DNA of 64,000 nt, from the NCBI GenBank assembly GCA_021173225.1, contig JAJOLK010000016.1, positions 21,034 through 85,033 on the forward strand, in the 5' to 3' direction. Source of the stretch: Phycisphaerales bacterium PN19_bin_20 (GTDB taxonomy: Bacteria > Planctomycetota > Phycisphaerae > Phycisphaerales > UBA1924). Below are positions 1 through 64,000 of this stretch, piece by piece. Within the stretch, counting starts at the first letter, position 1. Each line of letters begins with the position of its first letter. The notes beneath the pieces were generated by a model. That model searched no databases. It was not told the origin of the DNA and saw nothing but the letters and a program-made list of their open reading frames with translations. The position numbers and the translations under genes are program-made.

Positions 1-292
1 GAAGGTCACACCCGAGCTTCGCTCACGCGCCGAGAGCGCAACCTCCGCCGTCGAGACGGCCATCAAGGGCGAGGACAAGGATGCCATCGAGAAGACGCTA
101 AAGGAACTCGAAAAGGCGCTGATGGCCGTCGGCGAAGAGATGTACAAGCAAGGCGCAGGGCCCAGCGGCGAGGCAAACGGCGAGCCGACCGCCAGCGGCC
201 CAGGCTCGCAGACCGAGGCCAAGCCCAACAGCCCCGCCGGGCGCGATGACGTCATTGACGCCGACTTTGAGGTCAAAGACGGCAAGCGTTAA
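1..292 (+). CDS. dnaK: Molecular chaperone DnaK, C-terminal fragment (5' end lies outside the window)
   Basis: Frame 2 reads ...AIKGEDKDAIEKTLKELEKALMAVGEEMYKQ...GRDDVIDADFEVKDGKR-stop, with TAA at 290-292. This is the typical DnaK lid/tail ending in DVIDADFE. Confidence 0.85.
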   Translation, partial: KVTPELRSRAESATSAVETAIKGEDKDAIEKTLKELEKALMAVGEEMYKQGAGPSGEANGEPTASGPGSQTEAKPNSPAGRDDVIDADFEVKDGKR

Positions 293-309
293 AACACCTC
301 TTGCTTAGG

Positions 310-475
310 CCTTGTCTTCATCCTGCCTCATTGCCTTCCGGAGAAGGGACTTTTAACACGCCCTCTTTGCTCGCGTGGGGCAGGATTTCATCCTGCCTCT
401 TTGCCTTCCGCAGAGAGGGTCTTCCAACCCGCCCTCTTTGCTCGCGTGGGGCAGGATTTCATCCTGCCTCTTTGT
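310..475 (+). repeat. About 2.5 tandem copies of a 70-bp unit, each carrying the hairpin GGCAGGAT-TTC-ATCCTGCC preceded by CTCGCGTGG (REP-like family 1)
   Basis: Units 361-430 and 431-475 are near-identical (ccctctttgctcgcgtggggcaggatttcatcctgcctctttg). Perfect 8-bp stems lie at 379-397 and 450-468, with a half copy at 318-345. The region is intergenic between convergent dnaK and nuoC. Confidence 0.85.
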
Positions 476-701
476 CGTCTGGAGGGCCGGCTTCCCACCG
501 GCCGTCGGGCCGCCAGTCCAACCCTCGGCACCCAGCGTCGGCGCGAAGCAGACAGCCTCGCCCATATTACATCTTCCCTGCGCCCGCGCGCCGCATCCCC
601 CGCTGCCCTTTACAATAGGGCGGTCTTTCAGCTCTTTGAGTTTCCCCGCTTCCCTCCGCCAGACTCTCCACGCTCCGCGTTCTGCGCGTTACACCGCGCG
701 C

Positions 702-1268
702 TTACGCGCTCGTGCGGTCAACGACTTTGAACATCTCGCGCTCACCCTCGCCGCGCAGCGGGTAATCCTTCCGCAGCGGGTGCGCCGGGTACGTCTCCCA
801 CGTCAAGATGCGGCGCAGGTCGGGGTGGTTGCGGAAGCGGATGCCCAGCATGTCGAAGATCTCGCGCTCCATCCACTCAGCACCGAGCCAGAGGTTCGTC
901 ACGCTCTCGAGCATCAGCGCCGGGTCCGCCTCGATGCCGCCGGTCGGCAGCGAGGGGTCAAGGAACGTCTTGACGAAGAACGTGTCGTCCTTGTCCAGGT
1001 TCCGCAGGATGTACACCACCGCGAAACGCCCGATCGTCGGCGTCGGGTAGCCCAGATAGTCAACGCCCGCCACGTCCACCAGATAGTTGTACCCCGCGCG
1101 CGCGTCGCTCTTCAAAAAGCTCAGCACGGCATGCACCTGCCCAGGCTCAACAATCAGCGTGCTCTGACCGCGAAACTCCGTGGCCCGAAACTTCAATGCC
1201 GGAAACGCGCCCTTGGCCAGGGCGAAGCTCGGATGGTCAAGGTTGGGCTGAGGCTTAGTCGCGGTCAT
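702..1268 (-). CDS. nuoC: NADH-quinone oxidoreductase subunit C (30-kDa subunit)
   Basis: 188 aa containing GAEWMEREIFDMLGIRFRNHPDLRRILTWETYPAHPLRKDYPL, the NuoC/Nqo5 signature. Confidence 0.9.
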   Translation of the reverse strand: MTATKPQPNLDHPSFALAKGAFPALKFRATEFRGQSTLIVEPGQVHAVLSFLKSDARAGYNYLVDVAGVDYLGYPTPTIGRFAVVYILRNLDKDDTFFVKTFLDPSLPTGGIEADPALMLESVTNLWLGAEWMEREIFDMLGIRFRNHPDLRRILTWETYPAHPLRKDYPLRGEGEREMFKVVDRTSA

Positions 1269-1295
1269 AGCAGCGCGGTGTCCTTTCGTGCGGAC

Positions 1296-2078
1296 TCAGG
1301 TTAGGCCTTGGGCCGTAGATGGGGCGGCGACCGCCGCCTCTAGCAGTGCCCGTGCCCCTTGCCGCTCGGCCTCGCTCAGCACGATCACCGCCACCCCAAC
1401 CCGCCACGCGGTGGCCACTGCTGATGCGATCGCCCGCTCGTCCAGCACGCCACCCGCTGTGCCCAGCGGGCACGCCACCAGCGCCAGCCCGTGATCGAGC
1501 CTGACATCATCCGCCTCATGCTCATTCTGGCCCGCACCGTCCGCTTGTTCCCCCACCTCAAGCCCTACCTGGGCTGTAGGGGCAACCAAGTTGGTCATCA
1601 GCACGCCCGCGAGCCCGGGCGTCGCCAGCGCGTCCTCGACGGCCCGGGCCAAGTGCTCGGGCGCGAGCGCCAGCATCGCCCGCGTAAGCAAGGCCGCAGG
1701 GTCGGCAATAAAGCCCAGGCCCACGTCGCCCCGCGCGTCCCGCTCAGCCATGAATCGCTTGGCAAAGTGGTGGTCGCTCAAGATGTGCCGGTGATGCGGG
1801 CGGATCAGCCGCTCAGGCATTGCTCCGGCGGCTGACCACTGATCGCGCACCCACCGGTCTTGTCCCCACGCATCACAGGCCCTGTGAAGCAGGGCCCGCG
1901 CACCCGGCGACCAGTTGCGCAGGCTGGGCGCAAAGTCCTCATCCTCAACCGTGCCAGACCAGACCGTGCGCCCTAGTGCGCCCCCAGCTGGCGACGGCTC
2001 GCCCCCCGCCACCAGCAGCCCGCCAGTCCAGCCTATTTCGGCCAGCGTCAGGATCGGCGGACGGCTATTGAAAGTCAT
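1296..2078 (-). CDS. Hypothetical protein
   Basis: Long ORF with high third-position GC, ending 28 bp upstream of the nuoC start. I chose the ATG at 2078 (MTFNSRPP) over the track start at 2195. I recognise no family. Confidence 0.5.
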   Translation of the reverse strand: MTFNSRPPILTLAEIGWTGGLLVAGGEPSPAGGALGRTVWSGTVEDEDFAPSLRNWSPGARALLHRACDAWGQDRWVRDQWSAAGAMPERLIRPHHRHILSDHHFAKRFMAERDARGDVGLGFIADPAALLTRAMLALAPEHLARAVEDALATPGLAGVLMTNLVAPTAQVGLEVGEQADGAGQNEHEADDVRLDHGLALVACPLGTAGGVLDERAIASAVATAWRVGVAVIVLSEAERQGARALLEAAVAAPSTAQGLT

Positions 2079-2372
2079 GGTCGGAGCGTAGTCGAGGCCG
2101 CCGCCCCTGCACTTCTGAGAACGACAACCCCATTTTTTGGCCCCAAAGGCACGGCGCACCTCTTGCGCCAGGGGGAGGTTTCCGCAGACGAGCATGATTG
2201 CTCGCCAAGATTGCGGCCAGCCGCCCCGCGGCTCCGATGGACGAACAGCCGGAGCTCGACGCCGGCGCGGTCGGCGGAGCCCGACCCCTGAACATCACGC
2301 GGAGCGAAGACCACCGCACGGGCCATGGCCGGCCGGTGCTGCGTTCGCACGCCCACACTCAAGGATGAGACC

Positions 2373-2693
2373 ATGCGCTTGATCGCCCACGCCGCCCACC
2401 TGGCCAACCCCGCCTCACGCACCGACCGCCTGCACGCCCCCACCGAGACCCGTCCCCCACTGCCACGGGCCCGCGTGCTCGAGCACATCATGCGGATCAA
2501 CCGCGGCGCGACCGTCGAGTTCCTCGATGGCTTCAGCGACCCTGAGCTGCGCGATTATCTGGACCATCTTGACCACTCCTACCAGCCTGAAGAAGGCTCG
2601 GCCGAGGCCATGAGCGTTGTCACGCGCCCGGTCCGCGGGTGGGTTCGCAAGGGCGATACCGCCGCCCTCAACGCGATGCCCAGCGACTGGTAA
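2373..2693 (+). CDS. Hypothetical small protein (106 aa)
   Basis: GC3-rich frame. The ATG at 2373 is preceded by AAGGATGAG. The protein reads MRLIAHAAH...FLDGFSDPELRDYLDHLDH.... No recognisable family. Confidence 0.45.
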   Translation: MRLIAHAAHLANPASRTDRLHAPTETRPPLPRARVLEHIMRINRGATVEFLDGFSDPELRDYLDHLDHSYQPEEGSAEAMSVVTRPVRGWVRKGDTAALNAMPSDW

Positions 2694-2857
2694 GCGGTCC
2701 CGGCTGCCGCGTGAATCGCGTGCCGGGGCCAACTTGTGCAAGGGTCTTCACCGCCGGATTGCTTGAGCCGGGCGCGTGATTGCCCGATAGAAACTACGTG
2801 CCCTGATCGGTGCGCCTTGGCCGCGCTCGAGCCGTCGGGCACCTTGGAGCACCGACC

Positions 2858-4504
2858 ATGCCGCCCACCCAAAGCACCTATCAGACCACGACCCACAACG
2901 CCACCACGGCCATCAGCGCCACGCGGCCGACCCGCCACCGCTCACACCCGGTCCCGGTCGCTCCCGCTGCTCTAACGCTCATGGCCGGTTTGAGCCTGGT
3001 GCTCTCCGTTGGGTGCGCAACCCAGCGCCAGGCCAGCATCGGTACCGCCCCCGCCAAATTCCCTGCCGGCACGACCGCGTCCGCCACGCCCGCGGCTACC
3101 AACGCCAACGCGGCCGCCGCAATGCCGACTGGCGATCAGTTCGCCGCCAACATCAGTAACACGCCCGCGTCAACGACAGGCCGAAACTTCCGCTGGACGC
3201 TCGACACGCTCGCCGACGCCGAGGCCGGCGCAACCAAGGTCGAGCCGCGCGAGCGGCGGCCAGTTGCCTCCTCCAGCGCCACCAGCAGCGAGTCGCTGGC
3301 GTACGCCGATGTCGCCGACAGCCTGACGCAGGTGACCTTCACCACCGCGGGCAACGACTTTGACCCGGTCGTCTCGCGCGACGGGCGCGTGATTGTCTTC
3401 GCCAGCACCCAGCACCGCCCGAGCCCTGACCTTTACCTCGCCCGCGTCGGCTCGCGCGCCATTACTCAGCTCACCACCGACCCCGCCAGCGACGCGATGC
3501 CCGCGATCAGCCCCGACGGCCGCACCATCGCCTTCGCCTCTGACCGCTCAGGCGTTTGGCAGGTCTACATCATGCCCATCGGCGGCGGGCGCGCCGTGGC
3601 CCTGACCGACGACGCCGCCCCCGCCATGCACCCAACCTTCAGCCCCGACTCCTCACGCGTCGCCTTCAGCCGCCTGGGCCAGATGTCGGGCCGCTGGGAG
3701 CTGTGGGTCGCGCCAACCTCCAACCCCGCGCAGGCCGAGTTCATCGGCTTCGGCCTCAAGCCCACCTGGTGCCCCGTTGCTGGCACCGGCGAAGACGGCA
3801 GCGACCGCATCGCCTTCCAGCGCGCACGCGAGCGCGGCGACCGCGCGTACAGCCTCTGGAGCATCGACTACCGCCCGGGCAACGTCGGCAGCCCCGTGCA
3901 GATCGTCCCCGCTGAGCAGGCCGCCGCGATCAACCCCGCCTGGAGCCCCGACGGACAGTTCATCGCGTACGCCAGCGTGCCGGTCGCAAGCAGCCAGAAC
4001 CAGGCCGGCGCACCGAAGAGCTCTGACAAAAACACCGACAAGGCCAGCGGCTTGTGGATCACCACCGCCGACGGCGCCGCACGCGTGAACGTCTCGGCCG
4101 GGCGTGACGTCGCCCTGGCCCCGACCTGGGCCGCCACCGACCGGCTCTTCTTTGTCACCAACCGCGCCGGACGCGATCAGGTCTGGTCCGTCGGCACGCA
4201 GCGAGCCATCGCCGCGCTGCCCAAGGCTGGCCAGAGCAATCTGACCGCCGGGCCAAACGCCGCGCCGACCGCCAGCGCCCGGAGCGTTAGCCGCGCCACG
4301 CCGGCCAACCCCGCCGCGCAGCCCGAACCTTCTACGCCCGTGGCCAGTGGCCTCAGCCCGAGCACCATGCAGGCCCCGGCCCCCATCAACACACCCGCCC
4401 AACCCACCGAGCCTGACCCCACGACCGCCGCAGCCCCGAGCCCCGAGGCGATGGTCCCAGCCAACTCGGCGGAGCCGATCGCATCGATCCCTGAGCCTGA
4501 GTAA
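2858..4504 (+). CDS. TolB-like periplasmic beta-propeller protein (WD40-like/PD40 repeats) with a Pro/Thr/Ala-rich C-terminal tail
   Basis: Repeated PD40 motifs: FDPVVSRDGRVIVFAS, AMPAISPDGRTIAFASDRSG.WQVY, HPTFSPDSSRVAFS, NPAWSPDGQFIAYAS. A possible lipobox LSVGC follows the alternative start at 2981. Confidence 0.8.
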   Translation: MPPTQSTYQTTTHNATTAISATRPTRHRSHPVPVAPAALTLMAGLSLVLSVGCATQRQASIGTAPAKFPAGTTASATPAATNANAAAAMPTGDQFAANISNTPASTTGRNFRWTLDTLADAEAGATKVEPRERRPVASSSATSSESLAYADVADSLTQVTFTTAGNDFDPVVSRDGRVIVFASTQHRPSPDLYLARVGSRAITQLTTDPASDAMPAISPDGRTIAFASDRSGVWQVYIMPIGGGRAVALTDDAAPAMHPTFSPDSSRVAFSRLGQMSGRWELWVAPTSNPAQAEFIGFGLKPTWCPVAGTGEDGSDRIAFQRARERGDRAYSLWSIDYRPGNVGSPVQIVPAEQAAAINPAWSPDGQFIAYASVPVASSQNQAGAPKSSDKNTDKASGLWITTADGAARVNVSAGRDVALAPTWAATDRLFFVTNRAGRDQVWSVGTQRAIAALPKAGQSNLTAGPNAAPTASARSVSRATPANPAAQPEPSTPVASGLSPSTMQAPAPINTPAQPTEPDPTTAAAPSPEAMVPANSAEPIASIPEPE

Positions 4505-4837
4505 GGCCGGCGTTTGAGGATGCTGGCGCGGGGCAATTCTTCCAAAGTTCTTGTGTGCGTTTGGGCGGGCCGGTGGCCAACCGGCTTGTCGCAACCCTCG
4601 CGTAAGGCATAGTTCATTCTTCCGGCGCTCCCTCTGGCTCGCTCACGCTGGCCACCTGCCCGCCGACTGCGTCGGTGCCAAGGGCATCGAGCGCCCCGGT
4701 CCCTCTTGCCCCACCCCGTCGCGCGGGCTTTGCGCTCTGCCCGCCCAACCCTTGTGCAGACTTTGCGCATCGTTTGCCGATCTGCTCCGTCGTACCCCCA
4801 GTGCGGGCCGGAGGCCCGCCGACGACGCCAGGACGGC

Positions 4838-6303
4838 ATGAAGCTCAAGACCTACCGATCATCCACGATGGGCGATGCCCTCGCGCAGGTCAAAACTGAC
4901 CTCGGCAGCGACGCGGTCATCCTGCACACACGCGCGTACAAAGTCGGCGCGATATTCGGCCTCGGCGGACGCCCGCAAGTAGAGGTCACCGCCACCATCG
5001 CCAAGCACACCCGCCGCGAAACAACCGCCCACGGCCCGACCCGTGACCCCACCCGCGAGCGCACACTCGACGCGCCAACCGGCCCGCGCCGCTCCGCGCT
5101 CGACAAGGCTTACGCGCATGACCGCCCGCGCTCCCAGAACTCAGTCGCAATCGCCACCGAGACCTCGGCCGCACCCGCGCTCGGCTCAGGCCCCTCCGCG
5201 GCACGCAGCCTCGCGCAAGCCGCCATCCGCGCCGCCAGCCGCACTGGCAGCGCAGGCCAAAGCGCCGAACTGCTGCACGCCTCAATGGGCGGCTCAGGCA
5301 CCGCCACGTCCACCATCGCAGCGAACCCCACCACTACCGCGGCCCCGGCACTCAAGCTCGTCCAGCCGTCACTCGCCTCGGCGCTCGCCCCGGTCGCTGA
5401 TGAGTCGCTCCGTCTCGAGCTCGCGGCCATCCGACGCATGGTCGGGCAAGTCTTGCAAGATGGACGCAGCGCCGGCGTCGTGCCCATGCCCGAGGCGCTG
5501 CTGGCCACGTACTTACAACTGCTAGAGGCCGAGGTCTCGCGTGAGCTTGCGGATCAGATCACCGCGCAGGTTCGCGACGAGCTGACCGCCGCCGAGCTGG
5601 CCGATGTAAGAACCGTGCGCGAGGCCGTCTGTGCGCGCCTGGCCCAGATGCTGCCCAGCGCCACCGCCCACCTGGCCCCTGCGCGATCAAGCCTTGACCG
5701 CCCCTTCACCATCACGCTGGTCGGCCCCACCGGCGTGGGCAAAACCACCACGCTGGCCAAGCTCGCCGCGGCTCACAAGCTCAGGCACGGGCGCAGGGTC
5801 GGGCTCGTCACGTGCGACACCTACCGCATCGCCGCCGTCGAACAGCTCCGAACCTATGCCGGGATCATCGGCGTCCCGCTGAAGGTCGCGCTCACCCCCG
5901 GCGAGATGGCTCGCGCGATGGAGCAGCTCTCAGCGTGCGATGTCGTGCTGATCGACACTGCCGGACGCTCACCCAGCGACGCGCAGCGTTTAGGCGAGCT
6001 GCGCGAGATGGTCGCCGCCGCCCGCCCGCATCAAACGCACCTGGTGCTCTCCTCGGCCGCAGGGGTCAGCGCCATGACGCGCGCCGCTGAGCGCTTCGCG
6101 CCCATCCGCCCCGACCACGTAATCTTCACCAAGCTCGACGAGGCCGTGAGCTTCGGCGTGCTGGTCGAAACCGCGCGCAAGGTGACGGCAAGCCTGGGCT
6201 GCAAGCTCTCGTACCTCACCACCGGGCAGGAAGTCCCCGACGACATCGAGCCGTCACGCCCCGAACGCCTCGCGCGCCTGGTGCTGGAAGGGACGCTCAC
6301 CCC

Positions 6304-6307
<4 letters not shown>
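4838..6307 (+). CDS. flhF: Flagellar biosynthesis GTPase FlhF (SRP-type)
   Basis: N-terminus MKLKTYRSSTMGDALAQVKTDLGSDAVILHTR. G-domain motifs GPTGVGKTTTLAKLAA, DTYRIAAVEQL, LIDTAGRS, TKLDE. A long low-complexity B-domain is present. Confidence 0.9.
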
Positions 6308-7428
<1,121 letters not shown>

Positions 7429-7432
7429 CGCC

Positions 7433-8722
7433 CTAGTTCAGCAAAATATCTGCTGGTGATTCCTCGACACCGCGCCAGACCCGCGCGGCCACAAAGCCAA
7501 GCTGCGAGAGCTGCGCATCGTCGCTCAATCGCACCGTCCATCCCGCGCCCGTCCCCATCGCGTCGATCTCTGCAAGCTCACCTTCTAGCAGCACCAGCGC
7601 ACCTGGCTTCATATACGACTGCACCCAGCGGGCCGTCGCCACCGTCCGCCCATCGCGGAGAATCTCCAGCCGCAGGCCCATCGCGAGTTTGCGCCGAACG
7701 GTCACATCGCCGCTTGCCGTGCCGTCAAGCCCGCGAACCATCAGCGCGTACCGCTGCGCCGCGGGGTGAAAGATCAGCTGCGGACGCAACACATCCAAAA
7801 GCCGCTTACCCACGACTGCCGGCACGCCGGTGCCGCTTAATGTCCCGGCCTCACGCAGCTCTTCAACACTTGCAACCACCGGCAGCCGCTCCGTCCACGA
7901 CGCGATCACCATACCGTCAAGCCCCCGCGAGAGCCCCCATGTCACCAGCTCTACTCGCAACATACTCAGCTCAGCGCCCCCGGCCTTTGTTGCACTCGGT
8001 GCTCTGCCCCACACCACCGGCATCCGCAGCCACGGCGCGCTGCTCTCGCCCATCGGCGGCTCAGCTAGCCCAACAAACCGCTCTGTCACCGGCGCCGCTA
8101 CGCGACGCACAAACGTCATCCGAGCCCACGCGCCCCTCGGTCCCAAGAGCCCTCCAATGCTCTCAACCTCGCGCATCGGCCAGGCCAGCCCAACTACCGC
8201 CGCCCTCGGCAGCGCGGCCTCGCCGCGCACCGCCGTCGCAACCGCGAACCGCCGCGCCTGCCGAACAGTCGCCCGCCCCTCGAGCAACCGTACCGTCGCA
8301 TCACTGATCAGCGCTCGAGGGGCCAGCTCCCGAGGCCCAAGCACACTGAGCGCGCCAAACACCACCGGCCCCGGCAGCAACGGCCAGAACGTACGCTCGC
8401 GCCCCGCTCGCAATAACCCCATGCACACACCAACTACCAGCAGCAGCGCGCCCAGCCACAGAAACGCACGCTGCCGCCGCACACCACGGCGGTTACGCGC
8501 GCTGGTCGTCCACACGCCGCACTCAGGGCACTCAACCCGCGCCGACACATCACCAACGGGCTCAAGCCCCGCAAGCAAGTACCAGCACTTCGGGCAGCGC
8601 GCTCTGCCGCGCGACCGGTCCCACCACCAGCCCGCGGCCAGCAGCGCCACGCCTAACGGGAGCAGCGTCGCGGCCAGCACCAGCAGTCCGCGATCACTCA
8701 CGATGTTCGCCCAAGTCACCAC
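7433..8722 (-). CDS. Membrane protein with a cytoplasmic zinc-ribbon (TM - CPKCWYLLAG...CPECG - TM) and a C-terminal domain of unknown function
   Basis: 429 aa with a GTG start. Hydrophobic segment LLVLAATLLPLGVALLAAGWWW, then CPKCWYLLAGLEPVGDVSARVECPECG, a basic stretch and a second TM. The N-terminal architecture matches the 60418-62502 protein. Confidence 0.65.
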   Translation of the reverse strand: MVTWANIVSDRGLLVLAATLLPLGVALLAAGWWWDRSRGRARCPKCWYLLAGLEPVGDVSARVECPECGVWTTSARNRRGVRRQRAFLWLGALLLVVGVCMGLLRAGRERTFWPLLPGPVVFGALSVLGPRELAPRALISDATVRLLEGRATVRQARRFAVATAVRGEAALPRAAVVGLAWPMREVESIGGLLGPRGAWARMTFVRRVAAPVTERFVGLAEPPMGESSAPWLRMPVVWGRAPSATKAGGAELSMLRVELVTWGLSRGLDGMVIASWTERLPVVASVEELREAGTLSGTGVPAVVGKRLLDVLRPQLIFHPAAQRYALMVRGLDGTASGDVTVRRKLAMGLRLEILRDGRTVATARWVQSYMKPGALVLLEGELAEIDAMGTGAGWTVRLSDDAQLSQLGFVAARVWRGVEESPADILLN

Positions 8723-8997
8723 GCGACATCGTTGGTCGCGCTCGGCGTGCCGGGGCGAACCCGCCCGCGCGTCCTGCCCAAAGCCCGCCCGGATCCTCTT
8801 CCCTTAGTGAAACCCCCGCGAAACGGCCCATACCTCGCGCCGCGGCGAACCTGAAGCCCCCGATATCGAATAGCCTTTGCCACGCCCACCAGATCCCGCC
8901 CGCCCCACGCTCACCCCTTTCCCGCACAAACCTTCACCCCCACTCTCACCTCCCACTCTCCCCGCCCACCCCCACCCCGCACCAAGGCCAGCATCCC

Positions 8998-10425
8998 ATG
9001 CACACCCCCCATGCTCTCTCCGCTACCGCCGTCCGCGCTACCCGAGCTAACAGCGCCCTCCAAACGCTCGCCGTCATCGCGCTCGTAACCCTCACCGGCA
9101 CCGCCGCCAGCGCGCAATACACCACCATCCTCATCTGCCGTGCCAGCGCCACAGGTTCAAGCACCTTCCGCCTGCCGATCAGCACCACCATCCTCGACGC
9201 AACCCCCGACGTCAATGACACCGGGCTCGTCACCGCCCGCGTCTCGACCGACTCCACCAACTTCCGACAGGGCATCTTCGTCGGCAACGAGACCGGCAGC
9301 GCAATTGTTTACAACGGTGGTAACGATGTAACACTCACCGACCCCACTATCAATAACAGCGGACTGATCGTCTACGGCGCCGCCCCGGCCGGTGGGCTCC
9401 GCGCGTACAACTCCGTCACCACCATCGACGGACCCCTGACCTTCGGCGTCCCCGGCACCTTCGGTTACGAGTCGCCCCGCCTCAGCAATACCGGCCGCAT
9501 CGCCTACCGCGGACGCGAGAACGGCCAGTTTGCCCAGCGCACCTTTGACCTGCACACCGTCAACCCCGCCGGCACCGTCCGCCTCGTGCGCGAGGTCGCC
9601 GCCGACGCCACCAGCCCCTTCAACTTCGTCTTCAACCCCGCCATCAGCCCGTTGGGTACCGCCGCCATCAAGCTCCAGCGCGGCAGCCTTATCACCGCTG
9701 ACGAAGTCTGGGTCTACCCCGCCAGCGGCTCCGCCCCCGTCCGCGTCGCCGCAGAAACCGGCGCCGCAAACCCCGGGCTCTTCACCGGCATCGACAACGG
9801 CGTCAGCGTCACCGACGACGGCCGCGTCGTCTTCCTCGGCACACTCGCCAGCACCGTCAGCCGCGGCGTCTACATCGTCACGCTCGCCGGTGACGTCCAA
9901 ACAATCGCGGTACAAAGCCCCAGCCAGACCATCGCGTTCTTCAACCCCGATATCAATAACAGAGGCCAGGTCGTCTTCCGCACACAAGCCGGCTCAACCC
10001 AGAGCATCATTGTAAGCAACGCCACCACCACCACCACCATCGCGTCCATCGGCCAGAGCATCACTACCGACCTCGGCCCCACCACCTTCACCGGCTTCCT
10101 CCAGAACCCACGCATCAACGAGCGCGGCGACGTGGTCTTCGGCGCCACCCTCGCCGCCGGCGGCCGTGGCATCTTCCTCGCCCGCGCGCCCCTGGCCTGC
10201 GGACCCAGCGACATCGCAAGCGCCGGCCCCACCGCCGGCCCCGACGGCGAGCTCACCGCCGACGATATTATCTTGTTCATCAACGCCTTCACCAGTGGCA
10301 ACCCCGCCATCGCTGATGTCGCAGGCCCCGGCCCCGTCGCAGGCCCCGACGGCGAGCTTACCGCCGACGACATCATCCTCTTCATCAACCGCTTCACTCA
10401 GAACAGCGTCGCTGGCTGCCCGTAG
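8998..10425 (+). CDS. Secreted NxxGxxAF-type repeat protein with C-terminal twin dockerin-like (GC-type) module
   Basis: Signal peptide ...LTGTAASAQ. Repeats NNSGLIVYGA, SNTGRIAYRG, TDDGRVVFLG, NNRGQVVFRT, NERGDVVFGA. C-terminus (10198-10425): CGPSDIASAGPTAGPDGELTADDIILFINAF...ADVAGPGPVAGPDGELTADDIILFINRFTQNSVAGCP. Confidence 0.85.
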   Translation: MHTPHALSATAVRATRANSALQTLAVIALVTLTGTAASAQYTTILICRASATGSSTFRLPISTTILDATPDVNDTGLVTARVSTDSTNFRQGIFVGNETGSAIVYNGGNDVTLTDPTINNSGLIVYGAAPAGGLRAYNSVTTIDGPLTFGVPGTFGYESPRLSNTGRIAYRGRENGQFAQRTFDLHTVNPAGTVRLVREVAADATSPFNFVFNPAISPLGTAAIKLQRGSLITADEVWVYPASGSAPVRVAAETGAANPGLFTGIDNGVSVTDDGRVVFLGTLASTVSRGVYIVTLAGDVQTIAVQSPSQTIAFFNPDINNRGQVVFRTQAGSTQSIIVSNATTTTTIASIGQSITTDLGPTTFTGFLQNPRINERGDVVFGATLAAGGRGIFLARAPLACGPSDIASAGPTAGPDGELTADDIILFINAFTSGNPAIADVAGPGPVAGPDGELTADDIILFINRFTQNSVAGCP

Positions 10426-11036
10426 CCCGCCGCGCCCTCATGCCGCAGCAGCCACGCCTTGCGCCATACCCCGCCGGCGTACCCCGCCAACGCGCCGTCA
10501 GCACCAGTTATTCGATGGCACGGCACCACCAGCGCCAGCGGGTTGCACGCGTTCGCCCGCGCCACCGCACGCACCGCGCTGGGCCGACCGATGTCGCGCG
10601 CGAGCGCCGCATACGACCGCGTGCCGCCCCACGACAGCGCCCGCAATGCCGCCCAGACCCGCCGCTGAAACTCCGTGCCGACCATCACCACCGGCACCTC
10701 AAAGCCGCCACTTTCCCCCGCGAAGTACCCGCGCAGCTCGCCCTCGATCTGCTCTAGCCACCGACTCGCCAACGAACCCTTCGCCCCACACCCAGAAGGC
10801 TTAGCAGCTTTCACGCGCCCTTGCAACCGCCCCCCCACCGCCTTCAGCCGCCCCCCCAGCGCCGCGAGCCGCCCATCAACCCCCGCGCGGCCCGCAAACT
10901 CCACCATGCACACGCCCGCGTCAGTCGCCCCCGCGATCACCTCGCCCAGCGGCGTCTGGATCGCGCACACAACAACCGCAGGCCGAACCTCGCAGGCCGG
11001 CTCGGGCAAACTCCGCACCACTGCGCCAGACAACAT
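10398..11036 (-). CDS. ogt: Methylated-DNA--protein-cysteine methyltransferase
   Basis: FQRRVWAALRALSWGGTRSYAALARDIGRPSAVRAVARANACNPLALVVPCHRI (PCHR active site). I chose the ATG at 11036; the track start at 11072 is a TTG. Confidence 0.85.
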   Translation of the reverse strand: MLSGAVVRSLPEPACEVRPAVVVCAIQTPLGEVIAGATDAGVCMVEFAGRAGVDGRLAALGGRLKAVGGRLQGRVKAAKPSGCGAKGSLASRWLEQIEGELRGYFAGESGGFEVPVVMVGTEFQRRVWAALRALSWGGTRSYAALARDIGRPSAVRAVARANACNPLALVVPCHRITGADGALAGYAGGVWRKAWLLRHEGAAGYGQPATLF

Positions 11037-11091
11037 CGCTCGCCCCCGCAAACCGCCACTCGCCGCCGCCAACCTCCTTCACCATCAAACG

Positions 11092-11113
11092 AAAAACGGC
11101 CCACAAAGGGCCG
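11092..11113 (-). terminator. Rho-independent terminator downstream of tRNA-Asp
   Basis: The minus strand reads CGGCCC-TTTGT-GGGCCG followed by TTTTT. Confidence 0.6.
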
Positions 11114-11121
11114 CTTTCAAG

Positions 11122-11195
<74 letters not shown>

Positions 11196-11425
11196 AATTC
11201 AGCCTTGCAGCGGCCTGATCTACCCCCAAGGCACCAACGCCTCGGCAAGCACATCACGCACGCAGCACGGGGGAAACTCGCTTGTCAACCCGGCCCCTCG
11301 CGCCCCCAAAGGACCGCGAAACGCCGAGCAGAAATCTAGTCGCGCCGGGGCCAAAGTCAAGAGCCATCCCTGACAACGCACCCAGCGTCAAGAAGCCCGC
11401 CGCCCGCCCGGCGGCCGCGCGCTAT

Positions 11426-11641
11426 TCACTTCACGAACGACAGGTTGCTCGTCCCACCCTGTGGCTTGCCGTGCAGACCAACCGGGCTCCCGTCCTTGCC
11501 GATGGTCCCGCCCGCCGTCGCCACAAACACGCACGCCACCGTCAGCGCCACCACCGCAAAGGCAAGGATGCCCGTGTACACGTCCATCGGTGCGGTTGTC
11601 CGGCGCAGGCCCCCCGGCATGTTCATTCCCATCTGGCTCAT
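11426..11641 (-). CDS. Small membrane protein (71 aa), hypothetical
   Basis: One clear TM segment (YTGILAFAVVALTVACVFVA). It lies 56 bp downstream of the coiled-coil gene on the same strand. Confidence 0.5.
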   Translation of the reverse strand: MSQMGMNMPGGLRRTTAPMDVYTGILAFAVVALTVACVFVATAGGTIGKDGSPVGLHGKPQGGTSNLSFVK

Positions 11642-11697
11642 GTGCTCTTCCTGTTCTGATCAACCAGCTTCTGGCCGACCGGGCTTCCGGACAACGC

Positions 11698-12579
11698 TCA
11701 GTTCACGCGCGAGAGCACAAGGTCGTTGGCCAACACGTCAACGCTCCGACCAAGACGATCGATCCGCCCGGCCGACTCGCTCGCATCCACCACCGTCAGC
11801 ACCAAAGACGCGACGAACTTCCCGTCACGCACGATGCTCAGACGCTGACCGACCTTCAAACCCGATGACCCGCCCACCGTGATGAACGCCAGGTCCTCGC
11901 CGTTCTCCGCACGTGTGATCGTCCGAACACGTCCAGTCACCAGCGGGCCCGCGGCCTCAAACCCCGAGGCCACCGCCGCCGCCGCGCCGCTCGCCGCCGA
12001 AGTGCCCGACGCCAGCGTCTGCCCCGCCGAACGCTCCATCGCGGTCCTGGTCTCGGCCAGCTGCTCCTGCAGGGCCCGCACGTTCTGCGTCAGCACCTGG
12101 TTCTGTGCCTCAAGCTCGCTCAGACGCTCAGTCATCTCGGCCTCGCGCTTCGCTGTCGAGATCGTCTTGTCACGCAGCGTGGTCACCTCGCCAGTCAGCG
12201 TGTCAACCAGCTTGGTGCTGGTCTGCACGACCTGATCCTTGCCCGCGGCCTGGTTGCGGAACCGCTCGGCGTTCAGCCGCGCATCACGCACCTCCGCCAG
12301 CAGCGTCTTGCGCTCCGCCTGCAAGCTGTTAATCTCCGTAGCCAGACGCGTCGCCTCAGACTGGGCCGCGTCCTGCGCCGCCTTCCGGGTTGAGATCTCG
12401 CCCTGGTTCTTGGTCCGCTCCAGGTCCAGCTCAGACTGCGAGGCCATCCGCATCGACCGCTCCGCGTCCACGCTGGCCCGGATCGTCGCCGCGTTGGCCG
12501 CAAAGGCCATCGACAGCGCCGCAAGGACCACCGCCAGCAAGGCGCCCAGAACGACCAGAATCTTGGTAAGCAGGTTCAC
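11698..12579 (-). CDS. Membrane-anchored coiled-coil protein, hypothetical
   Basis: GTG start with a strong GAGGAG 6 nt upstream. N-terminal TM ILVVLGALLAVVLAALSMAFA, about 190 aa of heptad-like Q/E/R/A-rich sequence, then a C-terminal beta-rich domain. Confidence 0.75.
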   Translation of the reverse strand: MNLLTKILVVLGALLAVVLAALSMAFAANAATIRASVDAERSMRMASQSELDLERTKNQGEISTRKAAQDAAQSEATRLATEINSLQAERKTLLAEVRDARLNAERFRNQAAGKDQVVQTSTKLVDTLTGEVTTLRDKTISTAKREAEMTERLSELEAQNQVLTQNVRALQEQLAETRTAMERSAGQTLASGTSAASGAAAAVASGFEAAGPLVTGRVRTITRAENGEDLAFITVGGSSGLKVGQRLSIVRDGKFVASLVLTVVDASESAGRIDRLGRSVDVLANDLVLSRVN

Positions 12580-12592
12580 TTGCGACTCCTCA

Positions 12593-12635
12593 AAAGCCCG
12601 TTGCGGGCCCGATGACCAAAGCCCGTTGCGGGCCC
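12593..12635. repeat. Two direct copies (25-bp period) of AAAGCCCGTTGCGGGCCC, each a small GCCCG/CGGGC hairpin
   Basis: Copies at 12593-12610 and 12618-12635. On the minus strand each reads GGGCCCGCAACGGGCTTT(T). They lie between the HEAT-repeat gene and the coiled-coil gene, just 5' of the latter's RBS. Confidence 0.7.
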
Positions 12636-12867
12636 AGTTGACTCAATCCGGCCCGACCATCCACCAACACCAGCCCCGCCACATCACCAGGCCGCCCGCG
12701 CACCCAGCGAAGAGGCCGACGGTAGGCAGCGACAGTAGTACCTGAAAGCCAACCCAACTTCAAGTCGGGCCCGCCGTGCCGCCAGAACCTCAACACCTTG
12801 GACCGGAAGGGTTTACGAGCCCCGCCCGCCCGCTGTTGCAGCCAACGGTCGGCAACCCGCCCCAACC

Positions 12868-14001
12868 CTACCTACCTCTGGCCGAAACCTCGGTGATCTT
12901 CAGCACCGCCGCCGCCGCCGAAATCTGCACCAGCGCCTGCGGATCGTCCAGCAGCGGGGCCAGCAGGGCCAGCACCTTGGTCTGCCCGCTCTCGCCCAGC
13001 ACCATCGCCGCCTGGGCCCGGTGCGCGGGGTTCTCAGCCGCCAGATGCTTCTGCGCCAGATCCAACGCCTGCTCCTCGCGCGGGCTAGAAACACTGTCCA
13101 TCCGCGCCAAGCTCGCCGCCGCCGCCAAACGCACCTCAATTGGCATCGGGCGCCCCTGCTCCCAGTTGTCCGCCAAAAGCGCCCTCAGGTTCGGACGGCT
13201 CGCCTCGTCACGCACCTGCCCCAGAATCTGCGCCGCCAGCGCGCACGCCTCCAAGTCCTCGGGCCGCGCCGGATACAACGCCGCACGCACCTCGCCAATC
13301 GCCTCGGTCTTCTCAAGCTTCACCAGCGCCTCGGCGATCTGCAGCCGCATCAGCCGGTCGCGCACCGCGTCCGCCCGCACCGCCGGCGCACCCGAGGCTT
13401 CCAGCAGCATCGGCACCGCCGAGGCGTTCCGCATCTCACCGAGCAAAAACGCCGCGTGCGCCCGCACGTGCATCGGCCCGTCGCTCAGCATCGACGCCAG
13501 CGGCGTCGGGTCCACCGTCACCCCCAGCCGCGACAGCGCATACAACGCCGACGCCCGCACCAAGGGCGAATCGTCGTTCAGCAGCGGACGCACGTGGTCC
13601 ACCAGCCGCGTCAGCTTCGCACGCCCGGCCACCAGCGCCGCCACGCTCCGAACACCCTGGCTGCTGCTGGTCATCCCCAGGCGCGCCGCACTCTCTAACC
13701 GCGCAGGCAACGGCAGCAGCGCCTCCAGCGCGTTAGCCTGCTGCTCAGGCTGCCCCTTCACCGCGTACTCAATCAGCAGCCCCGCCGCACGCTCACGAAG
13801 CTTCATCGCGCTCGTCAAGTCCGCACCCGCACCAGTACCCGAGCCAGACGCAGGCGGCGCAAACCCACGCTCCGCTGCCAGCACCACGCCCCCCACCCCC
13901 CACACACCACCACCACCATCACCAACCACCAGCACGCCGCCGGCGGCCACCGCCATCATCACAGCGGCGCGGACTCGGAAGCTCGGGCTCTGGCTAGGCA
14001 T
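12868..14001 (-). CDS. HEAT-repeat protein
   Basis: Repeated helical units of the form D.SP.VRA.A..AL..LG: DDSPLVRASALYALSRLG, GPMHVRAHAAFLLGEMR, ENPAHRAQAAMVLGESG, DPQALVQISAAAAVL. Confidence 0.75.
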   Translation of the reverse strand: MPSQSPSFRVRAAVMMAVAAGGVLVVGDGGGGVWGVGGVVLAAERGFAPPASGSGTGAGADLTSAMKLRERAAGLLIEYAVKGQPEQQANALEALLPLPARLESAARLGMTSSSQGVRSVAALVAGRAKLTRLVDHVRPLLNDDSPLVRASALYALSRLGVTVDPTPLASMLSDGPMHVRAHAAFLLGEMRNASAVPMLLEASGAPAVRADAVRDRLMRLQIAEALVKLEKTEAIGEVRAALYPARPEDLEACALAAQILGQVRDEASRPNLRALLADNWEQGRPMPIEVRLAAAASLARMDSVSSPREEQALDLAQKHLAAENPAHRAQAAMVLGESGQTKVLALLAPLLDDPQALVQISAAAAVLKITEVSARGR

Positions 14002-14172
14002 GTTCGTACTCTCGGCAAGTCAGAAGATCATTCGCGGCAGCTCACCATCGTCGCCTGCCACATCGCTCGTCAAATCGCTCGTCACAACGTTCGCCACGCC
14101 AAGGCGGTTCGATGCAACTCTATCGGCCACCGCACCCCGCCCGCCCGATCCACCGCCACCTACCTTCACCTC

Positions 14173-14865
14173 ATGCCCCAGCAGCACGACGGCTTCGTCT
14201 CCCGCGGCGGCATCAAGCTCCAACACGCCCTCGCCGCCTTCAAACTCAGCCCCGCCGCCCTCCGCTGCGCTGACCTCGGCTGCTCCACCGGCGGCTTCAC
14301 AGACTGCCTCCTCCAGCACCACGCACAGCACGTCATCAGTGTTGACACCGGCTACGGCGTCCTCGCCTACAAGCTCCGCTCAGACCCACGCGTGACCACC
14401 ATCGAACGCGCCAACGCCCTCCACACGCGCCCGCCCAACCAACCCGACGGCTCTCCAGACCTCTGTGACTTAGTCGTCCTTGACCTCAGCTGGACGCCCC
14501 AGCGCCTCGCCATCCCCGCCGCACTCGCCTGGCTCAAGCCGCACGGGCAGATCATCACGCTCATCAAGCCGCATTATGAGCTGGCCGACATCGAGCCTCA
14601 TAACCCCGCCCTCCGCCGCCAGCACCACCACGTCCACCCTGCCCCCCAACCTGCCCCCAACAGCGCCCCCAACTCACCGCCACCGCTCCGCGCCGGCGTC
14701 TTGACTGACCAGCTCGCCGCCGACGTCAAACAGCGCGTCCTGAACCTGCTCCCCGCACTCGGCGTCCGCGTCGTCGCCTGCACCCAGTCACCCATCCGCG
14801 GCGGCGCGAAGGGCGACGGCAACACCGAGTTCCTCGCATTGCTTGCGCCCGCATACTCCACCTAG
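14173..14865 (+). CDS. tlyA: TlyA-family (FtsJ-like) rRNA 2'-O-methyltransferase, apparently without the N-terminal S4 domain
   Basis: FVSRGGIKLQHAL, SAM motif DLGCSTGGFTDCLL, VVLDLSW, LIKPHYE. The ORF starts immediately before the VSRGG motif. A Pro/His-rich insertion lies at about 14590-14700. Confidence 0.75.
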   Translation: MPQQHDGFVSRGGIKLQHALAAFKLSPAALRCADLGCSTGGFTDCLLQHHAQHVISVDTGYGVLAYKLRSDPRVTTIERANALHTRPPNQPDGSPDLCDLVVLDLSWTPQRLAIPAALAWLKPHGQIITLIKPHYELADIEPHNPALRRQHHHVHPAPQPAPNSAPNSPPPLRAGVLTDQLAADVKQRVLNLLPALGVRVVACTQSPIRGGAKGDGNTEFLALLAPAYST

Positions 14866-14930
14866 CCGCGCCTCCTAGCCGCGCCTACTTGCCGCGCGCG
14901 GCCAGCCGCGTCACGTACCCGCGCGCGTTC

Positions 14931-15311
14931 CTACCGCTCCTGCGGCGGACCAGCGCCCACCTCGCCCGCGCTCGCAACCTTCATCCCTCGGTCCAGAAGC
15001 ACGCTCAACCCAACCGCCACCACGCACGCCAGCACCAGCGCCCACCACCACGCCAGCTTCACAAACGGATGGTCGCTCCCCGCAGGCAGCGTCCACGCAA
15101 TCGCGTGCACACCCAGCGCAAGCTGCACCAGCGCCGAGACCAGCACCGTCGGCACGCTGATCCCAAACCGCGCTATCAGCCCCGCATCACGCGCCCGCGC
15201 AAGTGTCAAAAAGCCCCCCCACACCAGCGGCACGCTCAGCACCAAAAGCAGCCACTGCCACCACGCCATCCCCGCAGACCACCGGGCCAGCCAGGCGCTC
15301 ACGTCCGCCAT
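14931..15311 (-). CDS. Small integral membrane protein (127 aa), hypothetical
   Basis: Three or four hydrophobic segments follow MADVSAWLARW.... I chose the ATG at 15311 because the track start at 15497 overlaps the upstream Memo-like gene by 157 bp. Confidence 0.55.
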   Translation of the reverse strand: MADVSAWLARWSAGMAWWQWLLLVLSVPLVWGGFLTLARARDAGLIARFGISVPTVLVSALVQLALGVHAIAWTLPAGSDHPFVKLAWWWALVLACVVAVGLSVLLDRGMKVASAGEVGAGPPQER

Positions 15312-15340
15312 TACCGTGCCCCAGCTCAAAGCCCCCCCAC

Positions 15341-16720
15341 TCAAAGCATCGCGCCCGCCACAGACGTCACCATGCTCATCCCCTCGGGGTCCATCGCCGC
15401 CGCGTAGTTCAGCAGCTTTACGTCCTTGGGCTCGGTGATCCGCAGCGTCGCAATCAGGTTGCCCGTGCTGCACCAGCGCGTCGGGTTCTGCTGCCACGCC
15501 ATAGACGCAATCAGCTCCGGCACACGGCTGTTCGCCACATGCGTCAGAAGCTCCTGATCGTGCTGGAACACCTTGTTCCGCGCGCTCACCGCCGGCTCAG
15601 CGTCGCCCGCCAGCGGGGCCTGATCGCCAAACGCCGGCCCGCAGTGGCTCAGGTCCGCGCTCGCCACCACCAGCGTCCGCCCCGGCAGCTCCGCGATCGC
15701 CGCACGCATCGCCTCGACAAACGGGTCCAGCGCCAGCCCCGCGCCGTCGTAGCTCTCGCCGTTGTTCACCGCCGGATCATGCACCAGCACGCCCAGCACC
15801 TTGGGAAACTTCCCATCAGCCCCAACCCCAAACACGTGCTGCACCCACGGGATCTGCAGCTCAACGCTGTGCTCGCGCTCGTGGTCGTACCGGTTCGCCA
15901 GCAGCTTCTGGGCGTTCTCAGCCCCCAGCTTGCCCTTGACCTTCTCGAGCAGCTCCGCGTCAACCTCGCACACGCCAAGGGCCGTCTCGTACCCCTTGTC
16001 GCACGCGCACACGCCGGTCGAAAGCCCAAAGTGGTTCGTGCCAAGGATCACCACGCGGTCGGGCCGCTCCGCCACGCGCAGCCGCCCGTAGATCCCTGCA
16101 TAGTTCAGCCAGCCGCGCCCATAGTCCAGGTGCGGCGCGATGATCGCCTTGGGCAGGTCGTTCCACCCAGGGTCTGCCGCGTCCTTTAGCGCCGCCGCGA
16201 TGAACTGGTCCAGCCCCTCGCGCAGACGCTTGACCCCATACGCGGCCTTCTCCTCCTCGCCCGCCTCTTTGCTCAACTGGCCCTGCTCCTGCCCGTCGGC
16301 CACAAGCTGGTCCACAAAGTTCGCCGTGCTCGCCGGCGGCAGCGTCGGGTGCTTGTCAAACTCCTCACGCATCTTCGCCAGCATCGCCTGGAACATCGGG
16401 CCCTCGATCAGCCCCGCGTCGTCAAGCTGCGCAACGATCTGCTCCATCACCGCCCGCGTCAGCCCGCGACCAACCTCCTGCACCAACCCGTCCAGATCGC
16501 GCGAGCCGTCCATCAGCGGCAGCACCAACTGCACCGCCGGCAACATTAAGCACACCTTGTCGCTGATCTGCGTCGCGTCCGCCACGCCCAGCATGTCCAC
16601 CGTGTTCCCCTCGGGCGTCTGCGCCCGCGCCGGAAAACCCCGAACAGGACGCAAACGCGGGCGCTGCTGGTGGCTCGCACTCGGATCAAACGGCGGGTAA
16701 GGCTGGGCCGATGGTTGCAT
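15341..16720 (-). CDS. MEMO1 / AmmeMemoRadiSam system protein B family enzyme with an N-terminal extension of about 190 aa
   Basis: IIAPHLDYGRG, VVILGTNHFG, EREHSVELQIPWVQHVF and ASADLSHCGPAFGD are typical Memo-family motifs. The N-terminal part contains LPLMDGSRDLDGLVQEVGRGLTRAVMEQIVAQLDDAGLIEG. Start chosen at ATG 16720. Confidence 0.8.
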   Translation of the reverse strand: MQPSAQPYPPFDPSASHQQRPRLRPVRGFPARAQTPEGNTVDMLGVADATQISDKVCLMLPAVQLVLPLMDGSRDLDGLVQEVGRGLTRAVMEQIVAQLDDAGLIEGPMFQAMLAKMREEFDKHPTLPPASTANFVDQLVADGQEQGQLSKEAGEEEKAAYGVKRLREGLDQFIAAALKDAADPGWNDLPKAIIAPHLDYGRGWLNYAGIYGRLRVAERPDRVVILGTNHFGLSTGVCACDKGYETALGVCEVDAELLEKVKGKLGAENAQKLLANRYDHEREHSVELQIPWVQHVFGVGADGKFPKVLGVLVHDPAVNNGESYDGAGLALDPFVEAMRAAIAELPGRTLVVASADLSHCGPAFGDQAPLAGDAEPAVSARNKVFQHDQELLTHVANSRVPELIASMAWQQNPTRWCSTGNLIATLRITEPKDVKLLNYAAAMDPEGMSMVTSVAGAML

Positions 16721-16921
16721 AGTCAAGGCTTCCTGAGCAGGTGAAGCCCATCCTACGCCCACGCACCCACTCAAACCCACCAACACACCCACACCAGCTC
16801 CCCAACCACCTCCCCCGCTGGCCCCACCGCTGGCCCCACCAACACGGCGCGTCTACTATCTCGACCCTGCCCGGAGCGAACTCGCCCCGGCAGCGACCAG
16901 ACCTTTCGACGGAGCAACACC

Positions 16922-17248
16922 ATGTCCGATGTCATCAGCGCCCTCAAGCCCGGCCAGAACATCACCTGCACCGTCGCCAAGATCCCCACCTGGTCCGACG
17001 GCATCACCACTATCGAGCGCCTTATGCGCCGCAACCCTGTGGTCGCCAAGGGCCTTAGGAAGGCCCATCGCCAGCGCCAGCAGACCCTCAACGTCTACAT
17101 CCGCGGCAACCGTGACTGGACCAGCCGCGTCAAGTGCGGCAAGATCGCCCGCGTCACCCCCGGCGCCACCTGGACCATGCCCTTTGACTTCTCCATCAAG
17201 CACGACCTCGCCTCCGTCGCCGAGTGCTTGACCATCTCCAACGCCTAA
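16922..17248 (+). CDS. Hypothetical protein (108 aa)
   Basis: Clean ORF divergent from the Memo-like gene and followed by a strong intrinsic terminator. No recognisable family. Confidence 0.65.
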   Translation: MSDVISALKPGQNITCTVAKIPTWSDGITTIERLMRRNPVVAKGLRKAHRQRQQTLNVYIRGNRDWTSRVKCGKIARVTPGATWTMPFDFSIKHDLASVAECLTISNA

Positions 17249-17284
17249 CTAGCGCGGCCAACAACATCCCAGCGCCTTCCGAAG

Positions 17285-17315
17285 AGCGGGTTTTCGAACC
17301 CGCTTTCTTGTTTTT
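17285..17315 (+). terminator. Rho-independent terminator
   Basis: AGCGGGTT-TTCG-AACCCGCT followed by TTCTTGTTTTT. Confidence 0.8.
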
Positions 17316-17330
17316 GCCGCCGCCTATACG

Positions 17331-17396
17331 CCTCGCGTGAGGCAGGATTCCATCCTGCCTTGCCTTTACCTCGCGTGGGGTGGATTCCATCCTGCC
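17331..17396 (+). repeat. Two copies of the REP-like family 1 hairpin element
   Basis: cctcgcgtgaGGCAGGATtccATCCTGCC (17341-17359) and tcgcgtggGGTGGATtccATCCTGCC (17371-17396). Confidence 0.8.
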
Positions 17397-17504
17397 ATCG
17401 GGCCAACCGCCCGCCCCTCATCGCTCTCGCTCGTCGCTCATCACTCATCGCTCACCATCATCTGCGATACCAACAAGTAACCCCGGCGCTACCTTCACTT
17501 CATC

Positions 17505-19202
17505 ATGAGCAACCCTGTCGGAGCGACGCCCAAAGGCCCCGCCGTCCTGATCATCCGCGACGGCTGGGGTGAGAACCCGCACCCCGCGCACGACGCCTTC
17601 AACGCCGCCCTGATCGCGCGGCGGCGCGGGCTCACGCCCTGCGACGACCAGCTCCGCGCACGCTGGCCCTGGACGTACGTCAAAACCTGCGGGCTTGACG
17701 TCGGCGTGCCCCCCGATCAGACCGGCAACAGCGAGGTCGGCCACCAGAACATCGGCGTTGGCCGCATCGTCGATCAAGAGGTCGTCCGTGTCTCCAAGGC
17801 GTGCGATTCGGGCGCGATCGCGCACAACCCCGCCATCGCCGGTGCCATCAGCGCCGCCAAAGGCGCGGGCAGAGCGCTGCACCTGATGGGCATCGCCAGC
17901 GACGCGGGCGTGCACGGGCTGCTCAGCCACCTTTACGCGCTGCTGCGGGCCGCCAAGGCCGCCGGGCAAGACAAGGTCTTCATTCACCTGTTTACCGACG
18001 GGCGCGACACGCCCCCGCAGTCAGGCCGCGGCTTCGTGCAAGAGGTCGAGCGCACGTGTGCGCAGCTCGGCGTGGGCCGCGTCGTCACCCTTTCGGGCCG
18101 CTACTACGCCATGGACCGCGACTTCCGCTGGGAGCGCGTCAAGCTCGCGTACGACGCGCTGACCACGCAGACCACCACATCGCGCTTCGCAACCGCCGAT
18201 GCCGCTATCGCCGCCTTCTACGCCGCGCCCACCAGCGCCAGCATGGGCGGTGATGAGTTCATCACCCCGCGCATCATCGCCGCCACTGACCAAGACGCGC
18301 AGGCCACGCGCATCACCACCGGCGACAGCGTGATCTTCTACAACTACCGCGGCGACCGCCCGCGCGAGCTGGCCATGGCCTTTGTCATGGCCGACCACGC
18401 CTGGGCAAACGTCAAGCCCAGCCCAGACTCAGGCCACCGCGGCTTTGACCGAGGCACACGCCCTCAAACCCACTTTGTCGCCATGACGGCCTGGAGCCAG
18501 GACCTCGCCCTGCTCATGCACGTCGCCTTCGACAAACCACTTAAACTCGAGCTGATCGCCGGCGAGTTGTTCGCAAACGCCGGGCTCACGCAGCTCCGCG
18601 TCGCTGAGACCGAGAAGTTCCCGCACGTCACGTTCTTCTTCAACGACTACCGCGAGGCGCCGTTCCCCGGCGAGTCGCGCGTCAACCCGCCCAGCCCGCG
18701 CGTCAGCACCTACGACCAGAAGCCCGAGATGTCCGCCCCCGCCGTGCGCGACGCCGTGCTCGCGGCACTCGCGCATCCCACGCCCCCGAGCGTGATTGTG
18801 GTCAACTTTGCCAACTGCGACATGGTCGGGCACACCGGCAAGCTCGAGCCCGCGGTGCAGGCCGTCGCCGTCACTGACGCGTGCGTCGCCGCGATCATCG
18901 ACGCAACCCTTGCCCTTGGCGGGCGGCTGATCGTCACCGCCGACCACGGCAACTGCGAGCAGATGTTCGACCCCATCTCGAACAGCCCGCACACCGCGCA
19001 CACCATGTACGACGTCCCGCTCTACGTCGTCAGCCCCCTGCACGCGCAGCGCACGCTCCGTGGCGACCAGGACCGCGCCGGGTTCCTCAGCCCCGCGGCC
19101 CGCGCCGCACGCGGCCGCCTGGCCGACGTGGTACCAACCTTGCTTGAGCTCATGAACATGCCCCAGCCCGCGGCCATGACCGGCAAGAGCCTGCTGGTGT
19201 GA
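17505..19202 (+). CDS. gpmI: 2,3-bisphosphoglycerate-independent phosphoglycerate mutase
   Basis: LIIRDGWG, NSEVGHQNIGVGRIV, FTDGRDTPP, SGRYYAMDRDFRWERV, ANCDMVGHTG, TADHGNCE. Confidence 0.92.
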   Translation: MSNPVGATPKGPAVLIIRDGWGENPHPAHDAFNAALIARRRGLTPCDDQLRARWPWTYVKTCGLDVGVPPDQTGNSEVGHQNIGVGRIVDQEVVRVSKACDSGAIAHNPAIAGAISAAKGAGRALHLMGIASDAGVHGLLSHLYALLRAAKAAGQDKVFIHLFTDGRDTPPQSGRGFVQEVERTCAQLGVGRVVTLSGRYYAMDRDFRWERVKLAYDALTTQTTTSRFATADAAIAAFYAAPTSASMGGDEFITPRIIAATDQDAQATRITTGDSVIFYNYRGDRPRELAMAFVMADHAWANVKPSPDSGHRGFDRGTRPQTHFVAMTAWSQDLALLMHVAFDKPLKLELIAGELFANAGLTQLRVAETEKFPHVTFFFNDYREAPFPGESRVNPPSPRVSTYDQKPEMSAPAVRDAVLAALAHPTPPSVIVVNFANCDMVGHTGKLEPAVQAVAVTDACVAAIIDATLALGGRLIVTADHGNCEQMFDPISNSPHTAHTMYDVPLYVVSPLHAQRTLRGDQDRAGFLSPAARAARGRLADVVPTLLELMNMPQPAAMTGKSLLV

Positions 19203-19345
19203 GCTGCAAACGCCGCGGCTGTGCGCTCAAACCTGTATCTGCGCCAGGATCGACGCCGAAGGGCTGGTGGTACCGGCGGGTGGGTCGTCGCGCGCGTGCG
19301 GCAGCCGCGGTCTAATGGCCTCTGGCGCGATCGGCGTTTTTACAA

Positions 19346-19376
19346 TGAAAAAGGGGCAGGCCTGAGCCCGCCCCTT
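19346..19376 (-). terminator. Rho-independent terminator of the 19413-21140 gene
   Basis: The minus strand reads AAGGGGC-GGGCTCAGGCCT-GCCCCTT followed by TTTTCATTGTAAAAA. Confidence 0.7.
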
Positions 19377-19412
19377 GGTGCAAGTTGTCGTCTCGCGGCG
19401 CGCCGGCTGGTC

Positions 19413-21140
19413 TTAGTTGCAGCCGGCGGTAAAGCGGTTGATGAAGAGGATGATGTCGTCGGCGGTCAACTCGCCGTCGCTGCCGGCCACGGGCCCGGGG
19501 CTCGCGATGTCGGCAAGGAGGTTGGAGGCAGTGAAGTAGCTGATGAACAAGATCACGTCGTCGGCGGTCAGCTCGCCGTCGGGGCAGGTCGTCGGCCCGG
19601 GGCCGGCGATATCGCTCTGGGTGCAGCGGGGCAGCAGGGCGAGGGTGGCGGCAACGTCTGCGGCGGTGACGGTGGTGCCCGAGTTCCACTGGCCGTTGGT
19701 GCCGTCGGTGGTGCTCATGCGAACCATGGCGAGGGTGGCGTTGAAGTCACGCCCCTGCCAGCGCCAGCCGTTGTAGGCGACGTCATCGGTGGTGGTGATG
19801 GTGTTGTTGTCCTCAAGGATGACGGCCATGTCGTCCAGCGAGGCACCGAGGCGCTGCTGGATGAGGCTGTAATCGGCGCAGTCAACGCGCCCGTCAAAGT
19901 TGAAGTCGCCGCGGACGAAGCGGAACTGGACGTTGTTGGCCCCGCCGTTAGCGGTGGCATCCACATCGTTGAACGCGCCGGGGGTGAGCTGGAAGCCGAC
20001 GAGGTTGATGCGGTCGAGCTTGAAGGTGCCGTTGGCGTCGAGCTGGCCGAGGGCGTTGTAGCGGTTGGTGCTGGTGGTGCTGGTGGGCCCGCCGATGACG
20101 GTGGCTGAATACTGCAGCAGGTCCGAGAGCAGGTCCTGCGTGTCGCCGTAGATGAACTCTTCGTCGGCCATGCGGGTGGGCTTCATCACGCCGCTAACCA
20201 GGACGTCGCCGCGGTTGGGGTTGACGCCGAAGTAGGCCATGCGTGAGACGGCGTCGGGGTTGAAGTTGGGGGTGTCGGAGAGCTCTTGCTGGCTTGAGCG
20301 GACGTATTCCTTGCCGCCGCCGTTGGACCAGGCGATGTCGTCAACCATCTGGTAGGGCTCGAGGCTTGATGGGCCCGGGACGCCGGGGGTGGCCAGACGC
20401 TCAGAGTTGACGGGCGTCTCGGCGGGGCGGTTGCCCGGCTGGTTGGAATACGGGGCGATGCCGTTCAGGTCGATGCGGCCGTTGAAGTTGACATCCTGAT
20501 TGATGTCCTTGCGCCAGGCGTAACGGATGCTGGCGGGGAAGCCGGACCCGCTGACGATGTTGGTACCCAGCACGCCGTCGTAGAGCGAACGGCCCTGCGC
20601 GTCTAGGGCGTGGAAGGGGCGCTTGCGGAGCAGGACGATGTTGGCGGAGCCGTCGTTTTTGATGCGGCCGGCGGCGTCAACGGTGGGGATGTGGGTGCCG
20701 TTGTAGGTGCCGCTGGTCGTGGCCTGGGCGAAGAACGGTGGCAGTAAAGAGGGGCGGTTGGCGGCTGTGCCGTTGGCGTTGTAGACCACGAGCAGTCCGT
20801 TGCTGCCGATGGTCAGCCCGTCAAGGCTCCAGGCCTCGTCGATCTCGGGGACCTCGTCGCCTGCGTCCCAGCCTGCGGGGAGCGGGCCGGGGATGTCGTT
20901 GCCGTTGGGATCACCGCCGCCGAAGACGCTGGCGATGGCGTAACCGGTGAGGTTCATGCCTGCGGGCCCGTAGAGCTCGATGTACTCCCAGCGGTCATCG
21001 GCGGCTGAGCCGCTGCCGGGCGGGTTAGAATAGACCTCGTTGATGACGACCTGGGCTGAGGCGGCGCTGGTGAGCGACGCGGCCAGGCCGGCGAGGGCCA
21101 GCAGTGCGGACGTGGCGAACGCGCGGGACAGAGTCTTCAT
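19413..21140 (-). CDS. Secreted lamin-tail-domain (LTD) protein with an internal dockerin/EF-hand-like loop and a C-terminal GC-type twin dockerin-like module
   Basis: Signal peptide MKTLSRAFATSALLALAGLAASLTSAASAQ (ATG 21140). LTD signature VVINEVYSNP...DRWEYIELYGPAGMNLTGY. GDFNFDGRVDCADYSLIQQRLG. C-terminus CTQSDIAGPGPTTCPDGELTADDVILFISYF...ADIASPGPVAGSDGELTADDIILFINRFTAGCN. Confidence 0.85.
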   Translation of the reverse strand: MKTLSRAFATSALLALAGLAASLTSAASAQVVINEVYSNPPGSGSAADDRWEYIELYGPAGMNLTGYAIASVFGGGDPNGNDIPGPLPAGWDAGDEVPEIDEAWSLDGLTIGSNGLLVVYNANGTAANRPSLLPPFFAQATTSGTYNGTHIPTVDAAGRIKNDGSANIVLLRKRPFHALDAQGRSLYDGVLGTNIVSGSGFPASIRYAWRKDINQDVNFNGRIDLNGIAPYSNQPGNRPAETPVNSERLATPGVPGPSSLEPYQMVDDIAWSNGGGKEYVRSSQQELSDTPNFNPDAVSRMAYFGVNPNRGDVLVSGVMKPTRMADEEFIYGDTQDLLSDLLQYSATVIGGPTSTTSTNRYNALGQLDANGTFKLDRINLVGFQLTPGAFNDVDATANGGANNVQFRFVRGDFNFDGRVDCADYSLIQQRLGASLDDMAVILEDNNTITTTDDVAYNGWRWQGRDFNATLAMVRMSTTDGTNGQWNSGTTVTAADVAATLALLPRCTQSDIAGPGPTTCPDGELTADDVILFISYFTASNLLADIASPGPVAGSDGELTADDIILFINRFTAGCN

Positions 21141-21265
21141 GGTGATCTCTCGGGTGCTGTGCAAGCTGGACTGGGCTGGACGGACTGGACGAACTGGGGT
21201 CAAGGCTTGATCGAACGGGCCCATGTGGCCGGGTTGAGCTACGGAAGGCGCGTGGGCCGGGCGGC

Positions 21266-22273
21266 TTAGTCGTTGGGGCGCCAGAAGCGGCCGGTGGCGA
21301 GGACGCCGCCGAAGACCTTGCCCTCGATGGTGTCGTCGTACGCGGCGTTCGACGCGCGAGGTGCGCCGCTGGTCCAACCAAACTCCCCGTCGCGGTCGGT
21401 GTCGGCGAAAAGGTCAACGTGCCCGTCGGCGAAGAGGAAGTTGCCGTTGTACTTGTCGTGGTTTTTGTTGTTGGCACCGACGCCAGCGTTGGCCTTTGAA
21501 GACTTGCCGTGGGCGGGGCCGAAGTCTGAATACTTCTGGCGGGCCCAGGTGCCGTCGGAGACTTGTCCGGCGGGCCCGTCGGTGAGGTCTTTGGTATAGC
21601 GGTAGAAGTTGCCGTCGATCTCTTCTTGGGTGGTGCCGGCGGCGGCGTCGTCTTCGACGCGGCCGTCAGCAAAGAGAGGGACCTGGTTGGGGCTGGCACC
21701 GGTGATGGAGCGCTCGTTGAGTGCGCCGAGTGTGAAGCGGACGCGCTGGCCGTCGTTGGTGGAGCCCTTGGGGTTTTTGAAGCCCGTGTACGCGGTGTAC
21801 CAGGCCATGGTGTAGTTGGTGTTGAAGCCGCGCTTAAAGAGGTCGACTTGGTCGGTAGGGATGGAGAAGACCTTGGCTGGGCGGTCGGTCAGGCGGCCTG
21901 AGGTCATAGCCTGGGTGAGCTGCGCGGGGTTGGTGGGGCAGAGGAGCTGGCCGGGGTTGGTGATCTCGCCGTTGACCTGGTCGGCAAGCCAGCCGACGCG
22001 GTCGATAGGGCCCGAGCCGCTGTTGAGGCGGTTGTCAAAGCGGCCCGAGGAGAAGAAGCCCCTGGCCGACGCGGCGTAGGTCAGCATCCCAATGCCGACT
22101 TGGCGCAGGTTGCTCTGACACTTGCTGGTGCGCGCGGTGTCTCGTGCGGCGGCCAAGGTTGGCGAGAGGATGCTGACCAACAGAGCGATGATCGCGATGA
22201 CCACCAGCAGCTCGATGAGCGTGAAGGCGGCAACGGCGCGGCGAGCGTGGGTGGTTGGCATGGTGTGGGGCAT
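21266..22273 (-). CDS. Prepilin-type N-terminal cleavage/methylation domain protein, DUF1559 / H-X9-DG type
   Basis: [26 protein letters not shown]...[18 protein letters not shown], and near the C-terminus [15 protein letters not shown]. Confidence 0.85.
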
Positions 22274-22648
22274 GAGCTGGAGAGCGGACCGTTAAGACTG
22301 GAAGACCTTGAGCGCGCGAGGTGCGCTGGGACGTGTGAGGCGCTGGGGCACCTTGGAGTTTCTGCCCCGACGCCCCTTGGAGAGGTGACGGGGAGGGCAA
22401 GCGTTGGTCAGGGTCTTCACCGGCGCACGGTGGCTGAAGACGTCTTCATGATTTCTTCACACATCCTTGACACGACAATGTGCGGCAAGCGTGAGGGGAG
22501 GGGGTTTGTGGATGGGTCAAGCCCGGCGGCCGAATGGGTGATGGCGAGCGCACCCACGACGGAGGGGGCCGCGGCAGGATCTCTTCTGCCTGACACGAAG
22601 GTTTCCAGGGGCACTGGGTGAGCGGCTAGCGGTGCGTCTGGCGTACGC

Positions 22649-23965
22649 TTGCGGCCTATGCCCTTTACCCTCAAGCCTCACGGCGGCCCGAACGATGCAG
22701 ACGCGTTTGACGTGGACGTCGAGTCAACTGAGTATCTGAACAAGCACCCGGACACGGGCGAGCGGTGGGTGCTGAACTTTGGTCCGCAGCACCCGGCGAC
22801 GCACACGACGTTGCGGCTGGTGCTGGAGCTGGACGGGGAGCGGGTTGTGCGGTGCACGCCGCACATTGGGTACCTGCACTCGGGGTTTGAGAAGCTGGCG
22901 GAGCACCTGGACTACAACCAGTACGTGACCATCGTGAGCCGTATGGACTACTCGGCGCCGATTGTCAATGACATCGCGTGGCACCAGGCGGTGGAGAAGC
23001 TGTTTGATATTGATGTGACGCCGCGGTGCAAGGTATTGCGGACAATCATGCTTGAGCTTGGTCGGATCCAGAGCCACCTGCTGTGCTGCGGAGCGGCGGC
23101 GCTTGACCTTGGCGGTTTCAGCGCGTTCTTGTACGGGTTCAACCCGCGCGAGCGGATCTATGACATCATCGACTACATCAGCGGGCAGAGGTTTCACCCG
23201 GACTGGACGCGGGTCGGCGGGCTGATGCAGGACCTGCCCGACACGGCGACCTTCCAGCGGATGGTCAAGACCTTCTTGCGTGACGACCTTGCGGGTGCGC
23301 TGGCGGACGTGGAGGGGTTGCTGAACAACAACCGGATCTTTGTGGACCGGACGGTGGGGATCGGCACGCTGACGCGCGACGAGGCGATCGCGTGCAGTTT
23401 GAGCGGGCCGATGGCGCGTGCGAGCGGGCTGGTGCGTGACGTGCGGAAGGACGCGCCGTTCTTGTGCTACGCGGACAACTGGGACGGGCAGGGTGCCAAG
23501 GCGGTAAAGTTCAAGGTGCCGGTGATGACCGGGGGCGATGTGTACGCGCGGTTCCGGGTGCGTGTGGAGGAGATCAAGCAGTCGGCGCTGATTATCGAGC
23601 AGCTGATCGACGCGATCCCTGAAGGGCCGATCGACACGTTCGCGGACGCGAAGATGGTCAAGCCGCCCAAGGCGCAGGTGTACGGGTCGATCGAGGGGCT
23701 GATCCAGCACTTCGAGCTGATCATGAGCAACCGCGGTTGGAAGGCGCCGATCGCCGAGTGCTACTCGAGCATCGAGAGCCCCAACGGAGAGCTTGGGTAC
23801 TTCATCGTGGCCGACGGCGGGCCGCGTCCGTTCAGGGTGAAGGTGCGGCCGCCGATTTTCATCAACTACAGCACGATGGCGCGGATGACCGAGGGGCACC
23901 TTGTGAGCGATGTTGTGGCGATCATCGGGAGCGTGAACGTGATCGCGGCTGAGCTGGATCGGTAG
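22649..23965 (+). CDS. nuoD: NADH-quinone oxidoreductase subunit D
   Basis: WVLNFGPQHPATHTTLRLVLELDGERVVRCTPHIGYLHSGFEKLAE plus the full-length NuoD pattern. The track start at 22649 is a TTG; the alternative ATG is at 22658. Confidence 0.92.
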   Translation: MRPMPFTLKPHGGPNDADAFDVDVESTEYLNKHPDTGERWVLNFGPQHPATHTTLRLVLELDGERVVRCTPHIGYLHSGFEKLAEHLDYNQYVTIVSRMDYSAPIVNDIAWHQAVEKLFDIDVTPRCKVLRTIMLELGRIQSHLLCCGAAALDLGGFSAFLYGFNPRERIYDIIDYISGQRFHPDWTRVGGLMQDLPDTATFQRMVKTFLRDDLAGALADVEGLLNNNRIFVDRTVGIGTLTRDEAIACSLSGPMARASGLVRDVRKDAPFLCYADNWDGQGAKAVKFKVPVMTGGDVYARFRVRVEEIKQSALIIEQLIDAIPEGPIDTFADAKMVKPPKAQVYGSIEGLIQHFELIMSNRGWKAPIAECYSSIESPNGELGYFIVADGGPRPFRVKVRPPIFINYSTMARMTEGHLVSDVVAIIGSVNVIAAELDR

Positions 23966-24106
23966 GGGGAGTGAGGCGGGGAAGGTAATAGGGAATAGTC
24001 AATAGGCAATGGGCGCAGAGGTGTGTGCTGAGTGCCCTCGGTCGCTATTGTCTTGATTGCTTTTTCCCTTTTCCCTAGGCGGTGATCCCTCGATCCCTCG
24101 ATCCCT
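23966..24106. repeat. AT-richer imperfect palindromic intergenic element (family 2), followed by 3x GATCCCTC
   Basis: gggaaggtaatagggaatagtcaataggcaatggg...gccctcggtcgctattgtcttgattgctttttcccttttccc. The two arms are imperfect reverse complements. It shares blocks with 28205-28380. Confidence 0.6.
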
Positions 24107-25468
24107 CTAATCGCGCTCATGGGCGAGCAAATCGTCGAGGGTTTCGCGTCGGCGGATGGTGGTGAAGGCGCGGTCGTTGACGAGGACCTCGGCGGGGAGC
24201 GGGTGGCTGTTGTAGCGTGAGGCCATGCTCATGCCGTACGCGCCGGCGGCGAAGAGGCTGAGCAGATCGCCTTGCGCGATGGGCGGGAGCGGGCGGGCTT
24301 TGGCGAGCACGTCGGCGCTCTCACAGATCGGGCCGACGACGTCAACGGTGGTCAGTTGCGGGTGCGGGGCGTGCGCGAGGCTTTGCGCAGTGGTGGACGC
24401 GAAGGTGGGCGTGTGCCCGCGCGTGAGCGGGACTAGCTCAGGCGGGACGCGGGCGGGCCATAGGAAGTGGAAGGCGTCGTAAAGGGCGGGGCGGAGCAGG
24501 GTGTTCATGCCGGCGTCGCAGACGATGAAGGTGCGGCCGGTGCCCTGATCATGCTTGACATAGAGCACGCGTGTGAGCAGGATTCCGGCGTTGGCGGCGA
24601 TGAAGCGGCCGGGCTCGATGACGACTTTGAGCCCGGCGTTTACGCGGGCTTGGAGCAGCGGGATGATGGCGTGCGCGAAGGCGGTTGGCGCGGGCGCGTC
24701 GCCTGTGTTGTAATCAGCGCCGAAGCCGCCGCCGAGGTCGAGGGTGTCGATGGTGTGGCCCATGTCGGCAAGCTCGTCGGCAAGGGCGAGCAGGCGAGGG
24801 ATGGCCAGGAGGTAGGGCTGCGGCGTGACAATCGAGCTACCCAGGTGCATGTGGAGGCCCGCGATGCGTACGTGACCGGCGGTGTGGTCGGCGTGGTTGG
24901 GCGAGTAGGCGCGGGCGAGGGCGCGGGCCTGGTCAATGCTGAGGCCAAACTTGCTGGTGGGCGTGGCGGTTTGGATGTGAACGTGCCCGCCGGCGGCGAC
25001 CATGGGGTTGACGCGGAGCGCGACGCGCGCGGTGACGCCGAGGGCGCTCGCGCTAGCGGCGATCGCTTCGAGCTCTTGGGCGCTTTCGACGTTGAACTGG
25101 CCGACGGGCGCTGGGCGCGTGCTGAGTGCGAGGTCGATCTCGGCGCGGGCCTTACCGACGCCGGCGAAGACGATGTTGGCGGGCTCACACCCGGCGGCGA
25201 GCGCGCGGGTGAGCTCGCCTGCGGAGACGACGTCCATGCCCAGGCCGAGCGAGACGAGATGGCGCAGGATGTGGATGTTCGGACAGCTCTTGACGGCAAA
25301 GCAGATCAGCGGGCGCAGCGGCGCGAAGGCGTCTTGAAGGAGCGTGGCGTGGCGCGTGAGCGTGGCGGTGCTGTAGACGTAGGTGGGCGTGCCGACGGCG
25401 GCGGCGATGTCGGCGAGCGGTACGCCCTCGGCGTGCAGTGTGCCGTGGCGGTAGGTGAAGTGGTCCAT
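24107..25468 (-). CDS. lysA: Diaminopimelate decarboxylase
   Basis: MDHFTYRHGTLHAEGVPLADIAAAVGTPTYVYS, CFAVKSCPN (PLP lysine), LDLGGGFG, and C-terminal EVLV...IRRRE. Confidence 0.9.
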   Translation of the reverse strand: MDHFTYRHGTLHAEGVPLADIAAAVGTPTYVYSTATLTRHATLLQDAFAPLRPLICFAVKSCPNIHILRHLVSLGLGMDVVSAGELTRALAAGCEPANIVFAGVGKARAEIDLALSTRPAPVGQFNVESAQELEAIAASASALGVTARVALRVNPMVAAGGHVHIQTATPTSKFGLSIDQARALARAYSPNHADHTAGHVRIAGLHMHLGSSIVTPQPYLLAIPRLLALADELADMGHTIDTLDLGGGFGADYNTGDAPAPTAFAHAIIPLLQARVNAGLKVVIEPGRFIAANAGILLTRVLYVKHDQGTGRTFIVCDAGMNTLLRPALYDAFHFLWPARVPPELVPLTRGHTPTFASTTAQSLAHAPHPQLTTVDVVGPICESADVLAKARPLPPIAQGDLLSLFAAGAYGMSMASRYNSHPLPAEVLVNDRAFTTIRRRETLDDLLAHERD

Positions 25469-25522
25469 GGAGGTGTTGGCGGGCTTGGAGGCGCGAGGGT
25501 GCGGGCGCGCGGGCGGACGGAC

Positions 25523-26731
25523 TTACTGAACGCGTCGGAAGATGTACCCGGACTTGGTGGCACCCCAGACCTGCTCGGCCTTGTCGTTGAAGCCACGGTC
25601 CCAGGTGATGAGGCCCTCGGCGGTGATGCGGGCTTGGCTGGTGGCGTAGCTGGCGCCGCGGAGTGAGCTTGGGCAGTCGCGGCCGTTGGTGGTGCCTTCG
25701 AAGGTGCCGTCGCGGAGTGAGGCCAGGAGGATCTCACAACCGGCGCGAGCGGAGAGTTGGTCGGGTGTGAGGTTGTTAAAGGCTTGCGGGCTGGCAAAGG
25801 TCCCGGCGAAGCGGAGCGGGTCGCCCGGAAGCTCGAAGACTTCGCTCTTGAAGGTGGTGGCGTCGAGCTGGGTGAGGCGGTAGATGCGCTGGCGATAGGG
25901 CTTGTCAAGCGTGGTGGCCATGGCCTGCTCAACGTAAAGCCACGCGGTGCGCGTATGCGGCGATGCAGGCTGGGCGCGGGGGCCGCTGGTCCAGATGCGG
26001 GCCATGTGCAGGCGGATGTCGAAGAAGGCGCGGTCGTCGATGGACTGCTGCTCGCTGCTAAATGAGCCGGCCATGAGCGCCAGCAGGCGGTCGAAGGCGT
26101 CGGCGGGGAGGTTGGCCAGTGGTGCGGCGGGCGCGGCGATTCGCGCCGTCACAGGCAATGGGATGGGCGCGGGCAGCGCGCTGAGCGCGGGCATGCTGGC
26201 TTGAGGGGCGAAGGGGTTGCTGGGAGTGCGCGTGCCGATGGTGGGCGGCAGCACGGAGAAGTCAATGGCTGCGGCTGCGGCTGCGGCTACGGGTGTGGCG
26301 GGCGGGGTGGAGGACTTGGTGTTGGCAGAGCCAGTTTGCGATCGCACGACAGTGACGGTGTTAGAGGATGTGGTGGCGGTGGCGCTGGGGGTGGGTCTGG
26401 GTGAGGCGCTGGAGCCGTTGGGGAAGTTGATGCTGGGCGCGGCGGCGGGCGGGACGGGCGTGTTGGCGGGTGCGTTCCCGAGGGCGGTGGGCTTCATCCC
26501 GGGGGTGGCGGCGGCGGCGGTGAGGGCGGTGCTCTCACCGGCGCGCGCGGCGGGGGCGATGAGAGATGGTGCGGCGAGCGCGGCGTTGTTGGGGGCGCGC
26601 GACGCTTGGCTGCCGCAGGCGCTGAGCGCGGCGAGTGCCAGAGTCATTGCCCAGGGCGCGAGGGCGCGGGTGGCCTCGTGCGTGCTGGGCTTGATGGTGG
26701 GCTTGGTGAAGGGGGCGGTGGTGGTGTTCAT
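25523..26731 (-). CDS. Secreted or lipoprotein candidate with a C-terminal CpcT/CpeT (DUF1001) lyase-like domain and a long Ala/Pro/Thr-rich linker
   Basis: The C-terminal ~190 aa read WLYVEQAMATTLDKPYRQRIYRL...GCEILL...FEGTTNGRDCPSSLRGASYATSQARI...ITWDRGFNDKAEQVWGATKSGYIFRR. A possible lipobox is ALSAC. The start is uncertain (26731, 26770 or 26647). Confidence 0.7.
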   Translation of the reverse strand: MNTTTAPFTKPTIKPSTHEATRALAPWAMTLALAALSACGSQASRAPNNAALAAPSLIAPAARAGESTALTAAAATPGMKPTALGNAPANTPVPPAAAPSINFPNGSSASPRPTPSATATTSSNTVTVVRSQTGSANTKSSTPPATPVAAAAAAAIDFSVLPPTIGTRTPSNPFAPQASMPALSALPAPIPLPVTARIAAPAAPLANLPADAFDRLLALMAGSFSSEQQSIDDRAFFDIRLHMARIWTSGPRAQPASPHTRTAWLYVEQAMATTLDKPYRQRIYRLTQLDATTFKSEVFELPGDPLRFAGTFASPQAFNNLTPDQLSARAGCEILLASLRDGTFEGTTNGRDCPSSLRGASYATSQARITAEGLITWDRGFNDKAEQVWGATKSGYIFRRVQ

Positions 26732-26880
26732 GAGGGGTCTCGCTGGCTGAGCGATAACCATAACCCCCACGCGTCATCGGCGGCGCACCTGGCGCGGCTG
26801 GATGACTGAGTTGGGTGGAAGTGGCTTGGCGGGTGGCGTGGGGTGCGGGCGTGGACGCGGCGGGTGCCGATCTTGACCGC

Positions 26881-28203
26881 ATGAACCAGGACACCAAGAG
26901 CAGTAAGGGCGGTGCGAGCAGTAAGGGCGGTGCGAGCGGCAATAGCGGTGCGAGTGGCAAGGGCGGTACGGTTCGAGGGCTCGCGCTGGGCGCGTGCGTG
27001 CTGGCGCTGCTGGCGGGTACGGCGTTGGCTGGTGGCGGGGGCGGGGGTGGTGGTAGTGGGACGCCGGCGAAGGCAACACCTGCGAAGCCCGCGGCGAAGG
27101 CCCCGGTGAAGCCAGCGGCTCCGGCGCTGCCGCAGGTCATGCCGGTAAGTTTGGAGACGCCCGCGGCGAAGGGGGGCGCGTTGACTGATCATGATGACGG
27201 GGGTGCCGCAAGTGGCGCGCGCGGCGACGCTCGGGCTGACGGTCACGGCGCGAGCGCTGCGCCAGCCAAGCCTGCGACGGGCCCCACGACGGCGGGCAAG
27301 GCTCCGGCGGCGCGCGGGCCGGTGAAGAGTGGCGGCGCGGCCAAGCCAGTGAGTGCGGGTGCGGGTACCGGCGGCGATGAGATTGATGGTGGCCTGAGCC
27401 CCGAGCAAGCGCTGGCGGCGTTGCAAGAGGGCAACATGCGTTGGATGAGCGGGACGCCGAGCAACCCGGCGACGGGGATGTTGCGTCGGCAGACGACTGC
27501 GAGCGAAGGTCAACACCCGTTTGTGACGGTGCTGACGTGCGCGGACTCACGCGTGCCGGTGGAACGCGTGTTTGACCGTGGCGTGGGCGAGGTGTTCGTG
27601 GTGCGCGTGGCGGGCAACATCGCCGACCGTGCGCTGACCGGGACGGTGGAGTATGGCGTGGGGCACCTTGGCACCAAGCTGTTGGTGGTGATGGGGCACG
27701 CCAAGTGCCACGCGGTGAAGGCGACGGTTGAGAGCACGCAGGCTGGGGGCGCGGGCGTAGGGCCGAACTTCGCCGAAATCGTTGAGACGATCCGCCCGGC
27801 CGTGGACCGCGCGAAGCGGCTGAACCCGGAGGCGAGCGGTGATGCGCTGGTCGAGGCGGCGGTGCGCGAGAACGTGTGGCAGACGGTGTTTGACCTGTAC
27901 AAGGGCAGCCCTGCGCTTGCGGGCGCGGCGCAGCGCGGCGAGCTGAAGGTCATCGGCGCGGTGCTGGATGTCAGCACGGGAAAGGTTGAGTGGCTGGGCG
28001 AGCACCCGTGGCAGGACGCGCTGGTGGCGGCGCTGGCGAAGCCCGAGGCGCAGAGGGTCAAGCCAGCGGCTGAGGCGGGCGCGAAGGCCCACGGCGGCGG
28101 GAGCGCAGGCGAGAGCGCGGCGGGCGGCAGCTCAGCGGACGGCGGGCCTGATGATGGTCACAAGCAGTCGGTGACGGCTGTGCCGACGGATGGTGGGCAT
28201 TAG
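26881..28203 (+). CDS. Beta-class carbonic anhydrase with a long low-complexity N-terminal region
   Basis: LTCADSRVPVERVFDRGVGEVFVVRVAGN and VVMGHAKCHAVKA. The N-terminus has SSKGGASSKGGAS repeats and a hydrophobic segment. Confidence 0.8.
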   Translation: MNQDTKSSKGGASSKGGASGNSGASGKGGTVRGLALGACVLALLAGTALAGGGGGGGGSGTPAKATPAKPAAKAPVKPAAPALPQVMPVSLETPAAKGGALTDHDDGGAASGARGDARADGHGASAAPAKPATGPTTAGKAPAARGPVKSGGAAKPVSAGAGTGGDEIDGGLSPEQALAALQEGNMRWMSGTPSNPATGMLRRQTTASEGQHPFVTVLTCADSRVPVERVFDRGVGEVFVVRVAGNIADRALTGTVEYGVGHLGTKLLVVMGHAKCHAVKATVESTQAGGAGVGPNFAEIVETIRPAVDRAKRLNPEASGDALVEAAVRENVWQTVFDLYKGSPALAGAAQRGELKVIGAVLDVSTGKVEWLGEHPWQDALVAALAKPEAQRVKPAAEAGAKAHGGGSAGESAAGGSSADGGPDDGHKQSVTAVPTDGGH

Positions 28204-28204
28204 C

Positions 28205-28380
28205 TAGGGTGGGGAAGGCAAGAGGGAATGGGCAAAGGTACTGGGAGCGGGAAGGGTAATAGGCACTGGTCGTTAGATAATAAAAGTATGAAAGCGAATA
28301 GCGAGTCGGTACTTGGCGACAGGCGCAACGGTTTGTAGTAGGTCCCTCGTTCGCTGTCGCCTTGATTGCTTGCTGCGGCC
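28205..28380. repeat. Second copy of the AT-richer intergenic element (family 2)
   Basis: gggaagggtaataggcact...aaagcgaatagcgagtcgg...ggtccctcgttcgctgtcgccttgattgcttgc. It shares GGGAAGG(G)TAATAGG and CCCTCG(G/T)TCGCT(A/G)T(T/C)G(T/C)CTTGATTGCTT with 23966-24070. Confidence 0.6.
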
Positions 28381-28779
28381 CCCTCTGGCTCGCGCTGCTC
28401 GCCGCCTCCCCCGCCGAAGGTGTCGGGGGGGAGGACAGCGAACCCTCTTGCTTTAGCCTGCGCCGAAGACCCAACCGGGGCCGCACCGGGCGTTTGCATG
28501 TGGCAGCGCGAGTGGCCCGGCGGCGAGGATCACTGGCGAGGGCCAGGACAACGCCGCGGCGGGCTGGATCGCGTGCCGGATTCGGCGAGGTGTTGACGGG
28601 TGCGTCATGCGCAGCATGAGCGGTGGCGAGGATGCCAGCGGAACGCCGGGAAACAAGATTCGACAATATTGGACCCCCTTGAGCGTGGCGCAGGGCAAGG
28701 CGCTCTGCGCGCATGTCTGTGCGCTCGGGAAAATCGGGCCGGTTCCGGAGCCCTAGTAACAAAGAGCGGTGTCGGGGAA

Positions 28780-28816
28780 TGAAAACGCCCGCGGGAGCGT
28801 GTGCCGCCGCGGGCGT
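28780..28816 (-). terminator. Rho-independent terminator about 100 nt downstream of mraZ
   Basis: Perfect 10-bp stem ACGCCCGCGG/CCGCGGGCGT (28785-28794 and 28807-28816), followed on the minus strand by TTTTCATT. Confidence 0.7.
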
Positions 28817-28913
28817 GGAATTCTGCGGAGCGTGGAGCTTTTCGCCGCGTCCTTGCGGCGTGTGTTCCATGGTCGGCGTCCGATGCCGACTCCGCGGAAA
28901 GGCTGTTGAATCG

Positions 28914-29444
28914 TCAGGGCTTGTGGCGGTTGGTCTCTTCGATGCGGGCAATCTTCTCAGGTAGGCGGCGGAAGCTCTCGGGGGCCTTGAGCTTCCAGGA
29001 TTCGAGCGGGTGGACTTCGATGCGGTTGCGGACGCCCACGACCATGACGTCTTTGGGCAGGGCGATGAGCTCCAGGTGGCGTTTGGGTAGAGTGAGGCGG
29101 ACCTCGGTGTCGGGGGCGATGCCCTCGGCCCAACCAAAGAGCTGGGCTTCGATCTCGGCGGCGTCCTCGCCGGGGGTCAGGCTGTTGGCGTAGGTGGCGC
29201 TAAGGGCCTCAAAGACATTCTGTGTGTAGATGCGAAGGTGGCCCGAGGGCCAGGGGATGCAGTACCAGACGGGCCCGTGGATTTCGGCGTTCCATTGGGC
29301 GCGAAATCGGGAAGGAATGGCCAGACGCCCCTTGGCGTCGATAGTCTGCTCAGACTGGCCTGTGAAGAGCACGCATGAACCTCGCTCGGTCGGCTCGGCC
29401 TTGGTCGAGGCGGGTCGCTTGGAAGATCGGCCCCGCCTCTGCAT
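28914..29444 (-). CDS. mraZ: Transcriptional regulator MraZ
   Basis: Two SpoVT/AbrB-like halves: TIDAKGRLAIPSRFR and RLTLPKRHLELIALPKDVMVVGVRNRIEVH. The start is uncertain and may lie nearer VLFTGQ. Confidence 0.85.
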   Translation of the reverse strand: MQRRGRSSKRPASTKAEPTERGSCVLFTGQSEQTIDAKGRLAIPSRFRAQWNAEIHGPVWYCIPWPSGHLRIYTQNVFEALSATYANSLTPGEDAAEIEAQLFGWAEGIAPDTEVRLTLPKRHLELIALPKDVMVVGVRNRIEVHPLESWKLKAPESFRRLPEKIARIEETNRHKP

Positions 29445-29660
29445 GGGATTATGCCCCACTTTGCCCCACAAAGCAACTCGGCCCCCCACTTCTTGACATT
29501 TTCGGGTTTAAGGCGGGTGATTTCGTGGGTGGGGTGTGGACAACCCGTCGTTTCATGCGCGGAGTAAGGGCTGAGCGGGGCTTGCGGTGACCAAATGAAA
29601 AAGCCCGGGCGCGGGCCCGGGCTTGGTGAGGACAACGAATTGTCGCTGCGCGAGGCGGGC

Positions 29661-30407
29661 TTAGCGGCGACGGCGCGTGGCGACGAGGCCGACAAGGGCG
29701 AGGGCGCCGGCGGCAGAGGGGGCGGGGATGTAGAGGTTGGCGGTCGGGACGGTGATGGGGTCGAAGGCGGCGTTGTCGTCAATGTCCCAGACGAGTTCGA
29801 GGCCGGAGAAGGTCGAGTTGTTGGCCCAATAAAAGAGATCGATGGGGTAGAGGCCGGGCTGGGTGATGTTGATGGAGGCGTAGGTGTAGGTGAAGGGGCG
29901 GTCGCCGTCGAAGCGTGAAACGTTCGTGTCGCCGAGGCGGAGGTCGAAGCCGTCGTCTGAGCCGACGCCGATGGTAAAGGTGCCGGTGACACTGAAGGCG
30001 AGCATGCCGGTGAGGCGGATGAGCAGCGGGCCTGAGGGGGTTGTGGCGGGATTGATGCCGACGACGGAGGCGGCGTCGTTGCCGAGGAAGCTTGAGAGCG
30101 GGTCGCCGACGTTGGAGTTTTGGCCGGCGCGTGGGTAGTCAACGCTGGAGGCGAGGAAGGTGGCGTTGGCGGTGTTGCTGGCGGCGTAAGTGAGGTTGGC
30201 GGCGAGGTTGCCGGTGGAGGGCGGGAGCCAGATCTGCCCGGGCAGGCCGGTGCCGGGGGTGCCGGTGACGGGCCCGACGCTGGAGGCGGCGGGGATGAAG
30301 ACTGTGGGCGTGGTGCCGGCGAGCGCGGATGTCGCGGCGAGCGCGACTATGGCCGTGCTCAATGCGGCGGCGCGCAGATGGGCGGCGCCAAGATTGGAAC
30401 GAATCAT
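29661..30407 (-). CDS. PEP-CTERM-anchored secreted protein with a PA14-like domain
   Basis: Signal peptide ...ALAATSALAG. GSDDGFDLRLGDTNVSRFDG...GLYPIDLFYW. The C-terminus IPAPSAAGALALVGLVATRRRR has PEP-CTERM-like topology (motif, TM, Arg cluster). Confidence 0.8.
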   Translation of the reverse strand: MIRSNLGAAHLRAAALSTAIVALAATSALAGTTPTVFIPAASSVGPVTGTPGTGLPGQIWLPPSTGNLAANLTYAASNTANATFLASSVDYPRAGQNSNVGDPLSSFLGNDAASVVGINPATTPSGPLLIRLTGMLAFSVTGTFTIGVGSDDGFDLRLGDTNVSRFDGDRPFTYTYASINITQPGLYPIDLFYWANNSTFSGLELVWDIDDNAAFDPITVPTANLYIPAPSAAGALALVGLVATRRRR

Positions 30408-30581
30408 GATGAGATCTCCCCTGGCGTCGGGCCGAGGTGATCGGCGCGAACGCAGAGGATTGGTGGGTGTAAGCCCACTGCAATCCCGCGAAACTCCGGG
30501 TCAGAACCTAAAGGAGGACTGCGGCTTTGCAAGCCAAAGAATCGACAATTCTGAGGGGAGAGGGAAACGCGCGGTGATGGT

Positions 30582-31034
30582 TTACTTAGCGTCAGCCGGT
30601 GGGGTGCTGACGGGCGGCTTGGCCTTGCGGAACTCGATCTTGGTGTCGGGCGGGAGCTTTTCGAGCTTGACTGCGAGCCAAGCGGGTGTGGAGTCCCACC
30701 AGACGCTCCAGGTCATGGTCACTTTGTCGCCGACTTTGAGCCCGGCGAGTGAGACGCCCTTGGCGGGCGGAAAGTCCATGATCATGGCGCCCATGCCCAC
30801 GATCTTGCCGGTGCGATCTTTGAAGTCATCGACGGCCTCATGGTGGGCGCGGAGCTCGGTTTTAGGGTCGCCCGGGATTGGGAGCGCATCGATGATCGCG
30901 CGGGTGACGTAGGTGGCGTCGGGCGTGCGGGCGGGTGGGTCGTACTGGCGGACCTCGGTGGGCGAGCGGCCACAGGCAGGCAGGAGCGCGAGGGTGATGG
31001 TGAGGGCGAGAGAGAAAAGCGTGAGATACCTCAT
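30582..31034 (-). CDS. Lipoprotein, CusF-like metal-binding candidate
   Basis: Lipobox LLPAC. HHEAV..F...MGAMIMDFP...LAGLKVGDKVTMTW resembles the CusF-type Met/His cuprous-binding fold. Confidence 0.55.
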   Translation of the reverse strand: MRYLTLFSLALTITLALLPACGRSPTEVRQYDPPARTPDATYVTRAIIDALPIPGDPKTELRAHHEAVDDFKDRTGKIVGMGAMIMDFPPAKGVSLAGLKVGDKVTMTWSVWWDSTPAWLAVKLEKLPPDTKIEFRKAKPPVSTPPADAK

Positions 31035-31099
31035 GCCTGAGGGTACGTGGGTGTGGGTGGATGAGTGCGGAAGTGGAGGAGGGATCGAGGGAGGAGGAA

Positions 31100-31215
31100 G
31101 GAGGGGTCGGGCCGTTGGCCCGATGGCCGATTGGAAACCGGCTTCTTAGAGGGCAAAGACATGGCAGGATGGAATCCTGCCCCACGCGAGGCGAAGAGAT
31201 GGCCGATTGGAAATC
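31100..31215 (-). repeat. REP-like family 1 element (reverse orientation) flanked by duplicated CCGATTGGAAAYCGG hairpins
   Basis: GGCAGGATggaATCCTGCCCCACGCGAG at 31163-31190. gatggccgattggaaa(c/t)cgg occurs at about 31112 and about 31198. The region lies downstream of the peroxiredoxin gene. Confidence 0.75.
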
Positions 31216-31265
31216 GGGCCCACCCGGCGGGTAGTAGGGGCAAAGAGGATGCGGGGCCGCGCGGG

Positions 31266-31742
31266 TTAGGCCATGGCCTCAAGAACTTGCTCGAGGCTGA
31301 AGGCGTTGGGAATGTCGCGCTTTTGGGCCCACTTGACGGTGCCGTTGGCGGCGACGATGACGGTGCCGCGTGAGGCGATGTTCATGTCGGGCCAGTAGAG
31401 CCCGTAAGCCTTGCAGACGTGGCGGTGCATGTCTGAAAGGAGCGTATGGGTAAGGCCGATCTGGGTCTTCCACGCGCCGAGCGCGGGGCCTGAGTCGCAC
31501 GAGATGCCGACGACGGCAGAGCCCTTGGCGGTGAGCTTGGCGAGCTCTTTGGTGATGCACTCCATCTCGGTGCCGCAGACGCCGGTGAAGGCCATGGGGA
31601 AGAAGGAGAGGACGACGTCGCCTTTCTTGAGTTCGTCGGCGAGCTTCCAGGTCTCGCCGCGGACGGTGGTGGGGAGCTCAAAGAGCGGGGCGTGTGTGCC
31701 GGGGGTGATGAGAGTGTCGCGCGGGGTGAGGGTGGTTGACAT
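31266..31742 (-). CDS. Peroxiredoxin (AhpC/TSA / redoxin family)
   Basis: GDVVLSFFPMAFTGVCGTEM (peroxidatic Cys motif), 158 aa. Confidence 0.85.
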   Translation of the reverse strand: MSTTLTPRDTLITPGTHAPLFELPTTVRGETWKLADELKKGDVVLSFFPMAFTGVCGTEMECITKELAKLTAKGSAVVGISCDSGPALGAWKTQIGLTHTLLSDMHRHVCKAYGLYWPDMNIASRGTVIVAANGTVKWAQKRDIPNAFSLEQVLEAMA

Positions 31743-31920
31743 GGTGTGCTCTGTGTGTGCGTTGCGCGGTGTGCCGATGAGGGCCGTTGTGGGCTGCTGG
31801 GGGCTGCTGGGGGCTGTGGGTGGGTCGGGGCGAGGATAGCTCGATGGGGCTCGCTGGTCGGGGCGATGTCGTTGGTTCCGGCGCGTACACGGGCGCGGCG
31901 GGGTTCTCTATACTGGGCGC

Positions 31921-32790
31921 ATGGCGAGCACGGACCAGCGGCAGGGTGCGGAGACGGGTGCTGACTCACTGCGCGAGCGGTACGAGCGGGTGATGTCGAA
32001 CGTTTCGGTCTCGGCGCGGCGTTCGGGGCGGGCGGCGTCTGAGGTCGTGGTGGTGGCGGTCAGCAAGTACGCCGACATCGACGCCGTGCGCGAGCTGGTG
32101 GGCTATGGGCACCGCGACTTTGGCGAGAATCACGTGCAGTCGATCGTGCAGCGTGCGGCGGTGATCGACGAGTGGTGGGCGCGGAGCAAGGCGCTGCCGA
32201 GCGTGCGTCCGCCGAAGGTAGCGCCTGTGCGTTGGCACATGATCGGGCCGATACAGCGCAACAAGGTGCGCAAGGCGGTGGAGCTGTGCCGGCTGATCCA
32301 TTCGTGCGACAACCTGCGGGTGATCGAGGACGTGCAGCAGGCGGCGAACCGGCTGAAGGTCATGAGCGACGTGCTGTTGCAGGTCAATACCTCGGGCGAA
32401 GAGGGCAAGTCTGGCTGCGCGCCGGCGGCGGCGATGCACCTGATCGAGATGGTCGAGACGATGGTGAATGTGCGGGTGCGCGGGATGATGACCATGGCGC
32501 CCTACGGCGAGGATCCCGAGCGGGCCCGCCCGGCGTTTGAGCGTCTTCGTGAGCTGTTCGAGGAGGCCCGGCGGATTGGGCTGGGCGGCGAGCACTTCAA
32601 CATCTTGAGCATGGGGATGAGCGGGGATTATCAGGTCGCCATCGAGGAAGGCTCGAACATGGTGCGGGTGGGGTCTGGGATCTTTGGTGAGGGGCGGGCT
32701 GAGGGGACCGGCGCGGGCGAGGACGAAGAGACACGCCGCGATGAGCCGCAGTCGGGGGCGTCAGCGACCGATGAAGGCGGGGACGACTAA
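31921..32790 (+). CDS. yggS: YggS-family pyridoxal-phosphate homeostasis protein with a charged C-terminal tail
   Basis: VVAVSKY, FGENHVQ, WHMIGPIQRNKV, LLQVNTSGEEGKSG, LSMGMSGDYQVAIEEGSNMVRVGSGIFG. Confidence 0.88.
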   Translation: MASTDQRQGAETGADSLRERYERVMSNVSVSARRSGRAASEVVVVAVSKYADIDAVRELVGYGHRDFGENHVQSIVQRAAVIDEWWARSKALPSVRPPKVAPVRWHMIGPIQRNKVRKAVELCRLIHSCDNLRVIEDVQQAANRLKVMSDVLLQVNTSGEEGKSGCAPAAAMHLIEMVETMVNVRVRGMMTMAPYGEDPERARPAFERLRELFEEARRIGLGGEHFNILSMGMSGDYQVAIEEGSNMVRVGSGIFGEGRAEGTGAGEDEETRRDEPQSGASATDEGGDD

Positions 32791-32986
32791 GGGCCTTTGG
32801 ACGTGCCGCGGTGCTCGGGCTGTGTGGGGCTTGCGGGCATTGGTTGGGCGGGCGTGACGGGGGCGGCCTTGCGCGTGGGCTGGCCGGGGTTTTCTCGGAC
32901 CGGGCGCGGGGCGTGGTGTTACCGTTGACAGTTTGATGCGGGCCGGTGCCCGCGGGAAGCTCAGACACGAGAGGAACCGGACGCAC

Positions 32987-35659
32987 ATGGCGCATCGCAC
33001 GCACGTTTCGTTGAGCCCCAGCCAGGCACGTATCCAGAGCTTCCGGGTGGTGCCTTATCTGCCTGAGCCGCTGCGGCCGCTGATGGACATTGCCCAGAAC
33101 CTGTGGTGGACTTGGAACCACCAGGCGGTAGCGCTGTTTGCGCGGCTGGACCGCGAGCTGTGGGAGTCAACGGGTCACAACCCGGTGAAGATGCTGGGCG
33201 CACTGGCGCAAGAGAAGCTTGACAAGGCGGCGACGGACCGCAGCTACCTGCACGCGGTGAGCACGGTGCACGCGCAGCTCAGCGAGCACGTGACGGGGCG
33301 CGGGTGGTTTGCGAGCGTCTCGCCGCAGGCGGCGGCGGGCGTGGCGGGGACGGCCAAGCCGTTCCGTGTCGCGTACTTCTGCGCGGAGTTCGGGCTGACC
33401 GAGTGCTTCCAGATCTATTCGGGGGGGCTTGGCGGGCTCTCGGGGGATCACCTCAAGAGCACCAGCGAGCTGGGCATTCCACTGGTGGCGGTGGGCCTGC
33501 TGTACCGCAAGGGCTACTTCCATCAGTACCTGAACCCGGACGGCTATCAGCAGGAGTTCTACCCGGACATTGACGCGGCGAATCAGCCTGTGTCACGGGT
33601 GATGGACGTGAAGACCGGCAAGCAGAAGACGGTGTATGTGCAGCTGCCGGGGCGGCAGGTGGCGGTGGGCATCTGGCGGTGTGACGTGGGGCGCGTGCCG
33701 CTGTATCTGCTGGACACGAACCTGCCTGAGAACACGCGCGAGGACCGCGACATCACGATGAACCTTTACGGGGGCGACGTCGAGACGCGGATCAAGCAGG
33801 AGATCGTGCTGGGCATCGGCGGCGTGAAGGCCCTGGCGCTGGTGGGCGAGGACCCGACGGTCTTTCATATCAACGAGGGGCACGCGGCGCTGTTGGCGCT
33901 GGAGCGGATCACGCGGCTGCGCGAGAGCACGGGGCTGAGCTTTGACCAGGTGCGCGAGGCGGTGGCGGCGAGCTGCGTGTTCACGACGCACACGCCGGTG
34001 CCGGCGGGGATCGACCGCTTCCCGCCGCGGCTGATCGAGCAGTACTTCGGGCACATGCTGCCTGCGCTGGGGCTTGACCTTGAGGGGCTTTTGGCGCTGG
34101 GGCGTGAGAACACGGCGGACCAGCGCGAGTTCTTCAGCATGGCGGTGCTCGCGCTGCGAACGAGCCGGTTCTGCAACGGGGTCAGCGAATTGCACGGCGC
34201 GGTGAGCCGTGGCATGTGGAAGCACATGTGGCCCGGTACGCCCGAGGGTGAGGTGCCTATCGGGCACGTGACCAACGGCGTTCACGCGCGGACGTGGCTG
34301 AGTTCTGACATGGTCAAGCTGTACGACCGGTACCTTGGCGACCGCTGGCGGAGCGACCCGCACGACCCGGCAACCTGGCTGGCGATCGACGAGGTGCCGG
34401 ATGAGGAGTTGTGGGCGACGCACAACCGTCGGCGTGAGAAGATGGTGGCGTGGGTGCGCCGTCGCGTGCGTCAGCAGCTAACGGCGCGCGGCGCGGGGGC
34501 GCTGGAGATTGAGAAGGCCGCGGGCGGGCTGGACGCGAACATTCTGACCATCGGCTTTGCACGGCGGTTCGCGACGTACAAGCGCGGGACGCTGCTGTTC
34601 CGCGACCAGGAGCGGCTGCTGGCGCTGCTGCGCGACCCGACGCGCCCGGTGCAGCTAATCATCGCGGGCAAGAGCCACCCGGCCGACGGCGGCGGCAAGC
34701 AGCTGATCCGTGACATCATCGACTTTGTCCGCAAGTTCAACGTGCAGCACCGCGTCGTGTTCCTTGAGGACTACGACATGGACACGTGCCGACGAATGGT
34801 GCAGGGCTGCGACATCTGGCTCAACACGCCGATCCGCGGGCTGGAGGCCTCGGGCACCAGCGGGATGAAGGCGGCGATGAACGGGTGCATGCACTGCTCG
34901 ATCTTGGACGGCTGGTGGGCGGAGGCGTTTGACCCCGAGGTGGGCTTTGGGATCGGTCGTGGCGAGAGCTACGACGACCAGCCTCGCGAGGTGATGGACG
35001 ACATCGAGGGGCGAAGCCTGCAGCACGTGATCCAGAACCGGATCGTGGCGGAGTTCTACGACCGCGACGAGTCCGGGCTGCCGCGGCGCTGGATCACGCG
35101 GATGAAGCGTTGCATCAAGGCGCTGGCGCCGGCGTTCAACACGCACCGGATGCTGCGCGATTATGTGCGTCAGTACTACCTGCCGGCGCACAACATCTCG
35201 TCACGCCTGATGGCGGGCAACCTGGCGCAAGCGCGTGAGCTGTCTGACCACGTGGACCGTTACCGCGCGTTCTGGCACCAGGTGCGGGTCGAGGGCTCTA
35301 GCAGCCAGGTGGCGCAGGCCGGCAGCGTGAGCGTGCGGAGCCTGGTGCGCGTGCTGGCGCGGGTCCAGCTTGGCGAGCTGATCCCCAGCGAGGTGAGCGT
35401 GCAGCTTTACCACGGGCCGCTGAACGCGCTAGGTGAGATGCTCACCGGCGAGTCGATCACGATGCAGCACGCCGAGGAGCTGGGCGGCGGCGGGCACGTG
35501 TTTGTCGGGGCGTTTGCGCCCAGCAGCAGCGGGAGCCACGGGTACTCGGTGCGGGTGGTGCCGCACGACGACCGGCTGGTGACGCCGTTCCTACCCGGGA
35601 TGATCACGTGGGACTTCCACCCGACGGAGCAGCCAGCAGAGGTGGTTGCGGCGGTGTGA
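32987..35659 (+). CDS. glgP: Alpha-glucan phosphorylase (GT35, alpha-glucan family phosphorylase)
   Basis: LPEPLRPLMDIAQNLWWTWN (DUF3417-type N-terminus), YSGGLGGLSGDHLKS, HINEGHAA, and GKSHPAD..GK / EASGTSGMKAAMNG (PLP site). ATG 32987 is preceded by GAGGAA. Confidence 0.9.
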   Translation: MAHRTHVSLSPSQARIQSFRVVPYLPEPLRPLMDIAQNLWWTWNHQAVALFARLDRELWESTGHNPVKMLGALAQEKLDKAATDRSYLHAVSTVHAQLSEHVTGRGWFASVSPQAAAGVAGTAKPFRVAYFCAEFGLTECFQIYSGGLGGLSGDHLKSTSELGIPLVAVGLLYRKGYFHQYLNPDGYQQEFYPDIDAANQPVSRVMDVKTGKQKTVYVQLPGRQVAVGIWRCDVGRVPLYLLDTNLPENTREDRDITMNLYGGDVETRIKQEIVLGIGGVKALALVGEDPTVFHINEGHAALLALERITRLRESTGLSFDQVREAVAASCVFTTHTPVPAGIDRFPPRLIEQYFGHMLPALGLDLEGLLALGRENTADQREFFSMAVLALRTSRFCNGVSELHGAVSRGMWKHMWPGTPEGEVPIGHVTNGVHARTWLSSDMVKLYDRYLGDRWRSDPHDPATWLAIDEVPDEELWATHNRRREKMVAWVRRRVRQQLTARGAGALEIEKAAGGLDANILTIGFARRFATYKRGTLLFRDQERLLALLRDPTRPVQLIIAGKSHPADGGGKQLIRDIIDFVRKFNVQHRVVFLEDYDMDTCRRMVQGCDIWLNTPIRGLEASGTSGMKAAMNGCMHCSILDGWWAEAFDPEVGFGIGRGESYDDQPREVMDDIEGRSLQHVIQNRIVAEFYDRDESGLPRRWITRMKRCIKALAPAFNTHRMLRDYVRQYYLPAHNISSRLMAGNLAQARELSDHVDRYRAFWHQVRVEGSSSQVAQAGSVSVRSLVRVLARVQLGELIPSEVSVQLYHGPLNALGEMLTGESITMQHAEELGGGGHVFVGAFAPSSSGSHGYSVRVVPHDDRLVTPFLPGMITWDFHPTEQPAEVVAAV

Positions 35660-35743
35660 GAGCAGCGGGAGGCGACGAGCGGCGAGGGTCGTTCCTGCGG
35701 CCCGATTTTCGGTTGAAACCGGACCCGCGGAAGGAAAAGGCAT

Positions 35744-35771
35744 GGCAGGATGAAATCGTGCCCCACGCGAG
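35744..35771 (-). repeat. REP-like family 1 element, slightly degenerate copy
   Basis: GGCAGGATgaaATCGTGCCCCACGCGAG, preceded by the ccgattttcgg hairpin. It lies between convergent glgP and the metalloprotease gene. Confidence 0.7.
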
Positions 35772-35800
35772 GCACTAGGTGTGTGGAGCACCCGCCTGGC

Positions 35801-35836
35801 AAAACGCAAAGAGGGCGGGTTGCAGAACCCGCCCTT
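35801..35836 (-). terminator. Rho-independent terminator of the metalloprotease gene
   Basis: The minus strand reads GGGCGGGTT-CTGC-AACCCGCCC followed by TCTTTGCGTTTT. Confidence 0.75.
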
Positions 35837-35857
35837 CGAGAGCCAGAGGTAGACGCT

Positions 35858-38125
35858 TTAGCACCCGGTGGTGAAGCGGCCGATGAACAAGATGATGTCG
35901 TCGGCGGTGCGTTCGCCGTCGGGCGTTGTTGAGCCGCCGGGCCCGCCGATGTCGGCGATAGGGCTGTTGGCGGTGAAGCGGTTGATGAAGAAGATGACGT
36001 CGTCGGCGGTCAGCTCGCCGTCAAACCCGTCGAGCACGCCGGGGCCCGAGACGTCTGAGAGGGTACAGCGCTGGGTGTTGCGGACGAGGTTTGCGGCGGG
36101 GATTGGGGCCTTGGTGACGCCCGGGCCCTGCCAGCGGACGATGAGGCCCGCGCCGCCGCCAGCCTCGAAGAACTCAACGCGGAGTGCGTGACGGCCAGCG
36201 CGGAGGTTGATGGCGCCGGACTGCTCGACCATGCCGTGGAGCCCGTCGTTGTTGACCACGCGCTCGGTGCCGATGAACAAACGCGAGCCGTCGTCAGACT
36301 CAGTAAAGAGGGTGTAGAGCCCGTCGGTGGGGACGACGACGAAGCCGGTGTAGACGGCGCCGACGTTATCAGCGCGGCCAGAGTCGCTGAAGTTGCCGTT
36401 GCTAGTGGCGATATTGATATTGGCGGCGATGGTCGTGAGGTAGGGGGTCAAGGCGGCGTAGTTGGGCAGCACGCTGGGGGCGGTGGTAAAGGCGTAGAAG
36501 TTGACGTCCAGGCTTGGGCGGAAGTAGGGCGGGTTCTCAGGGTTGCGGGAGGTAAGGCTGGTGACGGTGATGGTGGCGGTGGCGGTGCGGGCGCCATCGG
36601 TGATGGTGTAGTTGAACGGGTCGGTCCCGGTGAAGGCGACGGGGGCAACGTACTGGAGCAGGTCGCGTCCGTTGGGGCCAGCGCCGGTGAGGCGCGTGAC
36701 GGTCGCGCCGCGCGGGGTGGGGTTGGGGAAGGCGGAGATAATGACGGCCTGGCAGTTGCCGTCAAAGTCGTTGATGAGTGGATCGATGTTGATGGTGCCG
36801 CCGCCAGCGACGGCGACGGCGTCGTTGACGGCCCGCGGGTCAACCGGGTTGGTGGGCGGGGTGGTCAGCGTGAGGCACGCCTCGCTCGGAAGGTTGCTGC
36901 GGATGGAGTTGACCGAGCGCGCGCCGAAGCGGGTCAGGTTGCCCGAGCACCCGCCCAGGCCTGAGCACATGATGGCGCAGTCGGAGTCGGGTTCGCAGTG
37001 GCTTGCGTTGAGGTTGTGGCCAATCTCGTGGGCGACGAGCCCGACGCGGCTCTGGAGGTTGGCGGTGAAGCGGGCCTGCGAGACGCCGAAGCCGACGCTG
37101 CCACAGGCGGCGTTGAGATAGGCGATGCCGATGGTGGAGCCGTCCAGGTTGCGTCCGGTGAAGAGGTGGACGAGGTCACGGGTGACGGCGGTGCGGTTGG
37201 TCAACCATTCAGATCGGAACTGGCCGAGCAGCGTGCCGGCGGCGGTGGTGGTGTATGGGTCTGCGGTCTCGCGGACCAACGAGTTGACGATGACGGGGAT
37301 GACCGTCAGGTCGCGCTGATAGATCAGCGCCATGATGTTGATGATGCTCTCGATGTCGGCGATGGTTGTCGCGACGACCGACCCGTTAGCTTCGTAGTAA
37401 GGGAAGTCGGCCTCAACCGCGAGCTCAAGCTGACGAACGCAGGTGGGCGAGACGCTGCCCTTGGGCGCGCCCTGGGCCAGAGCACCCTGAATGGCCCCGC
37501 CGCACAGCGCGGCCTGCGCGAGCGGGCGGAGCTGGTCGGCGCGGTGCGTGACGTGCGTGCCGGGGATGAGCTGGGCGGCCAGTTCTGAGCTCCGGGGCAC
37601 GAGATCGGCGGCGGGTTGGAGGAAGTATGTGCGGTCGGTGCCGTCGGCATCGATGCCCAGGTCAATCATCGCGCGGACGCCGGTAGGGACCACCGAGAGC
37701 CGGACGGCCGAGCCGGCCAGGCCCGCGATGACGCCGGCGTAGTGCTGCTGGGGCGGCGCGATGGCGGGGCGGGCGACGCCGTCGGTGATGACGGTGGCGG
37801 TGTAGTTGGGGGCGCGCAGGGCGATGGGCTCGAGCATGAGCAGGACGTCGCGCCCGTCGATGCGAACCACAAGGGTGAAGGGCGCGGGCAGGTCGGTCGC
37901 GCGTGCGCCGGCGGCGGGCTTTGGCGCGTCAGGCAGGACCTGCACGTCGCCTGTGAAGACGCCGGCCTGGCGCAGCAGGCGCGGGGCGAGGTCGGCAAGC
38001 CTTTGGGCTTGGTCGAGAGGGGCTTGGTCGAGAGGGGCTTTATCGGCGCGGGCGTGAGCCGTGGCGCAGAGCGCGCTGACAAGCGCAATAGCGGCAAGAA
38101 CAGAACGCTGCACACGTGTAGGCAT
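35858..38125 (-). CDS. Secreted reprolysin-like zinc metalloprotease with cadherin-like and PA14 domains and a GC-type twin dockerin-like C-terminus
   Basis: Signal peptide MPTRVQRSVLAAIALVSALCATAHA (ATG 38125). VGLVAHEIGHNLNASHC (HExxHxxxxxH). VNDAVAVAGGGTINIDPLINDFD. PA14-like DDGSRLFIG...LRVEFFEAGGGAGLIVRWQGPG. C-terminus CTLSDVSGPGVLDGFDGELTADDVIFFINRF...ADIGGPGGSTTPDGERTADDIILFIGRFTTGC. Confidence 0.88.
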   Translation of the reverse strand: MPTRVQRSVLAAIALVSALCATAHARADKAPLDQAPLDQAQRLADLAPRLLRQAGVFTGDVQVLPDAPKPAAGARATDLPAPFTLVVRIDGRDVLLMLEPIALRAPNYTATVITDGVARPAIAPPQQHYAGVIAGLAGSAVRLSVVPTGVRAMIDLGIDADGTDRTYFLQPAADLVPRSSELAAQLIPGTHVTHRADQLRPLAQAALCGGAIQGALAQGAPKGSVSPTCVRQLELAVEADFPYYEANGSVVATTIADIESIINIMALIYQRDLTVIPVIVNSLVRETADPYTTTAAGTLLGQFRSEWLTNRTAVTRDLVHLFTGRNLDGSTIGIAYLNAACGSVGFGVSQARFTANLQSRVGLVAHEIGHNLNASHCEPDSDCAIMCSGLGGCSGNLTRFGARSVNSIRSNLPSEACLTLTTPPTNPVDPRAVNDAVAVAGGGTINIDPLINDFDGNCQAVIISAFPNPTPRGATVTRLTGAGPNGRDLLQYVAPVAFTGTDPFNYTITDGARTATATITVTSLTSRNPENPPYFRPSLDVNFYAFTTAPSVLPNYAALTPYLTTIAANINIATSNGNFSDSGRADNVGAVYTGFVVVPTDGLYTLFTESDDGSRLFIGTERVVNNDGLHGMVEQSGAINLRAGRHALRVEFFEAGGGAGLIVRWQGPGVTKAPIPAANLVRNTQRCTLSDVSGPGVLDGFDGELTADDVIFFINRFTANSPIADIGGPGGSTTPDGERTADDIILFIGRFTTGC

Positions 38126-38233
38126 CTGGGGCTCCGGAGACTGTGGCGGCCCAAAGCGCGGCGCGCCAGCGTTAAAACAGATCACGATCCCAAGCGATAC
38201 CAACCCCCACGCCCCACAAGATCCACACGCCCC

Positions 38234-38287
38234 ACGAGCCATACGAGCACCACGAGCACCACGAGCACCACCAGCACCACAAGCTCC
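38234..38287. repeat. Six copies of a 9-bp tandem repeat (ACGAGCACC-like) upstream of the metalloprotease gene
   Basis: acgagccat acgagcacc acgagcacc acgagcacc accagcacc acaagctcc, 110-160 bp 5' of the chosen start codon. Confidence 0.8.
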
Positions 38288-38421
38288 ACACATCCCGCAA
38301 GCCGCGCTGCGCTGGAGAGGCGTGCGCCGGCGGACCCAACTACATCAAGATACCTCAAGCCCCGCTCGGTTGCCAGTGCCAATTTGTTCGTGGCGTGAAT
38401 CGCCGCGACCCCTCAGGGGGG

Positions 38422-40077
38422 TTAGCAGCTGATCGTGAAGAACCCAATGAACGTGATCACGTCGTCGGCGGTGAGCTCGCCGTCGGGCTCGGGGATGAGC
38501 CCGGGCTGCGAGAAGTCGGCGCGGAGGTCGCCGCTGGTGAACCAGCTTACGAAGAGGATGATGTCGTCGGCGGTGGTCTCGCCGTCGAAGCCAACGGAAA
38601 GCCCTGGGCCGGCGATGTCTGAGCGGCCGCAGCGCGTGGGCCCGCCCGGGCCGACGGTCGCCGCAAGGGCGATGGTGATCGTCGGGTTCTCGGGCGCGTT
38701 GGTCGTGATGATCAGGCTTCCGGCCTTGGGGCCTGCGGTGGTAGTGTCAAGGGTGACGGTGTGCGTGTTGACGCCGCCACCGGGCGCGTCGGTCTGCTGC
38801 GCGCCGGCCTGGGTGACGGTGAACCCGCTGCCCGGCGCGGCGTATGAGTAGTTAAGCGGCGCGATGCCGCCGACGGTCCAGAGCGAAACGTCACCGCTGT
38901 TGCCGACGGTGTAGGTGAGGCTCTGGGTGGAGTTCTGCGGGACGTTGCCGAAGTTGATCGTGGTGGTCGAGGCCTGGGCCTTGGCGGGCACGCGGAGGTC
39001 AAGGTAGACCGGCAGGTGCCCGAGGCCGACGGCGGAGAGCTGAAGCGCGGTGGCGATGGCGTTGCCGACCATCGTGTTGCTGGCGATGTTCAGCGAGGTG
39101 TTGAAGCTTGAGCCGTCGTTGCCCCAGCAGCGGTAGGAGTGGTTGGTGTCGTTGAAGGTGGCAAGGTTCCAGGGGGTGCTTAGGCTGCCGATATAGTCAA
39201 GGCCCACGCCGTCACGCAGGCTGGCAGAGAGCAGGACGAAGTCGAAACGCGAGTCCATCTGCTTGCCAGCGCCGGGGTCTTGCGTGTGGATGAAGCGGAA
39301 GGTGCCGTTGTTCTCCCACCCGCCCAGGGCGCGGATGGGGTCGTAGAGCGGGCCATTCTGGATGGCGGGGTTGCCGTTGACCGCGCCGACGAGCGGGGCG
39401 AAGCCACCGTCGGTGAAGCCGGTGCAGTTGAAGTCACCGCCGAGGATCGCGTGCCAGCCAGGTGTGAGGGCGAGAACGTCAGCGGCGATGCGCTGGGCCT
39501 CGGTCTGGCGGCGGAGTTCATCAACGCCCGAGCCGGACTTCATGTGGCTGTTGTACAAGGCGAGGTTGGTCGTCGGGATGTCGTTGTACCCGGCGAGGCG
39601 AACGACGTAGCGCTCGGTGTTGCGGGGCGGGATGTGCGGCGCGACGCCGTCGGTATCGACCGCGCCTTGCGAGATGATCGTGGTGTTCTGGACCAGCAGG
39701 ACCCTATTGGTGCGGTAGAACATGGCGAAGCTGGTGTCGCCGCCCGGAGCGTCGATGTAGTTGGTCGCGGCCCAGTCACCCGGCGAGCCCGGGGCAGAGT
39801 TAAGCAGGTTGCGGAAGTTGATGATGCCCGCGGCGGAGCGAATCTCCTGAACCAGGATGATGTCAGGGGCCATGCGCTGCCCGGCGAGGGCCATGGGCTG
39901 GCCGCCGGCGCTCAGGGCGGGGACGACGCCGTAGATAGAGGTCTGGAACTCGTTGATGCGTCCGGACGTGTAGTTGGTGATGTTCCAACTGCAGACGCGG
40001 AGCTGGGCGTGGGCCGAGGTGGCGGCGGCAGAGATGGCGAGGCCGACAACGGCGGCGCAACGCGTGGTCTTGGGCAT
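38422..40077 (-). CDS. Secreted endonuclease/exonuclease/phosphatase (EEP) family protein with an Ig-like domain and a GC-type twin dockerin-like C-terminus
   Basis: Signal peptide ...AATSAHAQ. LRVCSWNITNY, DIILVQEI, ILGGDFNC, SRFDFVLLS. INFGNVPQNSTQSLTYTVGNSG. C-terminus CGRSDIAGPGLSVGFDGETTADDIILFVSWF...ADFSQPGLIPEPDGELTADDVITFIGFFTISC. Confidence 0.88.
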   Translation of the reverse strand: MPKTTRCAAVVGLAISAAATSAHAQLRVCSWNITNYTSGRINEFQTSIYGVVPALSAGGQPMALAGQRMAPDIILVQEIRSAAGIINFRNLLNSAPGSPGDWAATNYIDAPGGDTSFAMFYRTNRVLLVQNTTIISQGAVDTDGVAPHIPPRNTERYVVRLAGYNDIPTTNLALYNSHMKSGSGVDELRRQTEAQRIAADVLALTPGWHAILGGDFNCTGFTDGGFAPLVGAVNGNPAIQNGPLYDPIRALGGWENNGTFRFIHTQDPGAGKQMDSRFDFVLLSASLRDGVGLDYIGSLSTPWNLATFNDTNHSYRCWGNDGSSFNTSLNIASNTMVGNAIATALQLSAVGLGHLPVYLDLRVPAKAQASTTTINFGNVPQNSTQSLTYTVGNSGDVSLWTVGGIAPLNYSYAAPGSGFTVTQAGAQQTDAPGGGVNTHTVTLDTTTAGPKAGSLIITTNAPENPTITIALAATVGPGGPTRCGRSDIAGPGLSVGFDGETTADDIILFVSWFTSGDLRADFSQPGLIPEPDGELTADDVITFIGFFTISC

Positions 40078-40195
40078 GGCCGGGTCTCTTCAACGCGGCG
40101 CCGTTCAGAGCTGCGCGCTGGGTTCTGTGTTGGAAATGCTCTCGGTGCTGGGCATGCTGGGCGTGCTGGACTTACCGCCGACGTGGACCCTTGGC

Positions 40196-42535
40196 TTACT
40201 GCTGGTTGCTGAAGGCATTGATGAAGACGATGACGTCGTCGGCGGTGAACTCTCCATCAGGCCCAAGGCTCTGACCCGGGCCGGCGATGTCAGCAATCAG
40301 CCCTGAGCCAGCGGTGAAGGCGCTGATGAAGGCGATGATGTCGTCGGCGGTGTACTCGCCGTCGGGCCAAGGGTTGCCGCCGGGCCCGGCGATGTCGGCA
40401 AGGGGCCGGTCGGGCATCACAACCATCAGAACGTTGTAGGCCTCGTCGGTCCCGGTGCCGCTGGGCGCGTTGGGATCGTTGAACGCCGCGTCGTTGTTGG
40501 TGTCGTAGGTGATCTTGGCGCGGAAGACCAGCGCGCCGAGGGTCAGCGGCGACGCGTAGACACCGTTGGCCGGGTCAAGCCCGCTTAGCGGCGTTTGAAC
40601 GGTCGAGGATGACCAGACCGAGCCGGAGTCAACGCTGTCGGCGTCGGCGACGGACATGAACTGGATCTGGTAGTTGCGGGCGCTGTTGCGGCCTGCGATG
40701 GTGTCACCCACGGTCGCCAAAAGCTCAAGCCGGTAGGCGTTGGTGGCCTGGTTGAAGTTCGCACGGAAGAGCCCGATGGCCTTGCGGCTAGAGCTGACGG
40801 TGACCTTCAGCTCAACACCGGCCATGAAGTAAACGTTGCCAGAGGAATCAAATGCGGGCGACGAGATCGACGCGCCGTTGGTGGTGCCGATGAAGACCTC
40901 AGAGTTCAGCGCGAGGTCGCCGATGGGGTTGGCGTCAACGAGCCCGTCGTTCTCGCCGATGTCGGCGGTGTTGGGCAGGCCGTCGGCACCGTTGTCGCCA
41001 TAGACCACTTTGGAAAGCCCGCCAACGGAGCCCGCGGCGTTGCCGGTGTGGGCGGCGATGGTCCATGTCACGTTCGCGGTGTCTGCGCCCGAGACGCGCG
41101 CCACGGCGATGTAATTGTTCAAGCCCTGCGGGACATCAGACCCGGTGCCTGTGGCGGCGACGGTCGCGGCCAGCAGCAGGTCACCACCGGGCAGCACAGT
41201 GACGGCCACCGGCCCGTTGGCCCCGCGGAAGGTCGCCTGGCTCTGGTAGTTGGTGAACTCTTGGTTGCCCAGTGAGCCAAAGACGCCCGAGGGGTCGTAG
41301 TTATCGTCGCGATCAATCAGAAGACCCGGGGCGGTGGGCATCTCAACAAGCAGGCGACCGGTAACGGCGCCGGCGTTGCTCACGCCCCACGCAGCCAGGC
41401 TGCGCGTCTTGGTGCTGGCGGTGTTGCGGGCCAAGGCGGCGGCGGTCGCTACGGGCGCACCGGTGGTGTTCAGCGGGCCAAAGGGCATGGGCGCAAGGCC
41501 GATGCTGCCGCGGGCTGAAGCGCCGGTGGGCAGGTAGGTCTGAGTGGTGGTGATGGTGTTGGCAGTCGTCTCGGCGAGCAGGTTGTTGGTCAGGTCAAGT
41601 GTGAGCAGCACGGGCCGCGTGCCTAGAACCGAGGGGACGATCGACGGGGTCGTCACGGTGATGGCGGTCTGGTTGAGCAAGCGCGTCGCAGCGCTGTCGG
41701 TCCCGCCTGACTCGGTGATCTGGTTGGAGTTGGTGGTAAGCCGCGCGCTGCTGGTGACGCGGAAGGTCTTCTTGTTGCTCACCGGGTCGGGCCCAAGGGT
41801 CATGTTGAAGCCATCGGCCAGCAGGTGCAGGTTGCCGGCGGTGTCGATGGTACCCAGGCCCAGGGTGCTGTTGCCCTGGCTAGTCTGCGTGCGGTTGGTG
41901 CCGGCGACGATGCGCGAGACGTAGAGACGGTCGGGGAAGCGCGGGCGGACGCCGGCGATCGCGGCGATGATGTTGTTCTCATCGTCGGTGTCGCCCCAGG
42001 TCGCGTTCGCACCGGGGCCAAACTCAAGGAAAGCCGCGCCAAACTGCTGAGCGCTGATACCCGTCGCCGAGAGCGAGCTCGGGGCGGAGTTGCGCGTCGC
42101 GTTCACGCCCTGGCCGGCGGCGGTCCAAAGGCTGTAGCTGGAGCGCAGCAGCGTTTGCGGCTGTGTGAACAGAGAGCTCGCGGTGGTCGAGGCGATCAGG
42201 TGGTTGAAGAACAGCGGCTGGCCGGTAATCTGGTTGTTGGACACCAAACTGGCCTTGACCATGGGCCCGAAGCGGTAACGCTTGCCCCAGCTTGAGCGCT
42301 TGAGCGTGAGGTCAACTACGTAGTTGTTTTGCTGCTCGGTGGTGCCGGTGGCCCCGCCGGCGGCGTAAGCGCTGGTCGCGTCTCCGGGCATGCCGGGCGT
42401 GCTGGCAACTGAATCTTGCGCCCGAGCAACACTGACGGTCAGCAACGGCGCGGCCAGCCCGGCGAGCAGCACGAGGCTGAGCGGGGCGCGGTTGCTGACA
42501 GCGGGGGCGGAGGTAGCGGTCCGGGCATCAGGCAT
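40196..42535 (-). CDS. Large secreted protein of unknown function with a Cys-less variant of the twin dockerin-like C-terminus
   Basis: Signal peptide ...LLTVSVARAQD, then a beta-rich T/S/N/G-rich body. C-terminus PLADIAGPGGNPWPDGEYTADDIIAFISAF...ADIAGPGQSLGPDGEFTADDVIVFINAFSNQQ. Confidence 0.85.
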   Translation of the reverse strand: MPDARTATSAPAVSNRAPLSLVLLAGLAAPLLTVSVARAQDSVASTPGMPGDATSAYAAGGATGTTEQQNNYVVDLTLKRSSWGKRYRFGPMVKASLVSNNQITGQPLFFNHLIASTTASSLFTQPQTLLRSSYSLWTAAGQGVNATRNSAPSSLSATGISAQQFGAAFLEFGPGANATWGDTDDENNIIAAIAGVRPRFPDRLYVSRIVAGTNRTQTSQGNSTLGLGTIDTAGNLHLLADGFNMTLGPDPVSNKKTFRVTSSARLTTNSNQITESGGTDSAATRLLNQTAITVTTPSIVPSVLGTRPVLLTLDLTNNLLAETTANTITTTQTYLPTGASARGSIGLAPMPFGPLNTTGAPVATAAALARNTASTKTRSLAAWGVSNAGAVTGRLLVEMPTAPGLLIDRDDNYDPSGVFGSLGNQEFTNYQSQATFRGANGPVAVTVLPGGDLLLAATVAATGTGSDVPQGLNNYIAVARVSGADTANVTWTIAAHTGNAAGSVGGLSKVVYGDNGADGLPNTADIGENDGLVDANPIGDLALNSEVFIGTTNGASISSPAFDSSGNVYFMAGVELKVTVSSSRKAIGLFRANFNQATNAYRLELLATVGDTIAGRNSARNYQIQFMSVADADSVDSGSVWSSSTVQTPLSGLDPANGVYASPLTLGALVFRAKITYDTNNDAAFNDPNAPSGTGTDEAYNVLMVVMPDRPLADIAGPGGNPWPDGEYTADDIIAFISAFTAGSGLIADIAGPGQSLGPDGEFTADDVIVFINAFSNQQ

Positions 42536-42926
42536 GCAAAACTCCGTGGCGACGACTGGGCCGTTAAGGTTGGCAGCAGAACGAACGCAAGATGGCGGCG
42601 ATGCACCGAATCACGAAGCTGATCTGGACCACCGCGCCGGAAAGATCGCCGGTGCGTAACGACGCAGGGCCATACGTCCGTGCCCGGGCAAAGTTCCCGC
42701 CGTCGCGGGCCAGCGCCGGGATGGGCGAGGAACCAGCGGGGCATGGACGTCTTGGGTCACGGGCGCGAGCCCTGCAAGAGTGTACGGGCAAATCGCGTGC
42801 GTGCCAGTGATGCGCGCAAGCCGAATGCAGTCCGAACTTCGGGTTTATCGGTCGCATCGGGCCCGCTTGGGCCCGCGGCCACCCCTGAGGCCCCGCGGTC
42901 GCTGCTGGAGTGGGCTTCAACGGGCT

Positions 42927-45900
42927 TCAGTTGCCCGAGAGGTTGTAGATGTACCCGGCGTCGAGGGCCTTGCCAATGCGGACCGAGCACTCGGTGAGGT
43001 GGGCTTTGGTGTAAGGGTCAAGCCCGCCGTTGTTCAGGCCGCGATCGATCCTCCCCTTCAGCTCACGCAGTTTGAGCACCGTGAGGTTCTGGATCGGGCG
43101 GTATGCGGCGGTGAAGCTGGTGTCGGGGAGTGTCAGGTCGATCAGCCGGGCCAGCAGCTCACGCTGAAGGTTGCGACGGAAGCTCGAGATGCTCGGCTTG
43201 CGGACCGTGCCATCACCCAGATTGTCCAGCTCGCGCCACGCGGAGTTGACGACCGTGTCGAGGACCTCGGGGACAGTCACGGCGTCAACGTCGGGCTCTT
43301 TGCGGAACTCGTTGTCGTAGACGCGCTGGAGCGTGATGGGGTTCATCACCATCGTGATGGCCGAGGACTGCACGCCCAAGACGGTGTCGTGGATCGGGTA
43401 GGTCGCGTCCTGAAAGAGGCTGAAGAACCCGCCTTGGTCAGACCACTTCTCGACCGTCATCTTGCTGAGCAGTTCGCGGGTGATGCCAAAGGCGGCCTCG
43501 TCAAAGGTGTTGTCGAGGACGAACTTGAGCGCGCGGCGCTGGACGGCGGCCTCGACCGGAACCACCGGGGCAGCGGCGCCGGGGTCGCCCTTGCTTGACT
43601 TGTTGGTCGATGCGCCGCCCAAGAACTCGCTGGCGATACGGACCGCGGCGAGATGGCGGCCCAGCAGGAGCTGGTAGGCCGAGCGTGCGCGGGCCCAGGG
43701 CTCGCCGTCCTTGACTACGCGGTCAACGATGCGCGTGCGGAGGTGCTGGGTGAGGCGCATGGTGCTGTCGCTGTAATCAAGCGGCTGCTTGCCGAGGTCA
43801 AAGAGCTGGATGTACGGGTCGGGCCCGCCGATGTCCTCGTCGGTGCCGAAGGCGAGCGCGGGCTCGCTGGCGCGTGCGAGGATGGGCTTGAGGTCGGTCT
43901 CGGTGGTGTAGCCGTACTCGATGGCCCAGAGGTCGTAGGGGCCAGCGCCAATGGGGGCATAGTCGCCCTGGATCTGCCCGTCGTTAAAGTTGATGTTCAG
44001 CGGGGTGTAGTCCATGACCGACGACGCGATGGGCGCCTTGGCCTTGACCTGGTCTGAGTTCATCTCGGCCAGGGTGTAGGTGGTGCTGGCCTTGAAGTTG
44101 TGGCGCAGGCCCAGGGTGTGGCCGACCTCGTGGGAGACCAGGTCCTTGAGCAGCGGGCCGACGAATCTGGCGGGCAGCCCGTCGAGGAGCTGCTCTTTCT
44201 TCTTGGTGGGCTTACCGTCCTTCTTGTCCTCTTTATTGTCGTCTTTCTTGGCGTCGTCCTTCTTCTCTTCTTTCTTGGCGTCCTTCTCGTCGTCGGCCTT
44301 GGGCTCGGCGGCGGGCGGGTCGTCGCTCTCACTGGCCTTGCTGGCGGTGCGGGCGATGGCGAGCAGGTCAGCGGTGTTCATCCGCAGCAGCGCGACGTCC
44401 ATCGAGCGCCCCAGCATCAGCGCGCAGCTGAGCTTCTGGCGCATCGGCAGCGCGTAGCCGGTCGGGTCGAGCCCGACGCTGCCAAACTGCAGCGGCGCGC
44501 CCGAGCGCATCGTCAGCATGGGCATCGCGCCAGCCTCGTCGCCGGCCTGGCGGGTCTGGTCAGCAAACGCCTGGTGGGCGGCCTTGCGCAGCAGCGCGCG
44601 CTGGGTGACGATCTCATCACGGAACGCCGCGGGCGCGAGCCGGACGCGCGGGTCCCACTGCGGCTTGTCATCAAGCCACTGGGCCAGCTCGCTGGGGCTG
44701 CCCATCATGGCGACCTCGGGCAGGAGCTGGCTGTACTGGCGGAACCATCCGCGCAAGAAGCCGTCGTCGATAACCACGTCAGCGTCAAGGATCTGCCCGG
44801 TCTCGGGGTGGACGCGTGAGGGGCCGATGGCGAAGCCCAGGTCGCCGCTGGTCCAGCGGACGAAGTTGTAGCGGACGTCCTCGGGGTCCTTGTCCATGTG
44901 CTGGCCGGTGGTCACGTCCTGCTGGTAGACCTCGATAGCATTCTCGATGCCGACGCGCTCGAAGGCGCGGTTCCACTCAAGGATACCCTCACGCACATAG
45001 CGGCGGTACTGCACGGGGACGGTCGCCTCAATATAGAACACCAGCGGGCGCTTGGGGGGGCTCATCTCCAGCTTGGAATCTCGCTTCTCAAGCTGCCAGC
45101 GGTTGATGTAGCGGACCCACTGCGTGTCCTTGTCTTGGCGTGAGGTATCGCGGAAGCTGGTGGTGAAGTAGCCCACGCGCGCGTCGGCCTCACGCGGCGT
45201 GTAGCCGGTGCTCGGCGGGACAAGGCTAATGGAATAGTGGATCGTAACAAGCTGCCCGCCGCGGGCTGGCAGCTCAAAGGCCAGCTCAAGGTTCTGCGGG
45301 AAGGCCTTGACTTTGGCCAGCTTGACCAGAGCGCGGTTGGAGCCGGTAAGCATCCCGCCCCAGAAGCGGTCGGCCTTGCCGACCAGCAGGTCGGTTGCGT
45401 CGATGACCGGGCCGCCGCCGGGCCCCATCGTGGCGATGGGCACGTCAAGCAGCACGCGGTCGGTGTAGAGGCGCTCCTCGCTCTTCTTGTTCTCGGCGTC
45501 GCCGGTGCTGCGGGTCTCGGTGTTGACCACCATCAAAGCCAGACGCTTGTCGAATCGCCTCCAGTAGACGTAATAGTCGCCCATCTGGATGCCGGTGACG
45601 GGCACGCCCCCGGCATAAGTTGTTGCGATGAACAGGCGCTGGCGTTCAAACTCACGCGGTAGCTCGGCGAGCAGGCGTGCGTCCTTGTCGCGCTTGTAGA
45701 GGGTCCACAGCGAGCCGTCCTCGCTGGCGAGTTTGTCAAGGCCCTTGGTGACGTCCTTGAAGTCAGGGAACTCGGGGGGCTCGCGCTCGGCGCGCAGGCC
45801 GACTGCCGCGGCGGCACCGCCAGCCGTAGGGGCCGGTGCCTCGGTGGGCTGGGCCAATGCGGGGCGCGTCAACGCCGGGGCGTCCAGCATCAGCAGGCCA

Positions 45901-45947
45901 GCGGCCAAAAGCACGAATGGACCGGTCAGCATTGACGTTACGCGCAT
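42927..45947 (-). CDS. Secreted zinc-dependent metalloprotease (DUF5117/DUF4953-type met-zincin)
   Basis: Signal peptide MRVTSMLTGPFVLLAAGLLML...ALAQ. LKDLVSHEVGHTLGLRHNFKAST. About 1000 aa, typical for this family, with a Lys/Asp/Glu-rich insert. Confidence 0.85.
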   Translation of the reverse strand: MRVTSMLTGPFVLLAAGLLMLDAPALTRPALAQPTEAPAPTAGGAAAAVGLRAEREPPEFPDFKDVTKGLDKLASEDGSLWTLYKRDKDARLLAELPREFERQRLFIATTYAGGVPVTGIQMGDYYVYWRRFDKRLALMVVNTETRSTGDAENKKSEERLYTDRVLLDVPIATMGPGGGPVIDATDLLVGKADRFWGGMLTGSNRALVKLAKVKAFPQNLELAFELPARGGQLVTIHYSISLVPPSTGYTPREADARVGYFTTSFRDTSRQDKDTQWVRYINRWQLEKRDSKLEMSPPKRPLVFYIEATVPVQYRRYVREGILEWNRAFERVGIENAIEVYQQDVTTGQHMDKDPEDVRYNFVRWTSGDLGFAIGPSRVHPETGQILDADVVIDDGFLRGWFRQYSQLLPEVAMMGSPSELAQWLDDKPQWDPRVRLAPAAFRDEIVTQRALLRKAAHQAFADQTRQAGDEAGAMPMLTMRSGAPLQFGSVGLDPTGYALPMRQKLSCALMLGRSMDVALLRMNTADLLAIARTASKASESDDPPAAEPKADDEKDAKKEEKKDDAKKDDNKEDKKDGKPTKKKEQLLDGLPARFVGPLLKDLVSHEVGHTLGLRHNFKASTTYTLAEMNSDQVKAKAPIASSVMDYTPLNINFNDGQIQGDYAPIGAGPYDLWAIEYGYTTETDLKPILARASEPALAFGTDEDIGGPDPYIQLFDLGKQPLDYSDSTMRLTQHLRTRIVDRVVKDGEPWARARSAYQLLLGRHLAAVRIASEFLGGASTNKSSKGDPGAAAPVVPVEAAVQRRALKFVLDNTFDEAAFGITRELLSKMTVEKWSDQGGFFSLFQDATYPIHDTVLGVQSSAITMVMNPITLQRVYDNEFRKEPDVDAVTVPEVLDTVVNSAWRELDNLGDGTVRKPSISSFRRNLQRELLARLIDLTLPDTSFTAAYRPIQNLTVLKLRELKGRIDRGLNNGGLDPYTKAHLTECSVRIGKALDAGYIYNLSGN

Positions 45948-46079
45948 GGGCTCACTCCAAAAGGCAGTTTGTGGGTATCGGCGCGTGCGGGCGCGTGGCC
46001 GCAGGTTTTTGGGGGGCATTCGAGCCCGCGGCGCTGGCCCGCTGGCGCTATCACGGGCCGGCGCGTTGGGGTGTTCTGC

Positions 46080-47804
46080 TCAGTGCGCCTTGCGCAAGCG
46101 CCCGGTCGGGATGTCAAGCTGCCCGCGGTACTTCGCCACCGTGCGACGTGCGATCTCAAAGCCCTTGACCTTCAGCGCCTCGGCCAGGTCGTCGTCGCTG
46201 AGCGGGTTCTTCTTGTCCTCGGCCGCGACAATCTCCAGCAGGGCGGCCTTGATGGCGTCCCACGAGACCTCCTCGCCCGTGTCGGTCGTCGTGCCGCCGG
46301 TAAAGAACTTGCGTAGCGCCACAACCCCGCGCGGGGTCTGGATGTACTTCTCACTCACGGCCCGCGAAACGGTGGCGACGTGGATACCAAGCTGCTCGGC
46401 GACCTTGGTCATGGGCAGAGGCTTGACGGCCTGCGGGCCGTAGTCAAAGAACTCGCGCTGCGCCGCGACGACGGCCTCAAGCACTCGCAGCAGCGTGCGT
46501 TTGCGCTGCTCGATAGCGTCGATGAGGAACTGCGCGTTGCCGATGTTGACCTTCAGGAACGCTCGCGTGGGCTTGGGGGCCGCTCGGTCTTTGGCCAGGC
46601 GCGCGTATTCCTGGTTGACGCGCAGGTTCGGCAGCCTGCGGTCGTTGAGGTACGCCACGTAACGGTCGTGCTCGGGGTCGTACTCAACGATCCCGTCGGG
46701 GACGATGCCCGCGGCGGCGTCGTTGACCAGCTGCCGCCCGGGCGCCAGGCTCAGCCCGCGCAGCTTCTCCATCGCACGTTTGAGCGTCTCGACGCTGGTG
46801 CCGAGCTTCGCGGCGACCTTCGGCAGGCGGTTGTTCTTCAGGTCGTCAAGGTGCTGGTCCACCAAGACACGCGACAGCGCCCACAGCTCGCTCTGGGCCA
46901 ACTGCTCGCTCTGGGCCAACTGCTCGCGCTGGGCCAACTGCTCGCGCTGGGCCAACTGATTGCGAGGGCCATGAATAAACCGAAGGTCATCCGCTTCGTC
47001 CTGCTCATGCTGGCGCTCGGCGCGGGCGTCGATCTGCAGCAGCAGGCACTCGCGCACATCGCGGGCCCCGATACCCGCTGGCTCGAGCATCAACTGCACC
47101 GCACGCAGGGCCTCGGTGAGCAGCGCGAGCGTCACTTGCGCAAGATCACGCTGCTCGATCACGCGCTTCTCGCTGACGCGCTGCTCGATCACGCGCTGCT
47201 CGATCACGCGCTGCAGGATCGTCTCCAGCGGCGTGCGGATCAGCCCGTCGGCCTCCACGGCACCAATCAGCGCCTCGCCCAGCGGGCGCAGGTCACGCCG
47301 CACGTCGCACAACCGCCACTGGTCAAGAAGCTGCTCGGTCAGGCTCTGGCCCCGGGCTGCGGTGTTGGCCATGGCCTGCACCTTGGCGTCCCCCGCGTCG
47401 ATGTCGCTGCGCGAAAGCTCGCCGGAACGGTCAGCGTCGGCGCGCTCGGGCGGCTCGGGGCGCTGGTCAAAGTCGTTCTCGGCCGCGTCGGGGTGCTCGT
47501 GCTCAAAGGCGTCGAGCCGTTCAAAGTCGCTGGCACCCGAGGCGTCGCCCATCTCCAGCGGGAGGTCCTCGCGCGTCCCGATCGGCGTGTCGTCGGCCCC
47601 GGCCCGCGCGGCGGCGGCCAGCTCTGCGTCACCATCGGGCCCGGCCTCGGCCAGCTCCAGCGTCGCGTTGCTCTCCAGCTCTTGATCGATCCGCTCTTCG
47701 AGCTCGGCCATCGACATCTGCAGAATCTCCATCGACTGGATCATCTGCGGCGCCAGCTTCATGTGCTGGCCCATGCGCATTGATTGGGAGACGTCAAACC
47801 GCAT
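46080..47804 (-). CDS. rpoN: RNA polymerase sigma-54 factor
   Basis: Region I: QSMRMGQHMKLAPQMIQSMEILQMSMAELEERIDQELESNATLE. C-terminal HTH and RpoN box: IARRTVAKYRGQLDIP. Confidence 0.92.
   Translation of the reverse strand: MRFDVSQSMRMGQHMKLAPQMIQSMEILQMSMAELEERIDQELESNATLELAEAGPDGDAELAAAARAGADDTPIGTREDLPLEMGDASGASDFERLDAFEHEHPDAAENDFDQRPEPPERADADRSGELSRSDIDAGDAKVQAMANTAARGQSLTEQLLDQWRLCDVRRDLRPLGEALIGAVEADGLIRTPLETILQRVIEQRVIEQRVSEKRVIEQRDLAQVTLALLTEALRAVQLMLEPAGIGARDVRECLLLQIDARAERQHEQDEADDLRFIHGPRNQLAQREQLAQREQLAQSEQLAQSELWALSRVLVDQHLDDLKNNRLPKVAAKLGTSVETLKRAMEKLRGLSLAPGRQLVNDAAAGIVPDGIVEYDPEHDRYVAYLNDRRLPNLRVNQEYARLAKDRAAPKPTRAFLKVNIGNAQFLIDAIEQRKRTLLRVLEAVVAAQREFFDYGPQAVKPLPMTKVAEQLGIHVATVSRAVSEKYIQTPRGVVALRKFFTGGTTTDTGEEVSWDAIKAALLEIVAAEDKKNPLSDDDLAEALKVKGFEIARRTVAKYRGQLDIPTGRLRKAH
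46887..46958. repeat. Four copies of an 18-bp in-frame tandem repeat inside rpoN, encoding (LAQ[RS]EQ)n
   Basis: ctgggccaactgctcgc(t/g) x4 on the plus strand. The protein reads QLAQREQLAQREQLAQSEQLAQSE. Confidence 0.85.
47144..47220. repeat. About five copies of a 15-bp in-frame tandem repeat inside rpoN, encoding (RVIEQ)n
   Basis: gatcacgcgctgctc-like units. The protein reads QRVIEQRVIEQRVSEKRVIEQR. Confidence 0.8.
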
Positions 47805-47882
47805 GAAGAGCTTCCCAAACCGTCCGCCGCGCCGTCAACGGCATCGGCACCGCCAGCAACGCCAAACGCCAACACCACGCGC

Positions 47883-48707
47883 CTAGTCCATCGAACGTCG
47901 CCCGCTGACGGCGTCGGCCAGCACCGCCTTGCTGACCACCTCAAGGCTCGAGCCTGTCGGCAGCCCCCGCGCCAGGCGCGAGACCTTCAGTCCCGGCGCG
48001 ACCTCGCGCAGCCGCCCCGCCAGGTAAAGCGCAGTGCCGTCACCTTCCATCGTCGGGTTCAGGCCCAAAATGACCTCGCGGACCGGCTCTGACCGCGCGT
48101 TGGCACCGGCGTCACGCACCCGGGCCACCAGGTCTTCGACTGTCAGCGCGTCAGGCCCGATCCCGTCCATCGGCGAGAGGTTGCCCAGCAATACGTGGTA
48201 CACGCCCGCGTACATGCCCGCCGCCTCCAGCGCCAGCAGGTCGCGCGGCTGCTCGACCACCAGCACCACCCCCGCGTCGCGCTTCATGCTCACGCAGATC
48301 CCGCACACATCGTGCTCAGTCAGGCTTGAGCACACGCGGCAGTTGCCAACCTGGCTCTTGACCTGCTGGATCGCCGCCGCCAGCGACTCGCCGACCTCGC
48401 GCGGGGCTTTGAGCAGATGCAGGGCCAGGCGCTCAGCGGCGCGCCGCCCGATGCCGGGCAGCCGGGCCAGATCATCGATCAGCCGTGCTACGGGGCCGGG
48501 GTAGGCCAGCGTCCGCTCGCGATCGCGCCCAGCGGCACCCGGCCCGCCAACACCGCGCCCGCCAACGGCGTTCGCCCCCACTGGCTTCGGCCCCACTGGC
48601 TTCGCGTTCACCTGCCGGCCACTAGCCCGGACGGGCGCGACGGGCCCGAGGGGGATGCTGCTTGCGCTGGGGTTGGGCCCGGGCTGAGTGGGCGACTGAT
48701 CGGGCAT
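47883..48707 (-). CDS. recR: Recombination protein RecR with an N-terminal low-complexity extension of about 75 aa
   Basis: LIDDLARLPGIGRRAAERLALHLL (HhH), CRVCSSLTEHDVCGIC (zinc finger), Toprim VVLVVEQPRDLLALE, and LNPTMEGDGTALYL. Confidence 0.88.
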   Translation of the reverse strand: MPDQSPTQPGPNPSASSIPLGPVAPVRASGRQVNAKPVGPKPVGANAVGGRGVGGPGAAGRDRERTLAYPGPVARLIDDLARLPGIGRRAAERLALHLLKAPREVGESLAAAIQQVKSQVGNCRVCSSLTEHDVCGICVSMKRDAGVVLVVEQPRDLLALEAAGMYAGVYHVLLGNLSPMDGIGPDALTVEDLVARVRDAGANARSEPVREVILGLNPTMEGDGTALYLAGRLREVAPGLKVSRLARGLPTGSSLEVVSKAVLADAVSGRRSMD

Positions 48708-48858
48708 GACGCAGTGTAGATCGGCCCGGCACGCCGCTTGCTATAGCTCGCCACACCCGACAAGCTCAAGTGCAGCCTGCTAAACGGCCGGAAGTTTCGT
48801 CCACCGCCTGCGCCAAACCCGCGCCCGCCGGGTCAACAATGACGAGCCGGGCAATTGG

Positions 48859-50166
48859 GTGGAAGAACATTTAGTCCAGTCCTCATTTGACTGGCCCGCC
48901 ATGGGGATCAACCGGCCCAACCGCCCTCAGCACGCCATGAACGTCTCTTCCGACACCCCGATGCGACTTGATCCCGGGGCCGCGCTGGCCGCGGCACTTC
49001 AGCACGCGCCGGGGCTGACGGCCCGCGCGGGCTTGCTGATCTTTCCGACTGAAACGGTCTGGGCGATTGCGACCCGCAGCGACGCCTTTGCCCTGACCCG
49101 TCTGCAGGCCGCCCGGACGTTGCTGGGTGATGCGAACACCGGGCCAGCGACCTGGCACGTCGGGAGTGTGGATGCGATTTTGCGAGTTGCCGGTGGTCCA
49201 GGCGTGCTGACGCCGATCCAGCGCCGGGCCGTGCAGCGGCTGTGCCCCGGGCCAGTCACGCTGCGCCTTGAGCTGGCCCCCGAGCACCTTGAAGGCGTGC
49301 TGAGCAGCGCGGGCCTCGAGCCCGGGCTGGCCAACGAGGGCGCGACGCTGAACATCAGGGCTGTGGCCCACGCCGGGGCCGGCGCGCTGCTGCTGGGGCT
49401 TGGCGGGCTGGTGGCGATCGGGACCGGCGACGGCCCGCGCGCGTTCCGGACAATGATCGCCGCGCGGCATCAGCTTGGCCATGGCCCCATCGAGCTCTTC
49501 GAGGCCGACGCGCTGCCCAGCGGGCGGTTCTCAACAGTGGTACGTCTACCGCGCCGGGGCGGGTTCTTTATTGATCGCGTCGGGGCCGTGAGTGCTCAGC
49601 AGGTTGAGAGCCGCGTGTGCTTGCGGGTGCTGATGGTCTGCACGGGCAACACGTGCCGAAGCCCAATGGCCGAGGCAATCGCGCGAGCGCAGGTTGAGCA
49701 TCTGGCCCCTGGCAGCGTACCTGTGCGGATCAGCAGCGCGGGCATACACACCGCCGGGGGCGAGCCGATGAGCGGGCAGGCCGTCGCCGCACTGGCTGAG
49801 CTGGGCGTGCCTCTAGCGCCGCGTGGTGGTGTCGGTGCCCGCGCTGGGCTCTCGCACCCGCTGACGCCCGAGGCGCTTGATGGCTCGCAGGTCATCTTCG
49901 CGATGACCAGCGAGCATCTAAGGCAGATCGAGCGGCTAGACCCCGCCGCCGCCGCCCGCGCAACCCTGCTGGACCCGAGCGGTGATGACGTGCCCGACCC
50001 GTTCGGCAGCGAAGTGGCGTCGTACGTGCGCACGGCCCGTGCCATCAGCAGCATGATCGCGGCCCGCCTTACTCAGCTTACCGCCGGCGAGCTGGGCAGC
50101 GCCGGGATCCCGGCCCGCAACGACGGGTACTTCCAGGGCGCGATCGCCAACGGAGCCAACGGATGA
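48859..50166 (+). CDS. Fusion protein: YrdC/Sua5-like (TsaC family) domain plus a low-molecular-weight protein tyrosine/arginine phosphatase domain
   Basis: The N-terminal half has LIFPTETVWAIATR and LCPGPVTLRL (YrdC-fold motifs). The C-terminal half has VLMVCTGNTCRSPMAEAI (CX5R(S/T) P-loop) and DVPDPFG. The start is uncertain (GTG 48859, ATG 48901 or 48937). Confidence 0.8.
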   Translation: MEEHLVQSSFDWPAMGINRPNRPQHAMNVSSDTPMRLDPGAALAAALQHAPGLTARAGLLIFPTETVWAIATRSDAFALTRLQAARTLLGDANTGPATWHVGSVDAILRVAGGPGVLTPIQRRAVQRLCPGPVTLRLELAPEHLEGVLSSAGLEPGLANEGATLNIRAVAHAGAGALLLGLGGLVAIGTGDGPRAFRTMIAARHQLGHGPIELFEADALPSGRFSTVVRLPRRGGFFIDRVGAVSAQQVESRVCLRVLMVCTGNTCRSPMAEAIARAQVEHLAPGSVPVRISSAGIHTAGGEPMSGQAVAALAELGVPLAPRGGVGARAGLSHPLTPEALDGSQVIFAMTSEHLRQIERLDPAAAARATLLDPSGDDVPDPFGSEVASYVRTARAISSMIAARLTQLTAGELGSAGIPARNDGYFQGAIANGANG

Positions 50167-50624
50167 AACTCGGGATTGGCGCTGACCATCGCGGCGCACA
50201 CTCGGCCAAGGCCCTGCTGGATCGCCTGCTGAGCACGGGCCATGACGTCCGCGCGTTCTCCACGCTCACGGGTGACACGTGCGACTACCCGATCCCGGCC
50301 TTCACCCTGGGCACCGCGATTGCCGCCGGTACCGTCGAGCGCGGCGTGCTGATCTGCGGTACCGGCATCGGGATGTGCATGGCCGCCAACAAGGTCAAGG
50401 GCGTTCGCGCCGCGCTGGCCCACGACGAGTTGACGGCCGAGATCTCACGCACCCATAACGACGCCAACGTGCTGTGCCTCTCGGCCGATTTGCTGGGCCA
50501 GCGCCTGATCGAGAAGATCGTTGACACCTGGCTGGTCACGCCGTTCCAGGGTGGGCGGCACGCGCGCCGGCTCGAAGAGATCCTGCTTATCGAGCAGGGC
50601 AAAGACCCGGCCGCCAAGCTCTAG
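50163..50624 (+). CDS. rpiB: Ribose-5-phosphate isomerase B
   Basis: MKLGIGADHRG, ERGVLICGTGIGMCMAANKVKGVRAA, SRTHNDANVLCL, GGRHARR. ATGA overlap with the upstream gene. Confidence 0.9.
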   Translation: MKLGIGADHRGAHSAKALLDRLLSTGHDVRAFSTLTGDTCDYPIPAFTLGTAIAAGTVERGVLICGTGIGMCMAANKVKGVRAALAHDELTAEISRTHNDANVLCLSADLLGQRLIEKIVDTWLVTPFQGGRHARRLEEILLIEQGKDPAAKL

Positions 50625-50717
50625 GTTCGAACGACCACCGCTGAGCAAGGGGAAACTGCGCGAGGGCCCAACGCCCGCTTGAACGCCATACACCAAGCGT
50701 TAGCTCACGCGTCTGCT

Positions 50718-52211
50718 TCACTCTTGCGCTAGCAGGTCAGCCAAGATCCGCACGCCCCATCCATTGGGGCCCTTGACAAACGCCCCCCCGTCGTTTTCTG
50801 CAACGTGCACGCCCGCGATGTCAAGGTGGCACCACGGCACGCCGTCCTTGACAAAGTAGCTCAGGAACGCCGCGCCCTGCCCGGCGTGGGCCTTGCGGTT
50901 GGGGTTGCTGTTGAGAATGTCGGCGATGGGCGACTTCATCATGTCGCGGTACTCCTGGTGCATGGGCATGCGCCAGACGCGCTCGCCGCTGACGCCGCTG
51001 GCCTCTTCGATGCGCGCGCGGAGCTTGTCATCGTCGCAGAACATCCCGCAGTAGGTGCTGCCCAGGGCCGTGACGACCCCGCCAGTGAGCGTTGAGAGCT
51101 CGACGATGTACGCAGGGTCCTCTTTGTCGCAGGCCCAGCAGTACCCGTCAGCAAGCACCAGCCGCCCCTCGGCGTCGGTGTTGGTGATCTCGACAGTCAC
51201 CCCGTTGCGGAACGTCAGCACGTCGTCGGGGCGATAGGCCTCGTCGCTGATGCTATTTTCGGCGCTGCACAGCAGCGCTACCACCGGGCGGTCGGGCTTG
51301 ATCAGCGTCGCGATCGCGTGCATCGCGCCAAGCACGGCACACCCGCCGTCCTTGTCACGCTTCATCCCGACCATCCCGTTATTGACCTTCAAGCTCAGCC
51401 CGCCGGTGTCGTACGTCACGGTCTTACCGATGAGCACCGCGGGCTTGTCCTTCTTCTTTCCGGTCTTCTCGGGGGTGTACTTCAGACGGATGAAGTGCGC
51501 TTCGTTCTCGCTGGCCTTGCCCACGTTGATGTGCCCGACGAGCTTCTCCTTCTCCAGCTCCTTGCCGCGCAGCACGCTGAACTCAAGCCCGCACTCCTTG
51601 GCCAGCTTCTTGGCCAGCTCGGAGATGTACGCCGGGGTCGCGATGTTCGGGGGCGTCTCGCTGAGGCTGCGGGCGTAGTTCACGCTCGTCGCCAGCGCCG
51701 CCCCGTGCTGCAGGCCCTTGACCAGGCCCTTCTTGTCGCCCCAGAGCGTCAGCGCGGGCCGCTCTTTCTTGTCCGTCGCCTTGCCCTTAAACACCGTGTT
51801 GTCCCAGGCCAACAGCCCGGCGGCCTCGCCGCACGCACGCCCGGCCTGCTCAAGGCTCGCCTCCGCAAAGTCCAGCGCGGGGCTCAAGGCCAGCAGCACC
51901 TGCGTCTGCTTGGTGGTGCCAAGCCGACGGACGACGGCCGCGAACGACGACCGCAGACCCTCGGGCTTGAACTTGTCACGCTTGCCAAGGCCCAGCACGA
52001 TCACGCGCTGCGGCTGGCCCTCGCCAACCGGGAAGGCCTCGGCGATCTTGCCCGCTTCGCCCGTTGCCTCGCCGCGCTTCGCCGCCGCGAGCGCCGCATC
52101 GGCCCACGCCGCACGCTTGGGCAGCGTCGCCAACAGGTCCTCATTCTGGAAGTGGCCGACGACAACAACCTCGGGCAATGCGACCTCGGCGACCGTGACA
52201 GACTTGATCAT
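50718..52211 (-). CDS. pepA: Leucyl aminopeptidase (M17)
   Basis: GKTVTYDTGGLSLK, GMKRDKDGGCAVLG, NTDAEGRLVLADG. ATG chosen at 52211. Confidence 0.9.
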   Translation of the reverse strand: MIKSVTVAEVALPEVVVVGHFQNEDLLATLPKRAAWADAALAAAKRGEATGEAGKIAEAFPVGEGQPQRVIVLGLGKRDKFKPEGLRSSFAAVVRRLGTTKQTQVLLALSPALDFAEASLEQAGRACGEAAGLLAWDNTVFKGKATDKKERPALTLWGDKKGLVKGLQHGAALATSVNYARSLSETPPNIATPAYISELAKKLAKECGLEFSVLRGKELEKEKLVGHINVGKASENEAHFIRLKYTPEKTGKKKDKPAVLIGKTVTYDTGGLSLKVNNGMVGMKRDKDGGCAVLGAMHAIATLIKPDRPVVALLCSAENSISDEAYRPDDVLTFRNGVTVEITNTDAEGRLVLADGYCWACDKEDPAYIVELSTLTGGVVTALGSTYCGMFCDDDKLRARIEEASGVSGERVWRMPMHQEYRDMMKSPIADILNSNPNRKAHAGQGAAFLSYFVKDGVPWCHLDIAGVHVAENDGGAFVKGPNGWGVRILADLLAQE

Positions 52212-52445
52212 GCCAGACTCCAGTTGCTGATCCGGACCAGTGAGAGACCCAGCCGAGCGGAAGCACAAATGTATCGCCCCCCACTATCCGCGGCACTGGC
52301 CCCACTTTGGGCCGCGCCTCGTGAGCGCACATGGTGGGCACAGCCTGGCGGGCACAGCTGAGAGCTACAACCGGGGCCAGCTTCGGCTATCCTGAACCAG
52401 GATCCGTCACCGACGACGCGCAGCAGGCCGCATGGAGGTGGCCCG

Positions 52446-53546
52446 ATGAAGCTCCTAAACCGCACATCTCGGCGCCCCTCTTGGCGTACGTTTTGGCGTT
52501 CAACGCTGTTGGCTGGCGCCTTGGGCGTGGTCACCCCGGCTATGTTCGGCACGCTGGGCGCGTGTGCGGGGGCAGCTTCCGCTGCAAAGCCCGCCGCCAG
52601 CACGGCCAGCACTGATTTGAGCATCAAGCCCGGCCCGTACGACCAGGCCGCCAGCGAGCTGCAAACCCTTCTTGCTAGCCAAGGCGCTGTGCAAAGCACA
52701 GACGCCGCAAGCACACCAAAGGCCCCGGTGCTGGCATCACGCACACCCGCGCCTAAGTCCAAGGCGATCGCCCAAACTAAGCCCGAGTCCAGGCCCGAGC
52801 CCAAGCCCGAGTCCAAAGCTCGCCCGCCGCGCGTCTACGAGGCCCCGCCGTCGCCCGCAGCGCCACTCTCACTTCTGGCAGATCCACTCTCATCAGACCC
52901 ACTCCGGGCAGAGCTTGACGCGGACGCCGCGCCCGTCATGACGACGGCCAGCGCCACTGCGACGACGGCTGAAAACGAAGTTGCACCCGCGCCAATTGCC
53001 GCACAAGCACCCGTGTCCACGCAGCACACGGCAAACACGCCTCAACTCGCCGCCGCCGCTGCGCCCGCCATGGCTCTCGCAAGCGAGCAGACCGGGCTGC
53101 ACATCAGCGCCCTGCACGCCTGCACGCGCATCGAGGGCTTCGGGCGCTTCACCCGCGCCGACGTCTCGCGCCTCATCGCCGGCCGCGCCACGCCGCTGCT
53201 GATCTACGTCGAGCTTGACGGCTTCGCGCACCGGACCGCCGCCGGCCTCGCGCCCCCGCCGGGTGCCGCGGGCCTCCCTGACGACGGCAGCACGCAGTGG
53301 ATCGTCGAGGTCGGCCAAGAGCTGGCGGTCTTTAGTGCCGCCGGGCGGCTGCAGTTCAAGGTCCCAGAGCAGATCGCCCGAGACGAGGCCAAGCGCCGCC
53401 GCCGCGACCATTACCTGGTTCAGCGCGTCACCATTCCCGCATCGCTTCCGCCGGGCGGGTACTCGATGGTCGTGACCGCCCGTGACATCGCCACCGACGC
53501 GACCGACCAGGCTCGCCTGTCGTTCACGATCATCCCAGCGCGCTGA
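52446..53546 (+). CDS. Hypothetical secreted protein
   Basis: N-terminal basic stretch plus a hydrophobic signal (RRPSWRTFWRSTLLAGALGVV...GACAGAASA). A Pro/Ala/Ser/Lys-rich linker is followed by a C-terminal domain of about 150 aa. No family recognised. Confidence 0.6.
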   Translation: MKLLNRTSRRPSWRTFWRSTLLAGALGVVTPAMFGTLGACAGAASAAKPAASTASTDLSIKPGPYDQAASELQTLLASQGAVQSTDAASTPKAPVLASRTPAPKSKAIAQTKPESRPEPKPESKARPPRVYEAPPSPAAPLSLLADPLSSDPLRAELDADAAPVMTTASATATTAENEVAPAPIAAQAPVSTQHTANTPQLAAAAAPAMALASEQTGLHISALHACTRIEGFGRFTRADVSRLIAGRATPLLIYVELDGFAHRTAAGLAPPPGAAGLPDDGSTQWIVEVGQELAVFSAAGRLQFKVPEQIARDEAKRRRRDHYLVQRVTIPASLPPGGYSMVVTARDIATDATDQARLSFTIIPAR

Positions 53547-54190
53547 TCGCCGCGCGGCACCCTCACAATTCCTCACTCCCACTCTCACCCCCTTCGCCGG
53601 CCAACTGCCGATGTGGCAGCAAGGGCCCTTGGCGTCACTGCCAACTCTGGGTTCCAACCTTCGGCCGCCAGCGCCGATGACCAAAGTGACTGGCAGGACA
53701 GTTCCCCGCTCGGACCACCCTAAGGCCTTGCGGCGGGCTTTCGTCCGGCCCCCCGCGCGTTCGCTGCGCACTGCTCAAGTTTGCGCCTTGTCTCCAAATG
53801 GACGGCTGAATCCCCGCTCAACCGCCCACGAACACACAAAAGCCCCGAGATATGGGCCTGTTCGCCGGGGCAAGGGGTTCTGCTAAGGGCCGCGAGGCCC
53901 GCACCAACGCCGATCTGCACCACTACCAAGCACTCATCCGGACAAGGAAATCGCGCCGCGACGACAAACCACACGTCCGGCACGCCGATTGAAGATTGAG
54001 CGGCACAACCACGCACCGGCGACGAACTGGTGGGGTTGGCGATCCCGGCACGGCTCTGGTGCGAACAAGAGTTGTGCAGGACCATCGCAGGTCGGCGGGC
54101 GAACCATACCACCCTTCGGTTCACACGCCGGGCTTGGGCAACAGTTGGACCGGTCGTCGGCGCAAGCCGGGGGCAGGTCAGGAGACACGC

Positions 54191-56902
54191 ATGTTCGAAC
54201 GCTTTACCGACCGTGCCCGCAAAGTGATGGCCCTGGCCAACCAGGAGGCTCAGCGCTTCAACCACGAGTACATCGGGACCGAGCACATCCTGCTCGGCCT
54301 GGTCAAAGAGGGCTCGGGGGTTGGTGCCAACGTGCTCAAGAACCTGGACGTTGACCTGCGCAAGGTCCGTCTGGAGGTTGAGCGTCTGGTCAAGGCGGGG
54401 CCTGAGATGGTGACGATGGGCCGCCTGCCGCAGACGCCGCGGGCCAAGAAGGTCATCGAGTACGCCATCGAAGAGGCTCGGAACCTCAACCACAACTACG
54501 TGGGCACCGAGCACCTGCTGCTGGGCCTGCTGCGAGAGCACGACGGGGTTGCGGCGCAGGTGCTGATGAACCTTGGGCTCAAGCTCGAGCAGGTTCGCGA
54601 AGAGGTGCTAAACCTTCTTGGCGCTGGCAGCCAGAGCGACGACGAGACGGGCAGCAAGGAGCCGGGCTCTTCCAAGGAGCCGCCAGCTTCAAACCCGACG
54701 TCCAGCTCTTCGAGCTCGTCTTCTGGCGAGCCCGGCGCGGCGCGCGGCAAGAGCAAGACGCCCGCGCTCGACAGCTTCGGGCGTGACTTGACCGAGCTGG
54801 CCCGTGAGGGCAGCCTTGACCCGGTAATCGGGCGTGCCAACGAGATCGAGCGGCTGGTGCAGATCCTTTGCCGGCGCACCAAGAACAACCCGGTGCTCCT
54901 GGGCGAGGCGGGCGTGGGCAAGACCGCGATCGTCGAGGGCCTTGCGCAGAAGATCATCAGCGGCGACGTGCCTGACATTTTGAGCGACCGCCGCCTTGTG
55001 GTGCTGGACCTGGCGATGATGGTCGCGGGCACCAAGTACCGCGGTCAGTTTGAGGAGCGCATCAAGGCGGTGATGAACGAGGTTCGTCGCGCCAAGAACG
55101 TGATGCTGTTCATCGACGAGCTGCACACGCTGGTTGGCGCGGGCGGTGCCGAGGGCGCCATCGACGCCTCGAACGTGCTCAAGCCCGCGCTGGCGCGTGG
55201 CGAGATCCAGTGCATCGGCGCCACCACCTTTGACGAGTACCGCAAGTACATCGAGAAGGACAACGCGTTGGCGCGCCGGTTCCAGCCCATCGCGGTCGAT
55301 CCGCCCAACGCCGAGCAGACCGTCGAGATCCTCAAGGGCCTGCGCCCGAAGTACGAGGAGCACCACAAGGTGCGGATCACCGACGACGCGATCGTGGCGG
55401 CGGTGGACCTGTCGGGGCGGTACATCACGGGGCGCGTGCAGCCTGACAAGAGCATCGACGCCATCGACGAGGCGGGCGCGCGGATCAGGCTCAAGAGCAT
55501 GACCAAGCCGCCAAACCTGGCGGACATCGAGGGCGAGATCGAGAAGCTGACGCTCGAGAAGGACGACGCGGTACGCTCGGCCGACTACGAGAAGGCCGCC
55601 GAGCTGCGCGACAAGGCCGAGCAGATGCGCAAGCGCAAGGAGCAGCTGCAGCGTGAGTGGCGCGAGAAGGCCAACGCTACCGCGGGCGTGGTCGACGAGG
55701 AAGTGATTGCCGAGGTCATCAGCAAGATGACCGGCGTCCCGCTCAAGCGCCTCAAGAAGGAAGAGGCGCAGCGCCTGATGGAACTGGAGAACGAGCTGCA
55801 CAAGAAGGTCATCAGCCAGGACGACGCGATCAAGGCCATCAGCAAGGCCGTGCGCCGCAGCCGCGCTGGCCTGAAGGACCCGCGCCGCCCGATGGGCAGC
55901 TTCATCTTCTGCGGGCCCAGCGGCGTGGGCAAGACGCTGGCGGCCAAGGCGCTGGCGGAGTTCATGTTCGGCGACGAGGACGCGCTGATCACGCTGGACA
56001 TGAGCGAGTACATGGAGAAGCACAACGTCTCACGCCTGGTGGGCGCACCCCCCGGCTACGTGGGCTACGAGGAGGGCGGGCAGCTGACCGAGCGGGTCCG
56101 CCGGCGTCCGTACAGCGTGATCCTGCTCGACGAGGTCGAGAAGGCCCACCCTGACGTGTTCAACATGCTCCTGCAGATCATGGAGGAGGGGCGCCTGACC
56201 GACAGCTTCGGGCGCAACATCGACTTCCGCAACACCGTGCTGATCATGACCAGCAACATCGGGGCAGACCTGATCAAGGGCGGCGGGGGCTTCGGCTTCC
56301 AGCGCCGCAGCGACAACTCCAACTTCGACAACATCAAGACCGTGCTGATGAAGGAGATCGAGCGGTTCTTCCGCCCCGAGTTCATCAACCGTCTTGACGA
56401 CGTAGTGGTCTTCCGCCCGTTGACCAAGGAGAATCTGGTCAACATCGTTGAACTCGAGGCCGCCAAGGTCACCGGCCGGGTCGCGCAGCAGGGCGTCAAG
56501 CTTGAGCTGGACCAGAAGGCCAAGGACTTCCTGATCGACAAGGGCTACAACCCCGACTTCGGCGCACGCCCGCTGCGCAGGGCCGTGGGGCAGTTCCTTG
56601 AGGATCCGCTCAGCGAGATGGTGCTGATGGGCACGATGCGCCCGGGGCAGACCGTCAACGTGACTCGCAAGACCGACGCCGAGGGCAAGGACGAGGATCA
56701 CCTCTACTTTGACGTCTCGGGCGACGCTCGCCCGGAGCCGGTCCGGGCCAGCGACATGCCGGTACCGGACTTGACTACCCCCGCGACCGAGACAACCGCC
56801 TCGATCCCCCCGACCTCCACGACCCCAACGGCGGGAAGCGGCTCGGGCACTTCGGGCCCGGGTTCACCGGCCACCTCTGCCGGCAGCGCGCCAAGCACCT
56901 AA
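54191..56902 (+). CDS. clpC: ATP-dependent Clp protease ATP-binding subunit ClpC
   Basis: [37 protein letters not shown], two Walker A sites ([28 protein letters not shown]) and a UVR-like coiled coil. ATG 54191 is preceded by AGGAGA. A Ser-rich linker and a Pro/Thr/Ser-rich C-tail are present. Confidence 0.93.
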
Positions 56903-56933
56903 GCCCTGCCGGGAGAAGTCCTTCCAATAACAA

Positions 56934-56961
56934 AGCCCCCGCAGCCCGGCCTGTGGGGGCT
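56934..56961. terminator. Bidirectional hairpin terminator between convergent clpC and the 57027-58151 gene
   Basis: AGCCCCCGCAG-CCCGGC-CTGTGGGGGCT. It is flanked by an A-rich run upstream and TGTAATT downstream. Confidence 0.6.
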
Positions 56962-57026
56962 TGTAATTGGTCGTCAAGGTGACGCTTGAGGTCTGCGCGG
57001 GCACGCGCGGCGCAAGCAGCACTAGC

Positions 57027-58151
57027 TCAGCAGCCCGCCGTGAAGCGCCCGATGAACAGGATGATGTCGTCGGCGGTGAACTCACCCTCGCCGCCTACGA
57101 CCCCGCCCGGGCCGGCAATGTCGGCACGCGCGTCGCGCGCAATGAACCAGCCGATGAAGAGGATGATGTCGTCGGCGGTCAGCTCGCCGTCGGGCAGCGG
57201 CAGGCCGCCGGGGCCGGCGATGTCTGACAGAGTGCAACTCGAGCGGCTCTGGTGCTGCAGGTAGGTTTCCGCAGCGAAGCTCAAGCCTACCGGAAGCACG
57301 ATGGTCCACTGGTACCCGTAGCTGAGGTCATCGACGGTGGTCGTGACGGGCGGGAAGTTGTTCAGCAGGTTCTCAGCGATGTTGTTGGTCATCGTGTCCT
57401 GAATGGTGGTGTTGAAACCAGGGATGGCCGAGGCGCGGACGGCGAAGCGGTCGGCGTTGCCGCGGGCCGCGAAGACGCTGGGGTTCGGCACCCCGTTCTG
57501 CCTGAAGAGCAGGCCGGTGGGGATGACGCTGAAGCGGTCGTCGCCGAAGTTGGGCTGGCAGTCCAGGTCGCCCATCCAGTAGAGGTTCAAGGTGATGTCC
57601 ACCGTGCCGATGTTGCTGACGATGTTGCGGATGACCGTCGCGGGGCCCAGGGCGGTGGTCAGGATCTCGAAGCGCTGATCGCTGCGGAACTTGTACCCGC
57701 CAGCGACGTTGCGCTGGACCTCATAGACGTACGCGCAGTTGGCCGTCGTGCCCAGGTTGGTCCCGACGCTGCCCGTGCGCGTGCAGGTGATGCCCGCGGC
57801 AGTGGAGGTTGCGGCGTTAATGAACGCGAACTCACGGTTTTCGCCCTGAACCCGGAAGAACCAGCCCAGCTGCCACGCGACGTCGCCGACGCTGGCCGGA
57901 TCGCCCGGCGATGCGACGAGCTTGGGGCTGAAGGAGTAGTTTGTCCGCAGCGCGCCGCCCGCAGTCAAGGAGCCGACGCCAGCGGGAGTAATGGTCCCTG
58001 CGGGGGGCGTGTAGCGGAACGTCCCGTTGTTGGCCAGCAGGCCACCGGGGGTGATGAAATACGTCTGGGCCGAGGCGGTGCCGGCAGCCAGAACAAGTGC
58101 GGACAGGCCAAAGGCGATCGGGGCGGTGCGGGCGGATGAAGCAGTGCGCAT
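57027..58151 (-). CDS. Secreted protein of unknown function with a GC-type twin dockerin-like C-terminus
   Basis: Signal peptide MRTASSARTAPIAFGLSALVLAAGTASAQ. C-terminus CTLSDIAGPGGLPLPDGELTADDIILFIGWF...ADIAGPGGVVGGEGEFTADDIILFIGRFTAGC. Confidence 0.85.
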   Translation of the reverse strand: MRTASSARTAPIAFGLSALVLAAGTASAQTYFITPGGLLANNGTFRYTPPAGTITPAGVGSLTAGGALRTNYSFSPKLVASPGDPASVGDVAWQLGWFFRVQGENREFAFINAATSTAAGITCTRTGSVGTNLGTTANCAYVYEVQRNVAGGYKFRSDQRFEILTTALGPATVIRNIVSNIGTVDITLNLYWMGDLDCQPNFGDDRFSVIPTGLLFRQNGVPNPSVFAARGNADRFAVRASAIPGFNTTIQDTMTNNIAENLLNNFPPVTTTVDDLSYGYQWTIVLPVGLSFAAETYLQHQSRSSCTLSDIAGPGGLPLPDGELTADDIILFIGWFIARDARADIAGPGGVVGGEGEFTADDIILFIGRFTAGC

Positions 58152-58360
58152 GATGGGCTCCTTCAGGGTATTACCCCCCCGACCTCGATTCGAAGGCTTC
58201 GAGCCAGCGTTCGATTGGGCCGGGCGTGGGTGTGTGCAATAGTGGTGTACCTGACCCTTAGGGGTTTGGCAAATGAAACCGGGTGTAAAGTCCGTATATC
58301 CATTGGTTTAGATGACCAAACAACTTGCAAACATCGGCGTTTCGGGTTAAGCTTTCGGTC

Positions 58361-59038
58361 ATGGCGTACGGGCTGGACATGTCGTTCTTGCCGGGTCTGG
58401 CTGGGCGTTTTGTGGTCTTTGAGGGGGGCGACGGCTCGGGCAAGAGCACTCAGCTGCGGTTATTGGTGGCGGAACTTGAGCGTGCGGGGGTGGTGTTTCG
58501 GCAGGTCCGTGAGCCAGGGGGGACGCCGGTGGGCGACAAAATCCGCGAGGCGCTGCTGACGCGTGAGATCGCGGAGATGACGGTGCGTTGCGAGATGCTG
58601 CTGTACATGGCGAGCCGGGCCGAGCTGTGCGAGAGCGTGATTTTGCCTGCGCTGCGCGCCGGTGAGCTGGTGCTGGCGGACCGGTTTGTCAGCTCTACGC
58701 TGGCGTATCAGGGGGCCGCCGGGGGGCTGCCGGCGGTGGACATCGCGGCGGTGGCGCGAGTCGCTACGCGCGGGCTAATGCCCGACCTAGTCGTGCTGTT
58801 TGATGTCGATACCGACGCGGCCGCGCGGCGCCTGAGCCCACTGCTGGACCGGATGGAGGCCAAGGGGGCCGAGTTTCACAGGCGGGTTCGGCGGGGCTAT
58901 CTTGAGCAAGCGCGCAGTGATCCGCGGCGGTACGCGGTGCTGGACGCCTCGAAGCCGCCGGAGCATGTGTGGCGACAACTTTGCGTGGCGCTGGCGGAGC
59001 GCTGCCGCGGGTGGGCTGGTGGGCAAGATCGGGCCTGA
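58361..59038 (+). CDS. tmk: Thymidylate kinase
   Basis: GRFVVFEGGDGSGKSTQ (P-loop), REPGGTPVGDKIR, DRFVSSTLAYQG. ATG 58361; the track start at 58325 is a TTG. Confidence 0.9.
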   Translation: MAYGLDMSFLPGLAGRFVVFEGGDGSGKSTQLRLLVAELERAGVVFRQVREPGGTPVGDKIREALLTREIAEMTVRCEMLLYMASRAELCESVILPALRAGELVLADRFVSSTLAYQGAAGGLPAVDIAAVARVATRGLMPDLVVLFDVDTDAAARRLSPLLDRMEAKGAEFHRRVRRGYLEQARSDPRRYAVLDASKPPEHVWRQLCVALAERCRGWAGGQDRA

Positions 59039-59775
59039 TGACCAACGCGATGAACAGCTCAGGGATCTACGAATCAACGCTTGGGTGGTGGGCGGTCTAT
59101 GGGCTGCTGGTGCTGGCGGCGTTTTTGAGCGGATCGGTGCCGTGGGCGCTGGTGGTGGGCAAGGTCGTCCGCGGGGTGGATGTTCGCGAGCTCGGCAGCC
59201 GGAATATTGGCGCGACCAACGCGGTGCGTGTGCTGGGTCGGCCGCTGGGGTTTACCGTCTTTGTGCTGGACGCGCTGAAGGGGACGGCCCCGGTGCTGGG
59301 GGCTGGATGGTGGCTTGGGACGCTGACGCGATGGTACAGCAGCGCCGAGCCGCAGCCTTGGCTGACATGGGCCTGGCTGGTGGTGGTGGTGGCGGCGGTG
59401 CTCGGGCACGTGTTCAGCCCGTGGGTGAGGTTCAAGGGTGGCAAGGGCGTGGCGACGGGGTTTGGATCGCTGGCGGGCGTGTGGCCGACGGTGACGCTTG
59501 CGGCGCTGGGCGCGCTTGTACTCTGGCTTCTGCTGGCCAGAACAACGCGGTATGTGAGCGTGGCGAGCATGGCGGCGTCGGCGGCGCTGGCGGCCTTGAT
59601 CTACGCGATCCCGGCGCTGACGGGCGTAGACAATCCGCTCGGGCGGGTTTGGCCTGAGCTTCTGGTGGCCAGCGTGCTGGTGTGCCTGGTGATCATCAAG
59701 CACCGCCCGAACATCGCCCGGCTGCGGGCGGGGACCGAGCCGCGGATTGGCCAGCGAGTCGCATCGCCGCGCTGA
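59038..59775 (+). CDS. plsY: Glycerol-3-phosphate acyltransferase PlsY
   Basis: FLSGSVPWALVVGK, GSRNIGATNAVRVLG, LDALKGTAPV, LGHVFSPWVRFKGGKGVATGFG. The start overlaps the tmk stop (TGATG). Confidence 0.9.
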   Translation: MTNAMNSSGIYESTLGWWAVYGLLVLAAFLSGSVPWALVVGKVVRGVDVRELGSRNIGATNAVRVLGRPLGFTVFVLDALKGTAPVLGAGWWLGTLTRWYSSAEPQPWLTWAWLVVVVAAVLGHVFSPWVRFKGGKGVATGFGSLAGVWPTVTLAALGALVLWLLLARTTRYVSVASMAASAALAALIYAIPALTGVDNPLGRVWPELLVASVLVCLVIIKHRPNIARLRAGTEPRIGQRVASPR

Positions 59776-60002
59776 GGGTGCGGCCGCATTGATCACTGGA
59801 CGCAGGGGGAAACCCCGAACACCTTGCTGGGTGGGCAAGGTCCGCGAGCGCGTAGGCGTACAAACCGGGCGTGAAGTTGTGCGAGTTCTGCGGCGGCCCG
59901 CGCGCGGAAGGTCCATGTTCTGTCAAGAATTTCTGCAAGTCAGCGGCGTGCGCTTCATCGCGGTGCACGAAGCACCGATCCAACTTGGCACGGGAGTGTG
60001 CC

Positions 60003-60344
60003 ATGCATCATCTTCGTTTGGTTGACAGTCAGGATGCCGAGGTGCTCGAGGGCGTGGGCCCATCGGGGGCCGCGGGCGATAAGGCGGTTGCGGGTCCGCA
60101 GGCGGTAGTGCCTCTGGCGACGCTGCCGTTCCCGACCGCGGCGGTGCACGTGCTGAACCGCGAGCGGATCGGGCGTTTGACGACGCCGGTGCAGAACGCC
60201 GAGGCCTCGCTCTCACAGCTTGAGGCGGGGATCAACAAGCACCTTGAGCGCGCGCAGCAGCTGGTCAATCAGCTGCACGAGGACGTTGAGAACTTCAAGT
60301 TCCCAGCGCCAGATAACACGCCGCCGAGCGGGCGCGCGGCCTGA
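60003..60344 (+). CDS. Hypothetical protein (113 aa)
   Basis: ATG at 60003 (MHHLRLVDSQ...). The C-terminal helical segment is SLSQLEAGINKHLERAQQLVNQLHEDVENFKFP. No family recognised. Confidence 0.45.
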   Translation: MHHLRLVDSQDAEVLEGVGPSGAAGDKAVAGPQAVVPLATLPFPTAAVHVLNRERIGRLTTPVQNAEASLSQLEAGINKHLERAQQLVNQLHEDVENFKFPAPDNTPPSGRAA

Positions 60345-60417
60345 GGGCGGCTGGCGCCGAGACCAGCGGCGCGGCGAGCTTGCTGCCGGCGAGTTGGCCC
60401 TGGGGTCCGGGGTGCTC

Positions 60418-62502
60418 ATGGTCGGGCGGGTACGCTTGCCCATGCGCCTTGTTACTCGCAAGATCTGGCGTGCGTTCCCGGAGCTTGACCGGTTCGACGA
60501 CAAGCACGCGTCGGCGTTTGTCCGCGCGGCGGGGCGCTCGCTGTGGGCCCTGACTGTGCGCTGGGTGGCGACGCTGGGCACCGGCCTGGTACTGATCGTG
60601 CCGGCGCTGGCGCTGGCGATCTCGTTGGGTGGGCGGGGTGGGACGGGCATCACGCTGGCGTGGGTGCTGGGCTTCTGCGTCTTGAGCCTTGTGGCCTTCG
60701 GCTCAGCGATGCTGGTTCGTGACACGCTGCTGCGTAGGCGTGTGCGGCGGGTGATTGCCCTGCGCGGGACGTGCATCAACTGCCGGTACGTGCTGCTGGG
60801 CATGCCGGTGGGCGCTGATCTCAAGATTCACTGCCCTGAGTGCGGCTTTGTGACCACCGCCGACCCGGCAATGAACGAGCTGGTCATGGACGCTGGCGGG
60901 CAGGTGACATATCGCCCGGCGCAGGGAGCCGACGACCCGGTTCGCGCGGCGCGGCGTGCGCGACGCCGGCTTCGGTGGCGGCGCGGCCTGCTGTCTGGCG
61001 TGGTTGGCCTAGTCATGGTGGCAGGCGGCACTTTGCTGACGATCTATTTGCAGATGCTCATCGACGCGCGTGCGGCACGCGCCGCGCGAAACTTCGACAA
61101 GGACGCGGCGGCGCTGATGGCCAGCGCGCAGCCAGCAGGCAGTGAGGCGGCGCCCAACGGCTGGCCGGTGTTCTTGCAGGTCATCTATGACGTGCGCGAG
61201 CGCGAGAGTATGGAGACGGCAGCGCTGGCCAAGAGTGTGCAGTTCGCGGGTGTGCGCGACAACGAGCTCTATCTTGACTACAGCGTGCTGTTCGCGCCGG
61301 AACTGCGCGACTACTCGCAGACTTCTGAGTTTCGCGTGGAGGAGCGCCGAGCGGCCGACGACGCGCGCCGGAAGCTTGCGATGGCGATGATTGAGCGTCT
61401 GCGGACCACGGGTGAGCTGGCGAAGCTGGACCAGCTACGGACAATCACGCGGGTGGAGGGCGACATGGTGGTGCCGCCGGGCGGGAACGCCATCAACGTG
61501 ATGCTGCCGCACTTGGCCGCGGCGCGGAACGTCGCCCGGTTGAGCGCGGCGCGGATGGGGCTGGCGTTGGCGGCGAAGGACAAGGCCGAGTACCTCGCGG
61601 CGCTGGATCAAAACCTAGCGATGGCGCGGATCCTTGAAACACAGCCGACGCTGATTTCGTTGCTGGTAGCGTTTGCGATCGACAGCCTGGGGGCCGGGCG
61701 CGTCCGCGCCCACCTGATGTCGATACCCGACGAGGGGTGGATCAAGGATGTACAGGGCGTGCTGGAGGCGCGTCGGCCGCGCGTGGGTCTTTCGCACGCG
61801 CTGGATGGTGATCGGCTGATATCGCGTGACGTGGTTGAGTGGTTCTTTAGTGATACCACGCGCGTGCGGACGGCGATGCTGACTGGCAAAGTCTTAGGGG
61901 TGAACAGCAGGAACAACCCTCTGCTGGCCCGCATCGGGCGGTACCGCGAGAACATCGAGGCGGTCGACGCGTATGTCGCTCGGGGCAAGGCCGAGACGGA
62001 GAAGTGGCCCTTTGAGCGGGCCAAGCCGATCGCGAGCGATGGGCAGGAAGAGCCGCCGTCGCTGATGCTGATGAAGATGCTTGCCGGGGCGTACGGCAGC
62101 GCGGCGCGGTCACGCGATCAACGGGAAACCGAGCTGCGCGGGACGCGCGTGATGCTGACGCTAGAGCGGTTCAAGCGTCGGACCGGCGCGTACCCCGCGG
62201 GGCTTATCGAGCTTGGCACGGCTGACGGGCTGGTTGTCGGTGATCTGATCGATCCGTATAGCGGACTGGCGTTTGGGTATCGAAGGCTTGACAGGACAGC
62301 GGCAGAGGCGAAGGTGACGCGGGGCCCGAGTGGCCGTAGTTTGCCGCGGTTGCTAAGCGATGTGGAGGCGACGCGATATGACTACCTGCTGTGGTCTGTG
62401 GGTGCTGACAGAACAGACAACGCCGGCACGCATGCCACGAGCTTTGGCGCGTTGCGTACGGACGGCGCGAACTTCGACCATGTGATCAACAACGCCGAGT
62501 AG
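60418..62502 (+). CDS. Membrane protein with a zinc-ribbon loop (CINCRYVLLG...CPECG) and a large C-terminal helical domain
   Basis: Two TM segments, then CINCRYVLLGMPVGADLKIHCPECGFVT, an Arg-rich stretch (RRARRRLRWRR) and another TM, followed by a domain of about 480 aa. ATG chosen at 60418. Confidence 0.7.
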   Translation: MVGRVRLPMRLVTRKIWRAFPELDRFDDKHASAFVRAAGRSLWALTVRWVATLGTGLVLIVPALALAISLGGRGGTGITLAWVLGFCVLSLVAFGSAMLVRDTLLRRRVRRVIALRGTCINCRYVLLGMPVGADLKIHCPECGFVTTADPAMNELVMDAGGQVTYRPAQGADDPVRAARRARRRLRWRRGLLSGVVGLVMVAGGTLLTIYLQMLIDARAARAARNFDKDAAALMASAQPAGSEAAPNGWPVFLQVIYDVRERESMETAALAKSVQFAGVRDNELYLDYSVLFAPELRDYSQTSEFRVEERRAADDARRKLAMAMIERLRTTGELAKLDQLRTITRVEGDMVVPPGGNAINVMLPHLAAARNVARLSAARMGLALAAKDKAEYLAALDQNLAMARILETQPTLISLLVAFAIDSLGAGRVRAHLMSIPDEGWIKDVQGVLEARRPRVGLSHALDGDRLISRDVVEWFFSDTTRVRTAMLTGKVLGVNSRNNPLLARIGRYRENIEAVDAYVARGKAETEKWPFERAKPIASDGQEEPPSLMLMKMLAGAYGSAARSRDQRETELRGTRVMLTLERFKRRTGAYPAGLIELGTADGLVVGDLIDPYSGLAFGYRRLDRTAAEAKVTRGPSGRSLPRLLSDVEATRYDYLLWSVGADRTDNAGTHATSFGALRTDGANFDHVINNAE

Positions 62503-62594
62503 CGGCGGCGGTTGATGCTGTGGTTTGGGGCGCAAGTTGCTGCTGCGTTAGACGCCGCCCACAACGCCTGGCTGGCGGAGCGGGGGTTTGGCGA

Positions 62595-63833
62595 TCAGCA
62601 TCCGGCGATGAACGCGGTGATGAAGACGATGATGTCGTCGGCGGTCAGCTCGCCGTCGGGCCCGACGACCTGGCCCGGGCCGGCAACATCAGCCAGCGCG
62701 GCATTTCCGCTGACAAACGCGCCGACGAAGACGATGATGTCGTCGGCGGTGTACTCGCGGTCAGCACCTGGCACTTGGCCGGCACCGGCGACGTCACCGA
62801 GGCACAGGCGCAGACGGAGCTTGAGCGAGGCGGGGATGGCGAGTGGTGCCTCGGGCGTGCCGCGCGGTGCTTCCTTCGTGAAGAAACGCGGGTAGACGAC
62901 AGGGCCGGCACCGAAGGCGGTGGCGGTGTGCAGGCTGCTGACGAGCAGATTGAGGCGGCCGTTGGTGGCCGCGTCGGCGGCGAGGGCGGCGCGAAGGTAA
63001 GCATCAAAGCCGCGGTTGGGCACGGCGAGCGCGGGGCCGCTGACGCTGAAGGCGAAGCGACCGAGGTTCTGGACGGCGGCACCCGGGGCGAGGGCGAGGC
63101 CTGCGGAATCAAAGGCCTGCCCTACGGCGAGCGGCGCGGGCTCGAAGCTCGTCGGCACGCCCGCGATCAGGCCGGTGACGTTGTTGGAAACGTCGCGGGG
63201 GCTGGCGGCGGGCCCGCCAAAGTCGACGGGGAACGCGTTGCGGACGTTGTACGTCCCGCTGGGCGCATAGGGCGTGTTCTCGGCGTAGGTCGCCGCGGTG
63301 AAGGCGTTGCGGTAGGCGACGGCGTAGAGCTCAATGGGGCGGCCGGCGTCTACGTCAAGCGTGCGGTTGGGGTCGGCGGGCTGGGTCTGGCTGCCGGGGA
63401 AGAGGTAGGTGGTGACGGGGTCCTGCGTGGCGTCGAAGGTGATGGCCTCTGAGGGCGCGGCGACGTTGACAAAGGCCGAAAGCTCGACGAGTTCGGCGCG
63501 GTAACGGCTGAGCGGGAACGGGCCGGTGAGGGTGCCGGTGAGGTCAAAGCCGACGAGGAACTCGCTGTCGCGGTCGTCGAAGACGGTGCCGGTGTCGTTG
63601 GCCCAGAGGGTTGTAAAGGTTGGCGCGCCGGTGGAGCGTCCGCTGAAGTCGCCAAAGGGGTAGACCCAGCGATCGATGGTTGGCGTGGTGATGGTGCGCT
63701 CGATCACGGTGGGCACCGCAGCGAGGGCGGCTGGCGCGCCTGTGGCGGCGAAGAGGGCGGCAACGAGGGTGGAAAAGTTCAAGGCGGAGCGTCTGGAAAC
63801 GGGAGCGCTCGCCGAGGCAATGGGCGTGGTCAT
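62595..63833 (-). CDS. Secreted protein of unknown function with a GC-type twin dockerin-like C-terminus
   Basis: Signal peptide MTTPIASASAPVSRRSALNFSTLVAALFAATGAPAALA. C-terminus CLGDVAGAGQVPGADREYTADDIIVFVGAF...ADVAGPGQVVGPDGELTADDIIVFITAFIAGC. Confidence 0.85.
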   Translation of the reverse strand: MTTPIASASAPVSRRSALNFSTLVAALFAATGAPAALAAVPTVIERTITTPTIDRWVYPFGDFSGRSTGAPTFTTLWANDTGTVFDDRDSEFLVGFDLTGTLTGPFPLSRYRAELVELSAFVNVAAPSEAITFDATQDPVTTYLFPGSQTQPADPNRTLDVDAGRPIELYAVAYRNAFTAATYAENTPYAPSGTYNVRNAFPVDFGGPAASPRDVSNNVTGLIAGVPTSFEPAPLAVGQAFDSAGLALAPGAAVQNLGRFAFSVSGPALAVPNRGFDAYLRAALAADAATNGRLNLLVSSLHTATAFGAGPVVYPRFFTKEAPRGTPEAPLAIPASLKLRLRLCLGDVAGAGQVPGADREYTADDIIVFVGAFVSGNAALADVAGPGQVVGPDGELTADDIIVFITAFIAGC

Positions 63834-63902
63834 CGGTCGTTTTCCTAGGTCGTGGCGGTGTACCACGCGGGCTCGAGTGACGATAGGCCTAACGGGGCTA
63901 GA

Positions 63903-64000
63903 ATGAATGCGATGCGAGGATCTTTTACGCTTTTTCGGCCGAACCCGGGATCTTCTCGGGCCTTCACGCTCGTTGAGCTGCTGGTGGTGGTCGCGATCGT
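63903..64000 (+). CDS. Prepilin-type N-terminal cleavage/methylation domain protein, 5' fragment (continues beyond the window)
   Basis: MNAMRGSFTLFRPNPGSSRAFTLVELLVVVAI... Confidence 0.7.
   Translation, partial: MNAMRGSFTLFRPNPGSSRAFTLVELLVVVAI

Follow-up and report, generated by a model that had tools for sequence, protein, structure and literature searches.

GC-type dockerin modules at the C-termini of seven secreted Phycisphaerales proteins: a candidate docking tag

Why do seven otherwise unrelated secreted proteins, encoded within 64 kb of a Phycisphaerales genome, end in one and the same twin-repeat module? An initial annotation of this stretch of 64,000 nt, hereafter the window, had described the module as a cysteine-flanked duplication of a calcium-binding dockerin or EF-hand-like loop and amphipathic helix, and had proposed that it anchors or assembles exoenzymes at the cell surface. 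The question bears on Planctomycetota at large, whose surfaces are poorly understood, including the means by which their many secreted proteins are kept on the cell. Our preferred answer, to which we assign a probability of roughly 55%, is that Phycisphaerales use the module as a protein-docking tag, dockerin-like but divergent.

Seven C-terminal modules of one named family

All seven ORFs were found to translate as previously described, each ending in a module of 70–76 aa. An HMM built from the seven modules and run against the six-frame translation of the window recovered exactly seven copies (E 5e-37 to 7e-42), with the next best match at E 0.55. At the DNA level these comprise 14 repeat units, which are spaced 102–105 nt within a gene and are 60–85% identical.

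Carrier 1 (8998..10425, + strand; 475 aa) consists of a signal peptide, an NxxGxxAF/MXAN_5453-like repeat body (TIGR05002; NF045523) and a 76-aa module at 10195..10422 (+) that ends in GCP. The remaining carriers and their modules are on the − strand. Carrier 2 (19413..21140; 575 aa) has a signal peptide, a lamin-tail-like domain scoring below the Pfam cutoff and a canonical dockerin-like half-site, followed by a 71-aa module (19416..19628) ending in GCN. In carrier 3 (35858..38125; 755 aa), a signal peptide, an M12B reprolysin-like metalloprotease, Big_9 and PA14 precede a 70-aa module (35861..36070; ending TGC), and in carrier 4 (38422..40077; 551 aa), a signal peptide, an endonuclease/exonuclease/phosphatase domain and a choice-of-anchor D Ig-like domain precede one of the same length (38425..38634; ending ISC). 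The bodies of the last three carriers are without family match. Carrier 5 (40196..42535; 779 aa) has a signal peptide and a 71-aa module (40199..40411) that lacks both cysteines and ends in NQQ. Carrier 6 (57027..58151; 374 aa) has a signal peptide, a body that appears beta-rich in a low-confidence model and a 70-aa module (57030..57239; ending AGC); its full-length AlphaFold model, built from a 6-sequence alignment, was discarded as unusable at pLDDT 42.9. Carrier 7 (62595..63833; 412 aa) starts with a Tat-like signal bearing the motif SRRSAL and closes with a 71-aa module (62598..62810) in which the first Cys is shifted by one and which ends in AGC.

The N-terminal signal peptides were recognized by eye from a basic n-region, a hydrophobic core and an A-x-A-type end. 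Longer ORFs could start upstream for carriers 2, 3 and 7 according to the ORF listing, and the starts used here for carriers 3 and 7 give products that are present in public collections with identical sequence. The bodies are indeed unrelated, as BLASTP among the seven proteins gave no cross-matches at E 1e-3. The earlier cysteine counts also hold, with a first-to-last span of 69 residues inclusive in carriers 2, 3, 4, 6 and 7, 74 residues in carrier 1 and no Cys in carrier 5, while the consensus pattern drawn at that time has to be relaxed. All seven modules are C-terminal; the ending G-C-stop is exact in carriers 3, 6 and 7 only, GC is followed by one residue in carriers 1 and 2, and carriers 4 and 5 end in SC and without Cys, respectively. 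Furthermore, C-x3-D is C-x2-D in carrier 7, G-P-G is S-A-G in carrier 1 and G-A-G in carrier 7, and D-G-E is D-R-E in carrier 7.

The initial annotation had pointed to an NCBI family of GC-type dockerins, and this was correct: all seven ORFs pass NF041540, the NCBIfam model “GC-type dockerin domain-anchored protein” (curated cutoff, 29 bits), with 50.2–62.5 bits, the highest being that of carrier 1. These scores are about twice the cutoff and the match covers the full 67-position profile. The seven modules are therefore members of NF041540, and nothing sets them apart from the family. To date the family exists as a model to which NCBI has given a name, with no receptor, structure or function on record; our literature search found no paper on NF041540 or GC-type dockerins, in agreement with the earlier remark that neither a receptor nor a mechanism has been characterized. 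Among 1.84 billion proteins, the family comprised 1,725 clusters (50% identity) at E≤1e-3, and all 90 representative carriers that were scanned passed NF041540. Of the 140 top representatives, 132 have the module no more than 2 residues from the C-terminus, and 105 have GC as their final residues. Cargo across the 90 carriers consists mostly of beta-propellers, Ig, PA14, Kelch and NxxGxxAF/HAF repeats with few enzymes, which weakens the proposed assembly of exoenzymes. A scan of a genome collection used over-specific peptide patterns and returned three MAGs, and hence does not amount to a taxonomic census.

Predicted fold, cysteine pair and relation to dockerins

The AlphaFold2 model of the module of carrier 2 (pLDDT 89.2, pTM 0.78) predicts helices at model residues 31–42 and 65–77, a short helix at 46–48 and beta-bridges in both loops. 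The duplicated loop and helix described earlier thus reappear as two confidently predicted loop-helix units, with no entering helix before either loop in this model. Each repeat has (near-)invariant residues at D6/D40, D17/D51, G18/G52, T21/T55, D23/D57 and D24/D58.

Direct comparison with classical families gave little. Neither Pfam Dockerin_1 (PF00404) nor the Pfam EF-hand models recognize any of the seven modules even at E 10, and the only weak Dockerin_1 match in carrier 2 sits upstream of its module, at aa 411–439. Foldseek of the module model against the PDB, a search that is weak on such small domains, returned no dockerin and one noise match (E 5.4). In profile searches, the dockerin chain 4uyq_B was the top PDB match of the seven-module profile (E 0.55) and was gone with a broader A2 profile; TAL-effector and PDZ matches from a single-module PDB sequence search were rejected as spurious, arising from the common 34-residue repeat period. 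The narrow HMM from the seven modules scores canonical dockerins at 0–12 bits. By hhalign, the module aligns with canonical dockerins colinearly over both repeats, at a marginal P of 0.014–0.17, and the alignment needs a 7-residue insertion in each loop and loses the position-3 calcium ligand. The NCBI name and the loop-helix duplication of the initial reading are supported, and membership of the classical dockerin or EF-hand families is not supported by the direct Pfam, Foldseek and hhalign comparisons.

A closer connection is offered by P0221, a homolog of the carrier 1 cargo (31% identical) with a canonical-looking dockerin as its tail (GDIDGDGDVDFADLN...DLDGDGDVDFADLN). This tail matches NF041540 at 27.1 bits (E 4e-6) and aligns over both repeats (E 7e-6) to what we take to be the Clostridium thermocellum Xyn10B dockerin, a sequence that scores as Pfam Dockerin_1 at 68.9 bits. 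It is through this one ortholog tail, by a transitive match, that the module would be linked to dockerins. Judging from where the helix is predicted to begin and from profile alignments that are themselves marginal, each loop may correspond to a dockerin/EF-hand-type calcium loop of 12 residues in which a 7-residue hairpin, A-G-P-G-x-x-x, separates loop positions 2 and 3. Such a loop would keep Asp at positions 1, 5 and 12, Gly at 6, Thr at 9 and hydrophobic character at 8, with the position-3 ligand lost.

The two cysteines tend to be kept or lost together. In 190 non-redundant modules, both the first and the last Cys are present in 171 and neither in 8, while 3 have the N-terminal Cys only and 8 the C-terminal Cys only, 3 of the latter 8 having an alternative internal Cys (odds ratio 57, Fisher p 5e-8, the p-value being indicative only as the sequences are related). 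Because the two co-occur or co-vanish, this covariation suggests a disulfide clasp between the module ends, C2–C70, in which the Cys just before repeat 1 would be bonded to that of the terminal Gly-Cys. Such a bond would be the covalent counterpart of a feature described in dockerins, the intramolecular clasp between N- and C-termini (PMC3821032).

In several respects the module resembles type I dockerins (PF00404), namely in the tandem duplication of about 70 aa, the acidic loop followed by a (predicted) helix, the spacing of about 34 residues and the usual C-terminal position on secreted proteins. The clasped termini of dockerins (PMC3821032) would have their counterpart in the putative Cys pair, and the recognition residues shared by all dockerins of one organism in the signature described below. 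In contrast to type I dockerins, however, GC-type loops would carry the 7-residue insertion and lack the position-3 ligand, their cargo is not carbohydrate-active enzymes, neither the window nor the sampled loci yielded a cohesin, and the host belongs to a Planctomycetota lineage with an outer membrane rather than being a Gram-positive anaerobe.

Anchor slot and genome-specific signature

Homologs of the carrier 1 cargo carry diverse C-termini: a different Cys-flanked twin repeat in P0217–P0220, the canonical dockerin in P0221, PEP-CTERM (TIGR02595, PF07589) in P0222 and nothing in this slot in P0223. In addition, cargo domains match NCBIfam “choice-of-anchor” and MYXO-CTERM-anchored families. 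Since homologs of one cargo have other anchors in the same position, the module appears to occupy an anchor slot.

This interchange raises an alternative that we regard as improbable, in which the module would serve secretion or sorting from the C-terminus, in function akin to the T9SS C-terminal domain. An envelope machine would recognize the tag, move the cargo through the outer membrane and perhaps then cleave the tag or attach the cargo covalently. PEP-CTERM, with which the module interchanges on homologous cargo, is itself a processed sorting signal, and the almost obligatory position at the extreme C-terminus (132/140), the conservation of the very last residues, Gly-Cys, and the scattering of carriers over the genome, as for sorting-signal proteins, would all be in keeping with such a role. 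The likeness to PEP-CTERM/exosortase and MYXO-CTERM systems, however, lies in the shared slot (P0222; NF045523; choice-of-anchor families) and not in the build. Those signals combine a short motif with a transmembrane helix and a basic tail and are processed by a dedicated enzyme, whereas the GC-type module is predicted with confidence to be a folded, soluble domain, probably closed by a disulfide; its sequences contain neither a hydrophobic span nor an Arg/Lys tail, and NCBIfam returned no match of the PEP-CTERM/MYXO-CTERM type on the modules. Cys-free variants and variants with 76–110 extra C-terminal residues also exist, no sortase-like or dedicated gene was seen in the window or the sampled loci, and genome-specific signatures at the surface would sooner be expected of a binding pair.

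Such signatures were observed in the helix tails and turns of the repeats. In the window, 14/14 repeats have helix tails of the form [IV]-x-x-F-[TIVS]. In two related MAGs, L-N-x-F-F with the turn GPGQ was found in 19/20 repeats, setting aside one divergent module (L015), and in the Prado162 MAG the tails are mostly L-[GS]-x-[YF]-F, with the turn G-x-N-Q in 15/16. The modules on orthologs of the carrier 3 cargo are of the signature type that characterizes the genome group in which each ortholog occurs. The signature residues therefore track the genome and not the cargo, as would be expected with one common partner per genome. Recent gene conversion as the source of the within-genome signature was rejected because the repeat DNA is only 60–85% identical.

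A candidate docking tag and its partner

On the docking-tag reading, carriers would be exported by an N-terminal Sec signal, Tat-like in one of them, as read from sequence. After export, the last 70 residues are predicted with high confidence to fold into two hairpin-loop-helix units joined by a short linker helix, and the folded tag would bind non-covalently to one putative common receptor per genome, so that many unrelated cargo proteins would be kept on the cell surface or within a shared assembly. Calcium binding and docking by the module are inferred here; a single receptor per genome is proposed on the grounds of the analogy with dockerins, the interchange with known anchors and the genome-specific signature residues. 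What the present analysis adds to the NCBI model are testable details, namely the cysteine covariation and the clasp it suggests, the confidently predicted loop-helix pair with its putative loop insertion, the exchange of anchors within one slot and the signature particular to each genome, from which the function is inferred rather than established.

A more far-reaching version is put forward only tentatively. GC-type dockerins may constitute a Phycisphaerales-specific surface-display system that is independent of cellulosomes, in which dozens of unrelated secreted proteins per genome would use a calcium-loop module, extended by a hairpin and clasped by a disulfide, to dock onto a receptor not recognizable as a cohesin, with a genome-specific recognition code, at turn position 11–12 and helix positions 29–33 of each repeat, co-evolving with this receptor. 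A tag–receptor pair, if confirmed, would explain surface display in Phycisphaerales and extend the cohesin–dockerin principle beyond polysaccharide degradation in Firmicutes, and a small, disulfide-stabilized and possibly orthogonal docking pair could serve protein engineering. For freshwater Phycisphaerae (Nemodlikiaceae), Andrei et al. (2019; PMC6461901) proposed a non-cellulosomal cohesin-dockerin assembly, the hypothetical “planctosome”, in which M12B reprolysin-like peptidases and a protein with a lamin-tail domain would take part. The window, from the same bacterial class, likewise has a lamin-tail-like and an M12B carrier, but that proposal was built on canonical cohesin and dockerin matches (dbCAN, InterProScan; PMC6461901), and Pfam Dockerin_1 misses the GC-type module.

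As the initial annotation had remarked, the 64-kb window holds no cohesin-like or processing gene, and about 200 kb of related loci likewise showed neither a cohesin nor another candidate receptor beside the carriers, the neighbors on long contigs being housekeeping genes with no recurring partner. ORF 52446–53546, with a lipobox, a long linker and a C-terminal beta-looking domain, was considered as a receptor and dropped, as it has zero homologs in a word-index search and is an orphan or not a gene. ORF 29661–30407, considered as PEP-CTERM, was unconfirmed by NCBIfam. The window also contains a GC-skew switch, near which DnaA-box counts are at chance level.

The missing partner would be accounted for if the module were a calcium-dependent anchor to an envelope constituent other than protein (exopolysaccharide, LPS or peptidoglycan), in which case a cohesin-like receptor would not exist; the many invariant acidic residues could bridge Ca2+ to anionic polymers, and the cargo has an adhesin-like look. 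We nevertheless consider such a ligand unlikely, in that the receptor search covered a tiny part of each genome, the positions of the genome-specific signature are occupied by hydrophobic residues of the helix (I/L, F/T/Y) that better fit a protein-protein interface, and dockerins, the closest relatives by transitive homology, bind proteins. Least credible is that the Cys at or next to the last residue of most members (105/140 end in GC) serves intermolecular chemistry, such as disulfide multimers or lipid or other covalent attachment, with the dockerin look incidental, for the terminal Cys covaries with, and is lost jointly with, the Cys 68 residues upstream, which points to an intramolecular pair, and carrier 5 and other Cys-free members retain the rest of the module.

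Seven carriers and their family

The seven carriers, secreted proteins ending in a GC-type module, are named here by their start coordinates (8998, 19413, 35858, 38422, 40196, 57027 and 62595) and numbered 1-7 in this order. All seven ORFs, which the initial annotation had claimed to bear the module, translated cleanly in this window of 65-70% G+C, and each ends in a module of two repeats (7/7), 70-76 residues in length with 34-35 residues per repeat. By searching every stop-to-stop segment in the six frames of the window with all filters off, an HMM built from the seven modules recovered these seven alone (E 5e-37 to 7e-42); the next-best match had an E of 0.55. A repeat finder independently recovered the 14 DNA repeat units, spaced by 102-105 nt in each gene and 60-85% identical. 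The claimed cysteine counts were exact (from first to last Cys, five proteins span 69 residues inclusive and 8998 spans 74, and the 40196 module has no Cys), and BLASTP between the seven bodies found no similarity, in line with the claim that they are unrelated. The claimed N-terminal signal peptides were also seen when judged by eye, as a basic n-region, a hydrophobic core and an A-x-A-like end in all seven. That of carrier 7 (62595-63833, -), with an SRRSALNF motif ahead of the hydrophobic core, looks like a Tat (twin-arginine) signal, and the other six are Sec-type by appearance. The proposed consensus ending in G-C-stop was exact in three proteins only, whereas 8998 ends in GCP, 19413 in GCN, 38422 in ISC and 40196 in NQQ.

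All seven carriers scored 50-62 bits against the NCBIfam model NF041540, "GC-type dockerin domain-anchored protein" (cutoff 29), so the annotation's statement that NCBI models name such a domain was correct. The seven proteins are members of NF041540, and the observation is real, being ordinary insofar as the family is already named; a full-text literature search for "GC-type dockerin" found no paper. Searched exhaustively with the HMM, 1.84 billion cluster representatives yielded 1,725 proteins with E<=1e-3, of which 545 reached E<=1e-10, and the close carrier homologs were from MAGs labelled Phycisphaerales, Phycisphaeraceae or Phycisphaerae. Among the 140 top representatives, the module lay within 2 residues of the C-terminus in 132 and ended in GC in 105, with 18-110 further residues following it in four; 112 had a repeat period of 34 residues and 18 one of 35, and the most frequent Cys-Cys spacing was 68. 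NF041540 was passed by 90/90 representatives scanned. Two homologs annotated as "proteins" of 51 and 72 aa (P0035 and P0012) are fragments of larger carriers whose genes were split in gene calling.

The cargo, namely the remainder of each carrier, comprises an M12B reprolysin-like protease with Big_9 and PA14 domains in 35858, an endonuclease/exonuclease/phosphatase domain with a choice-of-anchor D Ig-like domain in 38422, a lamin-tail-like domain scoring below the Pfam cutoff in 19413, and NxxGxxAF "choice-of-anchor" repeats resembling a MYXO-CTERM-anchored family in 8998; 40196, 57027 and 62595 had no family match. The cargo of the representatives was mainly Rax2/DUF5122 propellers, DUF7453, Ig domains, PA14, Kelch, NxxGxxAF, HAF and delta-60 repeats, and enzymes were rare among those scanned (reprolysins and one alpha-amylase-type protein), unlike the carbohydrate-active enzyme set of cellulosomes.

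Relation of the module to dockerins

The likeness to dockerins and EF-hands put forward by the initial annotation stood in part. Pfam Dockerin_1 and EF-hand models gave no match to the module even at E 10, and Foldseek of the module model against the PDB returned noise only, whereas a transitive link via P0221, a homolog of the 8998 cargo, and two predicted loop-helix repeats speak for a relation to dockerins. The AlphaFold2 module model (pLDDT 89.2, pTM 0.78, 38-sequence alignment) has in each repeat a loop with a small beta-bridge and then a helix of 12-13 residues, and a three-residue helix between the repeats; the full-length model of carrier 6 (57027) was unusable (pLDDT 42.9). Direct comparison by hhalign with canonical dockerins, whose sequences were validated as Dockerin_1, was weak (P 0.014-0.17). 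The best PDB match of the seven-module profile was a dockerin chain (4uyq_B), with an E of only 0.55, and was absent with the broader A2 profile.

The strongest link between the module and dockerins is the transitive one, as judged from sequence comparison: the C-terminal tail of P0221 is a canonical-looking dockerin (GDIDGDGDVDFADLN...DLDGDGDVDFADLN), which matched NF041540 slightly under the cutoff (27.1 bits, E 4e-6) and aligned across both repeats with the C. thermocellum Xyn10B dockerin (E 7e-6; sequence validated as Dockerin_1). In full-length hhalign, D6, D17, G18, L20, T21 and D24 of the GC module corresponded to loop positions 1, 5, 6, 8, 9 and 12; a seven-residue A-G-P-G-x-x-x stretch is inserted past loop position 2, and Gly takes the place of the usual ligand at position 3. 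The helix start predicted by AlphaFold2, A22, falls at loop position 10, as in EF-hand-type loops, and the aligned loop residues are 84-100% conserved in both repeats. Based on this alignment, helix start and conservation, it is plausible that the GC module is homologous to dockerins, as a divergent form with hairpin-extended loops, and we infer that it would bind calcium. Functionally, type I dockerins are nearest to the seven proteins, which the Pfam and Foldseek comparisons do not place among them; the loop insertion and the putative Cys clasp set them apart from type I dockerins, as do their cargo and host.

Canonical dockerin-like repeats also occur near GC modules. Carrier 2 (19413-21140) has a dockerin/EF-hand-like repeat, GDFNFDGRVDCADYSLIQQRLG (aa 411-439; window 19824-19910, -), about 70 residues upstream of its GC-type module, with a Pfam Dockerin_1 E of 0.0016-0.036, under the cutoff, and in the representative P0061 several canonical D-x-N/D-x-D-G repeats immediately adjoin the module.

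A putative docking tag in an anchor position

The best explanation, to which we assign a probability of roughly 55%, is that the module acts as a docking tag, dockerin-like and clasped by a disulfide, for a common putative receptor. The nearest published idea is the hypothetical "planctosome" of freshwater Phycisphaerae, derived from canonical cohesin and dockerin matches (PMC6461901), which do not detect the GC-type module.

In other genomes, the 8998 cargo has homologs with varied C-terminal elements: a different Cys-flanked twin repeat (C-x-D-I-D-F-N-N-N-x-V-F-P-E-D-Q-D-V-I-D-F-F-x-V-L-A-G-x-x-C) in P0217-P0220 (52-57% identical), the canonical dockerin tail in P0221, a PEP-CTERM signal (TIGR02595, PF07589) in P0222, and no tail in P0223. 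Since cargo homologs swap tails in this way, and several cargo domains are in NCBIfam "choice-of-anchor" families or resemble a MYXO-CTERM-anchored family, the position of the GC module is that of established cell-surface anchoring elements. A secretion or sorting domain is an unlikely reading of the module, and it is equally unlikely that the module anchors its carriers, in a calcium-dependent way, to an envelope polymer other than protein.

In P0217-P0220, from other Phycisphaerales MAGs, the last ~70 residues form a second twin-repeat module that replaces the GC-type one, with the motif occurring twice, each repeat having its own flanking Cys pair and an EF-hand-like D-x-D-x-N...E loop. This tail appears to be an unnamed anchor module, because it had no NCBIfam model match and no Pfam match on record. 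Within the window, the 248-aa ORF 29661-30407 (-) has a signal peptide and a PEP-CTERM-like tail (IPAPSAAGALALVGLVATRRRR-stop), which NCBIfam did not confirm and which, if PEP-CTERM, would be a second C-terminal anchor type in the same genome.

The module signature tracks the genome and not the cargo, as read from aligned repeats. Helix tails of [IV]-x-x-F-[TIVS] were found in 14/14 window repeats, with a mostly non-Gln residue past the G-P-G turn; two related MAGs had L-N-x-F-F with the turn GPGQ in 19/20 repeats, the divergent module L015 aside, and the Prado162 MAG had mostly L-[GS]-x-[YF]-F and G-x-N-Q in 15/16. The signature is assigned to the genome because orthologs of the 35858 protease (body 46-68% identical) bear that of their own genome group, namely the FT type in P0059, GQ/FF in P0131 and NQ/YF in P0177. 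Such a pattern would be expected if the tags of one genome co-evolve with one common partner, and would parallel the dockerins of one species, which co-evolve with their own cohesins. Slow concerted evolution may also be its source; recent gene conversion does not account for it, the repeat DNA being too diverged (60-85% identical).

Modules without the first Cys also lacked the last in the short-homolog alignment. Among 190 non-redundant modules, 171 had both Cys, eight neither, three the first only and eight the last only (odds ratio 57, Fisher p 5e-8, indicative only, the sequences being related), and three of the eight with the last Cys only had a different internal Cys as a potential alternative partner. 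This co-occurrence fits an intramolecular disulfide joining the module ends in an oxidising compartment, and it is very improbable that the terminal Cys is a site of intermolecular chemistry. For dockerins, an N/C-terminal "intramolecular clasp" stabilising the Ca2+-bound form was reported (PMC3821032), of which the Cys pair would be a covalent version.

Neither a cohesin nor a sortase-like enzyme nor any further candidate for a partner was found in the 64-kb window, in agreement with the initial annotation, which had seen no cohesin-like partner or dedicated processing enzyme there. The other genes are ordinary housekeeping ones (FlhF/FlhG, iPGM, NuoC/D, ornithine decarboxylase, sigma-54, RecR, ClpC-like, leucyl aminopeptidase, dTMP kinase and PlsY), together with a DUF1559 prepilin-like gene typical of Planctomycetota, and carriers on long contigs elsewhere likewise have housekeeping neighbours. 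ORF 52446-53546 (+), lipoprotein-like with an LGAC lipobox, a long Ala/Pro/Ser-rich linker and a ~150-aa C-terminal domain, had no detectable homologs and was rejected as a receptor candidate; with a GC3 of 0.78, its coding status is borderline. The high carrier density claimed was confirmed: the window is locally dense, with 0.11 modules per kb and three successive carriers between 35.8 and 42.5 kb. In comparison, ~200 kb of sequence centred on hits in other genomes contained 22 modules, distributed over 18 loci, or ~0.02 extra modules per kb. Extrapolated roughly, a genome might have tens of carriers. A 20-kb contig (L021, JGI 3300037311) has three GC-type carriers within 12.4 kb (1-2043, 9812-10153 and 10051-12390), and local clustering as at 35.8-42.5 kb therefore recurs elsewhere.

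Other features of the window

Genes with prepilin-type N-terminal methylation motifs (DUF1559/type II pseudopilin-like, AFTL[IV]ELLVV) directly adjoin carriers 19413 and 62595, at 21266-22273 (-) and 63960-63998 (+), the latter extending past the window end. A sharp GC skew switch, from about -0.2/-0.3 to +0.2/+0.25 and independent of gene strand, is located at ~19000-19400, in the intergenic gap on which the iPGM gene and carrier 19413 converge. Near the switch, DnaA-box-like sites were at chance level; it could be related to replication or mark the breakpoint of a rearrangement.

Two large membrane proteins without a family match, 7433-8722 (-) and 60220-62502 (+), have in common a Cys4 zinc-ribbon-like motif (CPKCWYLL...CPECGVWTT and CINCRYVL...CPECGFVTT), and a DNA inverted repeat lies at 8504-8535/60827-60858; they are probably paralogs. 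A CpeT/CpcT (DUF1001) domain protein (25523-26770, -) and a HEAT-repeat protein resembling phycobilisome lyase/NblB families (12868-14001, -) were found, though the genome otherwise looks like that of a non-photosynthetic planctomycete. A short intergenic repeat family with the core hairpin GGCAGGAT(N)ATCCTGCC occurs at 345-486 (two tandem 71-nt copies), 17319-17417, 31104-31230 and 35715-35848 and looks REP-like or MITE-like. The sigma-54 gene rpoN (46080-47804, -) contains internal tandem 18-nt and 15-nt repeats at 46879-46968 and 47139-47223.
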